From positions 1 through 64,000 of IMG/VR virus record IMGVR_UViG_3300028557_000031: DNA of 64,000 nt. One strand, 5' to 3'. How positions within the stretch are numbered: position 1 is the first letter of the stretch; each line of letters opens with the position of its first letter. The translations under genes were made by a program, and so were the position numbers. Of the stretch, positions 1 to 64,000 are shown one piece after another. The notes under the pieces are model-generated. The model saw nothing but the letters and a program-made list of their open reading frames with translations, was not told the origin of the DNA and made no database searches. This DNA comes from an uncultured virus (IMG/VR IMGVR_UViG_3300028557_000031) (taxonomy: Duplodnaviria; Heunggongvirae; Uroviricota; Caudoviricetes).

Positions 1-91
1 TTATAAATTCGTAGTTTATCCCTTTATCTGCAAGCTCCTTAATGGTAATAAATCCATCAGGCGTGGCTATTTTAGTATCACCATGAATACA
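1..91 (-). mobile_element. Intein N-terminal splicing block (block A) in the portal gene
   Basis: In-frame CIHGDTKIATPDGFITIKEL starting at the Cys codon 91-89 matches the C-x-x-G-D-T-x-I-x-T-x-D-G-x3-I-x-E-L intein/Hint start. Confidence 0.8.
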
Positions 92-367
92 ATATTCCAT
101 AGATTCGTAATCGTAATACGAAGCCAAACGATTTGGTTCATAATATACGGCTTGAGTGTAGAGGTTATTTTCAACTTTAGCAAATTGATTTGCTAAATAA
201 AATGATTGTTTGGCTTGAAGTTTTTCCCTTTCGTATTCAGTTTTATCAGTAGTTCTGAGTAATTCCTTTTTATCTAACTTGTAAACAGGAAAATCTTGAT
301 TCATCAAGGCATTAGGACCCAAAGCCCTTGTTAACCTCTGCCAAACCGTTAAATTTCTATTTTTCAT
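1..367 (-). CDS. Portal protein (T4 gp20-like), N-terminal part, interrupted by an intein; runs off the window
   Basis: Not in the ORF track. Manual translation from ATG at 367: MKNRNLTVWQRLTRALGP...YYEPNRLASYYDYESMEY|CIHGDTKIATPDG. The R-x4-DYESMEY segment resembles portal N-termini of large T4-like phages, and the gene lies directly downstream of terL. Confidence 0.7.
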   Translation of the reverse strand, partial: MKNRNLTVWQRLTRALGPNALMNQDFPVYKLDKKELLRTTDKTEYEREKLQAKQSFYLANQFAKVENNLYTQAVYYEPNRLASYYDYESMEYCIHGDTKIATPDGFITIKELADKGINYEFI

Positions 368-409
368 TCTTACTCAAACTTAATCCCTTATGGATTATTA
401 TAAATACTT

Positions 410-2170
410 TTACCTTCCAAATAACCAACCATACTTTTGATAATCATTTCGGGTAGCCTCATAATTTTTAGAGTGATTCATCCCCGAATGATTAAATTGT
501 GGTAAAGAAGGATTAAAATATTCGGATTTTTCTTTATTTTCGGTAACAATAGTAGACCAAGAATCCAACATTGCTTTTGTATGGTTTACCACCTTAACCA
601 ATGAGGGGAATGCCGCTTCCGCAACATAAGTCGCCATTGCAATTGACATAATACAATCATCATGGTGACCTTTTTGGTGGTCAGGTCGACCATTGATATA
701 AATAAAAGTCCCCATTTCATTTACCAGCCTACTCGACCTTACTTTAAATTCATGACGGAGGGATTCTTCAAAGGAAGCGATGATTTGAACCCTTTTATTG
801 TTAAAATTGATTCCAGGTATTTTTTCTTTAACTCTTGGGTCATATTTCCATTTATTTGACATGTCAACCCCATCATAGAAAAAATTTTCATAACCCATTT
901 CTTGAAGTTTTCTTGCCGTTGCAACCCCCATACCACCAGTCAAATCTATAACACACAAGGCACTATACATAATACCCCACTTATATGCAATTTCGGCTAA
1001 TGTATCGGGTGGTAATTTTCCAACAAATTCTAATACTTGTTCTTTTTCATCAAAATCAATAATTACAAAACAAGAAAAGTCTTCAGAATCTCCCCGAGAA
1101 ACATCTATACCCATGACATATTTGTGACCATTTACAGGTTCTTTCCATATCCATAACTGTCCACCTATTAATTTGGCACTTGGTTCCTTAATATCATTTT
1201 TTTGGATATTCTGTAAAAGTTCAGAATCAAATACATTGTCACCTGAACCTAAAAAGTTACATTCTAATTCTTGTGCAACTTTTCTTCTATCATATTTTAG
1301 TTTTTTAACCATACTTTCCAACCAAGATGAGCATGGTTTATAACCGTCTTCAATATATTTGTGTAAAGTATCTAAATTTCTTTCTTTTCTATTTTCAAGT
1401 GATAAATCAATAATACTATCTAATGTGTATTCATGTTTGTTAAGAAGGTAATGAACTAAGTCTTTAGTTTTAACCATATACAAATCTTTGGTATATCTAG
1501 GGTCACGATACCAATACATTTCAGTGATTTTGAAATCATTCATACCACGAAGCGCTTGGTCATAAATTTCATAGTAAATTGCATCAAAACCATTAGGGGT
1601 TGAAATTACAACCACTTTACCTCCTGTAGAAAGAGATGCCATACAAGCCGCCCAAAAATCACTATCGGCCTCAATAAAAGCTGCTTCGTCAAAAATTAAT
1701 GTTGTGGGGGTGTAACCACGAAGTGCATCTTTTGAAGTTGCAACAGCTTTTACTTCACATCCGTTTGATAATTTAAAGTGACGAGCGGAATTTTTTTCAG
1801 GTGCAAACCCTATTCCGACCCAACTTGGCCATTGTTCGGTGAATCCACGGATTTTGTTTGCAAATTCCACCGAAGTATCTAATTTATTTGCAATTATAAG
1901 AACTTTCTCGGGTTTTTCTTTTCTTGCAAATGCTAGTCGTTTACTTGCCCAAGCGGCGGTAACTGTCGATACCCCCGCTTGACGATACTTCAGGGCAATA
2001 TTTTCATTGTACTCCTCATAATCCTCGACAAGTTGAACTTGGTCTTGAAACAATTCCAAAGGTACATAACGGGAAACCGTATTATCGTAAGTTTGTAAAT
2101 AAGTCTTCAGCGCATACGGAGTGCTTTTCATGCACTTTTTATACTCAATAATAACTTGTTCTTTTGTCAT
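410..2170 (-). CDS. terL: Terminase large subunit (T4 gp17-like)
   Basis: KYRQAGVST Walker A-like motif, LIFDEAAF Walker B, ISTPNG motif, GIDVSRG and GHHDDCIMS RNase H-like nuclease motifs. Confidence 0.93.
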   Translation of the reverse strand: MTKEQVIIEYKKCMKSTPYALKTYLQTYDNTVSRYVPLELFQDQVQLVEDYEEYNENIALKYRQAGVSTVTAAWASKRLAFARKEKPEKVLIIANKLDTSVEFANKIRGFTEQWPSWVGIGFAPEKNSARHFKLSNGCEVKAVATSKDALRGYTPTTLIFDEAAFIEADSDFWAACMASLSTGGKVVVISTPNGFDAIYYEIYDQALRGMNDFKITEMYWYRDPRYTKDLYMVKTKDLVHYLLNKHEYTLDSIIDLSLENRKERNLDTLHKYIEDGYKPCSSWLESMVKKLKYDRRKVAQELECNFLGSGDNVFDSELLQNIQKNDIKEPSAKLIGGQLWIWKEPVNGHKYVMGIDVSRGDSEDFSCFVIIDFDEKEQVLEFVGKLPPDTLAEIAYKWGIMYSALCVIDLTGGMGVATARKLQEMGYENFFYDGVDMSNKWKYDPRVKEKIPGINFNNKRVQIIASFEESLRHEFKVRSSRLVNEMGTFIYINGRPDHQKGHHDDCIMSIAMATYVAEAAFPSLVKVVNHTKAMLDSWSTIVTENKEKSEYFNPSLPQFNHSGMNHSKNYEATRNDYQKYGWLFGR

Positions 2171-2176
2171 AATTTC

Positions 2177-3466
2177 TTAGTCAGGACGGGAAATTCCCAA
2201 ACCTGATAAGAAATCTAAACCATCATCTTCGGAATCTTCGTCCGTGTCAAAACTTTCGTATTCCTCCTTATTTTGTTTTGCAATTGTAATCAACTCACGA
2301 AAAGAGTCGGTAGCCTTTGCAATTTTTTTGGTGTCTTCGGAAATTGCATTTCCAACAATTTCTAAGAATTCCTCAGCAGGGAGTTTATAAAGTTCCATTT
2401 GGAACCAATTAATCAAACCTTTGTTTTGTTCATCATAAACTTCATCAGGTAACGCAAAACGAATTTTTTCAACAATTTGCGGTCCAATTCTAAGGGACCA
2501 TGCTTCCATAGGTAAAGTATCGGTTTGACCCATAACTTTTTCACGAGTTGTGGGGTCTTCAGGTAAACCATAACGACCTTTAGCCTCTTCCAATCCTTTG
2601 ATTATTTCATGACACACAATGGGAAACAACATCCCGTAAGCTTTAATTACCGTATCGGGAGAACTATCACCATCCTCGTCTTCAAAACCATCATCTCCGG
2701 CGTCCTCAAGTTCAACCTTCCCAGCAACTCCTTGACCTGTAGCACCCATCATCTCAATCATTTGTTCCATGGTAAAGTACATAAAATCATTTAAGGACAT
2801 TATCTCCAAATATGCGGGATAAAGTCTTGGGTCTATTTCATCGAGTTTTTTTCTAATTTCAGGTTTTTGAAAAAGATAGTGACCTTTTTTTGCTGACCCT
2901 TGGATAATTGCGTTGATAATATTTCTCTTATGCTTTTCTAATTCTAAAACTTCTTCAGGGGTTACCTCATCGATGTCAAAACCTGAGTCAATCATAATCT
3001 TTTGAGCGTCCTCTTCGTTTTTTTCCTCTAACTCCTCGGCTTCGTATCTAAAGTTACTAACATCGATTGTTTCACGATTCAAATTTGCCTCAACAATAAA
3101 CCAATCAGAGGGTACTTGGGTATCTTCCAAACAAGCCTCGATTGCCAAGTTTTCCAAAGCATCCCTGTGTCTTGATTCAATTTGCATAACTTGGGGTACT
3201 TTCTGATACATTTCTGAAATTAACATCCTTCCCAACATTTGAGAATTAATTGTTTCTCTTCCTGTAACCTCTCGAACTTTGTCCACAACTTGTTTAAATC
3301 GGTTTGTAACCAATCTTTGTACATCTTCAGAACCTTTTCCCATTGCAGGATTTTTTGCGTAAGGACTCTCAGGGTCTCGGAGTTTTCTTTCGAGACTTGG
3401 GTCCATACGCTCGGGATAATCCCCGTAATCGATTTGTTCTCGAATTTTTCTATTTTTTGCCATCAC
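2177..3466 (-). CDS. Hypothetical phage protein in the terminase operon
   Basis: 429-aa ORF tightly packed and co-oriented with terL; no family recognised. Confidence 0.7.
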   Translation of the reverse strand: MMAKNRKIREQIDYGDYPERMDPSLERKLRDPESPYAKNPAMGKGSEDVQRLVTNRFKQVVDKVREVTGRETINSQMLGRMLISEMYQKVPQVMQIESRHRDALENLAIEACLEDTQVPSDWFIVEANLNRETIDVSNFRYEAEELEEKNEEDAQKIMIDSGFDIDEVTPEEVLELEKHKRNIINAIIQGSAKKGHYLFQKPEIRKKLDEIDPRLYPAYLEIMSLNDFMYFTMEQMIEMMGATGQGVAGKVELEDAGDDGFEDEDGDSSPDTVIKAYGMLFPIVCHEIIKGLEEAKGRYGLPEDPTTREKVMGQTDTLPMEAWSLRIGPQIVEKIRFALPDEVYDEQNKGLINWFQMELYKLPAEEFLEIVGNAISEDTKKIAKATDSFRELITIAKQNKEEYESFDTDEDSEDDGLDFLSGLGISRPD

Positions 3467-4343
3467 GAAGAATACTTTGAATTAGTTGTAATACATCTTT
3501 TTTAGCACCTTCCATTTCTTTATTAGAGGCCTTTGGTTTGGGATTTGGTCCTTCGAATGGTTTTTTACCAGGATGTGCAGGACGAATAGAGGGTCTCGTA
3601 CCAGGTTTGGTAGTTGGTTTAACAGGTGCAGTTTCAGTTTCTGCCTCACCCATAGATTGTAACATCCCTAAATCCCCAATAGGACGACTCATACGAACAC
3701 TCTTTCCTCTTTTAGATTTTGGTTTGTAAACCGAGCGACGAATGACACCTTGTTCGGCAATCATATTCAATATTTCTGTTTTTGTCATTTTTGGTTCTAA
3801 ATAATTTTCAACCAAAGATACAATTTCTTCTTCAATAAAAAAATCCATCGGAGATTTTCCTTCCTTTAAACTTTTTTTAACTTGTTTAACACATCTTTCA
3901 AACTTGGCGTTTTTCTTAGGACCTAATTGTGCGTGGCATATTGCCCAAGGATTGTTTTCATCTTTTTCTTCTTCTGACATATCCTCCTTTTTATCAATCT
4001 CGGTATCACCTAAATCACCCATACCATCAGGGGCTTGAACTTGGTGTGGTGCTTGAGTGGTGGCACCACCTTGAGAACTACCCATATAGTCCACATCATC
4101 TTCAGTCATCTCAGTTTCAATACGAACATTAATACCTCTTGAAGTTAAATCTTTGAGTTTCTGTGGTTCCGCTTTTTCAGGGGAAATAATAACAGCACCT
4201 TGTTCTAAGATTGCAAGTTTTTCTAAGAGCACATCGATTTGAGTTTCATTTAATTTTACAACGGTTGTTGGTGATAACCCCATTTCTACCAATTTAACAA
4301 TTTTTTCCTTAGTTTTCATATACAACTTTTTTTTCGAACTCAA
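3450..4343 (-). CDS. Hypothetical, probable virion/head-associated protein
   Basis: 297-aa ORF (start probably the second Met) with low-complexity acidic and Pro/Thr tracts. Confidence 0.6.
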   Translation of the reverse strand: MSSKKKLYMKTKEKIVKLVEMGLSPTTVVKLNETQIDVLLEKLAILEQGAVIISPEKAEPQKLKDLTSRGINVRIETEMTEDDVDYMGSSQGGATTQAPHQVQAPDGMGDLGDTEIDKKEDMSEEEKDENNPWAICHAQLGPKKNAKFERCVKQVKKSLKEGKSPMDFFIEEEIVSLVENYLEPKMTKTEILNMIAEQGVIRRSVYKPKSKRGKSVRMSRPIGDLGMLQSMGEAETETAPVKPTTKPGTRPSIRPAHPGKKPFEGPNPKPKASNKEMEGAKKDVLQLIQSILRDGKK

Positions 4344-4704
4344 GAATTAGGTCTTTTTCGTAAAGTTTATTTTTTACCGATTCTTCTTCTTCACCAAATT
4401 TAAACACCAATCGATTGTTTTCATCATACTCTTCAATTTCCCAACCTAAAGCAATAACACCGTCCATGGCATCGGACATATTGAAATAATCTGAGTTTTG
4501 AACAAGTTCCAATTTGACATCTGAGTTTCTAAGTACTCCGACTTTATTGATATGTTCTAATTTAGGTGGTGTGGGATATCCACCCGAAGGTGACGACTCC
4601 CATGAATCACCCCACACATCTAAGTTTTCAGAAAATATAAATTCGTAGAGATTGTTTCCCTTATAATCAGGACCTAGTCCATTGATATAAGTTAGATATC
4701 TCAT
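4309..4704 (-). CDS. Hypothetical phage protein
   Basis: 131-aa ORF overlapping both neighbours in the operon. Confidence 0.65.
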   Translation of the reverse strand: MRYLTYINGLGPDYKGNNLYEFIFSENLDVWGDSWESSPSGGYPTPPKLEHINKVGVLRNSDVKLELVQNSDYFNMSDAMDGVIALGWEIEEYDENNRLVFKFGEEEESVKNKLYEKDLILEFEKKVVYEN

Positions 4705-5837
4705 AAAACTATTCCTTCAACAGAGATTTTAATTTGTTTATTTTTATTTTCAAATACCAAATTCTTTTTATTTGTTCTACCAACAAATTCAAAATTTGAG
4801 TTTTCTTCTAAAAACTTCTTACTTGCCAACTCTTGTTCGATGGTCTCTGATAAAGTTTCAATTTTTGAAATAAACGAATTAACTTTTTTCTTGTTTTCAT
4901 TTTTTCTTTCCTCAAACAACTTTTTTGAAAGTTCTACTTCTGAATCCGTAACCTCAAAATACTTACTAAGGACTTTGTCGATATTGCTTTCCCTAACCGA
5001 GTTGTAGTCATAGTCTTCAGAACCCATACCTTCCATAGGTTCTTCCATAGAAACTTCATCCTCAAAATCTAAATCCATTTCAACATCAGCTTCCACATCT
5101 TCAAACTTAGACATAATGTCCTCCATGTCCTCAGGGTCTAATTTAGTCAAATCAAGAGCTGAAAGAACCATGTTAATAACATATTTAATGTCCTCAGAAG
5201 ACATTCCTTCTTGGTCTTCGAGGGCTCTCATTTTTTGAGTCAATTTACCAGTAAGTTTTTGAATTACTTTAAAAGAAACTCTTTCTTCCATATCTTCACC
5301 ACCTGTCATAGGTTCTTCAGCAGGAACATCCAAATCTAGTTCTGTGTCCATACCTAAATCAAGTTCATCGTCACCACCCATGTCGTCCATAGGTAGTTCA
5401 GGTGCGGGAAGCGCCATTGGTTCTGCGGGAACCGCAGGTGTAACAACTTCAGGTGTTGGTGGGGTTGGTGTTTTTAAAACAAATTTCTTTTGTTCACCAA
5501 ACAATTTAACTTCTTCGTTTTGTCCGTTAAGCTCATTGTTTTCTTTAATTATTAAATTTAACTTTCTAAGAGCTTGTGAGTATGAGGAGTGATACTTTCT
5601 ATTTTTCATTGGTTCCATGTAATCTAAAGTGGATTCGTTAATCCCCTTTTTGATAATGTAACCTTGTTTTTCTTTTACAATGTGGTAATCCATTCCATCC
5701 GGTAAATTAATGGAATATTCTGTTGCACCTTCTTTAATGCCTGTTGATGACGTACGGTAGGTGGCAATCTCCATAATTCTTTTTAATTTATCGGCTCCTT
5801 CGAGTTTTTCGCTACCGATTGCTTTTAATTTTGCCAT
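4701..5837 (-). CDS. Acidic hypothetical protein, possible head scaffold/core protein
   Basis: 378 aa, D/E/M/P-rich linkers, several I/L-x-E motifs. Confidence 0.55.
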   Translation of the reverse strand: MAKLKAIGSEKLEGADKLKRIMEIATYRTSSTGIKEGATEYSINLPDGMDYHIVKEKQGYIIKKGINESTLDYMEPMKNRKYHSSYSQALRKLNLIIKENNELNGQNEEVKLFGEQKKFVLKTPTPPTPEVVTPAVPAEPMALPAPELPMDDMGGDDELDLGMDTELDLDVPAEEPMTGGEDMEERVSFKVIQKLTGKLTQKMRALEDQEGMSSEDIKYVINMVLSALDLTKLDPEDMEDIMSKFEDVEADVEMDLDFEDEVSMEEPMEGMGSEDYDYNSVRESNIDKVLSKYFEVTDSEVELSKKLFEERKNENKKKVNSFISKIETLSETIEQELASKKFLEENSNFEFVGRTNKKNLVFENKNKQIKISVEGIVL

Positions 5838-5856
5838 GGTTTTTTTTAATTAATTT

Positions 5857-6666
5857 TTAGTTGTTAAGGCCGTGCATACCCCCTAGTTGTACCGCACTTA
5901 AATCGATTACAGTTCCTTGTTTCCCACCATCGGGACCAACAGGAACCCAATCGGCTGGATGTGGGTATGGAGCAGTGGTTGGTGCAGCATCTCCACAAGT
6001 TACACAAGCCTCGGCTTCATACTGAACATTTACATCAAATACACCAAAAGGTGTTGGTGTAGGTGTTGGAGTTGAAGTTGTCGTTGCCGTAGGACTAGCG
6101 GTAATACTTGGAGTTGGTGTTCTTGTGAGGGTCGCTGTTGGGGTGTTGGTAACTGTTGCGGTATTAGTGGGGGTAATTGTTTGTGTTGCGGTAATACTTG
6201 GTGTTGGTGTCTTGGTAGAACTTGGTGTTTGAGTGACAGTTGAGCTTGGTGTTTGTGTTTGAGTATTTGTTGGAGTGGTGGTTGGTGTACTAGTATTTGT
6301 GGGCGTTGCAGTGGCGGATGAAGTTATACTTGGTGTTGGTGTACGAGAAGCTGTTATACTTGGTGTTGGAGTCACCGTGTTCGTAGGGGTGTTTGTTGGT
6401 GTTCGTGTGGGTGTTGATGTTGGTGATTCCGTTGGTGTTGGTGTTAAGTCTCCCAAACAATCAACACAATTTTCCCATGGACCATTGAATACTGTTACAA
6501 TTTGTGCAAGTGGAGTTTCATCAAAAGTAGTAAGGGTCCAACAACCAATGTTTGTTGCCCCTGCTAATAATTCATAAATTCTACCCGAAACAATTGTAGC
6601 TTCAGTAGCTAAATATCTGAAGGGTTGCCCCGTACAAGAAATTCCAATAAAATAATTCAACGCCAT
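5857..6666 (-). CDS. Thr/Pro-repeat (mucin-like) probable virion protein
   Basis: Long (T-P-T/S) repeat tract between a Cys-containing N-terminal domain and a short C-terminal domain; TATTTAT upstream. Confidence 0.7.
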
Positions 6667-6730
6667 GGACTTTTTTCTATAAATATTGTCAGTTAATAAT
6701 AACTTTAATAAATAAATATCTAAAATGGTA

Positions 6731-7483
6731 TTAATCTACCAATTTTACTTCAACTGATAATTCTTTGTCTGTTTGACGACTAACAGTATTATAGAGTTTT
6801 TCCAACAATCCTGACCTACGAAGGTACTTAAACACCAAATTTTCATAGGAATATTCCCCCTCTTTTTCGAGTCCCGACTTACGATAATCTTTTAATTTTT
6901 TTTTCAGTTTCTCAACTTTTTCTTCGTTGGCTTTGAGTCCTTCTTTTTTGATGTTGGTAATAAGATTTTCTATTTTGTCTTTCCAACCATCGATTTTGGT
7001 CGTTAGAACACCTCTTTCGAGTTGTGGTTTTTCTTTTGAGGGTTTAGAAATCCACTCATCATTTAACACCGAATATACTCCCGAGGCAAAATGCATCTCC
7101 TGAGAATCTTGTGGGTATAGTTCAACTTCGTAACCAAAAATTTTAATATCGTGTTTGTCGTTAAATATCTGTTTTTTAAGACCAAATAAATCTCTGTAAA
7201 GTTGAGATTGTTTTCCGAATTGTTTGTAATCGATAATAAGATGTAGGTCAAAGTCTGAATATTCTGACCAGTTGTAGTTTGATAGACTACCTGTTAGGAC
7301 TACATCTTCAACTTCCAAGTCATCTATTAATGTATCGCCAAATGCTTCGGCAATTTTCATAAGAGCGTCTCTTACTTTTGGTTTAATCACCGCTTCTGAG
7401 GCATCGTCATAGTTTTCCCATACCTTTGGGTTAAGGGTGTCTCTAACTGTGAAGCTCTGAAGTATGGTTGATAGTTGGGCCAT
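6731..7483 (-). CDS. Pol-beta-superfamily nucleotidyltransferase-like protein
   Basis: [19 protein letters not shown] is a GS...DxD nucleotidyltransferase signature; third acidic residue candidate in YEVELY. Confidence 0.7.
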
Positions 7484-7503
7484 CTGAGATAAATACCTCC
7501 TTG

Positions 7504-7746
7504 TTAGAGTTTGGTGTATTTAAATTTTTTGGCAATATCACTTGAAAAGTATTTCCCTTGAGATTCTGCCATTCTAAACTTTGTGTAGGTTTGATGTGGA
7601 ACTTCATTATATTGGTATTTTGTTCCATTTTTAAATTCTACGACCATTTCTTTTGACTCCGTATCATAGACACTTTTAATGATTGTTGTTGAATCAATCT
7701 CATTGATGATTTTTGTTCCGTCTATAGTTTCTTTTTTTACTCCCAT
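7504..7746 (-). CDS. KTSC-domain protein
   Basis: S-x-x-I-x-x-V-x-Y-D...VEFKNG..YQY..VP...F..AES.GKYF pattern. Confidence 0.85.
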   Translation of the reverse strand: MGVKKETIDGTKIINEIDSTTIIKSVYDTESKEMVVEFKNGTKYQYNEVPHQTYTKFRMAESQGKYFSSDIAKKFKYTKL

Positions 7747-7848
7747 TGTAAAGATGTTTTTATAAGTTAATTTACTAGTGTATTGTTAATTGATAAATAC
7801 AAAAAACCCCCAACTTACGCGGAGGGTCAAAAACAGGGTCTTTGATTA

Positions 7849-8274
7849 TTAGGAAAGTTTCTTTATTTCATCTCTTAATTGAATTGCTTTTTCATAGTCT
7901 TGTTGGTCAACTGCTTTTGTCAGTTGTAAGTTAAGGTCTTCAAGTTTAACTTTATTGTCTTCCAAGTTTTTAATCTTGTCACGAAGCTCCACCGCTTTTT
8001 CAAACTCTTGAAGGTTCACCGCATTTTGGAGTTCTTTTCTAAGACGCTCCAAGGTATTTTGTTCTTCGGGTTGTGGAGTGTTCCCGTAGGTTGACCTAAA
8101 AATCGTGGTGAATTGAATCATACCATCTTCAGAGGTAAAGGTTTCTTTTGACCAATCACCATTCTCATCCTTACCATTCTCTTTTTGCGTTTTACCTTTA
8201 AAGATAAATGGGTCTTGGTTTAACAGTGAGTTAAAAAGGTTGTCAAATTCATTAAATAATTTTCTTCTAAACAT
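7849..8274 (-). CDS. Tandem UvrB/UvrC-motif (UVR) protein, candidate Clp adaptor
   Basis: Two UVR repeats: LQNAVNLQEFEKAVELRDKI and LTKAVDQQDYEKAIQLRDEI; divergent from the Clp ATPase. Confidence 0.8.
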   Translation of the reverse strand: MFRRKLFNEFDNLFNSLLNQDPFIFKGKTQKENGKDENGDWSKETFTSEDGMIQFTTIFRSTYGNTPQPEEQNTLERLRKELQNAVNLQEFEKAVELRDKIKNLEDNKVKLEDLNLQLTKAVDQQDYEKAIQLRDEIKKLS

Positions 8275-8339
8275 TTTTTGTATTTTTTAATTTTTTTATT
8301 TGAACCTGATAAGTCAATCCCCGTACCAAATCAAAATAA

Positions 8340-8415
8340 CTGACAAAATGTCTGAATTAGTTTTATTTAGAAATATTTTTATGACATCTTGTCAATTACT
8401 AACAAAATTCTGACA
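8340..8415. promoter_or_regulatory. Repeated TGACA-N3-TGTC(A) operator-like palindromes
   Basis: CTGACAAAATGTCTG (8340-8354), TGACATCTTGTCA (8382-8394) and a half-site CTGACA (8410-8415) in the divergent intergenic region. Confidence 0.5.
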
Positions 8416-8472
8416 GGGGTTTGGAATTGTCCTTTTTTTGATTAACCTTTGTACAAATCAATTCTATAAATT

Positions 8473-10473
8473 ATGAACGACACATTAGGCGACGACGATA
8501 AGACACTCTCAAGGAAGAAACCTACCTCCGAATCGGGTACTCCCGTATTGGATAACTTTTCTCGTGACTTGAACAAATTGGCAGAACAAGGAAAACTTGA
8601 CCCAGTGATAGGTCGGGAGAAAGAGATTATTCGTATTGCTCAAATCCTTTCCCGTAGAAAGAAGAACAACCCTATTATCTTGGGGGAACCAGGCTCAGGT
8701 AAAACCGCTTTGATTGAGGGATTGGCGTCTCTTATTATCAATGGAGAATGTCCCAAAAATCTTCTTGACAAGCGTATTGTCAATTTAGACCTCACCGCTG
8801 TGGTGGCAGGGACAAAGTATCGTGGTCAGTTCGAGGAGCGTCTAAAGGTTATCCTTGAGGAACTCTCCAACAATCCCAACATCATTGTCTTTATCGATGA
8901 GATACACACATTGATTGGTTCAGGTAACTCAACAGGTAGTTTAGACGGTTCAAACATCTTTAAACCCGCACTTGCTCGTGGAGAAATTCAATGTATCGGT
9001 GCAACTACCTTGGATGAGTATCGTAAGTCATTTGAAAAAGACGGAGCTTTGGAGCGTAGATTCCAAAAGGTCATTGTAGACCCCTCATCAGTTGAGGAGA
9101 CCATCCAAATTCTCACTCACATTAAAGACCGATACGAATCGTTCCACAAAGTGGCATACTCTCAAGAAGTAATCGAACTTTGTGTGAAGCTCGCAGACCG
9201 ATATATCACCGACCGTGAGTTCCCCGACAAAGCCTTTGACATTTTGGATGAAGTTGGTGCTCGTAGTCAAACCGAGCAAAAGATTCCTGAAGTAATTGAA
9301 GAACTAAAACTCAAGGCTTCGGAAATCAAACAACAAAAGATGGATGTTGTAAAGAAACAGAACTACGAAGAAGCGGCAGCACTAAGGGACAAGGAGCGTA
9401 AAATCCTTGCTAAACTCGAAGAGGAAAAGCGGAAATACGCGGAAGAATCCTCAACAACTCGTATCCCTATCTCGGTGGAACAAGTCTACGATGTTGTTTC
9501 CAATATGACCAAAATTCCTGTGAGTAAAATGTCAGTTGACGATATTAACGCTCTTATTAATATGGACAAATCCCTTATGGAAAAGGTAATTGGTCAAGAC
9601 GATGCGGTGTCTATGATTGTCAAATCAATCCGTCGTAACCGAATCGGAATCAAAGACCCTAACCGTCCTATTGGTTCATTTATCTTCTTGGGTTCAACAG
9701 GTGTGGGTAAGACCCACTTAGCAAAACAGATTGCTAAGGAGATGTTCGGGTCAGAGGATGCGTTGATTCGAGTCGACATGAGTGAATATCAAGAGAAGCA
9801 CACACTGTCTCGTTTGGTGGGAGCACCCCCAGGATATGTCGGTTACGAAGAAGGTGGACAGCTTACCGAACAGGTAAAAAACAAACCATATGCGGTTATC
9901 CTATTCGATGAGGTTGAGAAAGCCCACAAGGACATTTTCTCTATTCTCCTTCAGATTCTTGATGATGGTCACGCAACCGATTCCCTCGGTCGAAAAATCA
10001 ACTTCAAGAACACCCTTATCATCATGACCACCAACCTCGGAGTCAAGAAACTTCAAGACTTTGGAGCTGGTATCGGGTTCTCCTCTAACAAGTACTCAAA
10101 CGAGGAGGCTAAAAAACAAATCTTGATGAAGGAAATGAAGAACTTCTTTTCCCCCGAGTTCCTAAACCGTATCGATGACACCATTGTGTTCCAAACACTC
10201 ACAAAGGAGAACATCGAGAAGATTGTAGGACTAGAACTTAGTAAACTCTCCAAGCGACTAGGTCACATGAAGTACAAAGTGGTGATGGACCCCACCCTCA
10301 CAGAGTACATTGCAAAAGTCGGTTTCGATGATGAATACGGAGCTCGTCCAGTAAAACGAGCCATCCAAGACAAAATCGAAGATTACCTATCGGAACTTAT
10401 CCTAATAGGTAAACTTAAAGAAAATCGAAAATACACCCTAAAGGTGGTAAATGAAGAGGTGAAAATCTCTTAA
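8473..10473 (+). CDS. clpC: ClpC/ClpA-type AAA+ ATPase lacking the N-terminal Clp-repeat domain
   Basis: Two AAA modules (GEPGSGKT/FIDEIH and GSTGVGKT/LFDEVEKAH), UVR-type middle domain (VKKQNYEEAAALRD), IGF ClpP-docking loop (GAGIGFS). Confidence 0.9.
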   Translation: MNDTLGDDDKTLSRKKPTSESGTPVLDNFSRDLNKLAEQGKLDPVIGREKEIIRIAQILSRRKKNNPIILGEPGSGKTALIEGLASLIINGECPKNLLDKRIVNLDLTAVVAGTKYRGQFEERLKVILEELSNNPNIIVFIDEIHTLIGSGNSTGSLDGSNIFKPALARGEIQCIGATTLDEYRKSFEKDGALERRFQKVIVDPSSVEETIQILTHIKDRYESFHKVAYSQEVIELCVKLADRYITDREFPDKAFDILDEVGARSQTEQKIPEVIEELKLKASEIKQQKMDVVKKQNYEEAAALRDKERKILAKLEEEKRKYAEESSTTRIPISVEQVYDVVSNMTKIPVSKMSVDDINALINMDKSLMEKVIGQDDAVSMIVKSIRRNRIGIKDPNRPIGSFIFLGSTGVGKTHLAKQIAKEMFGSEDALIRVDMSEYQEKHTLSRLVGAPPGYVGYEEGGQLTEQVKNKPYAVILFDEVEKAHKDIFSILLQILDDGHATDSLGRKINFKNTLIIMTTNLGVKKLQDFGAGIGFSSNKYSNEEAKKQILMKEMKNFFSPEFLNRIDDTIVFQTLTKENIEKIVGLELSKLSKRLGHMKYKVVMDPTLTEYIAKVGFDDEYGARPVKRAIQDKIEDYLSELILIGKLKENRKYTLKVVNEEVKIS

Positions 10474-10476
10474 CAT

Positions 10477-10505
10477 AAAAGGGGGGACGAAAGTCCCCCT
10501 TTTTT
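10477..10505 (+). terminator. Rho-independent terminator
   Basis: GGGGGAC-GAAA-GTCCCCC hairpin flanked by A and T tracts, just after clpC. Confidence 0.85.
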
Positions 10506-10532
10506 ATTTATACAGAATTGTATTTATAACAT

Positions 10533-11222
10533 ATGAGGGACATTATAATCAAGATATTAAAAGAAGAAGTTAGTAAAGGTAAGGTTACTTGTGACAATTG
10601 TGGTTGGTCTTGGAAACTATCCGAGGGGGGTCATGACCCATATATTTGTCATCAGTGTAATCACAACAACGAACCCAAAAATTTAAAAGAATCTTACAAA
10701 CACCCCAATCAAGAAAGTTTCGACAAATACTTTCTTTTAGTAAAAAAATATTGGGATAAAGTTGGTCTCTCTCGGAAATCGGAAAAAATGGCTGGTAAAT
10801 ATATTTTAGATTCTTCACTAACATTTCCTTTTGCCATAGAGTATCTTGGTGGTACCAAAAAATTTATAAAAGAAATATCAGATAAAATTCAAAATCAAGT
10901 TTTTGATTGTAAAGAATGTGGGGGATATAATTTCAAGTATTATGTTGATGAGTTTGATGTGGAAAGAAACTATAATTTTCACGAAATTAATGTTTCGGTA
11001 GTTGTTGATACCTCAATATCAGGTAGTACTTACAGCTCCGAAGATTTCAGTTTTACAAATGTAGATTACCAATTATTGTCAAACTTAGAAGGTTCTGAAT
11101 TTTATGGTGAGGTAATCCAAGAACTCAAGGCAATAATTAGTGAAGAATTAGAAAAAAAGATAGATGCACCGTTTGAACTTTGGGCTGACATTGTACGATT
11201 AGATTTTGAAACTTTTAATTAG
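10533..11222 (+). CDS. Hypothetical protein with an N-terminal zinc ribbon
   Basis: CDNCGWSW...YICHQC motif; TATTTAT upstream. Confidence 0.65.
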   Translation: MRDIIIKILKEEVSKGKVTCDNCGWSWKLSEGGHDPYICHQCNHNNEPKNLKESYKHPNQESFDKYFLLVKKYWDKVGLSRKSEKMAGKYILDSSLTFPFAIEYLGGTKKFIKEISDKIQNQVFDCKECGGYNFKYYVDEFDVERNYNFHEINVSVVVDTSISGSTYSSEDFSFTNVDYQLLSNLEGSEFYGEVIQELKAIISEELEKKIDAPFELWADIVRLDFETFN

Positions 11223-12046
11223 AACACCCACGGATTTGTTTGAGGTTTCAAATCTTTTTGATGTTTACGATATCCCAATTTTTCAATCATTTTTTTACCC
11301 ATCTCAATTCCATTAAAAACATCTTCGATTACAACATATTCGTAGGGGGTGTGGTAGTCGTAGTACCCAATAGAGAAATTAATACAGGAGATGTCAAATT
11401 TACCCCGTAAAGCCCATACATCTGTATAGGGGTGAACCATATACTCTAAGTCTTCACCAATACCCTCAGTTAAAATGTTATTACAAACATCAAAGAATTC
11501 AGAATCACGGTTGAACAATTGCTGACCCCAACAATATTCAGTCACCATCCAATTTTCGGGAGCATCGAACTGAATACCATATCCAACATTTTCAAAGAAC
11601 TCGGGACTAGCTTTTTTTGAACCATGACAACCCGTTTCTTCAGAAACAAAAAATGTCGCTTTCAGATTCGGTAGTTCCTCCAATAATTCCAAACAAGCAA
11701 AAACACCAGCTTTGTCATCACCCCCAATTCCTGTGGGCTCGTCATGGTCGTTATAAGCTTTAAGAGAAGGGCGTTGCTCCCCTTGAGCATTTACCAAAAA
11801 TTCCTCACGGATATTGATAGGTCCCAACCCATGTACGGTGTCGGTATGAGAAATCACACAAGGGAAATATTCAATATTCTCATCAGTTTGTTTAGTTGCA
11901 TAAACATTTAGATGTTCATCCACGAAATATGGGATTTGTTTTTCCTTTAACCACTCACAAATAAACTCGACCATCATACCCTCTCGGTATGTTGCGGTTG
12001 GAACGGATAAGACTTTCTTTAAGAATTCAATTTTACTGTGAGTCAT
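11219..12046 (-). CDS. Zinc metallopeptidase (M28/M42/M20-like)
   Basis: HTDTVH, GGDDKAG, SEETG, QFD and YHT metal-ligand motifs. Confidence 0.8.
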   Translation of the reverse strand: MTHSKIEFLKKVLSVPTATYREGMMVEFICEWLKEKQIPYFVDEHLNVYATKQTDENIEYFPCVISHTDTVHGLGPINIREEFLVNAQGEQRPSLKAYNDHDEPTGIGGDDKAGVFACLELLEELPNLKATFFVSEETGCHGSKKASPEFFENVGYGIQFDAPENWMVTEYCWGQQLFNRDSEFFDVCNNILTEGIGEDLEYMVHPYTDVWALRGKFDISCINFSIGYYDYHTPYEYVVIEDVFNGIEMGKKMIEKLGYRKHQKDLKPQTNPWVF

Positions 12047-13181
12047 GAGATAATATTTTACGCAAAGATAGTAAAATATTCTTTGATTCCAAAGTCAGCT
12101 CATAATTGTGGTACCAGTTGTAAAAATTCAGAGGGGATATTTTTAGTTCATCACTACCCCATCTACGAATTGGTAAATCAGAATATCTACCGTCTGTTAC
12201 CTTATTAACAAAAAGAATGAGTTTATTAGAACCTGCGTCATAGTGACTTATCGCGAATCTGATATTCTTCTGTGGCACATTGATGGGTTTACCCGTTCCG
12301 AATTGTTTTAATATTTTTGTCAAAATTTCTGTTCTCTGAGGTGAAACTTCCTCGTCCACTTTCTCAAGTAAATCCGTAATCATTCGATTAGTCTCAGAGA
12401 CATACCTCGGATTCTTCTTAAATACATGAACATCAATGTTCCATCTTTCTTCTTCCCAACCCCCTATATCTTTTCCTCGAGTCAATCCATTCATTGTTGA
12501 ATAGATACTTACCGAATCTGATTGTTCCTCTTTTTTGTTCGGATAAATTTTCATCAAATAGTATAAATTTCCTGCCGATATAGACACATTGAAATAATTA
12601 CTATATTTCTCATTGGTTTCTATATTCACACCATAAGGTCCTAATACCTCACTCAATTGATTTGATATCAATTTCCCCATTTTTTCGGTAAACTCCTCAT
12701 TTTGATATTCATAAATGACATCTAAAATTTGAGTAATTTCTCTTGGATATGATTTTAAGATTGTTTCGTTGATAGGCCTTGTATCCGTATTTGCGGTAAA
12801 ATTTTCGTTGAACTTCCGATACAACTTCAAAATCATCTGATATTCCTCACCGTTTCTATCGAAATAATCTCCAAGGAAAAAATCAGTCTCCGCCATCCTA
12901 TCATAGATGATATCAGGACCTTCATACTCCATGTTGCCCCCATCCAAAAACATAGATAACCACCAATAATCAAACTCGCCCAAATTGAAAAAATCTACCA
13001 ACTCGTTACCATCCATCTTTATTTCAAAGATAGATTTTACCCTATTGGGATTTTCTATTATTTTATCTACCACACTCTGAGCTAAAACATCCTCTGCAGA
13101 TACTTTACCTTTGATGTAATCGTAAACCAACTGAGGAAAATCCTTAGTACTTTCTGAAATTATTCTTCGGGACTTGGTCAT
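12033..13181 (-). CDS. Hypothetical protein
   Basis: 382-aa ORF, N-terminal RRIISES, TATTTAT upstream. Confidence 0.65.
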   Translation of the reverse strand: MTKSRRIISESTKDFPQLVYDYIKGKVSAEDVLAQSVVDKIIENPNRVKSIFEIKMDGNELVDFFNLGEFDYWWLSMFLDGGNMEYEGPDIIYDRMAETDFFLGDYFDRNGEEYQMILKLYRKFNENFTANTDTRPINETILKSYPREITQILDVIYEYQNEEFTEKMGKLISNQLSEVLGPYGVNIETNEKYSNYFNVSISAGNLYYLMKIYPNKKEEQSDSVSIYSTMNGLTRGKDIGGWEEERWNIDVHVFKKNPRYVSETNRMITDLLEKVDEEVSPQRTEILTKILKQFGTGKPINVPQKNIRFAISHYDAGSNKLILFVNKVTDGRYSDLPIRRWGSDELKISPLNFYNWYHNYELTLESKNILLSLRKILSHDSQ

Positions 13182-13196
13182 ATTAATATAAATACT

Positions 13197-13204
13197 TATA
13201 TTTG
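13197..13204 (+). promoter_or_regulatory. Bacteroidota-type -7 promoter box upstream of tmRNA
   Basis: TATATTTG fits TAnnTTTG, 18 nt before the tmRNA 5' end. The same box recurs at 14772, 30577, 52384, 63261 (+) and 17744, 22699, 24531, 28679, 30131 (-). Confidence 0.65.
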
Positions 13205-13222
13205 TAGAGTTCTTTGAAATAT

Positions 13223-13824
13223 GGGGGTGAACGGTATTGATTGGCAGGGTTAATCATACGGGGCATGCAGTGAGATGTTTCCTATCACTTTAATCTATGG
13301 GAGTGCTTTTTAAGTGGCAACACTTTTGAAAAGCTTCAGGCTGTAGGTCTTCTTACAACTGAAGCGGTTACTGTAGCTTAGGCTATAATAACCGTGGGTC
13401 GATGGGGACATATACCTTGAAACAGAAGTCCTTATGGTGTGGTTTCTACCTTAAAAGAAATGGAGGTAATGTTTGGTGTTCTACCGATTTGAGTGAACAC
13501 TCCACAGTTTCTGATGACGATGGCAAAATAGGAATCAGATATTTCGGAGGGTTAAACAAACCCTGACCTAAGCATGTAGTCCTTTATGGGTAAACTGAGC
13601 AAGACGTGGGTTAAAAATCGAGCCCCTTCATATCGTGAGATATGTCGAAAATCGGATGAATTCAGGGGAAGTCTTTCGGGATTATCCTGAGCCAAGCCTG
13701 GTAGGAATAGGAAGGTGCAGAGACTAGTGGGTGGTAGACGCTTCTACCGTAATACCACATTAGCGTCCGACATCTTGAAAAAGATGATGATATAGTCCAC
13801 TTGTGTCGAATCCCACCACCTCCA
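13223..13824 (+). ncRNA. ssrA: tmRNA interrupted by a group I intron in the T-loop
   Basis: Acceptor stem GGGGGTG/CACCTCC with G3-U70 and discriminator A; GGGCATGC...AGCATGT helix; tag frame 13316-13381 (GNTFEKLQAVGLLTTEAVTVA*); T-arm GTGGG-TTCGAAT-CCCAC restored only when 13612-13805 is removed. Confidence 0.92.
13612..13805 (+). mobile_element. Group I self-splicing intron (194 nt, no ORF)
   Basis: P1 GGGU|U pairs with AGCCC giving a U-G splice pair; P/Q motifs GAATTCAGGGGAA and TATCCTGAGCC; R GTGCAGAGACTAG; S GATGATATAGTCC; P3 TCGGATG/CGTCCGA; terminal G at 13805. Confidence 0.9.
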
Positions 13825-13980
13825 CCGTGGACAAATTTGAAAGGGTCTTTAATTAGACCTTTTCATTTGTTCATAAATTAGATTTATAATTTATGTAAAA
13901 TTTGATGTTAAGTTTTATTATTTTTTACTACTTGACAGATAATTATTGTCGATTATAATATTCAATATAATTTATACAAA

Positions 13981-14151
13981 ATGAAAAACATCATCGCATC
14001 TATTTTTGCTGCTGTCGTTTTAACTTCTTGTGGCGGTGAATCAACAGTTGAAGAAACTGTTATTGACACCACAACTGTTGTTACCGAGGAGGATACCCTT
14101 GTAACTGAAGAAGTTGTTGAAACTTTAGGAGAAGAAGCTACCGCAGAGTAA
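13981..14151 (+). CDS. Small acidic lipoprotein (56 aa)
   Basis: Below the ORF-track cutoff. MKNIIASIFAAVVLTS|CGGESTVEETVIDTTTVVTEEDTLV... has a signal peptide with LTSC lipobox; terminator hairpin at 14173-14198 follows. Confidence 0.75.
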   Translation: MKNIIASIFAAVVLTSCGGESTVEETVIDTTTVVTEEDTLVTEEVVETLGEEATAE

Positions 14152-14225
14152 TTTACATTTCTCTTTGACGCAGAGGGGTCTTCGGACCCCTTTTTTTATC
14201 ACTAATAATTTTCTATATTTTAACT

Positions 14226-14627
14226 ATGAGTAAACACGCAAATATTTGTAGTAACAATTGTTTTGGTAGGAAAGATTATGATGGTAGTTGTTGTCACATA
14301 GAAGACAGAGATTACATAATTGGACCTCACACGGACCCCGAAGAGTTTCTTGAAAGATTATCTGATAGATTCAATAGAAAAGTAAAATTTGAAGAAATAT
14401 TTTATTCATTCGAGGAAGGTTCAAGATTATTTCCTGAAAGAAGTTCATGGCAAAATCCTAATTCGTATCCGGCGTTAAAAATCGATATCGAAAAAGAACG
14501 GAAACCATGTATATTTTATAATTCTACATTGCGTTCTTGTTCTATTTATGATATCCGACCACAGATTTGTAGAAAATATTATTGTCAGTTTCTGTTTGAT
14601 GTTTTAAATCCTGTTGACAAAAAATAA
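14226..14627 (+). CDS. YkgJ-family Cys-cluster (Zn/Fe-S) protein
   Basis: C-x3-C...CC at the N-terminus; C-x-F...C-x-IY-x2-RP-x2-CR-x-Y-x-C at the C-terminus. Confidence 0.75.
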   Translation: MSKHANICSNNCFGRKDYDGSCCHIEDRDYIIGPHTDPEEFLERLSDRFNRKVKFEEIFYSFEEGSRLFPERSSWQNPNSYPALKIDIEKERKPCIFYNSTLRSCSIYDIRPQICRKYYCQFLFDVLNPVDKK

Positions 14628-14649
14628 TTTATTTATTATGGTTTCTCAC

Positions 14650-14737
14650 GGAAAAGTATCCAAGTTGTTGTACGGCACCTGACTTAAAATCAGACATAAG
14701 GTAAACCATATCGGGGAATCAAATCCCTCCTTTTCCG
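14650..14737 (+). tRNA. Degenerate tRNA with a Ser-type body and TAA anticodon (probable pseudo-tRNA)
   Basis: Acceptor GGAAAAG/CTTTTCC, discriminator G, long variable region, loop CT-TAA-AA, T-loop ATCAAAT, D-loop lacks GG. Confidence 0.55.
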
Positions 14738-14789
14738 CAGAAAAATATTTGAAAGTTTATAAATTATTTATTATATTTGTACAGACAAA

Positions 14790-14861
14790 GGGCCCATAGG
14801 TAAAGGGATATACCCTCTCACTTCTAATGAGATATTTCAGGTTCGAATCCTGGTGGGCCTA
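14790..14861 (+). tRNA. tRNA-Arg(TCT)
   Basis: GGGCCCA/TGGGCCT acceptor, TCTCA-CTTCTAA-TGAGA anticodon arm, TTCGAAT T-loop. Confidence 0.88.
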
Positions 14862-15224
14862 CAAAAGTTATGAAATCAAGTCAAGAAGACATAAAAAAAA
14901 CCCGATACAATGGTGTGGCACCTGAGGGCTATACCTTGCTTCGAAATGAAGTTTTAGCAGAACTAAAAAATTTTGATAATTGGAAAGCTTGGAAAAACGA
15001 CGAAATTTCCCTCTACGACCTCGATAAGACGGATATTTCGGAATAGAATTCATAATTTTGATATATTTAAACCTAAACCCCCCTTTCTATGAATCCTGAA
15101 ATTCTCAACACCACTGATATCCTCTTCCAAAGCGGTCAAATTATTGACAAAGCTCAATGTGAGATTTATCTTTGTGAATGGGATAATATCCATGGTGATA
15201 TTGTCTTGTTTGTATAAATAAAAA

Positions 15225-15297
15225 GCGGTAATAGCTCAGTTGGTAGAGCACGTTCCTTCCAAGTACGGGGTCGCAGGTTCGAATCCTGTTTACCGCT
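15225..15297 (+). tRNA. tRNA-Gly(TCC)
   Basis: GCGGTAA/TTACCGC acceptor, discriminator T, loop CT-TCC-AA, canonical D and T arms. Confidence 0.9.
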
Positions 15298-15506
15298 CAA
15301 AGTAGACCTTCAAAAGGGCCCTTCCGTATTTATACGGCTTGTTGGGCCCGGGTCTATTTTAAAATAAACAGTACCTCGAGGCTTCCCGTAAGAACAGCTC
15401 TAAATTCTGAGGTCTTATAGTGATACAAGTGAATAACCCAAGGCATAAGATACAATCACACCCCCAACCTCTCCTTGGAGGACGCTTCAAGGATGTTGGG
15501 GTTTTA

Positions 15507-15582
15507 GCCGAAGTAGCTCAGTGGTAGAGCAGCTTTCGTAAAAGATGGTGTGACGCGATAGGTTCGATTCCTGCCTTCGGCT
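15507..15582 (+). tRNA. tRNA-Thr(CGT)-like gene with an aberrant anticodon arm
   Basis: GCCGAAG/CTTCGGC acceptor, canonical D arm and TTCGATT loop; anticodon arm shortened (CTTT-CGTA-AAAG) and variable region lengthened. Confidence 0.6.
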
Positions 15583-15606
15583 CTTAATTACTCAATAAAC
15601 TATTTA

Positions 15607-16245
15607 TTGATTATGAACAGTAGATTATTGAAAGAAATTTCTGAGATTAAAAAACAAATCTCTTTATTGGAAGACTATGTAAGAGTGGATGAAACAGGAT
15701 TTTCATTCATTACTACCGATGATGATGCAACCAAAACTGACAAAATCTCAAGGGCTTTGTTACAAGATATCAACACCGCCGCTAAAAGAGCTGGTGTTAA
15801 AGCGGTTATAACTACCGCCAGCTCGGGACACTCTGAAAAAACTATTAGTGGAACTCGTAGTAGACATCCCGATAATAACGCGGTTGATATTTCAAATATC
15901 AATGGAGAAGCCGCTCAGGGTGCGAGTTCAAACAACCCAGGTAACCCAAAATTCAAAAAACTTGGTGATGCTTTGGTGAATGAATTGGTTGATATGGGTT
16001 ATTCTTTAAATGTCGAGAGTGGAAAAGATAAGGCAGTTTTATGGCAAACAAATACAGGTGGAAACCACTACAATCACATCCACATTTCAAATATTACGGA
16101 TACACCAAGCGAAGAGTCAGAAACTGAAGATACCGAAACTACGACTGCCGGTGTCAGAGATGGTCAGTTTCAACAGGAAAAACCATCTTTTGATATCTCA
16201 CAAACTTTAAAATCATTCCAAAAGTTCAAAGATATTTTCAAGTGA
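15607..16245 (+). CDS. Zinc peptidase (M15/LAS-fold-like), possible cell-wall hydrolase
   Basis: SRHPDNNAVDI (H-x6-D) and HYNHIHIS (H-x-H) motifs. Confidence 0.6.
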   Translation: MIMNSRLLKEISEIKKQISLLEDYVRVDETGFSFITTDDDATKTDKISRALLQDINTAAKRAGVKAVITTASSGHSEKTISGTRSRHPDNNAVDISNINGEAAQGASSNNPGNPKFKKLGDALVNELVDMGYSLNVESGKDKAVLWQTNTGGNHYNHIHISNITDTPSEESETEDTETTTAGVRDGQFQQEKPSFDISQTLKSFQKFKDIFK

Positions 16246-16453
16246 CTTGTGGAAGGTGAGGGATTTGCTCTATCAAGTAAGTTTTCTGTGACTTAAATCA
16301 TATCAGGATTATCACCATCATTATCCTTTATCGAATTCAATATACTTGGTAATGCAAGTGCCAACAAAGACCACCAAGGATTCTCAAAGTGGTAAACAAT
16401 ATATCCAATTAATAGAATAAATGCGAGTCCCAAAACAATTATCGCTAATTCTT

Positions 16454-16744
16454 TCATTGTTCCCAATCTGAAAATTTCAAACCCCACATCAAACCAATCA
16501 TAGCCATTTCCCTTTCCGCAAGGTGTTTGTTGATTCTAAGATTTTTTCTTATAAATTCAGTACCCCACAACTGCCATTCATCATTTTGAGCTTTGGTCAT
16601 TTCCCATTCCTGATACCAAGAATCTTTTCTGTCTTTAATATCCTCGTAAGAAATATTATGACCTGCAATATAAAACATTTTGTTGATTAGTTCTTCAACA
16701 ACTTTCTGATTTTTTTCCTGTTTTGATAATCGCTTCTTTGTCAT
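16454..16744 (-). CDS. Hypothetical phage protein
   Basis: 96-aa ORF translationally coupled to its neighbours. Confidence 0.55.
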   Translation of the reverse strand: MTKKRLSKQEKNQKVVEELINKMFYIAGHNISYEDIKDRKDSWYQEWEMTKAQNDEWQLWGTEFIRKNLRINKHLAEREMAMIGLMWGLKFSDWEQ

Positions 16745-17361
16745 TACATTAAAAATTTTATAATTTTATCCTTTATACCTGATTGCTTTATACCTTCCCA
16801 AGACCTTGGTGTTTGAACAAAATTACTTAAGCCTGGTTTGTTATCTGAACCATCTCTGTCAGAAAATTGAGCACCCAAAAAATCTATAGACATATCCAAA
16901 TCATCAACCGCAACCCAATGAGTAATCTCAGGATGAGATTCCAACCAATGTTGAATTTCCATGAATCTCTCTAATTCCAAATCAGCCCTGAATCTTAGTT
17001 TAGCCCATTCAGATGGAAATAAATCTTTAAACATTCCTGTGGTATCTATTGGTCTTTTAATAACACCCTGTGATAAGTAATAATCTCCAAGTTCCTCGAG
17101 TGTTGCGTGAAACCTCCAATCTGAACTCACCACATATTCTGCGCCTGTTTTCTCAAGAATTTTGTTGAAAACCTTAATCGCTTTTGGGTCGAAGTTATCA
17201 AATCGAACATATACAGGTAAGTCATTTGCTGATGTACCCATAGTTCTACCCTCTTTGATTTGTTTCTTCCTACGAGAACCCCAGTTCTCTGCCAAGCAGA
17301 TTACACCATCATTATCTAAGAATATTACTTTCATCTTGAATTGATTTGTAGTGAGATTCAT
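16744..17361 (-). CDS. HAD-superfamily phosphatase (Swiss-Army-Knife RNA-repair type)
   Basis: KVIFLDNDGV, VVSSDWR and WVAVDD motifs; true start probably MKVIF. Confidence 0.78.
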   Translation of the reverse strand: MNLTTNQFKMKVIFLDNDGVICLAENWGSRRKKQIKEGRTMGTSANDLPVYVRFDNFDPKAIKVFNKILEKTGAEYVVSSDWRFHATLEELGDYYLSQGVIKRPIDTTGMFKDLFPSEWAKLRFRADLELERFMEIQHWLESHPEITHWVAVDDLDMSIDFLGAQFSDRDGSDNKPGLSNFVQTPRSWEGIKQSGIKDKIIKFLM

Positions 17362-17665
17362 AATATGTGAGTGGCATCAAATGTCCCTTTTCACCTGATA
17401 TTGCTTCTTTGAGTGTTGAATAATGAAACACTTGGTCATTGGAAACAACAACCCAATTTTTTTGGTTTGCTAAGTTTGGTCTAGTTAAATACATAATACA
17501 ACAAAGATACAACAAAAATTACTACCAAACTAATAAAGGCGATTTTATATCCTCCTTGAATTTTGTGTTTTGACCTACCTTGCCAATCCTCGGGGTTCCA
17601 AGATTCTTTCCAATTGTCAGAATATTTGTTTCTCATATTTTTTTTAGTTATTACAGAATGACTTG

Positions 17666-17731
17666 TAGCCCGACGGGGAATCGAACCCCTGAGTAAAAAC
17701 CAGGTGCTCTATCTATTTGAGCTAATATCCC
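17666..17731 (-). pseudogene. Chimeric or deleted tRNA remnant
   Basis: 5' half GGGATATTAGCTCA...CCTGG-TTTTTAC-TCAGG joined directly to GGTTCGATTCCCCGTCGGGCTA; the acceptor strands do not pair and the variable loop is missing. Confidence 0.6.
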
Positions 17732-17774
17732 TATTTGTTATTACAAATATAGAATAATAACATAAAAGACCAAA

Positions 17775-18557
17775 TTATTTTTCGATTCTTTTATTGAATG
17801 TGAAAACAGGATTTTGACAAAATCTTTGGTCGGTGACATAACATCGGTCTAAACCCATGATAATGTTGACATCATTTTCTAATGAAATTAATGGATGCAA
17901 GTCTTTTATCATTCCATGGAGTGAAACATGTTCCATCCAAAAATAAGCCAAAAAAGTTTTGATATATTTTTTTGGGACAACATTAAAAACATTTCCAGTT
18001 ACCCTATTGTATGTATTCCAAAACCAAAACTCGCTTCCCAATGATTCAACCATACTTTCTTTTTCATCCGTATAAAAACGAAAATCAGTCTCCGCCCACA
18101 AAAAGTTCATTTTGTTTTCGTTAATATTCAATTTTGAGATTGGGAGTTTGAATTGAGTGTCCGCCCTAACAAATACATACAAATCATATTCGGGAATTTC
18201 ATCGTGTAATTTAAGAAATCTTCCACCACTTCTGAAATTTCCAGGACCCCATTGCATGGGTACTTTTAATTGGTATAATTTACCAAGAAACTTTAAATCT
18301 TGATTAGAGATTTCATCGTAATCCAAATCAATTGCATAATATTCCTCTTTGAATTGTTGAAAATATTTGTGTTTGTTTGTTACCAAAGCGGTGTCAATCT
18401 TATAACCTAAACTCCTAAGAGGTTTGTAAATCATTTTCTGATGATTCGGACGATTGTCCCTCATGTCAACAGAATAGGTATAAGAACCACTATAATCCAA
18501 AACCTTTTCGGAATATCCATTTCCGATATAGATTACTAAACAAGTTTTATTAAACAT
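17775..18557 (-). CDS. Hypothetical protein, possibly glycosyltransferase-like
   Basis: YDLYVFVRADTQF resembles the YDxxxxxRxD motif of phage sugar-transferase-like proteins. Confidence 0.45.
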   Translation of the reverse strand: MFNKTCLVIYIGNGYSEKVLDYSGSYTYSVDMRDNRPNHQKMIYKPLRSLGYKIDTALVTNKHKYFQQFKEEYYAIDLDYDEISNQDLKFLGKLYQLKVPMQWGPGNFRSGGRFLKLHDEIPEYDLYVFVRADTQFKLPISKLNINENKMNFLWAETDFRFYTDEKESMVESLGSEFWFWNTYNRVTGNVFNVVPKKYIKTFLAYFWMEHVSLHGMIKDLHPLISLENDVNIIMGLDRCYVTDQRFCQNPVFTFNKRIEK

Positions 18558-18593
18558 ACTTGTAGTAAAATAGTTATTTCTGCGGTAAAGTAA

Positions 18594-19535
18594 TTATATC
18601 TGTCCACCTTCAGCCGTATTTGCTTCGGGTTCATATAAATCCACCTCTACTGGGAAATCTCTTAATTCAGTTTGTATTGCTCGGACCATTGGAGTTTCTT
18701 CCTGATACGACTTTTCAAGCTCTTTATAGAGAGAATAAGAAGTTTGCCACGATTGTTCATTGAGTTGCCTGTTAGTGAAAGAATCTTTTACAAACAAAAT
18801 GTCTTTTATTACATCCATAATCGCATTTGGTAATTCACACAACATGGAATCAACTCTGTCGTCAACCATATTCCAAAAACTTAGCTCGGTTCCCTTATCT
18901 GAATGATTTCTATAAAAAACGGCAACTTTTTTTCCACTAATCTTATTGATACAATATACAAGTTTTCCATCTTCTGTATAATTGAAAAACTGACCCTGAT
19001 ATTTTTCAGAGGCGGTACACCATTTGGTCCCATAACCGTATTTTTGAGAAGCCTCAGCGGTAAATGGTCGAACAATTAACCATTCATCATCCTCATAATC
19101 TCTGAAAACTTGTTTTTGTAGTTTTTTTGAAATGTTCTTGAGTTTAATCAAACTTATTAATTGATGAATTTCTGAAATGTCCTTGATTTGCGTGACATCC
19201 ATACCAGGTAATTGATTCTTTTCGGCAGCATCAATGAGATTTACCATCGACCTAACCAACTCAGATTCGAAAGAACCTAAAAACTGATAAATCAAAGGTA
19301 TTTGTTCGTCTGAAATATTTTTTAACTCCAAATTATAGATATCTCGTATTTCTCTACGAAAATCATCTATATGGTTTTTTTTAAAATTCCTCTGACTATA
19401 ATTCTTCGTAAATAGTTTAACCATTAGGGGTGTATACTTGTTAGTTTTACTTGGGTCAAGTAACATAATCACATCCAACAAATTCATTTTCATGAACTCC
19501 GAAGTTTGTTCTATAATGTCAGTTCGTTTTGCCAT
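18594..19535 (-). CDS. Conserved large-phage protein with YGxGTKWCTA motif (PcfJ-like)
   Basis: ASQKYGYGTKWCTA motif. Confidence 0.55.
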   Translation of the reverse strand: MAKRTDIIEQTSEFMKMNLLDVIMLLDPSKTNKYTPLMVKLFTKNYSQRNFKKNHIDDFRREIRDIYNLELKNISDEQIPLIYQFLGSFESELVRSMVNLIDAAEKNQLPGMDVTQIKDISEIHQLISLIKLKNISKKLQKQVFRDYEDDEWLIVRPFTAEASQKYGYGTKWCTASEKYQGQFFNYTEDGKLVYCINKISGKKVAVFYRNHSDKGTELSFWNMVDDRVDSMLCELPNAIMDVIKDILFVKDSFTNRQLNEQSWQTSYSLYKELEKSYQEETPMVRAIQTELRDFPVEVDLYEPEANTAEGGQI

Positions 19536-19609
19536 AATAAAATAATTTATGTAAAGATAAGAAAGAAAAAAGTCACAACCAAAGACTATTTATAATAAGT
19601 TATTAAAAA

Positions 19610-21118
19610 ATGCCCACAGCTCGTCCTTTTGCTTATAATCCAGGTTCCCCTATTGCTGGAACTGAACAAGTCGGTGATATTGCCGTGGGTATAACTCCAC
19701 AAAACTATTCGGGAGGATACGGAGGAGTCCGTTGGTGGAATGGACCCGACGAAGACTTGGGATATATTATTTGTTACTCAGTTCCAACAGAGGACCACCC
19801 AAGCCCTGACGGACCAATTGCTGGTGTTGGATTTTTTAGGTCAAAATTCTTAACTGAACCATCCTTTATTGAAATTGCAGAATATGTTTCAAATGGACAA
19901 ACATTTGCAACTGGTGCTGATGCAAAAATTTGGTTGAATGCAAATGGTTATTGGACCTCCTATGATGCTGTTAGTGTTACACCTACTCCAACACCAACCC
20001 CTACCGAAACTATACCGGTTACCCCAAATCCAACAGGAACTCCAACACGAACTCCAACACGAACTCCAAGACCTACGGTTACTCCAACTAACACACCTTA
20101 CCCACCTAACACATATAAATTCTATTTGACTGAGGGTTCAAATCCTGTTGTCCCACAAAGTAATGGTGATATCATGTTTATCACTTCAGGAGATACGATA
20201 ACATACAATCCAAATGATAGTTTTGAATTTGTGTTTACGGCAATCGATAAATCAGGAACTTCACATCCTGAATATGATGATTTATTAATTTATGGTGGAA
20301 CAATTACATTGACACAAGATACCAATACTTACATTGCAAGTGGTGACAGTGGATTTTTCTCTTATACTTCAACAATTGTAAGTTACTATTCAGCAAATTC
20401 TTTAGATGTAACACAGCTTTCGGCAAATCCGTTTGTTTCTGGAAGTCCAATCTATTTAACTGCCTCTATTAATTATCCACCAACACCAACTCCAACAAAT
20501 ACTCCAACTAACACAGAAACACCTACCGAAACTCCAACTCAAACTCCTACACCAAGTGTAACTGTTGGACTAACTCCAACAATGACGCCAAGTAATTCGC
20601 CGACTCCTTCGGTAACGGCGTATATTACTCCAAACCCAACTGAAACTCCGATAAATACGCCAACTAATACGGAAACATCAACCCCAACTCCAACACCTGC
20701 TGGACCAGGACAATATTTTTTCTTCCTTCCTGATGGGGCTACACCATCCAATCCAGATAGTCCAGGTAATATAATGTTTCTTTCAGAAACTAGTGGACCT
20801 CAACTTGTAACATATAATTGGAATTTAGCTTTCTCTGCTTATATTAATGCAACAGATGCTTCTGGATTAAACCATCCTGATTATTACGATACTTTAACTT
20901 ATGGAGGTACAGTAACAATGACTCAAGGGGCAAATACAATAATCTTCAGTGGTAATCCTTCAGTGTTTGTTGATTACGGAAGTGGTATTCTTGCAGTTGA
21001 CCCTGTAACAATTCAAAGTAGTAGTTTTGTTTCAAGTACTCCGATAAACGTATTAGTTGAGGTAAATTATCCTCCAACACCCACACCAACAAATACAGTT
21101 ACCCCAACACCATCATAA
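19610..21118 (+). CDS. Thr/Pro-repeat virion (fibre-like) protein with two repeated beta-rich domains
   Basis: N-terminal [19 protein letters not shown] domain, TP tracts, two paralogous domains ([14 protein letters not shown] and [14 protein letters not shown]). Confidence 0.75.
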
Positions 21119-21364
21119 ATCCCATCCTCAGGATTTACAGTCACAGTACAAGAAATTGGGTCTGATGTTGTTTGGTCGGGTTCCGGTAATTTGAACCTGA
21201 CTAACTTAACATTTCAAAATAGCAGCACATTGACCGCAGGATTTTCAGCTACTCAAGCAATTTGGGCTGCAGGTCCGAGGTTTTCAAAATATATTTTGCC
21301 ATGTTTTTTTTTTCTTAAAATTAGTTAATTAAAAATTTAAAGTCAAATAGCGGAAAAACTTTAG

Positions 21365-21438
21365 GGTGAATAATGGGAATCGAACCCACGACGCTCGGAA
21401 CCACAAACCGATGCTCTACCAACTGAGCTATATCCACC
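21365..21438 (-). tRNA. tRNA-His(GTG)
   Basis: G-1 plus GTGGATA/TATTCAC acceptor with C73, loop TT-GTG-GT, canonical arms. Confidence 0.9.
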
Positions 21439-21446
21439 GTAAAAAA

Positions 21447-21551
21447 CGTCGGGGTAGGAATCCCACCTACAAGCGAGAACAACCCTTTAAAAGGGTCTTG
21501 ATGTTCTCCATTCAAAATTGAATGTGCCTTTGTCAATTCAGCCACCCGACT
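21447..21551 (-). ncRNA. tRNA-like RNA with a very long variable arm and non-canonical loops
   Basis: GTCGGG/CCCGAC acceptor, D-like arm, CATTC-AATTTT-GAATG, ~34-nt arm GAGAAC...GTTCTC, GTAGG-TGGGATT-CCTAC. Confidence 0.6.
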
Positions 21552-21560
21552 AACCTATTT

Positions 21561-22103
21561 TTAATTTTTACCCACGACTTCAGCAACAACAAATCGTTCA
21601 CCCGATAACACAGGTGTCACTTCATGAAATAGACTTCCATCAAAAAGAATCGCCATTCCTTTTTCTTTAGGTACAACTTTATTATTAACAATTAATTCGC
21701 CACCCTCAAAGTCATCATTTAACATCAATATCACAAGCCATCTTGTATCGGATGAGGGAATGAAATCAATGTGTCTAGTATGTTTACCACCTAAAGGATA
21801 ATGAGTAAAATAATGTGGGAATTCCAAAATAAAATTTGTAAGAATACATCCAAAACATTTTAAAAAAATATCCGATAGAAAAGGTAAATCATTTTTTTGT
21901 ATCCCAACAATATCAACAACTCTATTTGGAGCATTTATTCTTGTAATAGATTTTGAAGTAGTGTCCCACACATTTTTATCAATATCAATAAAAGAATTAA
22001 AACTATTCCAAAAGTTTATAACACTTTTAATTTCGTCATTAGAAATCACATTTCGGATTATTTTAAAATCACCATAGTCTTCTATATTTTTACAAATATC
22101 CAT
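21561..22103 (-). CDS. 2OG-Fe(II) oxygenase
   Basis: HID, LNDDFEGGEL and HEVTPVLSGERF motifs. Confidence 0.85.
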   Translation of the reverse strand: MDICKNIEDYGDFKIIRNVISNDEIKSVINFWNSFNSFIDIDKNVWDTTSKSITRINAPNRVVDIVGIQKNDLPFLSDIFLKCFGCILTNFILEFPHYFTHYPLGGKHTRHIDFIPSSDTRWLVILMLNDDFEGGELIVNNKVVPKEKGMAILFDGSLFHEVTPVLSGERFVVAEVVGKN

Positions 22104-22311
22104 TTGAAATTGTTTTGTAGAATAATAAATTAATTATTTTTTTTCTTCAATTTGAGACTCCATCAATTCAATTGCCCTTTTTAAGTGATTAACATAAAAA
22201 GGTATGTCAAATTTGTCTTCCTTTCCATATGATTTAACTGAATCTTGAACATATTTCAGTTCCCAAAGTATTTCATTTACGGTTTCTTTTGTCATAATTT
22301 AATAATTTAAG

Positions 22312-22409
22312 TGGTGTGAGCGGGATTCGAACCACGCGGCACGGTCTTTTTCACGGACTTGCTCTACCATGGGAGTATCATATGAGTACTCCACCTGAGC
22401 TATCACACC
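22312..22409 (-). tRNA. tRNA-Phe(GAA) with a hairpin insertion in the D-loop
   Basis: GGTGTGA/TCACACC acceptor, loop GT-GAA-AA, insert GGAGTA-CTCATATGA-TACTCC inside the D-loop; weak anticodon stem and bulged T-stem. Confidence 0.65.
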
Positions 22410-22416
22410 ATTTTTG

Positions 22417-22497
22417 TACCGGAAGAGGGACTCGAACCCCCACGCTAAAAAGCAGATGCTCCTAAGGCATCCGTGTCTACCATTCCACCACACCGGC
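22417..22497 (-). tRNA. tRNA-Leu(TAG)
   Basis: GATGC-CTTAGGA-GCATC anticodon arm, variable arm, TTCGAGT T-loop, discriminator A. Confidence 0.88.
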
Positions 22498-22502
22498 ACT
22501 TA

Positions 22503-22650
22503 GTTGGTAGTAGTTGACTTTATCAGGAATCCCGCCTAACCCCCAAAAGAGGTTCAGCTTCACACACCATTAGAGAGAGGGTATATTCTTAGTGTGTACC
22601 CTTGCGATATGCTCTCTCATACTGTCAACTCACGCATTGTTACTACCAAC
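22503..22650 (-). ncRNA. Unidentified structured RNA in the tRNA array
   Basis: 10-bp closing helix GTTGGTAGTA/TACTACCAAC, GTTGAC/GTCAAC, GAGAGA/TCTCTC, nested hairpins and a potential pseudoknot; TAnnTTTG box upstream. Confidence 0.6.
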
Positions 22651-22733
22651 CGTTATTTGTTTTTAACATTTCAAAGACCTTATGTCTTAACAACACCACA
22701 AATATATGTCGACATTTTTATAAAACCAAATGT

Positions 22734-23222
22734 CTAAAAAACTTTTTCCGAATTTTGTTCAACCCAAGACAAACTTATAGAAACATGTTTAGAAGATTTC
22801 TTCTTAGACAACTCTATTTTGGTTTTAACAATTTCCAAAACCTTGTCAGTTGTACATTTCCAAATATTCTTACAAGTTAGACCATCTTTTTTATCAAACA
22901 AGGCAAAAAAGAAAGCATCGTTTCTTTCGACTCTATGAAGGTTGTCTTCGTGGATTCTGTCAAGTTGAAAGGTCCCCCCCTCTTTACAAGATAGGTATTC
23001 GTACTTTTCTTTACCGTCTTTAGAATATGCATCAGCACCATGTTTTGTCTTATGACATTTATGGTCGAGAATTTCAGACACCATCCATTCTTTAATAAAT
23101 CCTGGTGTTAACAGGTCTTGTTCGAACCCATTTTCTTTTTTATACAGGTTTAAAGTTCCCACTAGTAGAAGGAGGGGGTTTTCCTGTTGTCTTATTAAAT
23201 TTATCAATTCTTCTTGGGTCAT
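22734..23222 (-). CDS. Possible PD-(D/E)xK restriction-endonuclease-fold protein
   Basis: HGADAYSKDGKEKYEYLS resembles the catalytic segment of PvuII-type nucleases, but the lysine is absent. Confidence 0.4.
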   Translation of the reverse strand: MTQEELINLIRQQENPLLLLVGTLNLYKKENGFEQDLLTPGFIKEWMVSEILDHKCHKTKHGADAYSKDGKEKYEYLSCKEGGTFQLDRIHEDNLHRVERNDAFFFALFDKKDGLTCKNIWKCTTDKVLEIVKTKIELSKKKSSKHVSISLSWVEQNSEKVF

Positions 23223-23234
23223 AAGGGTATATGT

Positions 23235-23311
23235 TGGTGGGCCTGGCAGGAATCGAACCCGCGACCTCGAAATTATGAGTTTCTCGCTCTAACCGTCTGA
23301 GCTACAGGCCC
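23235..23311 (-). tRNA. tRNA with CAT anticodon, Ile2-type body, encoded CCA
   Basis: GGGCCTG/CAGGCCC-A-CCA, loop CT-CAT-AA; lacks the initiator C1:A72 mismatch and GGG/CCC anticodon stem. Confidence 0.85.
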
Positions 23312-23472
23312 TGATGTTTTGTCAATTATAGAAAATCAATTTCATATTGTCAAATCGTTTACCTTGAAAGAGTTGAATTTCCGACATTTTTTATCTGAGT
23401 TAAAAGTGTTTAGTAAACTTTTTTTTGTTACAATAAACCTCATTAGTTTATTGAGCAATTTTTAGTTTATTG

Positions 23473-23544
23473 TGACCCCGAGGCGATTCGAACGCCCGAC
23501 TAGTATGTTAAGACACACTGCTCTACCATCTGAGCTACGGGGTC
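23473..23544 (-). tRNA. tRNA-Lys(CTT)-like gene with a 6-nt anticodon loop
   Basis: GACCCCG/CGGGGTC acceptor, canonical D and T arms, GTGTG-TCTTAA-CATAC anticodon arm. Confidence 0.7.
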
Positions 23545-23621
23545 AGATTATTCGGTTAAAACTTAGTTGTTTACGCATCAAAATCTTAAAAAATGAACGA
23601 TAAAACAAACCAAAATGACCG

Positions 23622-23864
23622 AAAAATTTAACAAAGTATAACCAAGATTCTGTATTTAATCTATCATTAGTCTATTTGCCCCCACCTTACCCGACCAGCT
23701 CACCGTCGTGGGTTGTTTTGGGTTGCATCCTCGGTGGTAATGACGATATAAGGATGTGGACTTATAACTGACCATTATAAGTTTGTTCCCTTATATCTCC
23801 CACCTTAAGCGTGTGATGTCCTGAGTTTCCTCTCCTAAGAGCGACAGAACTTTGTTAAATTTTT
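23622..23864 (-). ncRNA. rnpB: RNase P RNA, minimal (reduced S-domain)
   Basis: 16-bp P1; P2 TCTGTC/GATAGA; P3 CTC-TTAG-GAG; CR-I GAGGAAACTCAGGA pairing with CR-V ACAGAATCTTGGTTAT to form P4 with a bulged U; P5 CATC/GATG followed by CAA; CR-IV-like AGACTAATGA. Confidence 0.85.
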
Positions 23865-23934
23865 TTTTTCAGGTTTAGGTTCAGGTTCTTCGGGTTTCGG
23901 TGGAACATTCCACATTTCATCCCAAAAGGTATAT

Positions 23935-24525
23935 TCACTCATTGTTGTCAGGTTTAGAAAATGTTTCTTCGGCTTTACCGCCAAATTTACTGTTGTTAAA
24001 CAAATCATCATAGTCTTTGAATCCCCTTGTACGGGCATAATCATCGTTTTTCTTTCTACGATACTCCTTGATTTTTTCAGGGTCGCTCATCTCATCAGGG
24101 GTTTCAAAACCAAGTGATTTGGCACACTCGTTTTCACACCACTTATGAGAACCGATTTCAATGTGAATTGGTAAATCGGTCTGTAGTGAATCAATGAACT
24201 CTTCGAATTGGTTTGCGGCAATGAACGGCATCGTGTAGATACCCTCATCAACAGCATATCCTGATTCGTCCTGACTGTCAAAGATTTCAACCCTTCCCAT
24301 ACGGTATTTTTCACCCATCAAAGAGAATACTCCATAACCAACGGTTGAATAATAAAACCTACCAGGGTCACTAACACCATGAATATCAATACACCCTGGA
24401 TTTTTTTCTATCCAAGTTCCAAGATGATTGGCAATGTCCGTATTGGTGAGTTTAATATTATCCTTCTCAGCATCGTGACGGATATTTGTTAAAAACCAAG
24501 CAAGTTTCTTTCTATCTATTTTCAT
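23935..24525 (-). CDS. Hypothetical protein
   Basis: 196-aa ORF with TATATTTG immediately upstream (near-leaderless). Confidence 0.65.
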   Translation of the reverse strand: MKIDRKKLAWFLTNIRHDAEKDNIKLTNTDIANHLGTWIEKNPGCIDIHGVSDPGRFYYSTVGYGVFSLMGEKYRMGRVEIFDSQDESGYAVDEGIYTMPFIAANQFEEFIDSLQTDLPIHIEIGSHKWCENECAKSLGFETPDEMSDPEKIKEYRRKKNDDYARTRGFKDYDDLFNNSKFGGKAEETFSKPDNNE

Positions 24526-24545
24526 AATTGCAAATATAGTAATTT

Positions 24546-25484
24546 TTAATAGGGTTTAGGTAGCTGGTCTTTGAAATAGGTGAATATTTTACCAACCTTT
24601 TCCCAACTACCAATTTCCCTGAGGTATTCTTCACCCCTTAGTGTTACCGTCTCATAAGCGTTCACATAAAAAAAATGAGAAGGATTTTCGATGAAATTCT
24701 TAGCACCCCACAAATGATAGATATATTTCCCCAAAGGAGAATCCACAGGTAAATCGAAATCTCCGTTATCGTAATAATGTCCAAAGGAATGAACAGTGTC
24801 AGACAAAGACCTTGATTTGAAATTACCATCGATTTCTTTATGGTATTTTAAAACCATCGACGATAACAAATACTGCTCAGCAAAAGTCTGCATCGCAGTC
24901 TTGTCAACATAATCATCATCCTTGTAATCAAATTCACCTGAGTTATCCAACACAAAATCAAAATATGACTTAATATAAAAATCCTTAAACTCTTGATGAT
25001 TGAAATATAAAACCGATACATTAATCGGAAGTGACTGCTTGAAGTATTTCTTGTCTTTACCCCATTTCCAAGAAGGAGAAACACTTACCTCTGAGGGTCT
25101 TAAATAACCCGATTGTAACTCCCTGTGAAGATATACCATTTGATTGTCATTGAACTTACTAATGGGTGTGTTTAAAATCAAATCGGTATCAATAACCAAA
25201 AAAGGTGTTTTTACCTTAGACATAACCCATAGTTTTGGCGTCGCCCAAAAAGCATCACTAACCCTTTCATATGGATAATCATCAAAAAAATCAGTAACCA
25301 CCTCATCGTAGAAATCTAACATCCCCAATTTTTCGTAAAAACCTAAAGACTTCTTATCCGTGGCAAAGACAAACGGAACATCAGGGTTCACATATTTGTG
25401 ATTGCACACGGAGATAAGTTGAACCAAAAGTTCCAAATAAGAGGGGGGGTCATTATGAATGATATATGTGTGATACACTTTCAT
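24546..25484 (-). CDS. Nucleotide-diphospho-sugar transferase-like protein
   Basis: FWATPKL...PFLVIDTDL (DxD), ending in HLWG. Confidence 0.6.
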   Translation of the reverse strand: MKVYHTYIIHNDPPSYLELLVQLISVCNHKYVNPDVPFVFATDKKSLGFYEKLGMLDFYDEVVTDFFDDYPYERVSDAFWATPKLWVMSKVKTPFLVIDTDLILNTPISKFNDNQMVYLHRELQSGYLRPSEVSVSPSWKWGKDKKYFKQSLPINVSVLYFNHQEFKDFYIKSYFDFVLDNSGEFDYKDDDYVDKTAMQTFAEQYLLSSMVLKYHKEIDGNFKSRSLSDTVHSFGHYYDNGDFDLPVDSPLGKYIYHLWGAKNFIENPSHFFYVNAYETVTLRGEEYLREIGSWEKVGKIFTYFKDQLPKPY

Positions 25485-25539
25485 GATAAAGGTATTTGTA
25501 GCGTCGAGTGGATTTAAAACATTGAGCTACTACGCCATA

Positions 25540-26031
25540 CTATGAGAATTCAGTTGATGTAGAAACCCGAAGACCATCAAGATATTCCTCGTGTTTTTTA
25601 TTGTGAATAAAACTAATACGGTGCGAAGGATTTTCCTTGTAATATGTTTCAATATCCCATCCATCCTCTTGACCCCACTGAAGAGCCATTTGAATGAATT
25701 CTTCTTGACCCATAAGTTCTCCGTATTCATCAACCACACGACCATTTCGGATAAACTCAAAGAGTTCTTCTTTGGTCTTATAGTGTTTTGAATCATTCCA
25801 ATTCCACAGGAACTTCCAACCCGAACTTCGTTTACCCAAATGAATATTGGTTTCATCCAAGAATTCTTCCCAAGGTGACATGTAATCCCACTCACCAACT
25901 GATATTGAACGAAATCCTCGTTCGATTTGAGACGGATTGATTGAATCCATCTCATTGATACGCCGTCTCAGTTTTTGCTCCCGCTTTATCATTTCATCAC
26001 CTTTCGGTACTCTGTAATAGTTAGTTCCCAT
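25540..26031 (-). CDS. Conserved phage hypothetical protein
   Basis: MGTNYY...IHLGKRSSGWKF...DEYG...STEFS pattern typical of a widespread phage family. Confidence 0.7.
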   Translation of the reverse strand: MGTNYYRVPKGDEMIKREQKLRRRINEMDSINPSQIERGFRSISVGEWDYMSPWEEFLDETNIHLGKRSSGWKFLWNWNDSKHYKTKEELFEFIRNGRVVDEYGELMGQEEFIQMALQWGQEDGWDIETYYKENPSHRISFIHNKKHEEYLDGLRVSTSTEFS

Positions 26032-26059
26032 AGTTTATTTTTTTTTCAAAGTTAACAAA

Positions 26060-26704
26060 TTATTCTTCTTCGTCGGCATCCCAATCATCGTCACTGTCAA
26101 GGTCGTCCATTGTAAAGAGTTCCACAGTCAAACTTTTACCCCGAAAGAATTCTTCATCGAAACTTCGCTCGAGTTCAGTCCCCTTAAAAAATACTTTCGA
26201 AACAAGTTCTTCTTCGTATTGGGGTGTTTCCATAGATTGGACGGTCACCGCAAAATCTGTTGGTTTTGGTTCTTCTTCAGACTCGATTTCAAGATTCAAC
26301 ATTGTTCCTTTAACTGTCTCATAAACCAAAAGAATGTTTTCTTTACCTTCATGAGGATATGCATCGATTTCTTTAGTGTGGTCATCGGCGTTTTCAGGAT
26401 ATTCAAAATTTTCCATTGTTCGGTCCAAATCTTCAAATTTAACGTCCCAAATCACCTCGTCCTTTTCGTTTACCAAAACAAAATGGCAACTGTCATTAGC
26501 CAGAGTAGTTGTGGTAACCCAATAGTTGGTCATGTAGTGGTCGTAATCCTCCAAGATTTCAGGGAGGTCCATATACATTTCATCCAAAGTTTTATGTCCT
26601 TCTTTTTCTTTGAAAGACAGAATTGCTTGGACTTCTTCGTCAGTTAAGGTGTGGGCGGAACCATCAAGTCCGTATCCGTTCACCAATAATTTATATTTTG
26701 CCAT
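26060..26704 (-). CDS. Acidic hypothetical protein
   Basis: 214-aa ORF with an upstream TATCTTTG box. Confidence 0.65.
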   Translation of the reverse strand: MAKYKLLVNGYGLDGSAHTLTDEEVQAILSFKEKEGHKTLDEMYMDLPEILEDYDHYMTNYWVTTTTLANDSCHFVLVNEKDEVIWDVKFEDLDRTMENFEYPENADDHTKEIDAYPHEGKENILLVYETVKGTMLNLEIESEEEPKPTDFAVTVQSMETPQYEEELVSKVFFKGTELERSFDEEFFRGKSLTVELFTMDDLDSDDDWDADEEE

Positions 26705-26760
26705 AATTTAAAATTTTATCTTTACCACAAAGATATTAAAAATTTTTTTAAAGACAAAAT

Positions 26761-28224
26761 TTATTCTTCATTGTACAAATAATAATCCCCATAACCTCTG
26801 TATCCATCGGGTAATTTGTATAAAAATTTTTGTTCCCAAAGGGTTTCGACATCTTTTTCAAAGTAAGGATACATTATAAATGAAGGTAACTTAGGTTCTT
26901 TAGATAAGATTACCTCTAAATTTAAATGTGGTACATTACCCCACTTTAAGAAAAAAATCTGACTGCTAACGACATGATAATCATAAGAGTTAAAATGATT
27001 TTCGTCACATCTTTGATATCCTGTCAATGTTTCTTTTATGGGATTATCATTTTTATCGATTGGATTATGTAAAAAATTGTGCCAATAATCATTAATTGAA
27101 ACTTTTTCTGTATGGTATTTCACCGCCCTAAAAAAATAATCCCTTTCCTGATATCCAATCCCACAAAATCTCTCATCCCATAGACCAATCCTACGGATGG
27201 CATTTGGAGTGTAACTAACAAAATTATCACCAGAACCACAAGTTACTAAATCGTATTGTTCGTGTAATTTGATTGTTTTATTTATAAAATGATTTGAAAA
27301 AATTGTATCATCTTGACAAGTAATTAAAATATCACAATGAGGGTCATTTAAATCTGTAAATCCATTGAGGATTGCTTGATTCCAATTTCGAGATAAATGT
27401 CCCGTTGAAAAATCAGGTCTTAGTTCGTTATTTAATATAGTGACTTTACCAACGTAGTTTTCGTTAAGAACAAAATTTGAATGATTATTAATTATAAAAA
27501 TTTGTAAATTAGATAATTCTTGTTGATTAACATTAAAAAATATAGAGTCTAAACATTCGTTTAACAATACAGGGTTGTTATAGGTTACGATAAAAATTTT
27601 GATTTTCTTCTCCCTAACAAAATGAATATTAACTTCATTACCTAAGTGGTCGTTGTTAGTGACAGCAACTATTTTGAATCCATTATCAATTAAAAATTGT
27701 TGTGTCTCTTCTAATGTATTTTGACCATAGTAAAGAATATTTGGTTTTGCTGCGGCTTCAACCATTCCTTCTTTGACAATAGAAAGAAAATTCCCCATTC
27801 CCTTCAAGACTTTCAAATCAAAACCTTGAGTATCGACATGTAAAAAATCGATTTTTGGTATTTTATTTTTTTCAATGTAATTATCTAATCTTATTACCTT
27901 AACTTCCTCTTGGTTTGTAACCACAAAATCTTCACGGCCATCCCAATCAGTTTGAGATTTATCGGAAAATTGTAAAATTGAACTACAACCCCAATCCGCT
28001 TGACCCGCGACATTTAAAATAGTAAATTGTTCAGTATCACCGACGGCAAATGGAGTGTAGTGTAAATTTTTAAGGTGTGAATACGATTTTCTGACATGTT
28101 CAAAAAAACGAGGCGTAGGTTCAAACGCATGTAAATGAGTAGTCGAGTTGTCTTTGACTTCTTGGATGAAATTTGAACAATCGTTGGCGCCGACATCAAA
28201 AATAATTTTTTTTGGTGGTAACAT
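26761..28224 (-). CDS. FkbM-family methyltransferase fused to a GT-A glycosyltransferase
   Basis: N-terminal FDVGAN..AFEP..IDFLHVDTQGFD; C-terminal IVTYN..QDD..GLWDERF. Confidence 0.8.
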   Translation of the reverse strand: MLPPKKIIFDVGANDCSNFIQEVKDNSTTHLHAFEPTPRFFEHVRKSYSHLKNLHYTPFAVGDTEQFTILNVAGQADWGCSSILQFSDKSQTDWDGREDFVVTNQEEVKVIRLDNYIEKNKIPKIDFLHVDTQGFDLKVLKGMGNFLSIVKEGMVEAAAKPNILYYGQNTLEETQQFLIDNGFKIVAVTNNDHLGNEVNIHFVREKKIKIFIVTYNNPVLLNECLDSIFFNVNQQELSNLQIFIINNHSNFVLNENYVGKVTILNNELRPDFSTGHLSRNWNQAILNGFTDLNDPHCDILITCQDDTIFSNHFINKTIKLHEQYDLVTCGSGDNFVSYTPNAIRRIGLWDERFCGIGYQERDYFFRAVKYHTEKVSINDYWHNFLHNPIDKNDNPIKETLTGYQRCDENHFNSYDYHVVSSQIFFLKWGNVPHLNLEVILSKEPKLPSFIMYPYFEKDVETLWEQKFLYKLPDGYRGYGDYYLYNEE

Positions 28225-28503
28225 TTTTTATTTAAAATATAGATGCCGCGTCGTCAGATTCAAGTAAAACTTTGATTCCCAAATATTTTTCACAAACCTC
28301 ATAAAAGTCTTCCACCTTTGTTTTTGTCAAGTCCTGAGGGTTATCAATTGTTAGGTAGAAACCTGATTTGCTTTCGAAGATAGATTTTTCTTCGTTGTAC
28401 TCAAAATATGCCATTTTTCTGTATCCACGATACTTGGCTTCAGGTAAAAATTTATCAAACATTGTTTGAAATGGTGGTTTAAAAAATGAACCTTTTGTCA
28501 TAG

Positions 28504-28576
28504 TTGTGTGAATGGGATTCGAACCCATGACCTGAATGGTATAAGCATTCTACTCTCACCACTGAGCTACCACACA
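28504..28576 (-). tRNA. tRNA-Ile(TAT)
   Basis: TGTGTGG/TCACACA acceptor, GAATG-CTTATAC-CATTC anticodon arm, canonical D and T arms, discriminator A. Confidence 0.85.
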
Positions 28577-28582
28577 AATTTG

Positions 28583-28667
28583 TACCTCGGGCGGGACTCG
28601 AACCCGCACGGACCCTTCGGTCCATTTGATTTTAAGTCAAACTTGGCTACCTTTACAACACCGAGGC
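28583..28667 (-). tRNA. tRNA-Leu(TAA)
   Basis: GCCTCGG/CCGAGGT acceptor, TTTGA-CTTAAAA-TCAAA, variable arm GGACC/GGTCC. Confidence 0.9.
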
Positions 28668-28698
28668 TACTAATACCACAAATATAAGGAAGAAATTT

Positions 28699-29403
28699 TT
28701 AGAAATCCAACTCCACAATCGTATCTGAAGCACTTTCATAAATATTTTCAACATGATTGATTGTTACAGACTTGTCTTCCAAATCAAAATAAACAAAACC
28801 CTGTGCACCTTCGTTAATTTCCCAACCACCAGGAAGATTTTGGCTAATAAATCTTTCAACTATGGGTGGTGTATCAAAATATTGACCTTGAACCATAAAA
28901 GTATCCGAAACTGCGCCATCATCACCACTACCTTCATATGAAACCTCGACTCGTTGAATTTTTTTATCACCCATAACACCAATCAAAGATTCATAAACCT
29001 CATCAGGGAGTTCTAACTCGAATATTTGTTCATCACACTGAGTCCAATAGTCTAATTGCGTATTTACTGAAATTTTCCGTTTCCGTAGGTCCATTATAAT
29101 AGATAATTCATAATTTGATGCCTCATCAGAATCAATGGTATTTAGTATTTTATTAAAACTTACTAAAACTTCAGGTTCAATTTTTTCTTCATAGAATTTA
29201 AAAAGAAAATCTCTGATTTTTGTTGGAATAGTCAAACTTTCCCCCATAAAATTCATATCAGTGTCAAAATCTTCTTCAGAAATATTCAGTTCGTCCCAAG
29301 GGTTATCATCAAAGTTAAAGTCCCATCTTAAATATTTTCTTCCCTCAGAATTTCCATATTTCCACAGAAAGTTTAACATTCTTTGTTCTTCAGTTGTCCG
29401 CAT
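28699..29403 (-). CDS. DUF6878-like protein
   Basis: YEGSGDDG and GGWEINEGAQG motifs. Confidence 0.55.
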   Translation of the reverse strand: MRTTEEQRMLNFLWKYGNSEGRKYLRWDFNFDDNPWDELNISEEDFDTDMNFMGESLTIPTKIRDFLFKFYEEKIEPEVLVSFNKILNTIDSDEASNYELSIIMDLRKRKISVNTQLDYWTQCDEQIFELELPDEVYESLIGVMGDKKIQRVEVSYEGSGDDGAVSDTFMVQGQYFDTPPIVERFISQNLPGGWEINEGAQGFVYFDLEDKSVTINHVENIYESASDTIVELDF

Positions 29404-29415
29404 AAATTATAAATA

Positions 29416-29769
29416 TCAATCAGCCGACTCAATTTTTAATGTCCGTGTCATCCAAATTGGTTTAGGATTAGTCTGCAACCCAATAATCCATTCCTTTGCT
29501 GTTGGAATATAGTTGTTACAGTCTTCCTTGACATGTTGTTCACCAACATATCGAGTGTAAACGGTACGACTTTCAGAGTTGACAAAAGATACTCCAAATA
29601 CTCTTTCCATTTCGAAAATACCTTCACTATGGTGACGAAAGATTCTATGTAAAGAATCTCCAAACCAACCTTTAGTTTCATCCATCCACTGATGTAGATG
29701 ATGATAATCCTCGGGTTTACCACCAAATTTCCTCGCGGATGATTTTGAATGTTCAAATGGGTGAGCCAT
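29416..29769 (-). CDS. DUF6915-like protein
   Basis: MAHP..HS.SSARKFGG...DY...H.WMD...HR..RHH..GIF...GEQHV.ED. Confidence 0.65.
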   Translation of the reverse strand: MAHPFEHSKSSARKFGGKPEDYHHLHQWMDETKGWFGDSLHRIFRHHSEGIFEMERVFGVSFVNSESRTVYTRYVGEQHVKEDCNNYIPTAKEWIIGLQTNPKPIWMTRTLKIESAD

Positions 29770-30061
29770 TAAGACAATTGTTTCACGGTGTATTTGTTTC
29801 CACTCAAAGAGTTGGACTCAAACAATTTTGCAATTTTATCCGCAGACTCGAAAGTCTCGAATTCAATGGGTATACCCTCACTGTCGTTTACCAAAATTGT
29901 TATTTTTTGGCTCATAACCGAAGTTTCTTTCAGAATAATATAAGACATAAATTTAGATGCTTGTTACGGTGTTACAATGAATCATAATCTCAACTTTTAA
30001 ATCTTGACTGAAGGCAAAAAACAATTCGTTGATAAATTTTTTCATAGTTTTAAAAATTTTG

Positions 30062-30121
30062 TAGGGGTGACAGGTCTCGAACTTGCGAATCCACGCGGTC
30101 CTAAACCTGAGATACACCCCT
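30062..30121 (-). pseudogene. tRNA-Pro-like remnant lacking the anticodon arm
   Basis: Perfect AGGGGTG/CACCCCT acceptor, partial D arm, TTCGAGA T-loop, 60 nt; own TATATTTG box upstream. Confidence 0.6.
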
Positions 30122-30588
30122 AATTACCCACAAATATAGAAAGAAAAACTAAAGAGACAACTTTTGTTGTGCCTTTCTTTCAGCAACTTTCTGTTCGTGA
30201 AGTCGTTCATATGCCTTACTTGCGGCATCGGCACGATTCATTTTGGGGTCTTTCTGTATAATGGAAGAAGTCTCCATTCTCCATTCCTCAAAAAAACCTT
30301 TTTGGTGGGCGTCAAAACCATAAGATTCGTACATTTTCTCAGTTGTCATTTCAATTACCCTGTTTATATTAAATATAATAAAATTCTAAAAATTAATACA
30401 CTAAATTATGAATATTTATGGTTTATGTACAGTTTTTGGAACACATTATCATCTAAATTATTTAATAAACTCGCTCGTTTTCAAATTAAATTTAAACGAT
30501 GTGTTTTGCGGGACCTGAAACAACATCAAAATATCAAAGGGGTCCTCGGGCCCCTTTTTTATTCTTGTTTTTTTAATATATTTGTCAC

Positions 30589-31077
30589 ATGCAAAAAGTA
30601 CTTGTTTTGAACTTTGACTACTCACCACTGAATGTCACATCAGTTCAGAGGGGGTTTATTTTGGTCGTAAATGGAAAAGCTGAAATTATCAAATCAGCGG
30701 AAAATCCTATTACCACTTTTACCCACACATATGTACGACCTTTAATAATTCGTCTTTTAAAATACATAAATTACAGAGGTTCAGGAATCAGAGTAAATCG
30801 ACACCGAGTTTTTAGAAGAGATAATAATGAATGTGTTTATTGTGGTTCCAAAAAAGAATTGACAATTGACCATGTTATACCACGCTCAAAAGGTGGAAAA
30901 AATACGTGGGACAATTTAGTCACTTGTTGCCAAAATTGTAATTTAAAAAAGGGAAATAAGACTCCTGATGAGGCACGAATGCCGTTAAGACGGAAACCAT
31001 ATCAACCTAATTTTGTGGACGAAGAAACAACTTTGAATGATGTTTGGGACAGTTTCAAAGAAACCTTTTTTTCTTAA
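30589..31077 (+). CDS. HNH endonuclease (McrA-like)
   Basis: RDNNECVYCG...TIDHVIPRSKGG...WDNLVTCCQNCN. Confidence 0.9.
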   Translation: MQKVLVLNFDYSPLNVTSVQRGFILVVNGKAEIIKSAENPITTFTHTYVRPLIIRLLKYINYRGSGIRVNRHRVFRRDNNECVYCGSKKELTIDHVIPRSKGGKNTWDNLVTCCQNCNLKKGNKTPDEARMPLRRKPYQPNFVDEETTLNDVWDSFKETFFS

Positions 31078-31345
31078 AGATTTTTTCTAATATTAAAGAA
31101 AAAAATATACATGAATACAAATAACCCACTCAGTCATCAAGATTTGATGAACGCCTCACTTTTGTTTTCCAAAGCACTCTCTTTAATTTTAGATGACAAA
31201 CAAGGTATTGTTGTTGATATTGTCCCCGATTCAGGTGTTGACATGGGAGAAAACACAACCAAAGTTGTTATTTACCGTTTGGAAAATCAAATTCACGTGC
31301 AAAATTTAGAAATGGATATTGTTGAAGGAACTATAGTAGCTCTTA

Positions 31346-33046
31346 GTGATAAAGATAAAACTGAAAATTAATAAAAATATGACAGTCTTAGGTTTCTCCG
31401 TTGGGCACGATAAAGGTGCTGTAATAATCAAAAATGGTCAAGTAATTGTTGGAATAACACAAGAAAGACTTACAAGAAGAAAACATGATGGAGCATTCAC
31501 AGGTGGTGCAATTCCCGTGGAGTCTATTATGTATTGTCTTTCCGTATTGGATATTACCGTAGATGATTTAGACCTCATTGTTTACAGTTCAACTGAATTG
31601 GTCGATAACACATACGAACTTTTCAATAAAATCTTCCAAGTACCAAAAAAGAAACTTGTGTTCATGCCTCATCATTTGGCTCACGCATATTCTTCTTTCT
31701 TTTCTTCAGGTTTCGATGAAGCTGCAGTTATTGTCGCAGATGCATCGGGTTCAATTTTAAATCATAAAACTAAACTTGGTGAATGGTATCCTGAAAAATC
31801 ACATGAAGGACTCAATGAGGGTGAAGATTGGACTGAAGGTATTTCTTTGTATCATTTTACCAGAAGTGGTCATAGTGAAGTTTACAAGAAATGGATAAAA
31901 TATCCCGTGCCCCTTGAAAGTAATGATGGAGTGTCGTTAGGTACTATGTATTCACAGGGATGTTTACAATTGATATATGAACCCAACAGTAATGTTTGGC
32001 CGGCAGGTAAACTTATGGGATTAGCTTCATATGCAAATTCAGAATTTGTAAAGAATTTCCCTGAATACATAAAATATGAAAACGATGACATTCATATACC
32101 AAACGGTGGGATTCTTCCACATATTACTTGGAGAAATGATTTTCAAACTAAAGCTAATGTTGCAGGGGTTTATCAAAGAGAACAAGAAAAATCATCCCTG
32201 ATATTGGCAGATATGATTAAAAAACTCACAAACTCAAATAATGTTTGTACTGCAGGGGGTTCCTTTTTAAATTGTAATTCTAATGAAATTATCATAAATT
32301 CAGGACTATTCGAAAATACATTTTTCGTCCCTCCAGCTGATGACAGTGGTATTCCTCTTGGATGTGCGTGGTACGCATATCAACAAGTTGCTGAAATTCA
32401 ACAAACATTTCCATTGTGGCCCTACTTTGGTAAAAAGTATTCAAATAGAGATGTTGAAGAAGCTACGAGTAAATTTCCAAACCTCCGAGTAGAATATTGG
32501 GATAATTTTGATGATATTGTTGAAACCATAACTGACAGACTTGTTGAAAATAAAGTTATCGGATGGTTCCAAGGAGGTTCCGAAATTGGACCTAGAGCTT
32601 TGGGAAATCGTTCAATTATTGCGTCACCCACATCAAAATGGATGAAAGACAGAGTTAACCATGACCATAAACATAGAGAATGGTATCGTCCTTTTGCACC
32701 TGCAGTAATTTTTGATTTACAGAAAGAAATATTCCAAACTGATTATTTTTCTCCATTTATGTTAGTTACCGCAACTGTTGCAGATGAATGGAAAGAAAGA
32801 ATCCCTGCGGTAGTCCATATCGATGGGTCCGCAAGATTTCAATCTGTCACACCAAAAAGTAATGAAAAGTTTTTCAAACTTATAAATAAATTTTACGAAA
32901 AAACTGGAATCCCTGTTTTGTTGAACACTAGCTACAATGGTGGTCACGAACCAATGATTGAAACACCATTTGATGCTATTAAATCTTTTTTAGATTGTAA
33001 TTTAGATTTTCTAATAGCTGAAAATTATATTATTAGTAAAAATTAA
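31346..33046 (+). CDS. Carbamoyltransferase (NodU/CmcH family); start probably Met at 31378
   Basis: GHD..A, QERLTRRKH, HHLAHA, GKLMGLASY, GPRALGNRS, RPFAP, LLNTS. Confidence 0.9.
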   Translation: MIKIKLKINKNMTVLGFSVGHDKGAVIIKNGQVIVGITQERLTRRKHDGAFTGGAIPVESIMYCLSVLDITVDDLDLIVYSSTELVDNTYELFNKIFQVPKKKLVFMPHHLAHAYSSFFSSGFDEAAVIVADASGSILNHKTKLGEWYPEKSHEGLNEGEDWTEGISLYHFTRSGHSEVYKKWIKYPVPLESNDGVSLGTMYSQGCLQLIYEPNSNVWPAGKLMGLASYANSEFVKNFPEYIKYENDDIHIPNGGILPHITWRNDFQTKANVAGVYQREQEKSSLILADMIKKLTNSNNVCTAGGSFLNCNSNEIIINSGLFENTFFVPPADDSGIPLGCAWYAYQQVAEIQQTFPLWPYFGKKYSNRDVEEATSKFPNLRVEYWDNFDDIVETITDRLVENKVIGWFQGGSEIGPRALGNRSIIASPTSKWMKDRVNHDHKHREWYRPFAPAVIFDLQKEIFQTDYFSPFMLVTATVADEWKERIPAVVHIDGSARFQSVTPKSNEKFFKLINKFYEKTGIPVLLNTSYNGGHEPMIETPFDAIKSFLDCNLDFLIAENYIISKN

Positions 33047-33053
33047 TTTTATT

Positions 33054-34646
33054 ATGAGTGTAATCTATGGTCTTTTCGCAGCTGGACATAGTCCATCAAC
33101 AACTTTGATTGTTGACGGTGAAATAATACATGCAGTAGAAGAAGAGAGAATCAAACGAATTAAATCGGGAGAAGATTATGGGGCGTACCCCGATTTATCA
33201 CTAAAGGCTGTCGAAGATAGAACTAATATAAAACTTAAAGATGCTGATTATGTGGTTTTTGCTGAGCCAGCACCACCGGTATATGCTAGGAGATTAACTA
33301 ATGATAATTATTCTAAAGTGTCTCACCACCTTGCACATAATACCGCAGCTTATTTTACAAGTGGAATGGAAGGAAAAGTACTTTCAATTTCACATGATGG
33401 TGGTGGAGAATCTTCTTTTATGCGAGTCTATGTATGTGAGGATGGTAAGATGAATGAAGTTCATCGATTATCCGGAACTAACTCTGGCAGTCTTTCACAA
33501 CTCTGGGGATTTATAACAAATTGGATGATGGGTCGTAATTCAAATTGTAGGTTTGAATGGATAATGTGTAAGGATGAAGGTAAGGTCATGGGAATGGCAC
33601 CTGATGGTTATTACGATGAAAGAATCCAAAAAATTCTACATAGTATCCTATCATATAATGATTTGAAATTTTATCCTTCGGGAACTGACCAAAAAACGAA
33701 GTTTGTTATGGAACGATTACTCGAAGAAGGTTTTTTTGACACTCTTAAAAAACGAGAAGTTTTCAGTTTTAATTTACAATACTTTACTGAAGAATTGATG
33801 TTGAGATTTATCGACGACCTACACAAGAGAATGCCCGACTACAAGAAACTCTGTTTTTCAGGTGGTCTTTTTGCAAATGTTAAACTGAACCAAAAAATAA
33901 ATGAATTACCGTGGGTTGAAGAAATATACATTCTTCCTCCAATGGGTGATGAAGGGCTTTCTTTAGGCGCGGCAATTCATAAAGCAGTTGAATTAGGTGA
34001 AATTACAAAACCAATAAAACTTAAAAATGTATATTTTGGTTTTGATTATTCAGATGAAGAAGTTATAAACTTGGCTACAAAACATGATTTTTTAGTTAAA
34101 AAATATATTGTTGATGAAATTGCGACGGATTTAAATAAAGGTTTGATTATTGGATGGTTTCAAGGTAAAATGGAACTTGGACCACGTTCCTTGGGAGCAA
34201 GGAGTATTTTGGTAAGACCTACAGATTACAATACCCACGCAGAGTTAAATCGAAGATTGAAAAGATATGATACAATGCCTTTTGCACCAATGATAATGGG
34301 TGAGTTTTTTGAAACGGTTTTCCCGACCGCAAAATCCAAGTATGCCGCTCAGTTTATGACTTTAACATTTCCAACCCATGAACCATGGATTTATAAAATT
34401 CCCGCAGTAATTCAGAAATCGGATAAAACTGCCAGACCTCAGGTAGTGGAAAAAGAAAATCTTCCCAAAGTTTGGGAACTTATGAATTCGTACTACGAAC
34501 TCTCAGGAATCCCATTACTACTTAACACCTCATTCAATGCTCATAACGAACCCATTATTGAGCACCCCGAAAATGCTTTTGTTCACCTTAAAAATAAAGT
34601 GATTGATAAATTAGTTATTGGAGATTATGTATACGAAAATAAATAA
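33054..34646 (+). CDS. Carbamoyltransferase (NodU/CmcH family), second paralog
   Basis: EEERIKRIK, HHLAH, EGKVMGMA, GGLFANV, GPRSLGARS, LLNTSFN. Confidence 0.9.
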   Translation: MSVIYGLFAAGHSPSTTLIVDGEIIHAVEEERIKRIKSGEDYGAYPDLSLKAVEDRTNIKLKDADYVVFAEPAPPVYARRLTNDNYSKVSHHLAHNTAAYFTSGMEGKVLSISHDGGGESSFMRVYVCEDGKMNEVHRLSGTNSGSLSQLWGFITNWMMGRNSNCRFEWIMCKDEGKVMGMAPDGYYDERIQKILHSILSYNDLKFYPSGTDQKTKFVMERLLEEGFFDTLKKREVFSFNLQYFTEELMLRFIDDLHKRMPDYKKLCFSGGLFANVKLNQKINELPWVEEIYILPPMGDEGLSLGAAIHKAVELGEITKPIKLKNVYFGFDYSDEEVINLATKHDFLVKKYIVDEIATDLNKGLIIGWFQGKMELGPRSLGARSILVRPTDYNTHAELNRRLKRYDTMPFAPMIMGEFFETVFPTAKSKYAAQFMTLTFPTHEPWIYKIPAVIQKSDKTARPQVVEKENLPKVWELMNSYYELSGIPLLLNTSFNAHNEPIIEHPENAFVHLKNKVIDKLVIGDYVYENK

Positions 34647-35277
34647 CGTTGGAATTCATTATTTTTTAGAAAATGGAGTTAGGGTTCGAGTAGAAGGTCC
34701 TGATAATTATTACTATGTAGAAATAAGAGAGTATCCTAAGAATTCTACTGAATCATATTATTTAGAGGGATATCATCTAATTAAAGAACCTTCTTCTTGT
34801 TATGGAGTTCAAGTATTTCAGTATGATGTGAAATTTTATTATGACTTCGAACTTTTAGTTTATAAGTTAGATGTAAACCACGGATTAGTACAAATCTTTC
34901 ACCATAGATTCGATGACAGAGAAAAATTAGTTTTATTCAACATCGATAGTCATGATTTAAAAGAGGCTACTTTGTGGTATGAAAAATGTTTGTTGTACAC
35001 CGATTTACACGGTTGCAAGCCTGTAATAAGAACTCATTTCGATGAATTGAATCATCGTAATAAAAACTATTTCTCTACAGATGTTTTCGAATTTTACAAA
35101 GTCTATAGCATAGGGCGTTATCCAAAAACTAGTCAGGATTTCCGTAGTATTGGAGACCAAAGAGTTGAAAACACAACTTGGTTTGGTTTATGGAAAAAAT
35201 TCTGGTCTTACGAACATCCTCGTGAATGGAAATTGCTAACCTCCGAGGAAATAGTTGATGATATCCTCGGATTTTAG
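34618..35277 (+). CDS. Hypothetical protein coupled to the carbamoyltransferases
   Basis: 219-aa ORF overlapping the upstream gene. Confidence 0.6.
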   Translation: MEIMYTKINNVGIHYFLENGVRVRVEGPDNYYYVEIREYPKNSTESYYLEGYHLIKEPSSCYGVQVFQYDVKFYYDFELLVYKLDVNHGLVQIFHHRFDDREKLVLFNIDSHDLKEATLWYEKCLLYTDLHGCKPVIRTHFDELNHRNKNYFSTDVFEFYKVYSIGRYPKTSQDFRSIGDQRVENTTWFGLWKKFWSYEHPREWKLLTSEEIVDDILGF

Positions 35278-35443
35278 TATTTTTTGAGAAACAACTCTCA
35301 AATGTGAATGTTAAAAAATACTTTGAATTCACAAAAACTATAAACGGGACAAATTATTTCTTACAACAACTTTTAACAATTGGTTTGGCAGTTATAAATT
35401 TAAACCTTATCTTTGTTAACTCAAATAATTTAAAATACAACGG

Positions 35444-36121
35444 ATGAACATTTCCCAAGAATTCAAAAAGTACGCAATGAGTGATTACAATGTGTCTTCA
35501 CTTACAATGTATAACTTCGAGAAACAAATCGAAAACTCACTAACCCCTTATATTTTGGAAGAGCGTGAACTTCGAGCAACTCAAATAGATATTTTTTCTC
35601 GATTGATGAGAGATAGACTTTTGTGGGTTGCAGGACCAGTCAATGATAATATGTCCACAATTGTTCAGGCACAACTAATGTTCTTAGATTCTGCCGATAA
35701 AACAGATATTACAATGCACATAGATTCTCCAGGTGGAAGTGTAAAATCAGGACTTTCTATTGTAGATGTTATGGATTATATCTCATGTGACATCCGTACC
35801 GTGAATACTGGTCTTGCCGCTTCTATGGGTTCGATATTGTTGGGAGCGGGAACTAAAGGAAAACGAAGTTCACTTCGATTCTCCCGTACAATGCTACACC
35901 AATCATCTGGTGGTGCTGGCGGAAATATTCAGGATGCTGAGATTACATTTAAAGAATGGAAAAAAATTAACGACACTCTATTTATTCTTCTCGGTGACTA
36001 CTGTGGAAAAGACTCTGAACAGGTCAAACAAGACGCACAACGCGATTTATGGCTCGATTCACAGGAAGCCTTAGATTATGGTATTATCGATGAAATAGTG
36101 ACAAAAAAAGGGGGTCACTGA
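35444..36121 (+). CDS. clpP: ATP-dependent Clp protease proteolytic subunit
   Basis: DIFSRL, IDSPGGSV, AASMG (catalytic Ser), MLHQ (His), RDLWL (Asp), YGIIDEI. Confidence 0.93.
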   Translation: MNISQEFKKYAMSDYNVSSLTMYNFEKQIENSLTPYILEERELRATQIDIFSRLMRDRLLWVAGPVNDNMSTIVQAQLMFLDSADKTDITMHIDSPGGSVKSGLSIVDVMDYISCDIRTVNTGLAASMGSILLGAGTKGKRSSLRFSRTMLHQSSGGAGGNIQDAEITFKEWKKINDTLFILLGDYCGKDSEQVKQDAQRDLWLDSQEALDYGIIDEIVTKKGGH

Positions 36122-36194
36122 CCCCCTTTAATAGATAAACACACCCCTTTCTTTTAACGTGTTTATATCAACACGAGTTTCCTCGGAAGATTTC

Positions 36195-37376
36195 TTAACG
36201 ATTTAATCTAAAATCGAATTGGTATTCAACCTCACCTGTTGGTGTGAACTGTTGTTTTACGACGGGTCTATTAACATCACGACCCGATTTTGGTAGTGTT
36301 GGGAATTTGGGGTCTCCTGTGTATTTTTCACGAAGAGCCAAGATTGCCTTTTCAACATTCTTTCCACCAATTCCCATAGTACCAAATTTGTGGTCTCGTT
36401 TCAAACAAGCATTAACTTCTTTTTTCATCGCTTCTAAAGTACCGAAGTCTGGTTCTTCAGGTGGCGGTTTTCTCCAAGAGTTGTAGTAAGCTAAAATAAC
36501 TCTACCACAATACTTTTCATTGTATATTTTTTCACCTTCTTTTTGTTGGTCCCGAGTAATCTTAAGTAATTGTTTTCTATCAATTTTACTTGGATTAAGA
36601 TAAATTACAATATTTTTAGTGAGACCAGCGCTTTTCGGGATGACTAACCGTCCACTCCACCAAGTTTGTCTTTCTTGCTCGGTCATTTCATTTTCGTACT
36701 TCCAAGGACCTCTTCCCTCTTCAGGTTTTTCAATTCCAAATGAATTTAAATAAGAATCAATGATTTCAGATTCTTTTGAAGTCGTCGCACCAGGTTGCAT
36801 TGTAGCCGCTTTGGGTCTATAAAGTTTGGTTGTTCCAACTTGAATGATTTCAAGAACTGTTTGGTCTCCTTGGTTTGCAGGTACCTCATAACCAGCAGGT
36901 AGATTGTCATAGGTAAAGTATCCGTAACCACCTTGCTTGATATCCTTTGTAAGGGTTGCAATTAGATTATTCAATCTGTCTTCTTTAACATTCAATCCTT
37001 TACACGACCACTTGTCAGCGCTTCTTACACCTGTTTTTCCTCCTTGACTAACTGTTACTAAGAAAGTTCCATCTCCAAAGAAATATACCTCATCACCTCT
37101 ATCCCAAATGACTCTGTCACCTGACATTTTTTGTTCTGTTGGACGGTATAACAATGCGTTTTTACCATCTTTCGTTGCTGGTTTGGATTGTCTGATAGCT
37201 TCATTGGTACACTTTTGTTGTGCTAATGCTAAAAATTGTTTCGGGTCGGTAACATCTTCAATTTGCTCGGAAACCAAAGATTTGTCAAAAAGATGACCCA
37301 TTAGAACATCTCTATACTTGTTGTGATTTTCAAGTATCGAGTTTCTCTCTTCTGTAGTAATTTTAATTCTTTTCAT
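36195..37376 (-). CDS. Probable virion protein
   Basis: 393 aa, N-terminal ITTEERNSILENH motif, TATTTAT upstream. Confidence 0.6.
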   Translation of the reverse strand: MKRIKITTEERNSILENHNKYRDVLMGHLFDKSLVSEQIEDVTDPKQFLALAQQKCTNEAIRQSKPATKDGKNALLYRPTEQKMSGDRVIWDRGDEVYFFGDGTFLVTVSQGGKTGVRSADKWSCKGLNVKEDRLNNLIATLTKDIKQGGYGYFTYDNLPAGYEVPANQGDQTVLEIIQVGTTKLYRPKAATMQPGATTSKESEIIDSYLNSFGIEKPEEGRGPWKYENEMTEQERQTWWSGRLVIPKSAGLTKNIVIYLNPSKIDRKQLLKITRDQQKEGEKIYNEKYCGRVILAYYNSWRKPPPEEPDFGTLEAMKKEVNACLKRDHKFGTMGIGGKNVEKAILALREKYTGDPKFPTLPKSGRDVNRPVVKQQFTPTGEVEYQFDFRLNR

Positions 37377-37396
37377 ATCTTATACGATAAATACAC

Positions 37397-38128
37397 TTAT
37401 GATAGGTCTAAAATCTCAGAACCCCTGGATGTTTTCGGAAATTTGCGATAGAAATCTTCGGCTTCCTTTTTTTGTTTTTCCACCTCAAGATTCATTTCGT
37501 TGGTTTTTTTAATTAAATTACAAACACGGCTAACATCGGAATCATTGAAACCGTTTTGCCAACCGTAGTTACCCAATTTATTATACATTAAATTATCGAA
37601 ATTACCTGTTGATTCCAAACCTAAACATTCTTGTACTTTTTTAATTGATTCTGATTTACAACCCAATTGATTGAAACCGGTACATGACTTATATGTTTGT
37701 GAAAGGTCGTTACGGACAATTTGTGGTTTACTCGTTGGGTTTTTCTCTTCCAACTTATTTCTTAAAACCCACAAATTATATTGCAGTTTTACTTTTTCAG
37801 CGGCACTAACTGTTGAATTTTTTACATTGTCTACGAGTATATTAAGTTCTTCCAATGCCTTTCTATAAGTTACACTGGTTTTAACTTCTTGTATTTTTTC
37901 TTCAAACTCTTCAACTTTTTTATCCAATTCATTTTCTGTCGTTGGTTCGGTAGTATTCTCAGGTTCTTCAGTTGATGAATTATCTTGCGTATCAATTTCA
38001 CACTTATACCAAGTCACAGAACCAAAAACTACAGTGCGTAATTTACCCGAACAAGAAGGTCTTTTAGGCCTCCAACCTTGTTCACGCGCATCATACGCTG
38101 AAGTGGGGATTTTTTGTTCGTTTAACAT
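37397..38128 (-). CDS. Protein with a C-terminal peptidoglycan-binding-like domain
   Basis: GCKSESIKKVQECLGLESTGNF resembles PG_binding_1 repeats. Confidence 0.5.
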   Translation of the reverse strand: MLNEQKIPTSAYDAREQGWRPKRPSCSGKLRTVVFGSVTWYKCEIDTQDNSSTEEPENTTEPTTENELDKKVEEFEEKIQEVKTSVTYRKALEELNILVDNVKNSTVSAAEKVKLQYNLWVLRNKLEEKNPTSKPQIVRNDLSQTYKSCTGFNQLGCKSESIKKVQECLGLESTGNFDNLMYNKLGNYGWQNGFNDSDVSRVCNLIKKTNEMNLEVEKQKKEAEDFYRKFPKTSRGSEILDLS

Positions 38129-38135
38129 AACATCA

Positions 38136-39473
38136 TTAATTAAAAATATTAAACATACTTTTATTTCTATCCTCTTCGGTGTAAACTTTATGACCTAATA
38201 CAGTGTCTTCTTTGTAAATAAGATAATCAACATCATCTCCTTCACCTACCCACAAAGCAATCATTTTATTTGGGTCTTTGTTATCAACTTCAAAAAAGTA
38301 ATTTTTAGGGTCAATCTTCATAGTATTTTGCATATAATCTTTAGCCTCTTCTTCAGAAACTTTTGAAAATGTTTTTGTTATAGTACCAAGACTCCCTTTT
38401 ATCCCTGATAGTACATCACCAAGTTTATTAGTTAAAAAAAATGACGTTCCCGAAACAGGTCCTTTAGTGACGAAAGCATATAAAAATTCTATAAACAATA
38501 TAATTCCAAAAAGAGCAGTACTCGCTCTCAAGAGTGTTGAAGGTAAGTTTAAAATATAACTTCCATCGGGAGCTTTCGCATAAACTTTTTGTTTACCCAA
38601 ACCTGTTGTGTCGAGTTCTTTTCTATAAACAACTAATGCATTTTTAGCCCTGGTAAAAATGCCACCATAGTATTTGGATTGTTCAGGAGATAATTTTCCT
38701 AAAGAAGATTTGAATTTCTCATCTCGTAAAATATTGTCAATTTGAGATGCTACCTCTTCTACCGCCTCATCCCAAGTTTTACCTCTTAGTTTTGTTTCGA
38801 TTCTACGAAGCTCAACTTGAAAATCTTTCATCCCCTTTAAAGAGTTGAATGTATTTTCCCCAAAAACATTTCTAAGTACCGCTTCAGGAGTAACATCCGT
38901 CCCTACTTTGGCTAATGAAGGGACTCTTGCTTGATTGAGTTGTTTCCTAAATCTTGAAACCAATCCTTCTTTCATTTCATCACTTAACCAATCCAATTCT
39001 TCAAGAGTCGTTTCATAATTTTTTACTGTAGCTTCGATGTATTCTTCAGAAACTGGAGTCCCCTTCCTTCCTAATTCTGTCACTTTTTTTATTGTGGAGG
39101 AGGTAATATTAACTATTTGACTTGGAATTATTTTGGATTTCAAAAGAAATTCTACAAATTCTTCAGTTGTGGCATTTCTTAAAATAAGTCTCAACGAGTC
39201 ATCAGAAAATTGTTTCACGAATGAGAATCCTGCATCATAATCATCAATTTGTTTGGTGAAAATATCTATTAAATCATCTGTCACAACACCAACCTTTTGA
39301 GCCTCTTTTTGGGCAATTGGTGTTATGAAATCAATAAACTCATCCCCTTGTTTTAGGGCAAAATCAAAAATTTCTTGCGATAATTTAGGTGGAATCGGTT
39401 GTTCCAAAAGAATATTTTTACCTGAGATAATTTCTCTTATTCTATAAATTTCAGTAATGAGTTTTTTATCCAT
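38136..39473 (-). CDS. Probable virion protein with a transmembrane segment
   Basis: 445 aa, N-terminal LITEIYRIREI..LLEQ, hydrophobic ALFGIILFIEFLYAFV. Confidence 0.6.
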   Translation of the reverse strand: MDKKLITEIYRIREIISGKNILLEQPIPPKLSQEIFDFALKQGDEFIDFITPIAQKEAQKVGVVTDDLIDIFTKQIDDYDAGFSFVKQFSDDSLRLILRNATTEEFVEFLLKSKIIPSQIVNITSSTIKKVTELGRKGTPVSEEYIEATVKNYETTLEELDWLSDEMKEGLVSRFRKQLNQARVPSLAKVGTDVTPEAVLRNVFGENTFNSLKGMKDFQVELRRIETKLRGKTWDEAVEEVASQIDNILRDEKFKSSLGKLSPEQSKYYGGIFTRAKNALVVYRKELDTTGLGKQKVYAKAPDGSYILNLPSTLLRASTALFGIILFIEFLYAFVTKGPVSGTSFFLTNKLGDVLSGIKGSLGTITKTFSKVSEEEAKDYMQNTMKIDPKNYFFEVDNKDPNKMIALWVGEGDDVDYLIYKEDTVLGHKVYTEEDRNKSMFNIFN

Positions 39474-39497
39474 AATCTATAAATATCTAACTTTGAC

Positions 39498-40733
39498 TTA
39501 ATATATCCCATGAAACGCATTAATTGAGTCTTGGTTTGTTGTATACTTAATGTTTATTTTAACAATGTCCATTTGTTTTTGAGAGCTGTCCGTTTTTTCG
39601 ATTTCATCAATCGCTTTATCTCGAACTTCTTCTCTAACATCCTCTTCTAATTTTTTTATTTCAGAAATTGGTTGTTTTTTTTGTTCTACAGTGAGTTGGG
39701 TTTTATCATTAACACCAACCAAAATGACACCAATTTTCTTGGCTAAAGCGGCAACAGTATAAATTACCCCTCCGATTCTAATTGTCCATTTACTTGTAAT
39801 CAAACCTGCTCTTATCAAATACAAACAATAAAGAAGTAACTGTTTCAGATTCATTTTTGAAGTGATGGCTAAAGTAGATGAGCGAGCAGTAATTTTTGTC
39901 GTTAGTTTTACTAACTCATCTTTATTCTTATTAATAGCCTCAACCACCCCCGCTTCGGTTCGGTTTAAAGGTAATTTTTTTGAAACTTTTTTCAATAAAT
40001 TTTTAATAAATCCACTAGTTAGATTTTTGTAACCAGGAATGAATTGTGCCAACTGGTGACCTGGTATTAATAAAAATAATGTACCTAATCCTGCCGCTAG
40101 TTCATTACCTTCTTTTACATACAAATTCACATCTGCCAATTCCAAAAGTCCACCAACAACAATTCCCACAACTCCCGCGAAACCAAATGTTGCGGCAACA
40201 GAGGCTAAAGGTAAAAGAATGTGAGGGTCTGTCAAAATATCACTAATATCCACCATTGCTTTATGATTTGTTGAATATTCTTTTGAATCCAAATCATAAA
40301 TTTTTTCAAATTCTGTTTTCGCCGTCTTTGATTTACAAAAAGGGATTTTTTTTGTTTTACCGTAACAAACACATGATGATTTTTTACAAAGTAGTATTTC
40401 GGCTCTTGGAGAGTAATAGGGTAATTTCCATTGGAAATCTTCATCACTTGTGACTTTTCCTGGTGTGGTTGCAACACTCATTGCCTTGACAGGTTTTTCG
40501 GGTTTTTCAGGAAGGATGTATTCCATTGCGAGAGACTTTGAAACTCCTTCAGGGTCTTTCATTCTAACTTGCATAGCTGGTGGAATAACATTTACACTAC
40601 TTAGTCTATCACTAATAGGAACCGAAGAGGGGATTCTTTGTTCAATTAATGATATATTTTCACCGTTGGTTTTTTTTGTGTCATAAAACATTCTCACAAG
40701 AATGTCATTCAAAACTTTTTTGTTTCTACTCAT
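39498..40733 (-). CDS. Probable virion membrane/ejection-type protein
   Basis: 411 aa with a glycine-rich hydrophobic hairpin (LASVAATFGFAGVVGIVVGG..AAGLGTLF). Confidence 0.55.
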   Translation of the reverse strand: MSRNKKVLNDILVRMFYDTKKTNGENISLIEQRIPSSVPISDRLSSVNVIPPAMQVRMKDPEGVSKSLAMEYILPEKPEKPVKAMSVATTPGKVTSDEDFQWKLPYYSPRAEILLCKKSSCVCYGKTKKIPFCKSKTAKTEFEKIYDLDSKEYSTNHKAMVDISDILTDPHILLPLASVAATFGFAGVVGIVVGGLLELADVNLYVKEGNELAAGLGTLFLLIPGHQLAQFIPGYKNLTSGFIKNLLKKVSKKLPLNRTEAGVVEAINKNKDELVKLTTKITARSSTLAITSKMNLKQLLLYCLYLIRAGLITSKWTIRIGGVIYTVAALAKKIGVILVGVNDKTQLTVEQKKQPISEIKKLEEDVREEVRDKAIDEIEKTDSSQKQMDIVKINIKYTTNQDSINAFHGIY

Positions 40734-41008
40734 GTCAGCGGATTGGCTTTACCTCTTGAAACTCCAGTGTCCCATTTATATTTGGGGTCACCCATATAAG
40801 TTTTACCCATAGACCTGTCACTTTTCCACACATATCCATGTCCACCATAAGTTTTACCCATCTTTCTTCCCGACTCCCATGATTTGGCACTTGATTTTGA
40901 ACCAGCAGAACCCCCCGTTTCAGCAGAGTCCTCTTGTTCTACCATCTCATTTTTGGATGATAAAACCTTAGATATGGTCTTTATTATATTATCAACATTC
41001 AAATCCAT
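40730..41008 (-). CDS. Small protein with W-x-S/T-G..G-K repeats
   Basis: Three repeats: WESGRKMGKT, WKSDRSMGKT, WDTGVSRGKANPL. Confidence 0.6.
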   Translation of the reverse strand: MDLNVDNIIKTISKVLSSKNEMVEQEDSAETGGSAGSKSSAKSWESGRKMGKTYGGHGYVWKSDRSMGKTYMGDPKYKWDTGVSRGKANPLT

Positions 41009-41056
41009 AAAGATAAATATTTTGATTACCCATAAAATAGTGTTATATTTTTTTTT

Positions 41057-41581
41057 ATGAAGAAACTATGGGTATTTATTGTCTTTTTTGTTGTAGGTTG
41101 TGAGGTTTACACCACTGAAACGAAAACTCCTACCTTAAGTGGTAAGTATGTGATTAACCTCATTCAGATGTATCCTACAGACCAAGATGTATCCCCAAAT
41201 AGAACTTACTATCCTGCAGATACTTTTATCTCTGAGCTCCCTTATCCTTTTGATACCTTAGTCATCGGTAATTTTTTCCTACACTTTGACTATTCGATGG
41301 TAATGATGAAAAGAATGGGTGTGGACTTTGGTGGTCGGGATATATGGGAGATTGGACCCACACCGTATTATATTAGAAACGGGACACCCTTTTACACTGG
41401 TGACTTACAGTTCACATATGAATATAAAAAGGGGGGTAACACACATTGGATTACCTCAACATTCACCATTATTGATGATGGGTACGAACATTTGATTATT
41501 CAGACCAAAGGATATTGGCCCAATGTTGAGATGGGCGAGAATTTACACACCACATTTACTCTAACAAGAGTCGGACCTTAA
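41057..41581 (+). CDS. Lipoprotein
   Basis: MKKLWVFIVFFVVG|C signal peptide with lipobox. Confidence 0.65.
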   Translation: MKKLWVFIVFFVVGCEVYTTETKTPTLSGKYVINLIQMYPTDQDVSPNRTYYPADTFISELPYPFDTLVIGNFFLHFDYSMVMMKRMGVDFGGRDIWEIGPTPYYIRNGTPFYTGDLQFTYEYKKGGNTHWITSTFTIIDDGYEHLIIQTKGYWPNVEMGENLHTTFTLTRVGP

Positions 41582-41898
41582 TAGATTGTTGGTTTTGGTA
41601 GATTTTCAGGGTTAACAAGGTAATACTCGTTCAGAAAAGATATGAGTTCCTCTTCATCAACGGTAATGTCCTCTTCAAAATCATAATCACTTTCGTCTTC
41701 ATAATCGTCATCATCATCAATGTCTTCGAAAAAATCAAAATCTTCGGTGGTGATGTCATAACCATATTCTTCAACTAAAGAATAATCTATTTTATCGGTT
41801 CTTTGTTCATCCTCAGCATCTTCTATGGTCCTGAATGAAACATCAAGAATATTAGATTTTAAGTTGATATTGTAATTTAGTATCTCTAAAATTTCCAT
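41578..41898 (-). CDS. Acidic hypothetical protein
   Basis: 106 aa, D/E-rich. Confidence 0.6.
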   Translation of the reverse strand: MEILEILNYNINLKSNILDVSFRTIEDAEDEQRTDKIDYSLVEEYGYDITTEDFDFFEDIDDDDDYEDESDYDFEEDITVDEEELISFLNEYYLVNPENLPKPTIY

Positions 41899-41985
41899 AA
41901 TAAAACTTTATTAAACAAATATATTAAATCCATAGAAAATACTTTTCTTATTTAAACAAAATGATTATTTTTCTAAAAAAATTAT

Positions 41986-42564
41986 ATGAGAATCAACTCT
42001 TTAGTAATCGATGATTTTTATTCTAACCCTACGGAAGTTAGAGAATTTGCATTAAAACAAGAATTTAAAGTCAGAGGAAACTATCCAGGGCAAAGAACCG
42101 AATCATTTTTAAATGATGCAATAAAAGCCAAAATTCAAGAAATTTTATACCCCATTGCTGGCACTGTCACCTTTTGGGGTGGTGAATACACTGGGTCCTT
42201 TCAGTATACAGTAGCTAAAGACCGTTCATGGATACATTCCGATTCAACCACCGATTGGGCTTGTTTGGTTTATTTAACCCCTGACGCACCCATAACCGCC
42301 GGTACAGGTATTTTCAAACACAAAGAGACTGATTTGATGACTTGGGATTATAGAAACAAAAGTCCTGAATATCTTAAATCCGCACCTCCAGGAGACGATT
42401 TTCAAGATATGACAAAGTGGGACATGGTTGATAGATTTGGTAATCTTTTCAATAGAATGATAATGTACCGAGCAGACAATTACCATATGTCTTTAGACTA
42501 CTTTGGTAATAGCAAAGAAAATGGTAGATTATTTCAAGTTTTCTTTTTGAATACTGAACGATAG
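41986..42564 (+). CDS. 2OG-Fe(II) oxygenase-like protein (DUF6445-type)
   Basis: VIDDFYSNP, YPGQRT, WIHSD, VYLTP, NRM..Y....H, RLFQVFF. Confidence 0.75.
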   Translation: MRINSLVIDDFYSNPTEVREFALKQEFKVRGNYPGQRTESFLNDAIKAKIQEILYPIAGTVTFWGGEYTGSFQYTVAKDRSWIHSDSTTDWACLVYLTPDAPITAGTGIFKHKETDLMTWDYRNKSPEYLKSAPPGDDFQDMTKWDMVDRFGNLFNRMIMYRADNYHMSLDYFGNSKENGRLFQVFFLNTER

Positions 42565-42566
42565 TA

Positions 42567-42995
42567 TTATTCGAAAATTGTGGGGTCAGTTAAATAAATT
42601 ACCTCAGTGATTCCTTCTAAACAATAACATTTCACTTCTTGACTGGTACCGGCAATTTTTTGACCGTTTTTAAAACCTATAAATTTGGGTCCGTAACAAC
42701 CACAGGTAGGATTAAAAAGTTGCGTACCTACATATCTAAATCTGTATAAAAATGGTAGTGAATCTTCAATAATAGACTCGTAAACTTTTATACCCAATTC
42801 TTCAACTAAGATATCAAGGGGTGATGTACATTTTTCCCCATTAATTGGCGACAAGGGTTTAATAACCAAACTCTTTGTACAACTTGCATCATTCACATTT
42901 CGGTTAACAAAATGCCAAAAGAAAACTTCTTCTTCTTTAGCAATTTTATTAAACTCTGAAATGTCAATTATTTGAAATTCGGTCCCGATAGCCAT
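42567..42995 (-). CDS. Hypothetical protein
   Basis: 142-aa Cys-rich ORF coupled to the upstream oxygenase. Confidence 0.55.
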   Translation of the reverse strand: MAIGTEFQIIDISEFNKIAKEEEVFFWHFVNRNVNDASCTKSLVIKPLSPINGEKCTSPLDILVEELGIKVYESIIEDSLPFLYRFRYVGTQLFNPTCGCYGPKFIGFKNGQKIAGTSQEVKCYCLEGITEVIYLTDPTIFE

Positions 42996-43606
42996 GAAAC
43001 AAGAGAAATTCTTTTACCAGATGTTACTGGTGTAACCCTATGGAGTGTGAATGATGCGAAGAAACAAACTAACCCTCTTTCTTTGGGGATTTGAATAATA
43101 TTACCATTGTTTATTTCTAAAACACCACCCTCGTAGTCCTTTGGGTCCGATAACTGAATAACACAAGAAAGTTTTCTGTTAGACATTCCTGGACCAACAT
43201 CTGTATGCCAATCGTAATGTCCGCCACCACCGTTATAGAGGGTATACTGTAGGTCATCTTGATAACCCCAAAGGTCAAAATTCCACATCTGGGCGTTTGC
43301 CGCAATTGATAATTCAGTGATTCTTTCATAAACCCAAAGAAAATCATCATTTTGAGGAATCCATGAAATTTCACTTTTCCTATGGTCAGATTGTGTTGAG
43401 GTGTCACCAGCACCTACTAACCCTGATTGTTTAGGAAGTTTGTTGGCGGTCTTAATCAAAGTATCTAACTCATCATCGGTAAATGCATTTACATAATAGT
43501 AATAGTTCATGTGATTGAGGTCGGTTCTGTGTTGGGCAACAAAAGGATATGATAAATTCATTTTAATTTTTTCTTCAAAAATAACACACCTTGAACTAAT
43601 ATTCAA
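42968..43606 (-). CDS. 2OG-Fe(II) oxygenase (prolyl-hydroxylase/PKHD-like)
   Basis: YDWHTD, RKLS...QLS, YEGG.L, HRVTPVTSGKRISLVSW. Confidence 0.88.
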   Translation of the reverse strand: MNISSRCVIFEEKIKMNLSYPFVAQHRTDLNHMNYYYYVNAFTDDELDTLIKTANKLPKQSGLVGAGDTSTQSDHRKSEISWIPQNDDFLWVYERITELSIAANAQMWNFDLWGYQDDLQYTLYNGGGGHYDWHTDVGPGMSNRKLSCVIQLSDPKDYEGGVLEINNGNIIQIPKERGLVCFFASFTLHRVTPVTSGKRISLVSWLSGPNFK

Positions 43607-43618
43607 CTATTACTATCT

Positions 43619-44617
43619 ATGAAACAGAAAATCTTTGATGTTATTTTTTTTTACAACGAAATTAACCTTCTTGATAAAAGAATTGAGTACATGGGAAATC
43701 ATGTTACAAAATTTATAATTTTAAATTTTGGGCCAATTCATTTAAACACCTACCAAGACAATATTCAGGTTTACAAGATGTCTTTTAGAAAAACACCTTT
43801 TTTTAGAAATAATTTTTTAGAATATCTTTTTTATCTATTTGATTTTGATGATTTCAAATATGATGATTTTTTTATTTTTTCCAAAGTAGATGAACTTCCT
43901 GACCTTGAGTCTCTCTTTAGTGAAATCAACCCCAAAAGTTTTATCCCATTGGTTTTAAACCACACTAACTACGCATGGTCACACCTATTACAATCCAAAG
44001 AAACATATTTTGGTTCAAGAATATTCCAATACACTAACTTTTTACAAAATACTCATTTACACCATTCATTATACAATAATAATCCCCTTTTGTGGAACGC
44101 ACAAATTATTGATAACGGATTTAGATTATTTGGGTTTGGTTCTTTGGAGACCTTGGAGTTATCAAAAAATTTTTGGTATGATGAATCACCTCATAATCAA
44201 ACAAATCTTTCGAATTTATTGGACCAACATAATTCAATCAATTATGATGAAAAAATTATTCACCATACTTTAGTTGAAAATACTTTGTTACCCATACATT
44301 TTCATAGTTTGTCTCACGAAGTAAAAAATTCGGAAAAATCTATATTATTCTTGGATTTAGCGGTATCCGATAATGAAATTCATTACAATTTTAACGGACA
44401 ACAAAATATTGAAATAATCAATTATCCATCAAGGGTTTTATATTCCGATAAAAATTATGAAGATTTCCAAAGTGATTTTAAAAAAAATGAAATACTAAGA
44501 ATTTTGAAAAAGTTACCCACAGAAAATATCAAACATATTGAAATAAAAAAAACCACAGAAACTGTGGTTTTTAATATGGAGGAAATTATTAATTCAGTCC
44601 CGAGTGAGTTACTTTAG
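43619..44617 (+). CDS. Glycosyltransferase family 17-like protein (divergent)
   Basis: IFD...FYNE..LL..R and DD...FSKVDELP; the usual SDxDE motif is altered. Confidence 0.5.
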   Translation: MKQKIFDVIFFYNEINLLDKRIEYMGNHVTKFIILNFGPIHLNTYQDNIQVYKMSFRKTPFFRNNFLEYLFYLFDFDDFKYDDFFIFSKVDELPDLESLFSEINPKSFIPLVLNHTNYAWSHLLQSKETYFGSRIFQYTNFLQNTHLHHSLYNNNPLLWNAQIIDNGFRLFGFGSLETLELSKNFWYDESPHNQTNLSNLLDQHNSINYDEKIIHHTLVENTLLPIHFHSLSHEVKNSEKSILFLDLAVSDNEIHYNFNGQQNIEIINYPSRVLYSDKNYEDFQSDFKKNEILRILKKLPTENIKHIEIKKTTETVVFNMEEIINSVPSELL

Positions 44618-45351
44618 AATTTTGACATTCGTTTGAACATTTCTAAAATAACCTCTTTCTGTTCTACGGTGCTTTCATCCAAGATTTCATCTTCTTCGTA
44701 AATGTCGCCATCCGCTGTGTCACCATATGAATCGCCAGCCTCAGGTCCATCAGAAACAAAGTTATAGGCTTTATCCTCACCACCCATCATTTCTTGACCA
44801 TCATACTCTTTATTCATCATTTTATTCATTCGTGCAACCATCTCACGAGCATCAGAATCAGTATCATGTTGTGATTCGTAATCTAAAACATCTTGTTGGT
44901 CCTGATATTCTTGATTGATAGTATCAAAATCAGTCTTTGAATTAAATTCTTCAGGACCATCTGTTCCGAAGTTGTATGCGGATTCCATTTCATCGTATTG
45001 TTCTTCCATGTCGTCTTCTTTGTAGAGTTTCTTGTGCATACCCTCAAAAGTATCAATATCATTGGATGAACCTTGAACATAATCAAACCCAGCTTTTGGG
45101 TCCAAATCTTGGGTAACATCGAGTTTTTGACCGTACATTTGTTCGTTAATACCCATATTTGAAAATCCCTGAACTTTGCCGTTATTACCCACTGTCATAC
45201 CTAACTTGTCCTTAGCAAAGTCTTGTACTGTTAGTGGTGTGAGATTATTTGTTGTATTTAAAGTGGCATATCCATCATATTGTGTTTGATGTTGTTTTAG
45301 AATATTTTCTTTTTCAGAATCACTTGGATTCCATATAGTCATGTATGACAT
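44614..45351 (-). CDS. Acidic probable virion protein with an AYNFxxDGPE repeat
   Basis: AYNFGTDGPE and AYNFVSDGPE; N-terminal SEKENILKQH; TATTTAT upstream. Confidence 0.6.
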   Translation of the reverse strand: MSYMTIWNPSDSEKENILKQHQTQYDGYATLNTTNNLTPLTVQDFAKDKLGMTVGNNGKVQGFSNMGINEQMYGQKLDVTQDLDPKAGFDYVQGSSNDIDTFEGMHKKLYKEDDMEEQYDEMESAYNFGTDGPEEFNSKTDFDTINQEYQDQQDVLDYESQHDTDSDAREMVARMNKMMNKEYDGQEMMGGEDKAYNFVSDGPEAGDSYGDTADGDIYEEDEILDESTVEQKEVILEMFKRMSKF

Positions 45352-45422
45352 AATCAGATGTTTTGTTATAAATAGTTCCTCAAACCTCTTTTTTTGTTTT
45401 TCACTTTTACTATAATTGATTC

Positions 45423-45680
45423 ATGGATTTAGACGAACTTTTTGAAACAGCTGAAGGAGCCGTTGTTCTCACTGGATTTGATGAGGCAATAATTGGACTT
45501 GTTGAAGAATTTGGTAATGGACCTAGAATACTATACTCAAGAGAAAAAATATTACAAATACTCCAAGAAAGGGATGAAATGAATTTTGACGATGCGTTGG
45601 ATTTCTATGATTTTAACATTCTTGGTATGTATGTCGGAGAACAAAATCCACTAATCCTTTATGAAACCTTAAACAAATAA
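45423..45680 (+). CDS. Conserved small phage protein
   Basis: GFDEAIIG...Y...A.DF.DFNI.G.YVGE..P pattern. Confidence 0.7.
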   Translation: MDLDELFETAEGAVVLTGFDEAIIGLVEEFGNGPRILYSREKILQILQERDEMNFDDALDFYDFNILGMYVGEQNPLILYETLNK

Positions 45681-45903
45681 TAACTATGGTAACACTTACT
45701 TTTAATACCACCACCAAAACTGTGAAAATCTCAAACACAGCAGATAAAAACATATACGAATACTCAAATATCCCAACTGTCAAAGTTCGGGACGGATTCT
45801 ATGAGGTAATGCAAAAAGAGGCATCTCTTACAGAAGAAATTCAAATCCCAATTTGTCGTCTTCCTATCTCACAAACCATAATGTTTATTACTAAATAAAA
45901 AAA

Positions 45904-46647
45904 ATGATTAATACTGAACTATCAAATCTGCTTAAAACCAGCTACCAATCCGCATTTCCATTTCCACACATTGTAATTGATAATTTTATTCAAGAAGATA
46001 TTGTAAATGAGGTTGCCGAGGAAGTAAAAAAATATGAAATGTGGGGGTATGACCCTTCAGCCTACTCTGTAAAACATCAAGTAAATAAATTTTTTAGTCC
46101 TTGGTGTGATGAAAACTTGAATGATATTCAACAAACCGCCCCAAAAACTTGGCAGGTTTTATCTTACCTTAACTCTAAAGAGGCAACTTTATTCTTGGAA
46201 ACATTAACTGGTATTGATAATATTCTACCCGATAACAAATTTGTTGGTGGTGGGATGCATAAAATTAACACAGGTGGAAGATTAGCCGTACATGCGGATT
46301 ACAATGTCCACCCTGAAAATGAACTTCATCGAAGAATTAATTTACTCCTGTATTTGAATAAAGATTGGAAATCTGAGTGGGGAGGAAATTTAGAATTGTG
46401 GGAAAAAGATATGTCTAAAGTTACACACTCTATTGAACCTGTTTTCAATCGGGCAGTAATTTTCAATATTACTGATGATGCGTTCCATGGACACCCTCAC
46501 CCACTTACAAGTCCTGAGGATGTTTCTCGTTACTCTTTAGCACTCTACTATTTCACTGAGACACGACCTAAAAATGAAATTAGCGAAAAACATGCGGCAA
46601 TATGGCAAGAGCATGACCACAGTGTGAGAAACTACGCGAAGTTTTAA
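45904..46647 (+). CDS. 2OG-Fe(II) oxygenase
   Basis: [46 protein letters not shown]. Confidence 0.88.
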
Positions 46648-46648
46648 T

Positions 46649-47143
46649 ATGAATAACTTAGATAAAAGCTATCAAGCACTCCTACAAGATATCCTAAATA
46701 TTGGGATAATAAAAGAGGACCGTACAGGTACGGGTACCCTATCAGTATTTGGTCGTCAGATTCGACATAAAATGTCAGAAGGTTTTCCTCTTCTCACCAC
46801 CAAGAAGATGGCGGTTAAAGCAATGATAACCGAACTGAAATGGTTTTTGAAAGGAGATACCAATATCAAGTATTTGGTTAATAATGGTTGTCATATTTGG
46901 GATGGAGATTGTTATAAAGCGTATATTAAAAGATATAATAAAGGTAAATATGTTGTTGCCAAATTATTAGAAAATTCTAAGAAAAATAGAACATTGACTG
47001 AACCATTAACACCTAAACAATTAAAAGAATTGGGATTATCAATTAATGTAGATGTATCAGATTGTAAAAACTTTAAAGAAGCATCTAAAGTACAAGAACA
47101 AATTATTAACGGAGATGTTAAAATCAACATTATAAAAAAATAA
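46649..47143 (+). pseudogene. thyA: Thymidylate synthase N-terminal fragment fused to foreign sequence
   Basis: [41 protein letters not shown], then a switch at ~47001 into a repeat; the catalytic PCH and GLPFN motifs are absent. Confidence 0.85.
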
Positions 47144-47535
47144 ATTATGAAATCAAATTTAACAGAAAAACTACTATCAATCTGCGGAAGTGCAGATAAA
47201 ACTTACGGGTATAATGATATTAAATCAATAACCCATTATTTCTTTAAGAAAGAACCACTTAAACGAACTTATCCAAAGTTTGTAGAACCTGAGCCGATTA
47301 AACCATTAACACCTAAACAATTAAAAGAATTGGGATTATCAATTAATGTAGATGTATCAGATTGTAAAAACTTTAAAGAAGCATCTAAAGTACAAGAACA
47401 AATTATTAACGGAGATGTTAAAATCAACATTATAAAAAAATAAATTATGAAATCAAATTTAACAAAAAAATTATTATCAATCTGCGGAGATGCAGATAAA
47501 ACTTACGGGTATAATGATATTAAATCAATAACCCA
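47001..47535 (+). repeat. ~235-bp direct repeat (47001-47235 and 47301-47535)
   Basis: Near-identical copies offset by 300 bp with a few substitutions; gives identical C-termini to ORFs 46649 and 47147 and near-identical N-termini to ORFs 47147 and 47447. Confidence 0.92.
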
Positions 47536-48013
47536 ATTAACAGAGGAACAACGTATTGAAGTCGAATCATTACTAATCGATAATTTAGGATTTGATAAGA
47601 TAGTATGGGTAGGACTACCTGAAGGTTTAACAGAAGATGGAAAAAAAGCAATTGTTGTTAAAACTAGAAAAATTGTGGGTCCATATGAAGAACCACCTCA
47701 TAAAGGTGAAGTAGGCTATGTTTATACTATATCATTTACTCCAAAAATGTATGAACCTGGAGAGTTATATCAACCTGTAAAAGATGGATGTGTATTTGCA
47801 CCTACTACTTACAACCCAGAAACATATGAACCAAAACAAAGTATTACATTAACATGGTCACCTGACTTTCCGCAAGACATTGATGCTCCAGCAAGGACAT
47901 ATGAAGATGACAAGCAAATGGTTAGAGATATGTTAGAAAAGGTGTTAGATAATCCTGAAGAATATAGACCAATCGGGCATATTGGGTGTTTAGTGAGATA
48001 TGCAGTAGTATAA
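47447..48013 (+). CDS. Hypothetical protein inside the thyA locus
   Basis: 188-aa ORF, followed in frame past its TAA by SHPTIKAPLSN*. Confidence 0.6.
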   Translation: MKSNLTKKLLSICGDADKTYGYNDIKSITQLTEEQRIEVESLLIDNLGFDKIVWVGLPEGLTEDGKKAIVVKTRKIVGPYEEPPHKGEVGYVYTISFTPKMYEPGELYQPVKDGCVFAPTTYNPETYEPKQSITLTWSPDFPQDIDAPARTYEDDKQMVRDMLEKVLDNPEEYRPIGHIGCLVRYAVV

Positions 48014-48258
48014 TCACACCCAACAATTAAAGCACCATTATCAAATTAAAAAATAAAAATTATGGAAAATTTACAAATCAAAATTACAATCACCGATGGT
48101 GAAAAAGAAGCAAAAACCACAATTCGTGTAAATGATTATCTAAATATGAAAAATCTTCACGGGGTTAGTTTGTTAGATTTACAAGTGGATACTTTATTGG
48201 AAGATATTAACAAACCAATCACACCCAACAATTAAAGCACCATTATCAAATTAAAAAA
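48012..48258 (+). repeat. ~42-bp direct repeat encoding a ThyA C-terminus (48012-48053 and 48217-48258)
   Basis: AATCACACCCAACAATTAAAGCACCATTATCAAATTAAAAAA occurs twice, flanking a 57-aa ORF that starts at 48062. Confidence 0.88.
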
Positions 48259-48462
48259 ATATTAAGTGAAAAAAGAAAGGGCAAGAAACCAAGTAATATG
48301 AAACAAATTTTGATTCATGATATTGTTTATGAGAGTTTGGCTGAAGCCTCGAGACAAACGGGTATTCCATCACCAACTATCTTATGGAGAATCAATTCTA
48401 AAAATAAAAAATATGAAAATTACTTGTACCACCCTAAAATCGAAGCACCCCTAAGTAATTAA
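48255..48462 (+). pseudogene. Homing-endonuclease DNA-binding tail fused to a third ThyA C-terminus
   Basis: LSEKRKGKKPSN..I.I...VYESLAEASRQTGI...TILWR (NUMOD/HTH-like) running into ENYLYHPKIEAPLSN*. Confidence 0.65.
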
Positions 48463-48464
48463 TT

Positions 48465-49004
48465 ATGGATTTTCCAATATTAGTTGAACACCCCACTTTT
48501 GGGGACTATCGTGGTAACTTTTGTGCATCACCTATCATAATGATGGGTGACAAACGATTAGATAAAAATTGGGTTCAAGTTAATACCAGTATTAGTGTTG
48601 ACCCCTTTACACTTAGGGGTCTTCATTTTCAAAATCATCCATTTCAACAAACCAAATATATGAAGCCTATATGGGGTTCAATTTTAAATTTTGTTATCTG
48701 TGTGGACAAAAAAAGACCTGATTTTGGTAAGGTTTACTCATTCAATATTGATTTAAATCACGCAGTTCTTATCCCAAGAGGGTTTGCTAACGGAGTTCTT
48801 ACTTTAGAACCAAATACTATTATTCAATATTTTGTGGATAATTCATATTCAAAAGACCATGACCAGTCACTAAAGTGGGATAGTCACCCTGAAATAAAAT
48901 ACATAGTTAATCAATTTACGGATTCTCCTATTATTTCAGAAAAAGATGAAAATGGTTTTTTGTGGGATGATTTGGTATCAGAAAAATACCATATACATTG
49001 CTAA
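48465..49004 (+). CDS. rfbC: dTDP-4-dehydrorhamnose 3,5-epimerase family protein
   Basis: FGDYRG.F, TLRGLHFQ, IPRGFANG..TLE, PIISEKD. Confidence 0.85.
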   Translation: MDFPILVEHPTFGDYRGNFCASPIIMMGDKRLDKNWVQVNTSISVDPFTLRGLHFQNHPFQQTKYMKPIWGSILNFVICVDKKRPDFGKVYSFNIDLNHAVLIPRGFANGVLTLEPNTIIQYFVDNSYSKDHDQSLKWDSHPEIKYIVNQFTDSPIISEKDENGFLWDDLVSEKYHIHC

Positions 49005-49586
49005 GAGTTTCCTCGAAGCATTTTGAATTTCCCTTTTGACTTTATCAATATCAAAGTCTTCACCCCTTTTTTCCATTACTTTCATAACGCCATTGATGAT
49101 TTTAAGTTTTACTTCATCAGCATTTTCAACAACTCTCTCAAATGCCTTGAGTTGTTCATCTGAAGTGAATTCAATATCATACGGAGAACCAAACTTTGTG
49201 GTAATATAATCTGAACCTGAATACAAAAGAGGGGACGCACCAAACATATTGGTAATCCCACTATCTCTTACATCTAAAAGAAATTTACGAATGAACGAGA
49301 TGTCAAAATTTCTAAGAATGTATTCATTATCTTGAATGTAGGCAAACTGTTGATTATTGCTAGTTGATTCGTTCAAAGACGGGGATTTTAATTTTTTCCA
49401 CGCATCTACATTAGATAATAGAGATAATTGACTTCCATTATCCCACATAACACTAATAAGTAACCCATCATCTTCGAATGGGTCTCTTGTTATACTCTGA
49501 ACGATACCCTTAGTACCTGGTGATAGAAATTCATTCTCCATATGATAGAGCATGATTCTGTCCCCAGGGTTTAGTTTTTCTTTCAT
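48978..49586 (-). CDS. Hypothetical protein (DUF4314-like N-terminus)
   Basis: GDRI.L..M....PGTKG.V...V.WDNGS.LSL; C-terminal RDSGITNMFGA. Confidence 0.55.
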   Translation of the reverse strand: MKEKLNPGDRIMLYHMENEFLSPGTKGIVQSITRDPFEDDGLLISVMWDNGSQLSLLSNVDAWKKLKSPSLNESTSNNQQFAYIQDNEYILRNFDISFIRKFLLDVRDSGITNMFGASPLLYSGSDYITTKFGSPYDIEFTSDEQLKAFERVVENADEVKLKIINGVMKVMEKRGEDFDIDKVKREIQNASRKLLAMYMVFF

Positions 49587-50252
49587 ATGATTATAAATAC
49601 TTTAGAATGTATTTATGGAAATATGAGGTATAAACGCACCAAGATAAATGAAAGTGTATTACTTTTGGAATCACAAACATCAAGTTTGGGTAAAGACTTA
49701 ATTGAAATACACGACCAAATGTCAAAAATTTTAGAAGATTGTTATCAAGTTTGGAAACTTAACGCGAAGTTCTTGGTAACATGGGGAGCCTCGTTGGGTG
49801 GACTAATTCTACCTCTGAAAAATTGGATAGAAACAAATCATCCTGAACTTTCCTACGAACAGGTCATACTTTTATTGTTAGGTATCGCATCTAACTTTTT
49901 TTACGATAATGAGGTGTTTATTAAAAAAGTTTTGAAAAAAATTCACCAAGAAGGGTTAGTGGACACATTTAAAAAAGTATTCAAAAAAACTAAAGACCTC
50001 AAAAAGTCGTTGGAAGAACTTTTATTGGGACTTAAAAATTTTACAATTAATATGTCTTCAATTGTAAGTTATGCCTTTATCCTTCCAATTCTTTCTGATT
50101 TGGTAAATATGGTAAACGAAGGTGATTTTGAAGAAAATATACAACTAATCACAACCCGTATTTTAGCCTCAGGAGTAGTTTTGATAAGTGGTGTCGTACT
50201 AGCCAATCTTTTGACCGAACTCTTCAAGAGTTTCCAAAAGACGAGTCTTTAA
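49587..50252 (+). CDS. Membrane protein; start probably Met at 49623
   Basis: Several hydrophobic segments; TATTTAT at 49610. Confidence 0.55.
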   Translation: MIINTLECIYGNMRYKRTKINESVLLLESQTSSLGKDLIEIHDQMSKILEDCYQVWKLNAKFLVTWGASLGGLILPLKNWIETNHPELSYEQVILLLLGIASNFFYDNEVFIKKVLKKIHQEGLVDTFKKVFKKTKDLKKSLEELLLGLKNFTINMSSIVSYAFILPILSDLVNMVNEGDFEENIQLITTRILASGVVLISGVVLANLLTELFKSFQKTSL

Positions 50253-50771
50253 CTCATTTTCATTATCAAATTCGTGGAATTTACCGTACTTGGTAAACCA
50301 ACGCCCCATAACTTCAACCAATTCAGAACCACAATATTCTGACTCAAACATAAAACCGTAGTATTGAGCCTCAATTTCATGAGGTTGGAAATAGTAGTCT
50401 TCAGTATCTACATTTTCATCGTCCCCAAATTCCATACCCCCCATTTCTTGGAACCAATGTGTTAGTTCATGGGTAAGGACTTCACCGATATTAGAAATGG
50501 TAAAGAAATCAACAGGTTTTGAACTCAGAAGTTTAATCTTTATGGTATTCTCATCATTGTAGTAATCACCCAAAACAATATTGTCCTGAAGGGTCTGTGT
50601 TTCTTCCCATTCAAACTCAACAATTAGGTCTTGACCGGAAAATCTGTAAGTCATATCACCACCTGAATCTTCAGGAAGAAAAAATGACCCTGAAGAGTTG
50701 AAATGGATGACAAGTTCAATGTCATCCAAGATTTGTTTAGTAATACCAAAAAGTTGTTGTTTGTCTACCAT
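50199..50771 (-). CDS. Zincin-like protein (HExxH)
   Basis: LTHELTHWFQ...Y...PHEIEA. Confidence 0.65.
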   Translation of the reverse strand: MVDKQQLFGITKQILDDIELVIHFNSSGSFFLPEDSGGDMTYRFSGQDLIVEFEWEETQTLQDNIVLGDYYNDENTIKIKLLSSKPVDFFTISNIGEVLTHELTHWFQEMGGMEFGDDENVDTEDYYFQPHEIEAQYYGFMFESEYCGSELVEVMGRWFTKYGKFHEFDNENELKTRLLETLEEFGQKIG

Positions 50772-51193
50772 TTTACATAAATTCCAATTCCATAATAAAA
50801 CTCTTGTGATACTCTAAAGATGCCTACCACATCAAAATCGTTGGTTCTGTTAGACAGTGTATTTGCAATACGAGTCTTAATCCACATTTCGGGTTTTATC
50901 TGATTGGGGGGATAACTCATCCCCATGTTTTTTTGGTATCCACCGACCATTAAACTAACATCGTTGAATAGTTTGACTTCTCCCCCAAAACGATTCACTA
51001 AGGTAAAGGGGGTAGTATAGGCGTATGGATAAGGATAACTGGTAAAGTATTGTCCCCCCACATAGAAACCGACCTTATTTACTATCTGACTGACAATAAC
51101 GGAGTTATCGGTTGGGATGTACATAATGTCATTACCCCTTTGTGCTAAAAGGGGGGTTGATAGAATAGAGAAAAGAATTAGTAGTCGTTTCAT
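50765..51193 (-). CDS. Exported, outer-membrane beta-barrel-like protein
   Basis: Signal peptide, alternating aromatic strands, C-terminal YYGIGIYVKW. Confidence 0.5.
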   Translation of the reverse strand: MKRLLILFSILSTPLLAQRGNDIMYIPTDNSVIVSQIVNKVGFYVGGQYFTSYPYPYAYTTPFTLVNRFGGEVKLFNDVSLMVGGYQKNMGMSYPPNQIKPEMWIKTRIANTLSNRTNDFDVVGIFRVSQEFYYGIGIYVKW

Positions 51194-51222
51194 CGAGAGA
51201 AATGATAAACCAAAATAGGGGG

Positions 51223-51500
51223 TTAATCAAATTCTAGAATGGAAATTTTTAAACTTCCTTCTCCTTTGATTACTCTATGCCAAACAAATTTGGGAATGAA
51301 TATTTCCTGTCCGTTTCGCATTTTGATTGGCAAGGAATCCTCCATTTGAAATCCCCAACCATTACTTTCAAGTATTGTTACCACTCTGTCTTTTTCATCG
51401 GTGTGCCATTTGAGTTCTTCCTCATCTACATCAAATGAGAACACTCTTTCTAATTTTCCTTCTTTTTCCTTTTGGGAGAATGGAAAATCACCAAGAGTTT
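51223..51500 (-). CDS. Small cupin-like protein (true start uncertain)
   Basis: EELKWHTD...WGFQM...IPKFVWHRVIKG. Confidence 0.6.
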
Positions 51501-52096
51501 GATGAAGAGAGTCCAAGTTGTTTCGCATAACGTCCGACATTGCAGCTCCAATAACCAGCCGTTGTTCTGTCTTTCTTTTGGTCACACTTATGACGGGCTC
51601 TAAATGACTTGGAAGCTTTTTTGTTATTATTTCTAACTCTAAGATTTGGGTCACCGAAGGTTACTTTTTTTACATTACCCTTATCTGATTTTACATATAC
51701 GGCAAATTTCTTCGGGCCACCTGATGTTCTGAATGGTTTGTTAAGGTCAACTTTTTTTCCGCGATATTCCGCTTCGTTAATTCCCTCCTCAGTATAAACA
51801 GGAGCATCAAGATAAACATATTCACCCTCGAACTCGGCGGTTTTACCAAGGTCTGATTCCACCATTAGGGTATCCTCTTCATTAAGGGTAATAAGACCCT
51901 CTTGCCAAAGACCACGAACTTCATTAACGAGTTTAAAATACCCTTCTGAATAAACTCTAAAGACATTGTCGGTTAAAGACAACTTGTTATCAATATGATA
52001 TTGTAAATGGTCTGAGATGTCAACATCCTCCTTTAAGACTAAAGTTGGTTGCTCCAAGTTTTCAACATATTCCAAAAGTATATCCTTGATGTTCAT
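51488..52096 (-). CDS. Conserved large-phage virion-type protein
   Basis: EAEYRGKKV.LNKP...KKFAVYV...FGDP...SFRARHKC...TTAGYWSC. Confidence 0.7.
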   Translation of the reverse strand: MNIKDILLEYVENLEQPTLVLKEDVDISDHLQYHIDNKLSLTDNVFRVYSEGYFKLVNEVRGLWQEGLITLNEEDTLMVESDLGKTAEFEGEYVYLDAPVYTEEGINEAEYRGKKVDLNKPFRTSGGPKKFAVYVKSDKGNVKKVTFGDPNLRVRNNNKKASKSFRARHKCDQKKDRTTAGYWSCNVGRYAKQLGLSSSNSW

Positions 52097-53460
52097 AATA
52101 ATATTTTAATGATAAATACTTTCATATTTATTTGTAGGGTAGATATTCATTCACTACTTTTGATTTATGGAAAATACTTTTGACAAAGAATATCAGTGGG
52201 TAGAAAAAATTGTGGACTCCTCACAAAATCACCAACAATTGGATTGTTCGAGGAATTGTTTCACTAATTTTCTGAACAAACACAAACCCAAACTCGACAA
52301 GAACCCTCAACTATATCAAAGTCTTTCAGAGGACTTCAACGAACTTTATTATAAAAAGTTTTTGAGTTTGTAAAAATTTTTTGTATATTTGTATTAAACA
52401 AAATTAAAAAGTTATGTTTAAACTAGACAAAGAAAAAGAACAAGAGGTAGTAATTTGGACTATCGAGACCAAAGAATACCATTTGGTGACTAATGAGGGA
52501 TTAGAGTTTATTGTTAGGCAACAAGATGCTTGGGAATGGGTCAACTACTATACGAATTTAAGTGAAGACGGTAAATCTATTTTGAAAGAATTCAGAGAAT
52601 TGAAATTTACAACACCACCGGACCCGATTATAGAGTTCTTTTATAACATTGATGAACATCTCAACACCTACGATTTGGAGCGTAAACCCGACACGGACAT
52701 CGAAAAAAAATAAAATAGTTATGCAAAATTTTATTAATAAAAAAGTATTAGTAACCACCCAAGGTTGGTTCTATGGTAAAGATGGACGCACATATAAGGG
52801 GGTTCATGGAACATTAAAAGCCATTCACGAAGCGGGTAAAACACTTGGATTTATTCCCAACCGAGCTCACGCTAACTGGTTCATAGAAATTGGTGAAATG
52901 ATTGTTATGGGCTGTCAAGTAATGTATATTGTAGAATGTGAAACCATTCACAATGGTAATGTTATTGATTGGACAACTGAGGCTCAAAGTGAAACCGGCA
53001 TAAAGGAATATGAACGCCCAACAGCCATTTATTCGGTATCTTAGGATTACCAATAACCTTAAACACCAAAGAAAAACAAAAAGTTATGAAAAGAAAAGCT
53101 ATTGATGTAAAATATCGTAAGACCTCGGAGTCCTTCCCCGAGTATTTGAAATATGAGGTCACCGTATTAAACGAAGACGGAACCACGGAAGTCATTCCTG
53201 CTTATGGTAAGGACCTCCAAGACGCATTGTCTCGGATTGTCCATGACGAAAAGGTAAAAAAAATTACCAATAAAACTCGTAAAGTATCTATGTATGTTTG
53301 GATGGCATCTTGGTTCGGTTATTTGGGGGCTTTGAGTGTGTGGTTTCAGCGTAGTGAAAACCCTGCAATTTTAATCGGTGGACTTGGATTTTCGGTATTG
53401 GCATTTGTTTTGGTGGCTATCCACCTAAGATTCCGTAACATCGAGAAGTAACTTTCAATT

Positions 53461-54033
53461 ATGGAATACAAAAAGCCAAATCCATGGCAGAGATTTCTTC
53501 TGTATTGGAAATTCAAATATCGTTACTATCCACGAAACTTTGTCTGTGGAGTTAAAAACTTAATTAAATGGGGTCCAATAATTTGGAAAGACCGTGATTG
53601 GGATGATAGTTTTTTGTTTGAAATTATCAAATTCAAAATCTCAAATATGTCGGAGTCACATGGTAAAACGATGCCTCATGTGGGTTCGCAACGCAATGTA
53701 GAGATTATGAACACAATTGTTCGATTGATTGATAAAATTCAAACTGAATACTATTTGCACGAACACCTTGATTATGTTGATAACGAGTACACATTTGTAA
53801 AAATCGAAGGAACAGAGTCTTTCGAGATGAAAAGAAAAAATCTTCGTGATGATTTGGACGAATATTTCACCAAATACCCTCTTTTGAAAAACCGTGCCAC
53901 GAATCATCTGTATTATCGAAAAAATCCAAGTGCATTTAGTTTGGGAATTTCAATGGGGGTGGTACAGCACGAAAGGGCGAAACGCCTTATCTTTGAACTT
54001 CTAAATCGTAATGTAGAAAAATGGTGGGAATAA
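53461..54033 (+). CDS. Conserved phage hypothetical protein
   Basis: NL..W.P.IWKDRDWD...WW pattern. Confidence 0.65.
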   Translation: MEYKKPNPWQRFLLYWKFKYRYYPRNFVCGVKNLIKWGPIIWKDRDWDDSFLFEIIKFKISNMSESHGKTMPHVGSQRNVEIMNTIVRLIDKIQTEYYLHEHLDYVDNEYTFVKIEGTESFEMKRKNLRDDLDEYFTKYPLLKNRATNHLYYRKNPSAFSLGISMGVVQHERAKRLIFELLNRNVEKWWE

Positions 54034-54734
54034 TGAAAATCACTTTTATATCCGATACGCACGCAAAACACAATCAGGTAACTTCGAGTCTACCAGGTGG
54101 TGATGTGCTTATACACGCAGGTGATATTTCCAACAAAGGTTATCGTACAGAAATCCAAGATTTTATTAAATGGTTCTCAACTATCGAAAACTATACCCAC
54201 AAGATTTTTATTGCGGGAAACCATGACTTTAGTTGTCAGGATGAAGTCTCGGTCGTCCAAGAATTACTTCGTCTTAATCCCGGTTCAGAATACCTCTATG
54301 ATGATATGTTCTTAATTGGTGACGAAAGTGCCGATTACGATGATATGGTAAAAGTTTGGGGTAGTCCTTGGCAACCCGAGTTTTACAATTGGGCGTTTAA
54401 TCTACCAAGACAAGGTGCCGAACTCAAAGAAGTTTGGAATATGATTCCCTCAGATGTTGATATCCTAATAACTCACGGTCCGCCTTATGGACACTTAGAT
54501 TATGTCACCTATTCTAAACAAAATGTAGGTTGTGAATTACTGCGAGACAGAATTGACCTTATCAAACCAAAAATTCATGTCTTTGGACACATTCACTCAA
54601 GTTATGGATATAAATTTGACGGAACAACTCATTTCTTTAACGCAGCGGTCTTAGATGAAAGGTATAATTTCACCCAAAAACCACTGAGCGTGGAATGGGA
54701 CCCCAAAACAAATGAATTGAATTTTGTAGAATAA
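54021..54734 (+). CDS. Metallophosphoesterase
   Basis: ISDTH, HAGD, AGNHD, THGPP, FGHIH. Confidence 0.9.
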   Translation: MVGIMKITFISDTHAKHNQVTSSLPGGDVLIHAGDISNKGYRTEIQDFIKWFSTIENYTHKIFIAGNHDFSCQDEVSVVQELLRLNPGSEYLYDDMFLIGDESADYDDMVKVWGSPWQPEFYNWAFNLPRQGAELKEVWNMIPSDVDILITHGPPYGHLDYVTYSKQNVGCELLRDRIDLIKPKIHVFGHIHSSYGYKFDGTTHFFNAAVLDERYNFTQKPLSVEWDPKTNELNFVE

Positions 54735-54764
54735 AAAAGGGGGTCATTAACCCCCTTATTTATT

Positions 54765-55004
54765 TTACTCTTGGTCGTTACCCTTTTTACCAAAGATTTT
54801 ACCCGCCTCGGCAATACCGAACGCACCTAAGGTAATGATAACAAATGAATTAAATACTGTGTCTGAGATTACCAACTCTTGCCCAAAGATACCGGTAACG
54901 ATATCCGCAACTGCAGCTAAACTCATAACTGAAAAGGACATAAATCCAACGATTGTTTTTTCGTTGTAGTCGTTTTCATCTTTAAAAATGTCTTTGAATG
55001 CCAT
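54765..55004 (-). CDS. Two-TM small membrane protein (holin-like candidate)
   Basis: Two hydrophobic helices and a charged C-terminus; TATTTAT upstream. Confidence 0.45.
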   Translation of the reverse strand: MAFKDIFKDENDYNEKTIVGFMSFSVMSLAAVADIVTGIFGQELVISDTVFNSFVIITLGAFGIAEAGKIFGKKGNDQE

Positions 55005-55364
55005 AATAGATTAGTGTTTCCAATAAATATTTATCAAAGTCCTAAAAGTTGTTATATTTGGTGTATGGGTGGAAGTTCCTCAAACATGGCTTATGTGGTA
55101 GAAAAACTTATTAATGCTTTAGAAAGAAAGAATATCGAACAATTCTATGGAGAGGGAACCTATCTCAAAATCAGAGATGTAATCTTTAGTCATGTCCAAA
55201 ACAATTGTTTGGTGGATTGTGTCGTTATCTTGGGGAAGGACATAGAAACCACAATGTTAGACGATGATATGACAAGAATGTTGGTTTATAACATTATGGA
55301 CAAATTATATGTCGATATGGTTGTGAATGTAATGGTGTCTTACGACGCCTGATTACTTCTTCAA

Positions 55365-55652
55365 TTAATTGTTATCTTTTTGAAGAAATTCTACTTTTAC
55401 CGTAAGTGCGGCAACTTTTTCCGTAAGAGCTAAAATGGTTTCTCTCATTTTTTCTTTTTCTTCAGAACTTTCCCTCAATAATGCCTCGAGTTTGGCAATT
55501 CTATCCCTACAATCTTGTTTGATAAAATTATCCTCATCTCTTTTTAATTCGGCCCTACGCTCATAAAATTTCCAAGCACTTGTGGAACCTAAAACTGTAA
55601 TTGCGGTTATTAAAACCGTCCATATAGAATTCATATCCATCGATTCCATCAT
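55365..55652 (-). CDS. Single-TM coiled-coil protein
   Basis: N-terminal TM segment then a heptad coiled coil. Confidence 0.55.
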   Translation of the reverse strand: MMESMDMNSIWTVLITAITVLGSTSAWKFYERRAELKRDEDNFIKQDCRDRIAKLEALLRESSEEKEKMRETILALTEKVAALTVKVEFLQKDNN

Positions 55653-55789
55653 CTAATAGTATAAATACTATTAACTTGGGTAAAACTATGAATTAAATTT
55701 TTTGTTGAACCACCGAACTTCGTTCGGTTTGGTACTAAGTATTAATTCTAGTATTATAATATATTATATTATTAATATAATTTTTTTAA

Positions 55790-56182
55790 TTAATTCTTTA
55801 TAGTAGTTCTAGTGATTTTTTTCCAAACAGAATCAGAATTAAGTCCAACTGAAATAATGTGTTCCATATTCCATTCCTCGGGGGAGATAATTGATAAAAA
55901 TTCTTTTCCATCTCGACCCTTATAAATGTGGTAAGTATTACCAATTTTTGGCTCGAAATTATATTTGCAATTATAAATCCTTTCGTTTAGTTCAATAGTC
56001 TCTTGTAATATTTGAGCCTCAACCACCAAATCCTCCCATTTCCCGCTAAAAAAGTCGTTTGCCTTGGTTACACCATATCTTTTAAAAGATGTGAGGTCTA
56101 CGGGTTCTATTTTTGGTGAAGATAGTGATGTGGGATATTCGTAAAGTGATAATCTTTTATTAGACATATACCAAGTATACAA
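55790..56182 (-). CDS. DUF2452-like protein
   Basis: YPT....PKI...Y.FEP.IG..YH.Y......FLS.I.P.EW. Confidence 0.6.
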   Translation of the reverse strand: MYTWYMSNKRLSLYEYPTSLSSPKIEPVDLTSFKRYGVTKANDFFSGKWEDLVVEAQILQETIELNERIYNCKYNFEPKIGNTYHIYKGRDGKEFLSIISPEEWNMEHIISVGLNSDSVWKKITRTTIKN

Positions 56183-56198
56183 AAAAAAAGGGAAGAAT

Positions 56199-56735
56199 CT
56201 ATTCTCCCCCCTTTACAATTGTCAACCCATGTTTAAGAAACTCCTTCGCTCGGGGGTCAAGATAGGACAATGCGTAGACTTTTTCAATATCTTTAACCAA
56301 TTCCTCACCATGTTCGTTCTCCTTATAGAGTTCGATAATTTTATCCATAGCATTGTTACACTGTTTGGTTTGTTCCTCGAAATAGTTATAAGGCTTGAAC
56401 TCTTGAAGAGTGCCGTGAATTCGAGATGCGAGGTCTACACCACCATCGGTGATTTGTGGGAACAATCTCATTGTTTTTAAGACCTCAATCATATCCACTA
56501 AGCCACGAACACCACCTTTTCTTAGTTTTATTCCTTCGATATAATCGTCAAATTCTTCATTGCCAGCTAAATCGTGAATTGATTTGGTGTTTTGTGCATT
56601 GCAGAACAGTCTTTTCCCTTCTTTAGGCTCACTTTCTCTATCTTGTGTAACCTCCATATCCATTTGCTCAGAAATGTCGTATAAACGACGAATTTCTGAT
56701 TTTTCAGATTCTGATAAAATGAATCTTTTTCCCAT
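56199..56735 (-). CDS. Probable virion protein
   Basis: N-terminal KRFILSESEKSEIRRLY motif shared with the neighbour at 56738-57028. Confidence 0.6.
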   Translation of the reverse strand: MGKRFILSESEKSEIRRLYDISEQMDMEVTQDRESEPKEGKRLFCNAQNTKSIHDLAGNEEFDDYIEGIKLRKGGVRGLVDMIEVLKTMRLFPQITDGGVDLASRIHGTLQEFKPYNYFEEQTKQCNNAMDKIIELYKENEHGEELVKDIEKVYALSYLDPRAKEFLKHGLTIVKGGE

Positions 56736-57043
56736 GATTATTTCTTAATTGATGCTGTATATCTTATTGGTTTTCCACCTTGACCGAAGTATCTATCATT
56801 ACGCGAAACAACTTCGAAAGACTTAGTTACATCGTCATAGTAGAAATCTACATTTCTCAGTATCAAATCTTGATTGAGCGATTTAATATCTTTTACTTCT
56901 TCAGAGGGAGTTTCAACCTTTTTTTTGAAACCATTCATTTCACCACCGAAAGCGACACCGGTCATTTGTTCATACATCTTTTGTATGTTTTCTTTTTCTT
57001 CTTGATTTACAATAAGTCTTTGTCCCATAACAATAAATATCTA

Positions 57044-57703
57044 TTAGTTATGAATAAAATTGACTTTATCTTTAAGGGATAATTCTTTATCGGTAAATGA
57101 AAAAGGGTCGTAATTAAAATTATCGAAGTGTTTTTTGAATACTTTGTATATTTTCGAAGCGTTTTCATAACTTAATGTGTTAACTTCGAATTCCTCGTTG
57201 TTTTTTAAAAGGTGTTCATTGAATTGGAAGTTTATATTCATCAGAAAAAATAACTCGGTGAGACTTTCCTTTATGTTTTCGAATTTAAGAACAAAATCAG
57301 GTTGTCTTTTATCAATATTGTATGGGAAAATATGCTGTAATCCACTATCGGTACCTAATAATATTTTTTCATCGACGGAAAAAATCTCTGAAACCCAATT
57401 ATTCATACTTTTAATGAAATTTTCCTTTGTATTAATCTTCAATTTCCAATTTGTCTCGGAAATTCGTAAATAATAATTTATTATGTGATAATATGGATTT
57501 CTAACTGACATTATCAGTGAATAATCCTCACATAAAGGGGGGATTTTGTCAATAAAAGATATTTTTTGTTTCGATGTGGGTATTTCAACACCCGCATACG
57601 ATGATGTTACTAAATTTAACGCCTCAAAAGCGGATGCCACCAATTTTTCTCCCATTTCGGGTTTGGTCCACCATATAACTTTATGTTCATGAGATAAATT
57701 CAT
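57044..57703 (-). CDS. Sulfotransferase-like protein (divergent)
   Basis: SHEHK..W...P, VRNPY, DF..KFEN, F..F.Y layout of the Sulfotransfer_2 family. Confidence 0.5.
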   Translation of the reverse strand: MNLSHEHKVIWWTKPEMGEKLVASAFEALNLVTSSYAGVEIPTSKQKISFIDKIPPLCEDYSLIMSVRNPYYHIINYYLRISETNWKLKINTKENFIKSMNNWVSEIFSVDEKILLGTDSGLQHIFPYNIDKRQPDFVLKFENIKESLTELFFLMNINFQFNEHLLKNNEEFEVNTLSYENASKIYKVFKKHFDNFNYDPFSFTDKELSLKDKVNFIHN

Positions 57704-58526
57704 GAATACAAAAAAAATTAATACAAGCTTCTTATTTGTTCTGAAATTTGACGGAGTTGAACCTTAAGGTGAGCAAGTTCACGAGGAGTATTTTTGTCAA
57801 TGACAGTATTTTCGGTCTCAATATCCTTAATTCTCTCTTGAGTTCTTTGAAACTGGAACATCAATTTACTGTATTGTTCGGCTTTTCTTGTGTCTGAATT
57901 TAAATTCATATCTTTTTTTTTATATTATCGTAAAAATCTCAAAAATTTAAAGGATTAAACCTACAAGACATTTTTTTACCGAATTTTCTTAAAAAAAGTT
58001 TGTGTCCAATAAGACACCCACTAAAATAAGAAACTCCAACAACAGCTGAGACAAGTATTACCCACATAAATGATTGTTTGAATAATAAATATCAAATATT
58101 TCTTTTATTTTCTCTCCAATCTAACCAAAAACCGATTCCAACAATAATGTTCATTCCAATAGACATTATTATTTCGTGAAAATCCTCATAAACATTCATT
58201 GTCAAATGTACATGACCGACAACCCAAAATGGTATTGATAGATTATTTGCAACCCAACGAATAAAAAACTTCGTCAAATCAAACATTTTTTTGGTGTTTC
58301 CTAATCAATTCATTAAGATAGGATAAAATTTCAACAGAATCCCATCTGTAAAAATATTCATCAAGACTTCTACTATCAATAAAGGGATGAGGGAGCGATT
58401 TTGCCCACCTCATCCCTTTTTCAAAGTCTTTTACGGAATAATTAAGTTCTTCAGTCGGAACCTTTGATGTCAACTTGTAATATAATCTTTTTAGTGTCAT
58501 ATTCACAAGATAAACATAAGTTTAAC

Positions 58527-59138
58527 TTATTTCAATAATCCGTAGTATTTGAATGTTTTTTCTTCTCTATCGGCCAAACCGTGAGTACCACCATTGATTC
58601 TCTTAGTAAGTGCTAAAATAGTTTCTTTTGTAACACCTTTGTCACAGATGTCCCATAACTTATTTTTTTCAAAGAAAAACATTGCAGATTCAAATGACAA
58701 TTCACCAGCAACCAAGTCAGGTTGTTCCATAATCAATGGATTCTTCAGGTAATCAGCAAATGCTTTGTAGTTTGCTTTACCTGTCAATTGAAGAGCACCT
58801 CTACCACGGTACTTCCATCCCTCACCCGAGGTTTCATCACCATTACCCATTCTTGATGCGTAAACTCGATTAGCAATTTTCTCAGGGTCCCTTTGGTAAG
58901 ACTCATTTAAGGTACCAGGAAAATACTTTCCAAAGATTTTTTTCAAACCATCGCCAGAATAATTCAAGTTTTCTGAGAATGCTTTAAAACCTCCTGTTTC
59001 ATGTGCTGTTTGAGCGAAGAAATGTGCCGCTCTTTCAGGTGTCATTTTATAATAAGCCATTGCAGCTTTTAAAGTTCCTGGACCGAAAGCTCCGTCCGCA
59101 GTTACTCCGATTTTTGTTTGTAGATTTTTTAAACTCAT
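58527..59138 (-). CDS. Endolysin, glycoside hydrolase family 19 with a peptidoglycan-binding N-terminus
   Basis: LQ.KIGV.ADG.FGPGT; AHFFAQ.AHETGGF...ENLNY; YRGRG.LQLTG..NY; TKRINGG..GL.DR. Start taken as MSLKNLQ. Confidence 0.9.
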   Translation of the reverse strand: MSLKNLQTKIGVTADGAFGPGTLKAAMAYYKMTPERAAHFFAQTAHETGGFKAFSENLNYSGDGLKKIFGKYFPGTLNESYQRDPEKIANRVYASRMGNGDETSGEGWKYRGRGALQLTGKANYKAFADYLKNPLIMEQPDLVAGELSFESAMFFFEKNKLWDICDKGVTKETILALTKRINGGTHGLADREEKTFKYYGLLK

Positions 59139-59483
59139 AGTGTATAATTTTACCATAAATATCTTAAAAAATGCCACGAGTCCCAAAAATCTTAGAATAT
59201 AACAAAATGAAAGTTGCGGATTTAAAAAAACTTTGTGAGGATAGAGATATCCAATGTAAAATGATTGTCAAGGATATGATAAACGCTCTAAAATTGGAAG
59301 AAGAAGGTAAATGGATTTTTCACACCGAACAAGAAAAATATAAAAAAGGGGGGTATATTATAAAAATAGATTACAGAAATAAAGAACATTTAATCAAAAT
59401 GGGACAACTAATTGAAAAGGGATTGTCTCGTAGAACGAATATCTACTCAATGTTCAAAATTTGGTATAAAATGGAATCGGAAT

Positions 59484-60431
59484 TTATTCAGTCACAAAAT
59501 TGACATTTATTTCCAATTTTTCTTTTGCGGTTTTTGCGAATTTATGAGGTAAATTACGGATGAGTACCTCCTCTAAAGTTTCACCCATTCTTTCTTCAAA
59601 ATCCTGTACATTCGGCTTTTGCTTGGTCACAATTTTTCCATCAATATCTAAGAAAGCAACTTCCAAAACATCCAAATTAAAAATTATTTTATCGTTTTTT
59701 TCTATAGAATCCAAACGAATTTTGAATCTCACTTTATCAGTTGGATATCCAAATTGTCTCAAAGGATTCGTACCTGTTATAAAAATGTAATTACGACCTT
59801 CATATGAAGATTTTAAAAAATCATAAAAACCATCAAAAATTGAATCTTGAATTTTATTGATGTCAACACCATTTCTGAGCTGGTTCATCTGTTGTGGTTC
59901 CAAAACATATCGATTATCACCCCAAATACGAGTCTGACTCATTTGTTTACTGGTGCTTTTAGAAAATGGTTCTGAAACTTGGTACCAAAATTTGTCCTTA
60001 AAAATATAAATGGGATACCATCCGTATGATGTTATCACAAATTGTTTTACACCCTTTGGGTCAGTTTCCCAAAACCCTTCGACATTATTTCCTTTAAAAG
60101 GTATTTTACCTTTTGCAAATGTTGACATTGTGTAATTGGCAATTTTGCCGGCTTTAATGTCTGATAATGATTTTTCTTCACCCTTTTTTATTTCCTCATA
60201 TCTTCCATCGGGACGATAATTTAAAGAATAAAGATAATAGTAATACATCGAATCACCCTTATCGTAACCTAAATAACCTAATACCTTTTTCAGATATTCA
60301 GTGATTTCCCCTTTGCTTTTAAGATTTTGTTTTTCTCTGTTTAAAAGGTTGAAAATTTTAATTTCATCGATAGAAAATGCTCTCTCAGATGATTCTTCTA
60401 ATAATATACTATACAATCTTAAACTTTTCAT
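59484..60431 (-). CDS. Hypothetical protein
   Basis: 315-aa ORF with a V.TSYGWYP motif. Confidence 0.6.
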   Translation of the reverse strand: MKSLRLYSILLEESSERAFSIDEIKIFNLLNREKQNLKSKGEITEYLKKVLGYLGYDKGDSMYYYYLYSLNYRPDGRYEEIKKGEEKSLSDIKAGKIANYTMSTFAKGKIPFKGNNVEGFWETDPKGVKQFVITSYGWYPIYIFKDKFWYQVSEPFSKSTSKQMSQTRIWGDNRYVLEPQQMNQLRNGVDINKIQDSIFDGFYDFLKSSYEGRNYIFITGTNPLRQFGYPTDKVRFKIRLDSIEKNDKIIFNLDVLEVAFLDIDGKIVTKQKPNVQDFEERMGETLEEVLIRNLPHKFAKTAKEKLEINVNFVTE

Positions 60432-61177
60432 TCCACAACTTTAAATTGGGAAAACGAAATTTGCTTTTTCAACTTAAATTTATCAGGAATTGTTGCTTGT
60501 TTTTGAATCATCCGATGAATTTTTTCTGTTACTTCACCCATTTCATGTTGAACTTCAGAAGGTGTGGGAACCTCCGTCGATTGATATAATTCTGACAAGT
60601 AAATTAAATTATTAATTTTACCTTCTTTTTTTAAACGGCCATCCATCCAAGGCCTAACACTCCAATTAGGATATTGTTCCATCACCTTAGAATTTGATAT
60701 TGTTATTTCGGAAAAATATACCCAATCATATTTAATTTCGTCTTCTTCGAAATCATCTGTCATTTTTATATCAAGGATAAAGGGGTATTTTTTTACCATC
60801 TCCCTAAACACAACTCTCATTTCAAGACTATTTTCTACCTCACCCTGTGTCATACTATTCTATAAATACTTTATATTTATTTAAATATGGACTTTAAAGA
60901 GGCAATTGAAGAGGTTTTAGTGTACGAAGGTAGATTTTCTCCCGAGTACTCAAAAAATCTTTCAAATTTAATTATGTCAGAATCCGAAAAACTCGGAATG
61001 GAGATTCCAACTTACAATTTAATATGGAGTATAATTCACAGAGAAACTTTAACTAAGAAAGACTTTGCCCAAGAACTTGCTGAATATATTATGGAACTTT
61101 ACTACCGAGGTGGATACATCAACAAAGCGGAAAAAGAAATAGAAAGAATACTACAAGTTTTAAAACCCAAACAATAG

Positions 61178-61912
61178 TTATTCTAAGGTTGGTATTTCAC
61201 TTTTCCAAATAGCTCTTTGTACCAAATTATATTTTGGTTTTTGATTGTTGTAGTAATATAATGCCAAACTTTTTCTATTAATTTCTTCTGGACATTGAAG
61301 TGGATGTGGGTGACCGTGAGGTGCTTTATCAATATTAAACATAACCACACGGTTGGATATTGGGGAAATAAATTTTGCGGGGCCCGACATGTTTTTCCAC
61401 CAAAGTTCTAAGTCACCGTTCCAAGATTCATCCCAATAAGCATTTAAATAAACTAAAAGATTAAGATGACGATATAGGTCAGGTCGTACTTGGCTATCAT
61501 TAAAATCGTGGTGTACTTCTAATCTACCACCCCTTCCAGTTTGGTGATAAGCGGCATTTGCAAAACCTTCGGACTCATGTGTTAAGTTATTTAAACCAGA
61601 AATTTTACTAACAATTTGAAGAAACTCAGGAGAGTTTAAATATTTAATAACTTCTCTCATTGTTGGTAACATATTATTAAAGTCATAAATTTGTTTTTTA
61701 TTCACTTGGTCATTGTGTTCATCATAATTTCCACCACCAACAAATCTCCATAATTCACTTGGATTCGAAGAAATAAACTCAACTTCATTCATTAATCTGT
61801 CAATAACATCTTCACGGAAAAAATCATCCATCACAATGTGATTAAATGGAATATCAGTTTTAAAAGCCCGAGAGTATTCTTCGATGTTACGATAAGTCTT
61901 ATTACTTAACAT
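61178..61912 (-). CDS. 2OG-Fe(II) oxygenase (paralog of 45904)
   Basis: PFNHIVMDDF, LEVHHDFN, YLN..W...W.GDLELW, HGHP, RKSLALYY. Confidence 0.87.
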   Translation of the reverse strand: MLSNKTYRNIEEYSRAFKTDIPFNHIVMDDFFREDVIDRLMNEVEFISSNPSELWRFVGGGNYDEHNDQVNKKQIYDFNNMLPTMREVIKYLNSPEFLQIVSKISGLNNLTHESEGFANAAYHQTGRGGRLEVHHDFNDSQVRPDLYRHLNLLVYLNAYWDESWNGDLELWWKNMSGPAKFISPISNRVVMFNIDKAPHGHPHPLQCPEEINRKSLALYYYNNQKPKYNLVQRAIWKSEIPTLE

Positions 61913-62516
61913 ATTTTTTTATTTAATAATAATCAACAAACCGAACGGGTAAATCGTATTTTTCATTTACCCAATCTTTAAAAATTTCCTCTAAAAAATC
62001 TTCGTCAATTCCAAACATTTCCATCACCCCTGTCATGACAGATGACGGGACCCTAATTATGGCTTCTTTTTTTGAATATTTCATTGGTGTTTTTCCAGCA
62101 GAATTAACAAAATAAATCATACTTTCTTGATTAGGTACCATAGTGAGTTTACCAAATTTTATGTTAAGGTACTCTTTTACTTTGTTAGAATAAGACATGT
62201 TGGGTTTTGAAGTATAGTCGCCCATCACCCTTTTCAGGGTGTTAATGAGTCTATTCTGTTCTATTATACCGTTATCCAAGTTAGTAATATCTTAACAATA
62301 AATATTTTACAAAAAAGTAAAAGGGGGAGTAGCGAATTCCCCCTTTTTCGTTCCCATAACAGAAACGGTCCTAGTCCCACTTAAGGGTCAATGTATGGCT
62401 AAGTAACCCAAATAGAGTAAACCAAAAATAATTATGAAAACTCCAATCCAACCGATTAAAATTTCCAACCATTTTTTCATATAGATAAATAGTTGTAAAA
62501 AATTTAATATTCTTTT

Positions 62517-63044
62517 CTATCTCCCGTAAGTTTTGAAGATTTCAATCTTAGTTTGTAGGGGTTTCGATGGTGTTACTTTAGGTTTTCTTGAATTTTGGAG
62601 ATTGTTATAGACAATGTCAATGTGGTTCATATTAGTTCCACAACCTTTCAATGCCTCACGATATTCCTTAATAAAAAAATTATCTATCAAAGGGTCATCG
62701 GGTTTGATACTAAATTTTTTAGACACAGAGAGCCGAATAATTTCCAAGTCATCATTTTTTTTGAACAACCAATAAGGTATCCTAATCAAAAAATAACCTG
62801 GACGATTTTCATCGTGTGATAAAACCTTTATTTGACTTTTAGGTAATTTTATTTCTTTGACACTTATAAAGTAATCCAAAGCACCATTGGCCCATTCATT
62901 ACCTGACTTTTCTTTTTCTTGAACATTCAAAATAACAATCTGAGTAGATGTTTCACTCTTTACATAATAATATGCATCGATGGTCTTGTCTTCAGGGTTA
63001 TAAACCTTCTTGTAAAAGTTTTCCATACCCCAAAGATAAAACAA
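62517..63044 (-). CDS. Hypothetical protein
   Basis: 175-aa ORF; true start probably MENFY. Confidence 0.55.
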   Translation of the reverse strand: MFYLWGMENFYKKVYNPEDKTIDAYYYVKSETSTQIVILNVQEKEKSGNEWANGALDYFISVKEIKLPKSQIKVLSHDENRPGYFLIRIPYWLFKKNDDLEIIRLSVSKKFSIKPDDPLIDNFFIKEYREALKGCGTNMNHIDIVYNNLQNSRKPKVTPSKPLQTKIEIFKTYGR

Positions 63045-63295
63045 AAATCTTGATGGAAATTATTTTTTAAAAAAATATTCACCCATATGTTTGATGAAAA
63101 CCAAACCAACCTCAAACTCAGGATTTAATTTACGAATCCAAATTTCTTTAGAACCATCATATGGTTTCAAAGTGATTTTTTTATCTGTTAGTTCTATAGT
63201 ACCTTTTATATTTTCCATATTGAAATAATAAAACCATTTGGTGAAAAGTAAAAGTTGTTTTATATTTGTAGAACAAATTCTAATTAAAATTAAAA

Positions 63296-63433
63296 ATGGC
63301 AAAAATCTCATCCTCGAGTGGTAAGTTAGAAAAACCAAATGTTTCTCGTCCTGGCATTCACGCTAAGACCAAAACCTCAAAGAGCAAGCGTTCTAAACTC
63401 TATAAAAAGGCTTATAGAGGTCAAGGACGATAA
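63296..63433 (+). CDS. Small highly basic protein (45 aa)
   Basis: Below the ORF-track cutoff. MAKISSSSGKLEKPNVSRPGIHAKTKTSKSKRSKLYKKAYRGQGR*, with its own TATATTTG box and a terminator at 63442-63474. Confidence 0.75.
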   Translation: MAKISSSSGKLEKPNVSRPGIHAKTKTSKSKRSKLYKKAYRGQGR

Positions 63434-63489
63434 CTTCTCTCAACCCCCCCCTCTTTTACCGAGGGGGTTTTTTTATTATATTTGATATT

Positions 63490-64000
63490 ATGAACGGATA
63501 TAAAAAAATGTTCCATAAGATTATGGAATTCAAACTCAAGGGTGCCGACACTTATTATAACCATGGGTCTACTTGGATTATCTTGACCGACAAAAAACAG
63601 TGGGTTATAGAATTAACTAAAGATGGAACTCTTTGGTATAATTATTATTTCTTTCAGTCGATTCTTATTGGATTGATGGGGTTTGAAGATACGGTCAAAA
63701 ATCAGAATTATATTACCGAGTGGGTTGAGAATTTTATTCAAAATGGGGTGAAACACACCCGCAACGGATTTGAATCCCGCCCAATCAGCGTTGACGACAC
63801 CATTCAAAATAGGGTGAAAGAGACCAAACAAAACCCCATCGAGGACAGTCTTGCTATGGAAGAGGTCATTCAAAATGGGATTAAAGAAACTAAAACTTGC
63901 GAGTTACACTCTGCCTTGAGTGCCGAGCATATTATTAGAGAGGGTATCAAGGAAACTTGGGGTTATGAGAAACAACCTCAGATGAGAGTAAACGAGGTTA
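63490..64000 (+). CDS. Repeat-containing protein, partial (runs off the window)
   Basis: Open frame from ATG 63490 with ~22-aa repeats VENFIQNGVKHT, VDDTIQNRVKET, MEEVIQNGIKET, AEHIIREGIKET. Confidence 0.75.
   Translation, partial: MNGYKKMFHKIMEFKLKGADTYYNHGSTWIILTDKKQWVIELTKDGTLWYNYYFFQSILIGLMGFEDTVKNQNYITEWVENFIQNGVKHTRNGFESRPISVDDTIQNRVKETKQNPIEDSLAMEEVIQNGIKETKTCELHSALSAEHIIREGIKETWGYEKQPQMRVNEV

What the first reader, a model, noticed from the sequence alone, without database searches (positions are those of the whole stretch)
7849..36121. Candidate self-contained rescue system: tmRNA, RNase P RNA, tRNAs, ClpC/ClpP and a UVR adaptor
Seen within ~28 kb: a tmRNA, an RNase P RNA, 14 tRNA or tRNA-like genes, a ClpC-type unfoldase with an IGF loop, ClpP, a double-UVR protein, a zinc peptidase and a HAD RNA-repair-type phosphatase; a nucleotidyltransferase and a KTSC protein lie just to the left. 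Known: RNase P matures tRNA and tmRNA 5' ends, and Clp proteases degrade tmRNA-tagged proteins. Inference: the phage may encode the chain from RNA maturation through ribosome rescue to destruction of tagged products, possibly countering host defences that cleave tRNA or mRNA. No smpB or rnpA is visible in this window, and co-location alone does not prove a shared pathway.
Basis: inference. Interest (0 to 1): 0.8.

Follow-up and report, generated by a model that had tools for sequence, protein, structure and literature searches.

The report
Phage ribosome-rescue and protease gene cluster
A giant lake phage carries its own ribosome-rescue RNA (split by a self-splicing-type intron), a shrunken tRNA-trimming ribozyme gene and a protein-shredding machine close together; the parts are real and unusual, but they are inherited separately and lack their protein partners, so they look like add-ons to the host's machinery rather than one self-contained system.

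Summary
All listed parts are real. The RNase P RNA (23627-23859) is a 233-nt miniature: catalytic domain kept, specificity domain cut to one stem. It belongs to a covarying family found in 42 viral records, which my searches did not find in print.

The 'self-contained chain' fails its own test. In 21 clade records spanning ClpC to ClpP, tmRNA and the peptidase are in all 21, but so are unrelated control genes (19 of 19). RNase P RNA is in 3 of 21 and the UVR protein in 11 of 20 (Hsp20 otherwise). SmpB is in 3 of 52 records, RnpA in 0 of 42. None of 6 near-complete phages with the mini RNase P RNA has ClpC or ClpP.

What survives is an untested smaller circuit: a conserved 21-22-residue tag (Bacteroidota tags about 9) beside a ClpC lacking its N-domain. 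This scan noted each element before on other DNA.

The parts
6731..7483 (-). Virus-specific nucleotidyltransferase, 250 aa, pol-beta/MNT-like domain plus helical bundle; substrate unknown, CCA-adding not shown
   Evidence: PF01909 18.5 bits, below cut-off; Atlas 0.99, viral clusters; model pLDDT 89.8, best fold rows minimal nucleotidyltransferases Z 7.2, rmsd 4.2, 104 aligned, no clear match; in 18 of 19 other spanning records
7504..7746 (-). KTSC-domain protein, 80 aa, clade core gene
   Evidence: PF13619 58.4 bits; 18 of 19 other spanning records
7849..8274 (-). Double-UVR protein, 141 aa, divergent from clpC; short helix, three-stranded sheet and two UVR hairpins that copy the tip motif of the ClpC M-domain; sits in a swappable slot
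   Evidence: PF02151, 2 stretches; model pLDDT 70.3; best solved relatives McsA, UvrB and ClpC M-domain; slot holds UVR in 38, Hsp20 in 25 and nothing in 14 of 77 assessable loci
8473..10473 (+). ClpC-type AAA+ unfoldase, 666 aa, naturally lacking the N-terminal domain; M-domain tip (Y298, R305, D306), pore loops and IGF loop intact
   Evidence: about 29 residues before the AAA1 start against about 185-195 in cellular homologues; nearest cellular homologues mostly Bacteroidota at 54-61%
11219..12046 (-). M20/M42-type zinc peptidase, 275 aa, clade core gene
   Evidence: PF01546 25.1 bits, phrog_4191; metal-site motifs H67/D69, D110-D111, E136-E137, H232; 21 of 21 spanning records
13223..13611 (+). 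tmRNA exon 1: acceptor 5' strand, tag reading frame, up to U54 of the T-loop
   Evidence: RF00023 39.1 bits, truncated; ARAGORN on the spliced form; G3-U70 pair and A73 kept
13316..13381 (+). Tag reading frame, 21 codons plus stop: GNTFEKLQAVGLLTTEAVTVA
   Evidence: family of 38 distinct 21-22-aa tags; G1, K6, G11, L12 invariant in 36 of 36 tag frames, pN/pS 0.60 in frame against 0.83 and 0.94 out of frame
13612..13805 (+). ORF-less group I intron, 194 nt, between U54 and U55 of the tmRNA T-loop
   Evidence: RF00028 75.1 bits; boundary scan plus the U|...G| rule; natural pair L336/L337 with and without it; four related introns at the same site
13806..13826 (+). tmRNA exon 2: rest of the T-arm and acceptor 3' strand; encodes A-C-C then G, so the terminal A must be added
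14650..15583 (+). Four tRNA genes: Leu-like (degenerate T-loop), Arg(TCT), Gly(TCC) and one with an irregular anticodon arm
16744..17361 (-). HAD phosphatase of the Swiss Army Knife RNA-repair type, 205 aa
   Evidence: PF18143 72.3 bits; 20 of 21 spanning records
17665..17731 (-). Degenerate tRNA-like element (approximate ends)
   Evidence: not called by ARAGORN or at Rfam cut-off
21364..23544 (-). tRNA group: His, a degenerate long-arm element (21448-21550), an element with a D-loop insert (22312-22409), Leu(TAG), Met(CAT) and a tRNA with a 6-nt anticodon loop (23472-23544)
23627..23859 (-). Miniature RNase P RNA gene, 233 nt: P1, P2, stub P3, P4, P5, P6, P15, P16 with the GGU motif; specificity domain reduced to P7 plus one stem; no P18
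   Evidence: 93% of cells paired, 19 of 22 pairs with two-sided changes, 0 of 500 shuffles; z -3.4
28503..28667 (-). tRNA-Ile(TAT) and tRNA-Leu(TAA)
35444..36121 (+). ClpP peptidase, 225 aa, triad intact, 25 kb from clpC
   Evidence: PF00574 193.7 bits; best NCBIfam model PRK14514; triad; in all 3 complete clade records

Best explanation
This is the conserved translation and protein-turnover neighbourhood of a clade of about 310-320 kb phages, most likely infecting Bacteroidota. It holds a fixed core and separately moving accessories, and it supplements host machinery instead of replacing it.

Core (shown by distribution): tmRNA with a 21-22-aa tag, N-domain-less ClpC, ClpP, peptidase, HAD phosphatase, nucleotidyltransferase and KTSC protein. 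Accessories (shown): the group I intron, the mini RNase P RNA, variable tRNAs, and the double-UVR gene or Hsp20.

Mechanism (inferred):
1. The tmRNA precursor splices out the intron, is trimmed and completed at the 3' end, and is charged with alanine through its G3-U70 pair.
2. It works with host SmpB to free stalled ribosomes during infection and appends the long tag.
3. The mini RNase P RNA adds 5'-trimming capacity for phage tRNAs and tmRNA, most likely with the host RnpA protein; host RNase P does this job in relatives that lack it.
4. Phage ClpC and ClpP form an active ATP-dependent protease. Without the N-domain it reads unstructured tails at the pore, so tagged proteins are plausible but probably not its only substrates.
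5. The double-UVR protein is an optional regulator that pairs with ClpC M-domain tips, not a tag-reading adaptor.
For: Spanning records. In 21 records spanning ClpC to ClpP: tmRNA 21, peptidase 21, HAD 20, mini RNase P RNA 3 (two are the same phage), intron 3, UVR 11 of 20. The RNA is absent from all 3 complete clade records and from 8 records with 20 or more tRNAs in the interval; a relaxed profile search and a P4 scan found no others.

Reciprocal test. Of 42 records with the mini RNA, 6 have ClpC; of the 6 that are at least 90% complete, none has ClpC or ClpP.

Missing partners. RnpA 0 of 42 and 0 of 5, with controls ringing in 10 of 14. SmpB 3 of 52; none of these 3 has the RNA.

RNA genes cross protein lineages. 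RNase P alleles 89-93% identical and tmRNA 83-86% identical to ours sit in phages whose ClpC is only 69-71% identical.

Slot and tag. The slot label needs 7 changes on the ClpC tree, and identical or near-identical tags occur in UVR, Hsp20 and empty-slot lineages.

Catalysis. Catalytic motifs are intact. E. coli RNase P RNA without its S-domain still cleaves and is about 190-fold faster with the protein (kapp 0.095 against 18; PMC5839562 Table 1, passage read).
Against: Most records are fragments, and only two distinct complete clade genomes were available (G004 and G039 are near-copies by length and gene positions). Our own contig is about 25% complete, so smpB could lie elsewhere.

The 80 loci were chosen by ClpC similarity and the 21 by having ClpP, so their presence is built in. 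A more diverged RNase P RNA could escape a sequence-only model.

The four assessable records with both the mini RNA and ClpC beyond our own contig (G001, G002, G120, G128) all have the UVR gene, and 8 of 10 large mini-RNA records carry a tmRNA. Some linkage therefore exists.

No activity was measured for any part.
Confidence: 0.7

Rival explanations
1. Fully self-contained chain: the phage RNase P RNA matures phage tmRNA and tRNAs, phage tmRNA tags stalled products, and the UVR adaptor delivers them to phage ClpCP, all independent of the host and selected as one anti-defence system.
For: All parts lie within 28 kb and look intact. Mini-RNA phages usually have tmRNA (8 of 10). The assessable records with mini RNA and ClpC have the UVR gene.
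Against: Mini RNA in 3 of 21, UVR in 11 of 20, SmpB in 3 of 52, RnpA in 0 of 42. No ClpC or ClpP in 6 of 6 near-complete mini-RNA phages. Both strands and 30 ORFs lie in the span. Control genes are as syntenic as the proposed members.
Confidence: 0.07
2. Private tag-and-destroy circuit, a narrower model compatible with the best explanation. The 21-22-aa tag is tuned to the phage's N-domain-less ClpC/ClpP. The double-UVR protein caps the M-domain tips, breaks the head-to-head resting contacts and switches the protease on, much as the F436A mutation does in engineered S. aureus delta-N ClpC.
For: Tag length and pattern are conserved across 38 distinct peptides and under purifying selection. Bacteroidota tags are 8-10 aa ending LAA or MAA in 23 of 24 called, while only 8 of 38 phage tags end in AA. 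No phage ClpC of this clade that was read has an N-domain. In S. aureus, delta-N ClpC degrades GFP-SsrA only when M-domain contacts are broken (PMC5699869, PMC12583610; passages). Both UVR copies carry the same aromatic-E-x-A-x-x-x-R motif as the ClpC tip.
Against: The M-domain tip is intact in ClpC with UVR (32), Hsp20 (23) or an empty slot (12), so the brake does not covary with the proposed key. Tags move between ClpC lineages. Long tags (21 and 29 aa) also occur in phage records where no ClpC was found (L313, L307/L309). ClpP lies 25 kb away.
Confidence: 0.35
3. Decoy and takeover model: the phage tmRNA and mini RNase P RNA mainly titrate host SmpB, RnpA or host nucleases, or write a tag that is poorly degraded. 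ClpC/ClpP serve host-protein removal or virion assembly, unrelated to the tag.
For: A tmRNA-like RNA similar to the truncated form in phage DS6A inhibits host tmRNA (PMC4131195, PMC11915505; passages). A poxvirus RNase P-like RNA had no cleavage activity (PMC3001073, passage). [quoted passage not shown] The clp block lies about 6 kb from the terminase gene.
Against: The tmRNA is full length with a G3-U70 pair and a tag under amino-acid selection. The mini RNA keeps P4 fully paired in 22 of 22 sequences with invariant catalytic-core bases, plus P6 and P15, more than a decoy needs.
Confidence: 0.2

Closest known systems
Bacterial trans-translation with Clp proteolysis (tmRNA-SmpB; ssrA tag degraded by ClpXP/ClpAP/ClpCP)
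   Same: Full-length tmRNA with alanine identity elements and a tag frame; Clp ATPase with pore loops and IGF loop; ClpP with intact triad.
   Different: Phage-encoded. Tag of 21-22 aa against about 9 in Bacteroidota; SmpB mostly absent; ClpC lacks its N-domain; coupling of tag and protease not shown.
Phage tmRNA, SmpB and Clp genes in huge phages (PMC7162821; Bacillus phage G, PMC12484599; mycobacteriophage tmRNAs, PMC4131195; passages read)
   Same: tmRNA, tRNA arrays and, in phage G, ClpP with ClpX are already reported from large phages.
   Different: No mention of RNase P in the main text of PMC7162821 or PMC12484599, and none of Clp in PMC7162821. Phage G's tag is 13 aa. No N-domain-less ClpC or UVR partner is described there.
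Intron-form tmRNA genes (883 sequences, four T-loop subsites; PMC11915505, passages read)
   Same: Group I intron in the T-loop, U before and G at the end, no homing endonuclease, 604-nt gene (smallest known 545).
   Different: On phage contigs. The site after the first loop U corresponds, by my reading of the figure legend (figure not seen), to subsite 2, reported only from Anaerolineae and one Myxococcota; Bacteroidia introns are at subsite 3. That study searched only RefSeq viruses.
[quoted passage not shown]
   Same: P4 pseudoknot with the conserved core motifs, P5, P6, P15-P16 and the GGU motif. Like type T, the specificity domain is reduced to one stem; P18 is absent.
   Different: Viral; 233 nt; scores far below Rfam cut-offs; no protein subunit gene in 42 records; no T-loop identified in the remnant stem; activity untested.
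ClpC/ClpP of Firmicutes with MecA or McsA/McsB; engineered delta-N ClpC of S. aureus (PMC5699869, PMC12583610)
   Same: Two AAA domains, UVR-type M-domain with the aromatic/Arg/Asp tip, IGF loop. McsA's UVR motif is the best solved match to the small protein.
   Different: N-domain lost naturally. The partner is a virus-only double-UVR protein without MecA or McsA zinc-finger domains, and it is replaced by Hsp20 or nothing in 39 of 77 loci.

Membership tests
tmRNA (standard/intron form) | tRNA-like domain with G3-U70 pair, discriminator A and T-arm | tested here: met
   T-arm is complete only after intron removal
tmRNA (standard/intron form) | Tag reading frame with resume codon and stop | tested here: met
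   21 codons at 13316-13381; conserved and under selection
tmRNA (standard/intron form) | Tagging activity with SmpB | not testable with these tools
   needs biochemistry
Group I intron | Conserved catalytic core (P3-P8, P7 motifs) | tested here: met
   RF00028 75.1 bits over the whole model, cut-off 50; core invariant in 4 alleles
Group I intron | U before the 5' site, terminal G, P1 and P10 pairing | tested here: met
   exon 1 ends GGGU and can pair with GCCC in the intron; UCGA in the intron can pair with UCGA of exon 2; last base G13805; boundaries match the L336/L337 pair
Group I intron | Splicing in vivo | tested here: inconclusive
   RNA-library contigs of relatives show the joined form and intron pieces, but intronless alleles are common and contigs cannot separate the two
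RNase P RNA (RNA-based RNase P) | P4 pseudoknot with bulged U and conserved core motifs | tested here: met
   7 pairs, 100% of cells paired, 4 with two-sided changes in 22 sequences
RNase P RNA (RNA-based RNase P) | P5, P6, P7 and P15 helices | tested here: met
   82-93% of cells paired, every pair with a two-sided change; slid controls 29-47%. P1-P3 and P16 were not counted (poorly aligned)
Bacterial type A RNase P RNA (RF00010) | Specificity domain with P8-P12 and interleaved T-loops; P18 | tested here: not met
   only P7 and one stem between the P5 strands; no P18
RNase P RNA (RNA-based RNase P) | Protein subunit gene (rnpA) in the same genome | tested here: not met
   PF00825 in 0 of 42 records, 0 of 6 near-complete
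RNase P RNA (RNA-based RNase P) | Accurate 5' cleavage of pre-tRNA | not testable with these tools
   needs an in vitro assay
ClpC (class I Hsp100) | Two AAA+ domains with Walker A/B and pore loops, UVR-type M-domain, IGF loop | tested here: met
ClpC (class I Hsp100) | N-terminal Clp_N repeat domain | tested here: not met
   about 29 residues before AAA1 against about 185-195 in cellular homologues
ClpP | Ser-His-Asp triad and family match | tested here: met
   S127, H152, D201; PF00574 193.7 bits
ClpC adaptor (MecA/McsA type) | MecA domains or McsA zinc fingers | tested here: not met
   only UVR stretches match; McsA model 39.4 bits against cut-off 210
ClpC adaptor (MecA/McsA type) | Binding to ClpC and substrate delivery | not testable with these tools
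   needs a pull-down and a degradation assay
CCA-adding enzyme | Sequence or fold match to class I or class II CCA-adding enzymes | tested here: inconclusive
   only a sub-threshold PF01909 match; fold searches give weak matches across the superfamily, the archaeal CCA enzyme at rank 19

The most novel reading that the evidence does not exclude
These phages run a private quality-control loop: a tmRNA that writes a long phage-specific tag, read at the pore of a naturally N-domain-less ClpC/ClpP whose M-domain brake is released by a virus-only double-UVR protein. In this lineage the RNA side is further served by a catalytically active, viral, miniature RNase P ribozyme and gated by self-splicing of the tmRNA. 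It would still borrow host SmpB and probably RnpA.
Probability: 0.25. Interest if true: 0.85.

Novelty: new variant of a known kind. Interest (0 to 1): 0.55.

Why it matters
The integrated system is not supported, but three testable things come out of the region.

(1) A viral RNase P RNA of about 230 nt with almost no specificity domain. It is a natural version of the engineered catalytic-domain-only ribozyme and a convergent parallel to archaeal type T. It is missed at Rfam cut-offs and was found here in 42 viral records. If active, viruses encode their own RNase P ribozyme, and the minimal requirements of that enzyme can be tested directly.

(2) An intron-split phage tmRNA that ARAGORN does not call, which means phage tmRNA genes are undercounted.

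(3) A natural N-domain-less ClpC next to a long conserved tag and an M-domain mimic. This allows a clean test of whether a phage can own the degradation step of ribosome rescue.

The distribution data also warn that synteny in this clade is generic and is not evidence of a pathway.

Tried and rejected
Complex prediction of ClpC residues 22-345 with the double-UVR protein, both without alignments: no answer (score 0.14, mark 0.34). It is not evidence either way.

Fold search with the UVR-protein model: no match at E 0.001 or better. Nucleotidyltransferase fold searches: no clear match, so CCA-adding activity is neither shown nor excluded.

The idea that the tag resembles a UBA, RuvA-C or Clp_N helix (recalled patterns): no Pfam match for 8 tags at E 10. 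The idea that ClpC loses its M-domain tip where the UVR gene is absent: rejected; the column-by-column comparison in that script failed and was not rerun. The gene upstream of the mini RNA (23935-24525) as its protein partner: it occurs in 4 spanning records without the RNA and has no Pfam or PHROG match; rejected. The weak RNA-model hit in G014 (14 bits) lies in a coding region and was dropped. Four of 25 pattern hits (L129, L136, L139, L140) were coding sequence and were dropped before alignment.

blastn of the mini RNA against 50,697 annotated phage records gave only short chance matches, and no cultured close relative of the ClpC was seen. The intron region alone does not fold better than shuffles (z -1.2). 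ARAGORN at relaxed threshold gave only noise.

RNA runs: 24 were listed, none holding half the words. Four were laid. They are contigs of relatives, so they give no strand, level or proof of splicing, and uncovered parts mean nothing.

Literature searches that found no description of phage RNase P RNA, intron-split phage tmRNA or a phage tag-ClpC circuit: (listings only; open-licence PMC and bioRxiv only). The supplement of PMC11915505 gave no hit for five terms; it names no taxa that I could search, so phage intron-form entries in that database are not excluded.

Full report
Setting. The window is the first 64 kb of a 74,204-base virus record, about 25% complete, with a T4-like large terminase at 410-2170. 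Eighty viral loci with a ClpC 70-100% identical to ours share the order terminase, three unknown genes, nucleotidyltransferase, KTSC, slot, ClpC, peptidase, tmRNA; 599 relatives were confirmed and only the best 80 kept. Complete members are 309-321 kb. The best 80 cellular ClpC matches are nearly all Bacteroidota at 54-61%, and the 65 phage sequences form one branch apart from 10 cellular ones. A TAnnTTTG motif, recalled as the Bacteroidota -7 box, lies 26 bases upstream of the tmRNA; 29 of its 102 window matches fall in the 15% of the window that is non-coding. A Bacteroidota host is therefore likely but inferred.

tmRNA and its intron. Neither ARAGORN nor Rfam at cut-off calls a tmRNA. Rfam instead finds a group I intron at 13602-13818 (75.1 bits), and the stretch before it matches RF00023, cut at the T-arm. 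Of 800 trial excisions, 2 restore a tmRNA, with the same product; the rule of U before and G at the end picks 13612-13805, between U54 and U55. Close relatives L002 and L004 have an uninterrupted 410-nt gene, and L336 and L337 carry near-identical genes with and without the same intron. Of 55 complete tmRNA genes in the ClpC and UVR loci, 3 have it; 6 more had no 3' end called, one of them cut inside the intron. Intron-form tmRNA is well catalogued in bacteria at four T-loop subsites; that study searched RefSeq viruses only (PMC11915505, passages). In one lake RNA library, contigs stop at 13612 and continue with the exon-2 sequence, and intron pieces are present in two libraries. These come from relatives and cannot separate splicing from intronless alleles.

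The tag. Tags were read in 57 of 62 loci: 38 distinct peptides, 32 of 21 and 6 of 22 residues. G1, K6, G11 and L12 are invariant in 36 of 36 distinct 21-codon frames; third positions vary most; pN/pS is 0.60 in frame against 0.83 and 0.94 out of frame (relatedness and RNA structure not corrected). ARAGORN called 24 of 30 Bacteroidota tmRNAs. Of these 23 have 8-10-residue tags and one has 16 (probably a miscalled start); all end LAA or MAA. Only 8 of 38 phage tags end in AA. Against a private code, long tags of 21 and 29 residues also occur in unrelated phage records where no ClpC was found.

Mini RNase P RNA. The element at 23627-23859 (minus) reaches only 34 bits against the archaeal model in a narrow search and is missed in the 32-kb search. 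Two pattern scans gave 25 and 22 viral loci; 4 were coding false positives and one record was hit twice, leaving 42 records of 21-68% GC, mostly among tRNA genes. In 22 aligned sequences, 22 pairs of P4, P5, P6, P7 and P15 are 93% paired, 19 show two-sided changes, and no shuffle of 500 reaches this; slid controls give 29-47%. The patterns required the P4 flanking motifs, but left the pairing of the variable P4 positions free. The specificity domain is P7 plus one stem and P18 is absent, as in archaeal type T (PMC13462272, passages). E. coli RNA without the S-domain still cleaves, about 120-fold slower than wild type and about 190-fold faster with its protein than without (PMC5839562, passages). 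My searches found no paper on phage RNase P RNA; the only viral precedent seen is an inactive poxvirus RNA (PMC3001073, passage).

Protease side. ClpC keeps all ATPase, pore and IGF motifs but has about 29 residues where cellular homologues have about 190. ClpP has an intact triad and is in 24 of 40 records, including all 3 complete clade records. The slot upstream of clpC holds a double-UVR gene in 38, Hsp20 in 25 and nothing in 14 of 77 assessable loci (57 distinct proteins scanned: 36 UVR, 21 Hsp20), and needs 7 label changes on the tree. The UVR protein is known only from viral clusters; both repeats copy the ClpC M-domain tip motif. [quoted passage not shown] That makes an M-domain cap the best guess for the small protein. 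The tip is however intact in all slot classes, and the same tags occur with UVR, Hsp20 or nothing, so it is optional and not tag-specific.

The co-occurrence test. I joined the ClpC-to-ClpP interval for 21 records, ours included. tmRNA and peptidase are in 21, HAD in 20, the UVR gene in 11 of 20, the intron in 3 and the mini RNA in 3, two of which are the same phage. Genes with no link to the model are just as fixed (two DUF genes 19 of 19, HNH 18 of 19). The RNA model hits 4 of 52 clade records properly and none of the 3 complete ones; 8 of the 18 records without it have 20 or more tRNAs in the interval. SmpB is in 3 of 52 records, none with the RNA. Conversely, 6 of 42 mini-RNA records have ClpC, none has RnpA, and the 6 near-complete ones have neither ClpC nor ClpP.

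Two results favour partial linkage. Eight of 10 large mini-RNA records have a tmRNA above cut-off (no baseline measured). The carriers inside the clade share one tmRNA allele group (83-86% identical to ours) across ClpC lineages only 69-71% alike, although G014 has that allele and no RNA. The RNA genes thus travel as a loose island, apart from the protease lineage.

Verdict. The region is a core neighbourhood plus mobile accessories that lean on host SmpB and probably RnpA (confidence 0.7). A private tag-to-ClpCP loop remains open (0.35); the fully self-contained chain is unlikely (0.07). Phage tmRNA, SmpB and Clp genes as such are known (PMC7162821, PMC12484599, PMC4131195; passages). The miniature viral RNase P RNA, the intron-split phage tmRNA and the long tag beside an N-domain-less ClpC are variants of known kinds that my searches did not find in print; subscription journals and most supplements were not searchable. 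Earlier AI notes of this scan describe each on other genomes; I used them as leads only.

Noticed in passing
   Followed up: yes
L017, L019, L045, L051, L052 (tmRNA 3' ends): Some clade tmRNAs have a non-canonical T-loop starting GGC instead of UUC, at the very site where the intron inserts; possibly escape from intron homing or from a nuclease.
   Followed up: no
window 22312-22409 (-): tRNA-like gene with an approximately 25-nt hairpin inserted in the D-loop and an irregular anticodon arm.
   Followed up: no
window 23472-23544 (-), 15507-15583 (+), 14650-14737 (+), about 17665-17731 (-), 21448-21550 (-): Several tRNA genes look damaged or altered. This phage has 9 ARAGORN tRNAs where its 96% relative G002 has 27, so the array may be decaying.
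   Followed up: partly
window tRNA genes and tmRNA: Only 1 of 11 tRNA genes (Met) encodes CCA, and the tmRNA encodes ACC then G, so 3' completion is needed. The neighbouring nucleotidyltransferase could not be assigned to this job.
   Followed up: partly
window 28699-29403 and 29416-29769 (-): DUF6878 and DUF6915 genes are as conserved in the clade (19 of 19) as ClpC and ClpP; function unknown.
   Followed up: no
window 31346-34646 (+): Two tandem carbamoyltransferase genes just upstream of clpP, present in 9 of 19 relatives, with glycosyl/methyltransferase (26761-28224) and 2OG-Fe(II) oxygenase genes nearby.
   Followed up: no
window 22505-22610 (-) and 15300-15505 (+): Non-coding stretches between tRNA genes with stable hairpins and no Rfam match.
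   Followed up: no
L311, L314, L316, L322: Some members of the mini RNase P family carry an extra hairpin at the P18 position, and L311 and L316 have no tRNA within 6 kb.
   Followed up: no
window 46649-47443 (+): A thymidylate-synthase-like ORF appears truncated and is followed by an ORF that repeats its last approximately 45 residues; family name recalled, not searched.
   Followed up: no
G003, G032, G053: Three clade records encode SmpB (161-177 bits); in G003 it lies far from the tmRNA.
   Followed up: partly

What the first reader, a model, noticed from the sequence alone, without database searches (positions are those of the whole stretch)
13612..13805. Very compact group I intron in the T-loop of a phage tmRNA
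Seen: removing 13612-13805 restores GTGGG-TTCGAAT-CCCAC. The insert has a U-G splice pair in P1 (GGGU/GCCC), a P10 option (TCGA against the 3' exon TCGA), P2 CATATC-GTGA-GATATG, P3, P/Q/R/S motifs, an extra P7.1-type helix (GTGG..GGTAGA/TCTACC..CCAC, a subgroup IA-like trait), P8 CATCTT-GAAA-AAGATG and a terminal G. Only CACTTGTG follows P7, so P9 is nearly absent, and there is no homing endonuclease ORF. Known: a T-loop group I intron in tmRNA has been described in Clostridium, and the Azoarcus tRNA intron (~205 nt) is the classic small example. Inference: at 194 nt this is among the smallest natural group I introns, and tmRNA function here depends on splicing.
Basis: partly seen in the sequence, partly recalled or inferred. 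Interest (0 to 1): 0.85.

Follow-up and report, generated by a model that had tools for sequence, protein, structure and literature searches.

The report
Miniature group I intron in phage tmRNA
A phage gene for the ribosome-rescue RNA (tmRNA) is interrupted by an unusually small self-splicing-type intron, a stripped-down relative of introns already known in bacterial tmRNA genes.

Summary
Rfam's group I intron model hits 13602-13818 at 75.1 bits. ARAGORN finds a tmRNA only once 13612-13805 is removed. Sister phages carry intron-less alleles, and these align with a single 193-195-nt gap at the predicted splice sites.

The window type ('form A', 192-196 nt, 13 complete distinct loci) has no P9. 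It sits after the first T-loop U. A 222-223-nt sister 'form B' (6 loci) sits one nucleotide downstream. Form B has a P9 GAAA hairpin and a receptor-like insert in P5; form A lacks both.

Indirect evidence for splicing:
- compensatory changes in P2, P5, P8 and the exon T-stem;
- an intact 21-codon tag frame in 25 of 25 loci.

Splicing itself is not shown, because the RNA contigs were inconclusive.

T-loop introns in tmRNA are already published: 883 unique sequences at four subsites (PMC11915505). This is therefore a new variant of a known kind. It is phage-borne, P9-less, and shorter than all 102 bacterial tRNA-gene relatives measured here (198-564 nt).

The parts
13223..13611 (+). tmRNA exon 1: 5' acceptor strand (G3.U pair), tag reading frame, pseudoknot body, 5' T-stem strand GUGGG and first T-loop U
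   Evidence: ARAGORN call after in-script intron removal. It is 84-88% alignable to the intron-less orthologue L002:3549-3959, which scores 84.6 bits on Rfam tmRNA.
13316..13381 (+). tag reading frame, 21 codons plus stop (GNTFEKLQAVGLLTTEAVTVA*)
   Evidence: The same-length frame is intact in 25 of 25 distinct related loci and carries many synonymous differences.
13612..13805 (+). group I intron, 194 nt, 'form A', no P9, no ORF
   Evidence: Rfam RF00028 at 75.1 bits. The alignment gap against intron-less alleles falls at these boundaries. -1 U13611 pairs with G13622 and the terminal G is 13805.
13608..13625 (+). P1: exon GGGU 13608-13611 paired with guide GCCC 13622-13625. The loop 13612-13621 holds the P10 guide UCGA 13618-13621.
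   Evidence: Helix 1 never varies among the form A rows.
13629..13644 (+). P2 hairpin CAUAUC-GUGA-GAUAUG
   Evidence: two pairs change on both sides. MFE folding recovers the hairpin.
13652..13770 (+). P3 (13652-13658 with 13764-13770), enclosing P4 (13662-13667/13685-13690), P5 (13671-13674/13679-13682), P6 (13691-13693/13714-13716), P6a (13697-13699/13709-13711), the P7 5' strand and P7.1
   Evidence: 100% of cells paired, but the helices are almost invariant. One P5 pair changes on both sides. MFE folding recovers P3, P4 and P5.
13720..13798 (+). P7 pseudoknot: G13720 and 13722-13726 (bulged A13721) paired with 13793-13798. This is the presumed guanosine-binding helix.
   Evidence: invariant in 17 of 17 distinct rows. 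The Rfam consensus blocks AGACUA and AUAGUC align here.
13727..13758 (+). P7.1 extension: GUGG/CCAC plus inner helix GGUAGA-CGCU-UCUACC
   Evidence: Rfam treats it as a 35-nt insertion. The bacterial tmRNA intron L126 has the same layout.
13771..13786 (+). P8 hairpin CAUCUU-GAAA-AAGAUG
   Evidence: two pairs change on both sides. The loop varies among relatives.
13799..13805 (+). unstructured 3' tail ACUUGUG ending in the terminal G 13805; it takes the place of P9.0/P9
   Evidence: Relatives carry a 1-nt or a 3-nt insertion here (L015, L031).
13806..13826 (+). tmRNA exon 2: T-loop nt 2-7, 3' T-stem strand CCCAC, 3' acceptor strand, ACC
   Evidence: The T-stem co-varies with exon 1 across alleles.
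13838..13865 (+). terminator-like hairpin 12 nt after the tmRNA 3' end
   Evidence: 11-pair stem followed by a T-rich tail. One site found against 0.6 expected.

Best explanation
Window 13612-13805 is a 194-nt group I intron that splits the T-loop of a phage-encoded tmRNA gene between the first and second loop U.

The proposed pathway is inferred from established group I chemistry and was not observed here:
1. The primary transcript folds into the P3-P8 core.
2. The guide sequence UCGA-GCCC (13618-13625) pairs with exon 1 GGGU to form P1, with the U13611.G13622 wobble marking the 5' splice site.
3. A free guanosine bound at P7 attacks that site.
4. The UCGA half of the guide pairs with the first four bases of exon 2 to form P10.
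5. The terminal G13805 enters the same pocket, and the exons are ligated.
6. Ligation restores the T-arm of GUGGG, a 7-nt loop and CCCAC, and so yields a chargeable tmRNA with a 21-residue tag.

The intron is a miniaturised member of the family already known in Bacteroidia tmRNA genes. Its 222-223-nt sister form, found in related phages, sits one nucleotide downstream. That form has a P9 hairpin with a GAAA loop and a receptor-like insert in P5. The window form has neither. Its guide reads AG where the sister form reads GA, which moves both splice sites by one nucleotide. Only P10 and the terminal G are left to define its 3' splice site.
For: Identity:
- Rfam 75.1 bits.
- A tmRNA is detectable only after the intron is removed.
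- The intron-less orthologue scores 84.6 bits on Rfam tmRNA.

Empty sites:
- 5 of 10 viral contigs holding the tmRNA anchor lack the intron.
- Five of the six intron-less versus form A alignments have one 193-195-nt gap at GGGT|...|TCGA. In the sixth (L012 v L026) the aligner split the gap in two (43 + 150 nt).

Maintenance of the small form:
- 13 complete distinct form A loci measure 192-196 nt.
- On 20 aligned introns (17 distinct rows), 96.2% of cells pair, against 35-41% when the partners are slid.
- Five pairs change on both sides, in P2, P5 and P8. Zero of 500 shuffles reach the observed covariation score.

Exons stay functional:
- The T-stem occurs as GUGGG/CCCAC, GCGGG/CCCGC and AUGGG/CCCAU, always 5 of 5 paired, in 20 of 20 loci.
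- The 21-codon tag frame is intact in 25 of 25 loci, 20 of them intron-bearing.
- The acceptor G3.U pair can be read directly from the sequence.

Family link:
- The core motif finds at least 120 bacterial loci.
- L126, from a Hymenobacteraceae MAG, is a tmRNA T-loop intron after the second loop U. It is 81% identical to form B over aligned pairs and shares the P5 insert and the P9 GAAA loop.

P10 rationale: PMC11417360 (discussion passage) states that removing P9.0 or P10 alone does not stop the second step, while removing both does.
Against: - No spliced product was seen. Public RNA runs held only relatives as contigs, and no joint across 13612-13805 was reported.
- One RNA contig with an intron-less junction also carries a 3' trailer. 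It could be DNA or a transcript of an intron-less allele.
- The P3, P4, P6, P7 and P7.1 helices never vary in this closely related set, so covariation says nothing about them.
- The related rows inflate the shuffle control.
- Loss of P9 and of any P9.0 is unusual. All 102 bacterial relatives measured have tails of at least 9 nt after P7, with a median of 28 nt. Autonomous splicing might therefore be weak.
- The MFE fold pairs the P7 3' strand with the tail and exon 2 instead.
Confidence: 0.8

Rival explanations
1. The intron is removed in vivo but is not autonomously self-splicing. Having lost P9 and the L9-P5 contact, it needs a host or phage protein or RNA chaperone to fold, or to carry out exon ligation.
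For: The tail after P7 is 8 nt with no fold. The tetraloop hairpin and its presumed P5 receptor are both missing relative to form B and to L126. No measured relative has so short a tail.
Against: The P3-P8 core is complete, P10 is 4 bp and invariant, and the L2 GUGA loop is retained. The literature passage says loss of P9.0 alone is tolerated when P10 is present. No candidate cofactor gene was identified.
Confidence: 0.25
2. The true boundaries are 13613-13806, placing the splice site after the second loop U as in form B. The joined product is identical.
For: Both deletions restore the same tmRNA. The sister form B and the bacterial intron L126 do sit after the second U.
Against: With these boundaries the intron would end in U rather than G, and the -1 U would pair with A rather than with the wobble G. 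In L004/L010 the intron follows a single U, so only the first-U site restores the loop. The guide differs from form B in exactly the way a one-nucleotide shift requires.
Confidence: 0.07
3. The intron is a decaying, non-splicing remnant and the interrupted tmRNA is a pseudogene.
For: P9 is lost and splicing is not observed. One related contig (L011) has mismatched 5' and 3' modules.
Against: Thirteen distinct loci keep the same 192-196-nt form with compensatory changes. The T-stem co-varies across the intron. The tag frame is intact in 20 of 20 intron-bearing loci. A terminator-like hairpin is retained.
Confidence: 0.05
4. The ribozyme only cleaves, at the 5' site and by hydrolysis at the 3' site. 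That would leave a two-piece tmRNA held together by the T-stem and acceptor stem.
For: The missing P9/P9.0 could impair exon ligation. Two-piece tmRNAs exist in nature (PMC11915505).
Against: Known two-piece forms come from permuted genes, not from a broken T-loop. The conserved 4-bp P10 and terminal G are features of ligation. Nothing in the data shows cleavage products.
Confidence: 0.03

Closest known systems
Group I introns in the T-loop of bacterial tmRNA genes ('intron form'; PMC11915505, passages read), especially those after the second loop U reported only from class Bacteroidia
   Same: The host gene and host loop are the same. The -1 U / terminal G rule applies, a P7.1 region is present, and most lack an endonuclease gene. 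The bacterial example fetched here (L126, Hymenobacteraceae MAG, 260 nt) is 81-83% identical over aligned pairs to the phage introns.
   Different: This one is carried by a phage. The window form sits after the first loop U, a subsite the paper reports only from Anaerolineae and one Myxococcota. It has no P9 and lacks the P5 insert. At 192-196 nt it is well below the paper's mean of 293 bp. Six motifs of this intron were not found in the paper's supplementary seed alignments, but gaps in those alignments could hide them. The full 883-sequence database was not available to me.
Bacterial tRNA anticodon-loop group I introns (bioRxiv 10.1101/2020.01.27.920355, main text part 1 of 2 read)
   Same: They share the exact P3/P4 and P4'/P6 core motifs. 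ARAGORN calls an intron-split tRNA complete within its locus in 102 of 120 bacterial loci.
   Different: They interrupt the anticodon loop of tRNAs (Gln-CUG, Asn, Arg-CCG and others). They are 198-564 nt long with a median 28-nt tail that holds a P9 hairpin.
Azoarcus pre-tRNA-Ile intron (about 205 nt; recalled, no call)
   Same: It is a small bacterial-type group I intron without an ORF that interrupts a tRNA-like RNA.
   Different: As recalled, Azoarcus keeps P9 and P9.0 and uses tetraloop contacts including L9. The window intron has neither and is about 10 nt shorter. None of this was checked with a tool.
Group I introns of phage protein genes hit by blastn (Synechococcus phage S-SRM01 psbA region, Vibrio and Nitrincola phage terminase regions)
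   Same: The core is 73-81% identical over 76-154 nt. They lie in unannotated gaps between split coding sequences.
   Different: They interrupt protein-coding genes, and S-SRM01 has a homing endonuclease gene next to the intron. None is in a tmRNA.

Membership tests
Group I intron (Rfam RF00028) | Covariance-model score at or above the curated gathering score | tested here: met
   75.1 bits against 50, E 3e-17, full model 1-253. The cut copy in L004 scores 67.4 bits.
Group I intron (Rfam RF00028) | 5' splice site after a U that forms a U.G wobble in P1, and a terminal G | tested here: met
   U13611.G13622 and G13805. The same holds in 13 of 13 complete form A loci.
Group I intron (Rfam RF00028) | Core helices P3-P8 with the P3/P7 pseudoknot | tested here: met
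   All are present and 100% paired in 17 distinct rows. Covariation occurs only in P5 and P8; the rest are invariant.
Group I intron (Rfam RF00028) | P9/P9.0 after P7 | tested here: not met
   The tail is 8 nt with no fold. Rfam aligned its P9 onto exon 2 with mismatches. P9 is peripheral to the core, so its absence does not remove membership.
Group I intron (Rfam RF00028) | Guanosine-dependent self-splicing | not testable with these tools
   Needs a bench assay. The RNA contigs were uninformative.
tmRNA (Rfam RF00023) | tRNA-like domain with acceptor stem, G3.U pair and T-arm, plus an internal tag frame | tested here: met
   ARAGORN call on the intron-deleted sequence gives both tRNA-like domains and a tag. 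The orthologue L002 scores 84.6 bits against a gathering score of 47. The tag frame is conserved in 25 of 25 loci. Rfam does not hit the interrupted gene itself.
tmRNA (Rfam RF00023) | SmpB partner | tested here: inconclusive
   No PF01668 match in the 74-kb record. The record is only about 25% complete, and the host may supply SmpB.
Intron-form tmRNA (PMC11915505) | Group I intron inside the T-loop whose boundaries restore the loop | tested here: met
   I infer the subsite to be 'position 2' from the figure legend read. That numbering is corroborated because L126 and L077 fall at positions 3 and 8 in Bacteroidia, as the paper reports.
Intron-form tmRNA (PMC11915505) | Hit by the authors' tmRNA_intron covariance model (their cut-offs: at least 500 bp, at least 150 bits) | not tested
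   The model sits in their Supplementary File S1 and could not be run here.
Subgroup IA | P7.1/P7.2 extension between P7 and P3' | tested here: inconclusive
   One compound hairpin (P7.1 plus an inner helix) is present and invariant. No subgroup classifier was available. The subgroup criteria are recalled.

The most novel reading that the evidence does not exclude
Form A is a naturally minimised, still autonomous group I ribozyme of 192-196 nt, shorter than any described self-splicing group I intron. Three things would follow.
- It arose by shedding both partners of one tertiary clamp together: the L9 GAAA hairpin and its P5 receptor.
- It now selects its 3' splice site with P10 and the terminal G alone.
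- An AG-to-GA difference in the internal guide moved both splice sites by one nucleotide within the tmRNA T-loop.

If so, neighbouring T-loop subsites can arise by intron sliding (or by re-homing of a retargeted guide) rather than only by separate invasions.
Probability: 0.4. Interest if true: 0.7.

Novelty: new variant of a known kind. Interest (0 to 1): 0.5.

Why it matters
1. ARAGORN misses intron-bearing tmRNA genes. The huge-phage survey I read assigned tmRNAs with ARAGORN (PMC7162821, methods passage). Phage tmRNA counts may therefore be too low.

2. The paired natural forms are a ready-made experiment on what P9 and the tetraloop-receptor clamp contribute. One has both the P9 GAAA hairpin and the P5 insert and the other has neither, on an almost identical core. 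They also offer a very small scaffold for ribozyme engineering.

3. Near-identical cores sit at two adjacent T-loop subsites, with a matching change in the guide sequence. This bears on the published inference that the four tmRNA subsites reflect separate founding invasions (PMC11915505, abstract).

4. The intron is present or absent among alleles with identical tag peptides. It was therefore gained or lost recently, despite having no endonuclease gene of its own.

Tried and rejected
- RNA evidence: 24 runs were listed, and none held half of the sampled words. I laid four (X1, X4, X5, X7) at 90% likeness. Only relatives were present, as contigs, and no joint across the intron was reported. In RNA run X7, contigs cross the exon 1-intron junction. 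Another contig shows an intron-less junction plus a 3' trailer. Intron-less alleles exist as DNA, so this does not show splicing.
- A 21-nt motif from that contig hit only unrelated tRNA genes in viral contigs.
- The 17-mer scan also returned L023 and L024. These are chance matches in non-intron sequence and I dropped them.
- The exact 20-mer of P7/P7.1 found nothing in genome contigs.
- Literature searches for the smallest group I intron or for natural P9-less introns returned nothing usable.
- A search for tmRNA + phage + intron + T-loop returned 5 papers. From their listing, and from the PMC11915505 passages I read, none appears to describe an intron in a phage tmRNA.
- Earlier scan notes: none for this genome.
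- No SmpB gene was found in the partial record.

Full report
**What is at the coordinates**

Rfam's group I intron model matches 13602-13818 on the + strand at 75.1 bits (gathering score 50, E 3e-17), across the whole model. A permissive rescan of 13100-13950 gave only this hit and two weak chance hits.

ARAGORN finds nine tRNAs but no tmRNA in the intact window. When a script removes 13612-13805, ARAGORN calls a 410-nt tmRNA. It spans 13223-13611 plus 13806-13826, with both tRNA-like domains and a 21-residue tag. Removing 13613-13806 gives the same product. Frames shifted one or two bases upstream give nothing. The acceptor stem read from that output has the G3.U pair.

The record is an IMG/VR virus contig of 74,204 b, estimated to be 25% complete. 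The window encodes a large terminase, a head maturation protease and an endolysin. 'Phage tmRNA' is therefore justified.

**Empty sites in sister phages**

The neighbouring ORF 12033-13181 recovered three related viral loci.
- L002 (88% protein identity) carries an uninterrupted tmRNA scoring 84.6 bits on Rfam tmRNA.
- L003 is identical to the window.
- L004 carries the intron, cut by the contig end.

An 18-nt anchor just upstream of the T-arm found 10 viral contigs. Five have an uninterrupted T-arm and five have an intron. In five of the six intron-less versus form A alignments there is one gap of 193-195 nt, bounded by GGGT and TCGA. In the sixth (L012 v L026) the aligner split the gap into two parts of 43 and 150 nt.

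Presence or absence of the intron cuts across alleles. Four tag peptides occur both with and without it.

**Two forms of one intron**

Scans with a P7/P7.1 motif gave 18 metagenome loci and 16 viral loci. They collapse to 24 distinct sequences, all in this tmRNA lineage. Of these, 20 have complete introns.
- Form A, the window type: 13 loci, 192-196 nt.
- Form B: 6 loci, 222-223 nt.
- One chimera, L011: 213 nt.

The cores are nearly identical; window against L016 is 93% over aligned pairs. The differences lie in four places.

| Feature | Form A | Form B |
|---|---|---|
| Guide sequence and exon 1 pairing | UCGA-GCCC pairs with GGGU | UCG-GACCC pairs with GGGUU |
| U.G wobble at | first loop U | second loop U |
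| Exon 2 begins with | UCGA | CGA |
| P2 | CAUAUC-GUGA-GAUAUG | different helix sequence, same GUGA loop |
| P5 | short | two extra 5-nt inserts containing CUAAG and UAUG |
| After P7 | CACUUGUG, no fold | 29-nt tail folding into a GAAA-loop hairpin |

On the guide row: exon reconstitution forces the splice site in L004/L010, which has a single U before the intron, and in all form B loci, where a G precedes CGA.

On the P5 row: from memory, CUAAG with UAUG resembles the 11-nt GAAA-tetraloop receptor. I did not test this.

Form A therefore lacks both a tetraloop hairpin and its likely receptor.

**Secondary structure support**

I wrote the structure from the window sequence and counted it on the 20-sequence alignment, which has 17 distinct rows.
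- 96.2% of 997 cells form standard pairs, against 35.5-40.9% when the 3' partners are slid by 1-3 columns.
- Five pairs change on both sides: two in P2, one in P5 and two in P8.
- Zero of 500 shuffles reach the observed covariation score.

There are caveats.
- The rows are close relatives.
- I derived the structure from one of them.
- P3, P4, P6, P7 and P7.1 never or almost never vary, so covariation does not bear on them.
- The unpaired cells in P1, P10 and P2 are form B rows, which use their own versions of those helices.

An unconstrained MFE fold recovers P2, P3, P4, P5, P8, the inner P7.1 helix and the exon T-stem (z = -2.28). It also proposes a weak hairpin that would compete with P7.

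**Is the intron removed?**

The direct evidence failed. Only contigs of relatives were available in RNA libraries, and no joint across the intron was reported.

The indirect evidence is consistent.
- The exon T-stem occurs in three co-varying versions, always fully paired, across 192-223 nt of intron in 20 of 20 loci.
- The tag frame is intact and of constant length in 25 of 25 distinct loci, with many synonymous differences. Twenty of those loci carry an intron.
- A terminator-like hairpin follows the gene.

A passage in PMC11417360 says that loss of P9.0 or P10 alone is tolerated in the second step, while loss of both is not. Form A keeps an invariant 4-bp P10. I therefore rate removal in vivo as likely. 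Autonomous self-splicing is plausible but unproven.

**Relation to what is known**

PMC11915505 (abstract and passages) reports the following.
- 883 unique intron-form tmRNA sequences, all in the T-loop, from 21 phyla.
- Four subsites: 7 (the main one), 2 (Anaerolineae plus one Myxococcota), 3 (Bacteroidia only) and 8 (Saprospiraceae only).
- A mean intron length of 293 bp in 843 founder sequences.
- A smallest intron-form gene of 545 bp.
- Endonuclease genes in only 4.1% of them.

The only phage tmRNA discussed in the passages I read is an intron-less mycobacteriophage form.

A gapped core pattern hit at least 120 bacterial loci. ARAGORN calls intron-split tRNAs that are complete within the locus in 102 of them. 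Those introns are 198-564 nt long (median 246), with a median 28-nt tail after P7 and a minimum of 9 nt. The shortest tails look like boundary miscalls.

I inspected the 16 loci without such a call. Two are tmRNA T-loop introns.
- L126 (Hymenobacteraceae MAG): after the second loop U, 260 nt.
- L077 (Bacteroidia MAG): after the seventh loop nucleotide, 253 nt.

L126 shares form B's P5 insert and P9 GAAA loop, and is 81% identical over aligned pairs. The phage introns therefore belong to the Bacteroidia tmRNA intron family. Form A is its shortened derivative, shifted by one nucleotide.

Six motifs of this intron were not found in the paper's supplementary seed alignments. That file is stored cut, and alignment gaps could hide matches.

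**Verdict**

The kind of element is already known. Three things are new here.
- The carrier is a phage.
- P9 and the P5 insert have been lost together, giving a 192-196-nt intron shorter than all 102 relatives I measured.
- Two adjacent subsites are occupied by near-identical cores with matching guide changes.

Whether this is the smallest natural group I intron cannot be settled here. The Azoarcus figure is recalled, and four literature searches found no statement on the point.

Noticed in passing
window 8473-10473 (+): A 666-aa two-ring Clp/Hsp100-type AAA+ unfoldase lies 2.7 kb upstream of the phage tmRNA. Pfam domains are AAA, AAA_lid_9, AAA_2 and ClpB_D2-small; the PHROG annotation is 'ATP-dependent protease'. 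A phage that brings both a tagging RNA and an unfoldase may run its own tagged-protein pathway.
   Followed up: partly
window 13316-13381 and 25 related loci: The tag peptide of this tmRNA lineage is 21 residues long and ends in (E/A/G)VTVA. From memory, the usual bacterial ending is ALAA. Length and C-terminus are conserved in 25 of 25 loci.
   Followed up: partly
L011 (= L046), one 5.5-kb viral contig: This is a chimeric intron with form A P1/P2/P5 and a form B 3' tail and exon 2. Under the U.G rule its splice sites would leave a 6-nt T-loop. It is either a natural recombinant or a mis-assembly across the identical core.
   Followed up: no
window 15507-15583, 23472-23544, 14650-14737, 22312-22409: ARAGORN calls a tRNA with a two-letter anticodon 'aa' and another with a four-letter anticodon 'ctta'. 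Rfam gives weak tRNA hits of 88 and 98 nt that ARAGORN does not call.
   Followed up: no
L006:1501-1619 (Klebsiella phage Muenster) and related jumbo phages: A group I core match lies in an unannotated gap between the tRNA-Ser and tRNA-Asn genes, next to an HNH endonuclease gene. It may be an unannotated intron-bearing RNA gene.
   Followed up: no
window 13197-13204: A TAnnTTTG-type motif lies 19 nt before the tmRNA 5' end and is invariant in relatives. From memory this is the Bacteroidota -7 promoter box. It fits a Bacteroidia host, as does the kinship of the intron with L126.
   Followed up: no
window 31346-34646 (+): Two adjacent Nol-like carbamoyltransferase genes of 566 and 530 aa.
   Followed up: no
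L002:3549-3959 (-): ARAGORN did not call the uninterrupted tmRNA of L002, which Rfam scores at 84.6 bits. ARAGORN can therefore miss even intron-less members of this phage tmRNA lineage.
   Followed up: no

Follow-up and report, generated by a model that had tools for sequence, protein, structure and literature searches.

We identified, on the minus strand of a genome fragment from a large, uncultured lake-water phage, a 243-nt gene that from its sequence and predicted fold encodes a miniature RNase P RNA descended from the type A ribozyme of bacteria. The full catalytic domain is kept (P1-P6, P15-P17, CR-I, CR-IV and CR-V, the bulged U, the A-rich J5/15 and the GGU loop), and P18 and the specificity domain are lost except for P7 and one hairpin. 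Many phage contigs carry the RNA in conserved form, with compensatory changes, and it usually lies tight against tRNA genes there. At a probability of about 0.7, we read it as a working phage RNase P RNA that is probably bound by the host protein RnpA and would mature phage tRNAs without reading the tRNA elbow. RNase P RNA is viewed as a gene that all cells have and inherit vertically; a conserved viral counterpart would extend the translation-related functions supplied by large phages to include a ribozyme.

The window, i.e. the whole stretch of 64,000 nt analyzed here, belongs to an IMG/VR virus record (IMGVR_UViG_3300028557_000031) of 74,204 nt that is estimated to be 25% complete. The record carries a gene for a T4-like large terminase (TerL), whose 27% identity to a Flavobacterium phage is the sole hint toward a Bacteroidota host. 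A sequence-only reading of the window had already proposed an RNase P RNA at this site, and all sequence elements it listed were found on the minus strand at the coordinates it gave. The parts of the RNA and its neighboring tRNA genes are the following:

23622-23864, minus strand: entire gene for the miniature RNase P RNA, 243 nt bounded by the two strands of P1 (RF00373 and fold)
23849-23864, minus strand: P1 5' strand, 16 bp with 23622-23637
23843-23848, minus strand: P2 5' strand UCUGUC, then a conserved GC; its partner GAUAGA is at 23660-23665
23832-23841, minus strand: P3, a minimal hairpin CUC-UUAG-GAG
23818-23833, minus strand: CR-I, i.e. J3/4 and the P4 5' strand AAC-U-CAGGA with its bulged U (Rfam consensus alignment)
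23819-23827 and 23640-23647, minus strand: the two strands of P4, with bulged U
23807-23818, minus strand: P5 5' strand CAUC and the J5/7 segment, which is the P6 5' strand (pairing and covariation)
23807-23813 with 23696-23701, minus strand: P6 pseudoknot between J5/7 and the P17 loop (covariation)
23730-23804, minus strand: vestigial specificity domain, with P7 (GGUGG/CCACC) around a conserved GAG, a hairpin and a 7-nt return strand
23745-23797, minus strand: nested hairpin inside P7, 53 nt
23714-23729, minus strand: P5 3' strand, GCAA, A-rich J5/15 and P15 5' strand (Rfam consensus GCAA...AAAuAG)
23678-23713, minus strand: P16, P17, the L17 loop (P6 3' strand, 23696-23701), the GGU-containing internal loop and the P15 3' strand
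23638-23677, minus strand: CR-IV (AAAUAGACUAAUGA), P2 3' strand, J2/4 and CR-V (Rfam consensus alignment)
23472-23544, minus strand: nearest downstream tRNA gene, 77 nt past the P1 3' end (ARAGORN anticodon 'ctta', Rfam 48.4 bits)
23235-23311, minus strand: tRNA-Met(cat), the sole CCA-encoding tRNA gene in the window

In an Rfam scan of 276 nt, the archaeal RNase P model RF00373 aligned full-length to positions 23627-23859 of the minus strand with 34.1 bits (E = 1.9e-8), which is below the gathering score of 84 for this model. The alignment kept the register of P1-P3, CR-I, P5, GCAA, P15/P16, CR-IV and CR-V; the earlier reading had named a failure of RNase P models to align the CR-I and CR-V segments as grounds for giving up its proposal, and both were aligned. 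No RNase P match was returned by a gathering-threshold Rfam scan of the whole window, in which tRNAs and a group I intron were found, or by a permissive scan (E<=10) of the 901 nt around the element. Since RNase P was found only in the 276-nt scan, which has laxer filters, the earlier blank scans reflect a filter effect. By blastn, the window element had no match at E 0.01 among 50,697 phage records.

Folding of a 256-nt stretch containing the element gave -68.6 kcal/mol, compared to -51.6 +/- 4.3 for shuffled sequences (z = -3.91), and none of 200 shuffles folded as well. CR-V of the window consists of ACAGAA and the P4 3' strand UCUUGGUU, followed by A. Three two-strand differences of P4 from the RF00010 consensus still pair and a fourth becomes G-U, which bears out the proposal that the changes in P4 preserve pairing. 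Likewise, the absence of P18 and of a P8-P14 architecture was confirmed: nothing lies between the P15 3' strand and CR-IV in the window, and P7 and one hairpin alone occupy 23730-23804. The P6 pseudoknot had been overlooked.

Relatives were collected with the CR-I 15-mer of the window, which occurs at 102 loci in viral contigs. The 18 loci with a CR-V motif 116-204 nt downstream were kept, and the other 84, in which this motif is missing, were dropped as chance matches. Degenerate patterns with the P4 letters left free added a few more members; one locus matched in this way (L116) was also dropped as a chance match. With the window counted, the family comprises 21 distinct sequences, which come from about 24 viral contigs between 9 and 416 kb in length. 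Most of CR-I and CR-V is prescribed by the collecting patterns, and the conservation seen there is therefore built in. When 18 relatives were scanned with Rfam, 14 matched RNase P models over the full model (E 1e-19 to 4e-6), RF00010 at 10 loci and RF00373 at 4, while L022, L035, L038 and L039 had no RNase P match. The scores were 32-69.5 bits against a gathering score of 100 for RF00010, and 32.1-61.3 bits against 84 for RF00373. In the best alignment (L107) the consensus letters of RF00010 were matched in CR-I, GCAA, the A-rich J15/16, GGGUA, CR-IV and CR-V, and the order CR-I, CR-IV, CR-V is canonical in the window and in the model alignments of the relatives.

In an alignment of the 21 sequences (A1), A155 and A161 of J5/15 are invariant at letters that the search pattern left free, and the G of GGU is invariant as well. 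CR-II and CR-III are absent together with P8-P14; of the specificity domain there remain P7, a G-A-G that never varies, a single hairpin and a short return segment that ends in an invariant A-C. Among the relatives, the hairpin inside P7 can be as short as about 10 nt or as long as about 130 nt. P3, a helix that is likewise supported, ranges from 3 bp up to inserts of about 60 nt and always ends just before CR-I. Furthermore, an additional hairpin of about 40 nt was seen in J2/4, between P2 and CR-V, in L021 and in a variant from a sediment sequencing run (window positions 23654-23664).

We next turned to the support for individual helices. Of 28 pairs scored in P4, P5, P7, P15, P16 and P17 of alignment A1, 19 change on both sides, and 92.0% of all cells are paired, compared to 26-45% when the partners are slid by 1-3 columns; the observed values were reached by 0 of 500 shuffles. 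P4, with eight pairs and the bulged U, is paired in 99.4% of cells and has compensated changes at two pattern-free pairs (A-U to G-C at one, A-U to C-G or G-C at the other). P5 is paired throughout (100%) and all four of its pairs change on both sides, as do four of the five pairs of P7 (94.3% paired) and every pair of P16 (96.8%) and P17 (90.1%). P15 is weak as aligned, with 63.9% of cells paired. The strands of P6 are paired in 90.4% of cells, compared to 15-49% when slid, and all five pairs change on both sides, one of them being split between A-U in 9 sequences and U-A in 8. Divergent members (L009, L072 and L101) preserve this pseudoknot with quite different complementary words: UGGAAC/GUUCCA, CCGCUU/AAGCGG and UUGUU/AACAA.

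Because MAFFT misaligned P1-P3, these helices were tested by geometry instead. In 19 of 22 members, the six bases after CR-IV pair 6/6 with a hexamer that lies upstream of P3 and has GC after it; there are 16 distinct P2 hexamers, with L080 and L038 as compensated variants. The geometry script mis-anchors L107 and L022, and P2 of L107 was 6/6 in a separate run. For P1, the eight bases after GGUUA were compared with those immediately preceding P2; 7 or 8 of the 8 positions pair in 16 of 22 members, a level that was reached by only 6 of 432 cross-combinations. P3 is enlarged by about 50-60 nt in L124 and L014, which places the 5' strands of P1 and P2 further upstream in these two; L014 has only a weak P1/P2 and L022 no clean P1 or P2. 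The covariation across the family helices, P1, P2 and P4 included, agrees with the earlier proposal of selection on structure. Altogether, these sequence data support the identification of the window element as a true, selected homologue of RNase P RNA on a phage record; the catalytic domain of the RNA is intact and its specificity domain vestigial.

Comparison with known RNase P RNAs places the phage RNA closest to bacterial type A (RF00010; rnpB or M1 RNA), with which it shares the order and sequence of CR-I, CR-IV and CR-V, the helices P1-P6, the P15-P17 region including its loop with GGU, and the short motifs GC and GCAA that follow P2 and P5, respectively. It differs from type A in size, the window RNA having 243 nt against the 367 columns of the RF00010 model. 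For the 140 specificity-domain columns of RF00010 the phage RNAs have only 36-75 nt (36 nt in L107), and the 24 columns of P18 are gone (0 nt in L107). Moreover, the P4 pair beside the bulged U is C-G in 21 of 21 aligned aquatic members, of which the patterns fixed the G side, and the phage RNAs score below gathering and are encoded by phages without an RnpA gene. On this comparison the phage RNA is a descendant of the type A enzyme and is predicted to work like it, departing from type A in its specificity domain, P18 and gathering score.

Archaeal type T, found in Pyrobaculum and its relatives, is another natural RNase P RNA that has lost most of the specificity domain and measures about 200 nt. 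Type T is a cellular archaeal gene whose partners are archaeal proteins, and it works with a vestigial specificity domain; the phage RNA differs from it in having the type A hallmarks P6 and P15-P17 with the GGU loop. RF00373 is the best clan member for the window in a scan that reports the best member alone, so the scores of a type T competitor are hidden. A second comparison is with engineered type A catalytic domains, which still cleave pre-tRNA without the specificity domain, notably with the protein subunit, although their activity is weak. This cleavage by the catalytic domain alone is a precedent for the mechanism proposed here for the phage RNA. Unlike the engineered deletions, the phage gene is natural and conserved, and it keeps P7 and a hairpin flanked by the invariant G-A-G and A-C.

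A related form was found in cultured phages when a phage collection was probed for the family by BLAST. L107 searched against GenBank phages matched an unannotated stretch in the Microbacterium phages Zooman and Big4 (73.7% identity over 93 nt). The genome of Zooman (OK040793.1; 192,730 bp; host M. foliorum NRRL B-24224) carries the RNA at 89338-89558, where its 221 unannotated nt take up exactly the space from tRNA-Arg(ccg) to tRNA-Arg(cct). The Zooman RNA aligned with the full RF00010 model (53 bits, E 7e-16); its specificity domain is 59 nt long and P18 is missing. In total, four cultured M. foliorum phages (Zooman, Big4, A3Wally and one more) carry the related form, with 85-100% identity. 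It differs from the aquatic family in its CR-I variant AGGAAGUUCCGGGC, in a P4 near the standard sequence that lacks the C-G swap, and in the host of Zooman, which is an actinobacterium. Because P4 of Zooman is close to the standard, the Microbacterium form represents a related but distinct branch. This 221-nt form in cultured Microbacterium phages is new in this analysis. One further candidate, L130 (LR756501), was dropped since it had no RNase P match. The surrounding Zooman stretch (L129; OK040793.1 87947-91042) also has an extra Rfam tRNA match at 1241-1316 of the locus (31.9 bits) that is missing from the record annotation.

The occurrence of the RNA in cellular genomes was assessed by a scan with a spacing-tolerant pattern of one genome per prokaryote species (185,579 species). 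Of four matches only one was real, L128, which lies beside a tRNA gene on a 3,128-nt contig binned with an archaeal metagenome-assembled genome and scored 38.2 bits with RF00373. The other three (L125-L127) were rejected, being coding-like sequence with no Rfam match. The miniature family is not a cellular RNase P gene.

Among the 14 loci that matched an Rfam RNase P model, 8 have a tRNA gene that starts 0-8 nt downstream of the RNA, and 3 more have one that ends 2-12 nt upstream of it. In the window, same-strand tRNA genes lie 77 nt downstream and further on, so the element does sit among tRNA genes as first described. We propose that the miniature RNA would be transcribed together with the phage tRNA genes, and that in those relatives with a tRNA 0-8 nt after P1, the RNase P cut at the 5' end of that tRNA would also free the 3' end of the RNA itself. 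Because the next tRNA gene is 77 nt away in the window, this idea of self-release does not apply directly there. The RNA would then fold into the catalytic core, probably with the host RnpA protein, and cut the 5' leaders of phage (and host) pre-tRNAs, presumably recognizing its substrates by the acceptor stem, the leader and the 3' end while leaving the tRNA elbow unused. The likely benefit would be extra or host-independent capacity for tRNA maturation during infection. The GGU loop of the phage RNA sits at the site where type A enzymes bind the tRNA 3' end; as only 1 of the 11 tRNA genes of the window encodes CCA, this loop may lack a partner at the time of cleavage. A CCA-adding-type protein was found in only 2 of 5 member records, and no gene for a tRNA-processing enzyme was seen adjoining the window RNase P RNA.

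Several genes of the window encode aberrant tRNAs or tRNA-like RNAs. The tRNA at 23472-23544 has an anticodon arm with either a 4-bp stem and an 8-nt loop (G-U-CUUA-A-C) or a 5-bp stem and a 6-nt loop, and could be a decoder of UAA or of a quadruplet (UAAG). At 15507-15583 on the plus strand, a tRNA-like gene (ARAGORN 'aa'; Rfam 37.7 bits) has normal acceptor, D and T arms and a short stem with a 4-nt loop in place of the anticodon loop. Two more were found by Rfam only: a 98-nt gene on the minus strand at 22312-22409 (37.1 bits) with an insert in the D-arm region, and a Leu-like (UAA) gene on the plus strand at 14650-14737 (35.8 bits) with the non-canonical T-loop AATCAAA. These four genes, together with the loss of the elbow-reading domain, lend some weight to the alternative that the RNase P core has been repurposed to act on tRNA-like RNAs, on polycistronic transcripts of the phage itself or on host RNAs. 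However, 10 of the 11 tRNA or tRNA-like genes of the window have a canonical GTTCGA-type T-loop, the relatives, those of the Microbacterium phages included, sit in ordinary tRNA arrays, and no conserved non-tRNA partner was seen, and we therefore consider a repurposed ribozyme unlikely. The same T-loops and tRNA arrays speak against the suggestion of the sequence-only reading that loss of T-loop recognition would suit the odd tRNA-like genes nearby.

A second alternative concerns the protein subunit. No RnpA gene (PF00825) was found in any of the seven carrier records searched, i.e. the window record, where its absence had been noted before, five other records, which span 169-416 kb and include two that are 91-100% complete, and the complete Zooman genome; the same search was positive in 10 of 14 control genomes. 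A phage RNA that kept the RnpA-binding surface and was itself a poor enzyme could act as a decoy that soaks up host RnpA and depresses host tRNA maturation as part of host takeover, and the lack of a phage RnpA and the loss of the substrate-reading domain would both fit such a role. A decoy would not, however, be expected to keep the positions of chemistry and substrate contact that are conserved here (the bulged U of P4, ACAGAA, the adenines of J5/15 and the GGU loop), and the carrier phages bear many tRNA genes that need 5' processing; we regard this explanation as quite improbable. That the RNA is a decaying, functionless fragment of a captured bacterial rnpB gene, as its scores below the Rfam gathering thresholds might suggest, is very hard to reconcile with its conservation on about 24 viral contigs, where its boundaries are precise and eight helices show compensatory changes, and with its 85-100% conservation among four cultured phages. 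We thus favor a working RNase P RNA that would mature phage tRNAs.

A bolder form of this working-enzyme reading, on which we are evenly divided, is that large phages of several lineages (aquatic T4-like, jumbo and Microbacterium phages) carry their own RNase P ribozyme. No earlier viral example would then precede it, and among natural RNase P RNAs of bacterial type it would be the smallest; it would lack an elbow reader, would act with host RnpA or free of protein and would often excise itself from a tRNA array. The invariant G-A-G / A-C internal loop around the remaining hairpin could be a new minimal module for substrate docking or protein binding.

No description of a phage- or virus-encoded RNase P RNA was found in a search of full-text literature, the coverage of which leaves out most subscription journals, and none is given in the available portions of three articles (PMC11143913; PMC12880540; PMC3486863). 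The phage RNAs would amount to a natural experiment on minimal RNase P, since evolution has dispensed with the elbow reader and P18 and retained the catalytic domain, and they would bear on the long-standing question of the purpose of the specificity domain. This question is directly testable at the bench because the related form is present in four cultured phages whose laboratory host is harmless. Moreover, standard annotation misses these miniature genes, as they fail the Rfam gathering thresholds and the Zooman record leaves the gap unannotated, so the tRNA-processing capacity of phages is under-counted.

We also examined where the window occurs in sequencing runs. Its DNA was present at half or more of the sampled words in 18 DNA runs from lake, freshwater, aquatic and sediment samples, 14 of which may be the source sample, and small shares were present in two marine metatranscriptome runs. 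In one metatranscriptome run (88% likeness), a 157-nt contig covers 23812-23868 and 23666-23738, and 27 other letters replace a 73-nt part with the specificity-domain hairpin. This contig is the RNase P RNA of a relative. Stretches from the neighboring open reading frames were equally low in depth in that run, and such libraries can contain DNA, so the contig may stem from DNA and not from a transcript.

Further features of the window were recorded alongside. A perfect sigma-70 consensus (12/12; TTGACA, 17 nt, TATAAT) lies on the minus strand at 23353-23325, just upstream of the tRNA-Met gene, and there is no comparable site directly upstream of the RNase P RNA. The group I intron is on the plus strand at 13602-13818 (RF00028, 75.1 bits, E 3e-17). 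Near the plus-strand tRNA cluster, the protein encoded on the minus strand at 16744-17361 contains the HAD domain known from RNA repair proteins of the 'Swiss Army Knife' kind (PF18143, E 7e-20). Finally, the plus strand carries a large ATP-dependent protease gene at 8473-10473 (phrog_4871, E 2e-237) and two tandem genes for Nol-like carbamoyltransferases at 31346-33046 and 33054-34646.
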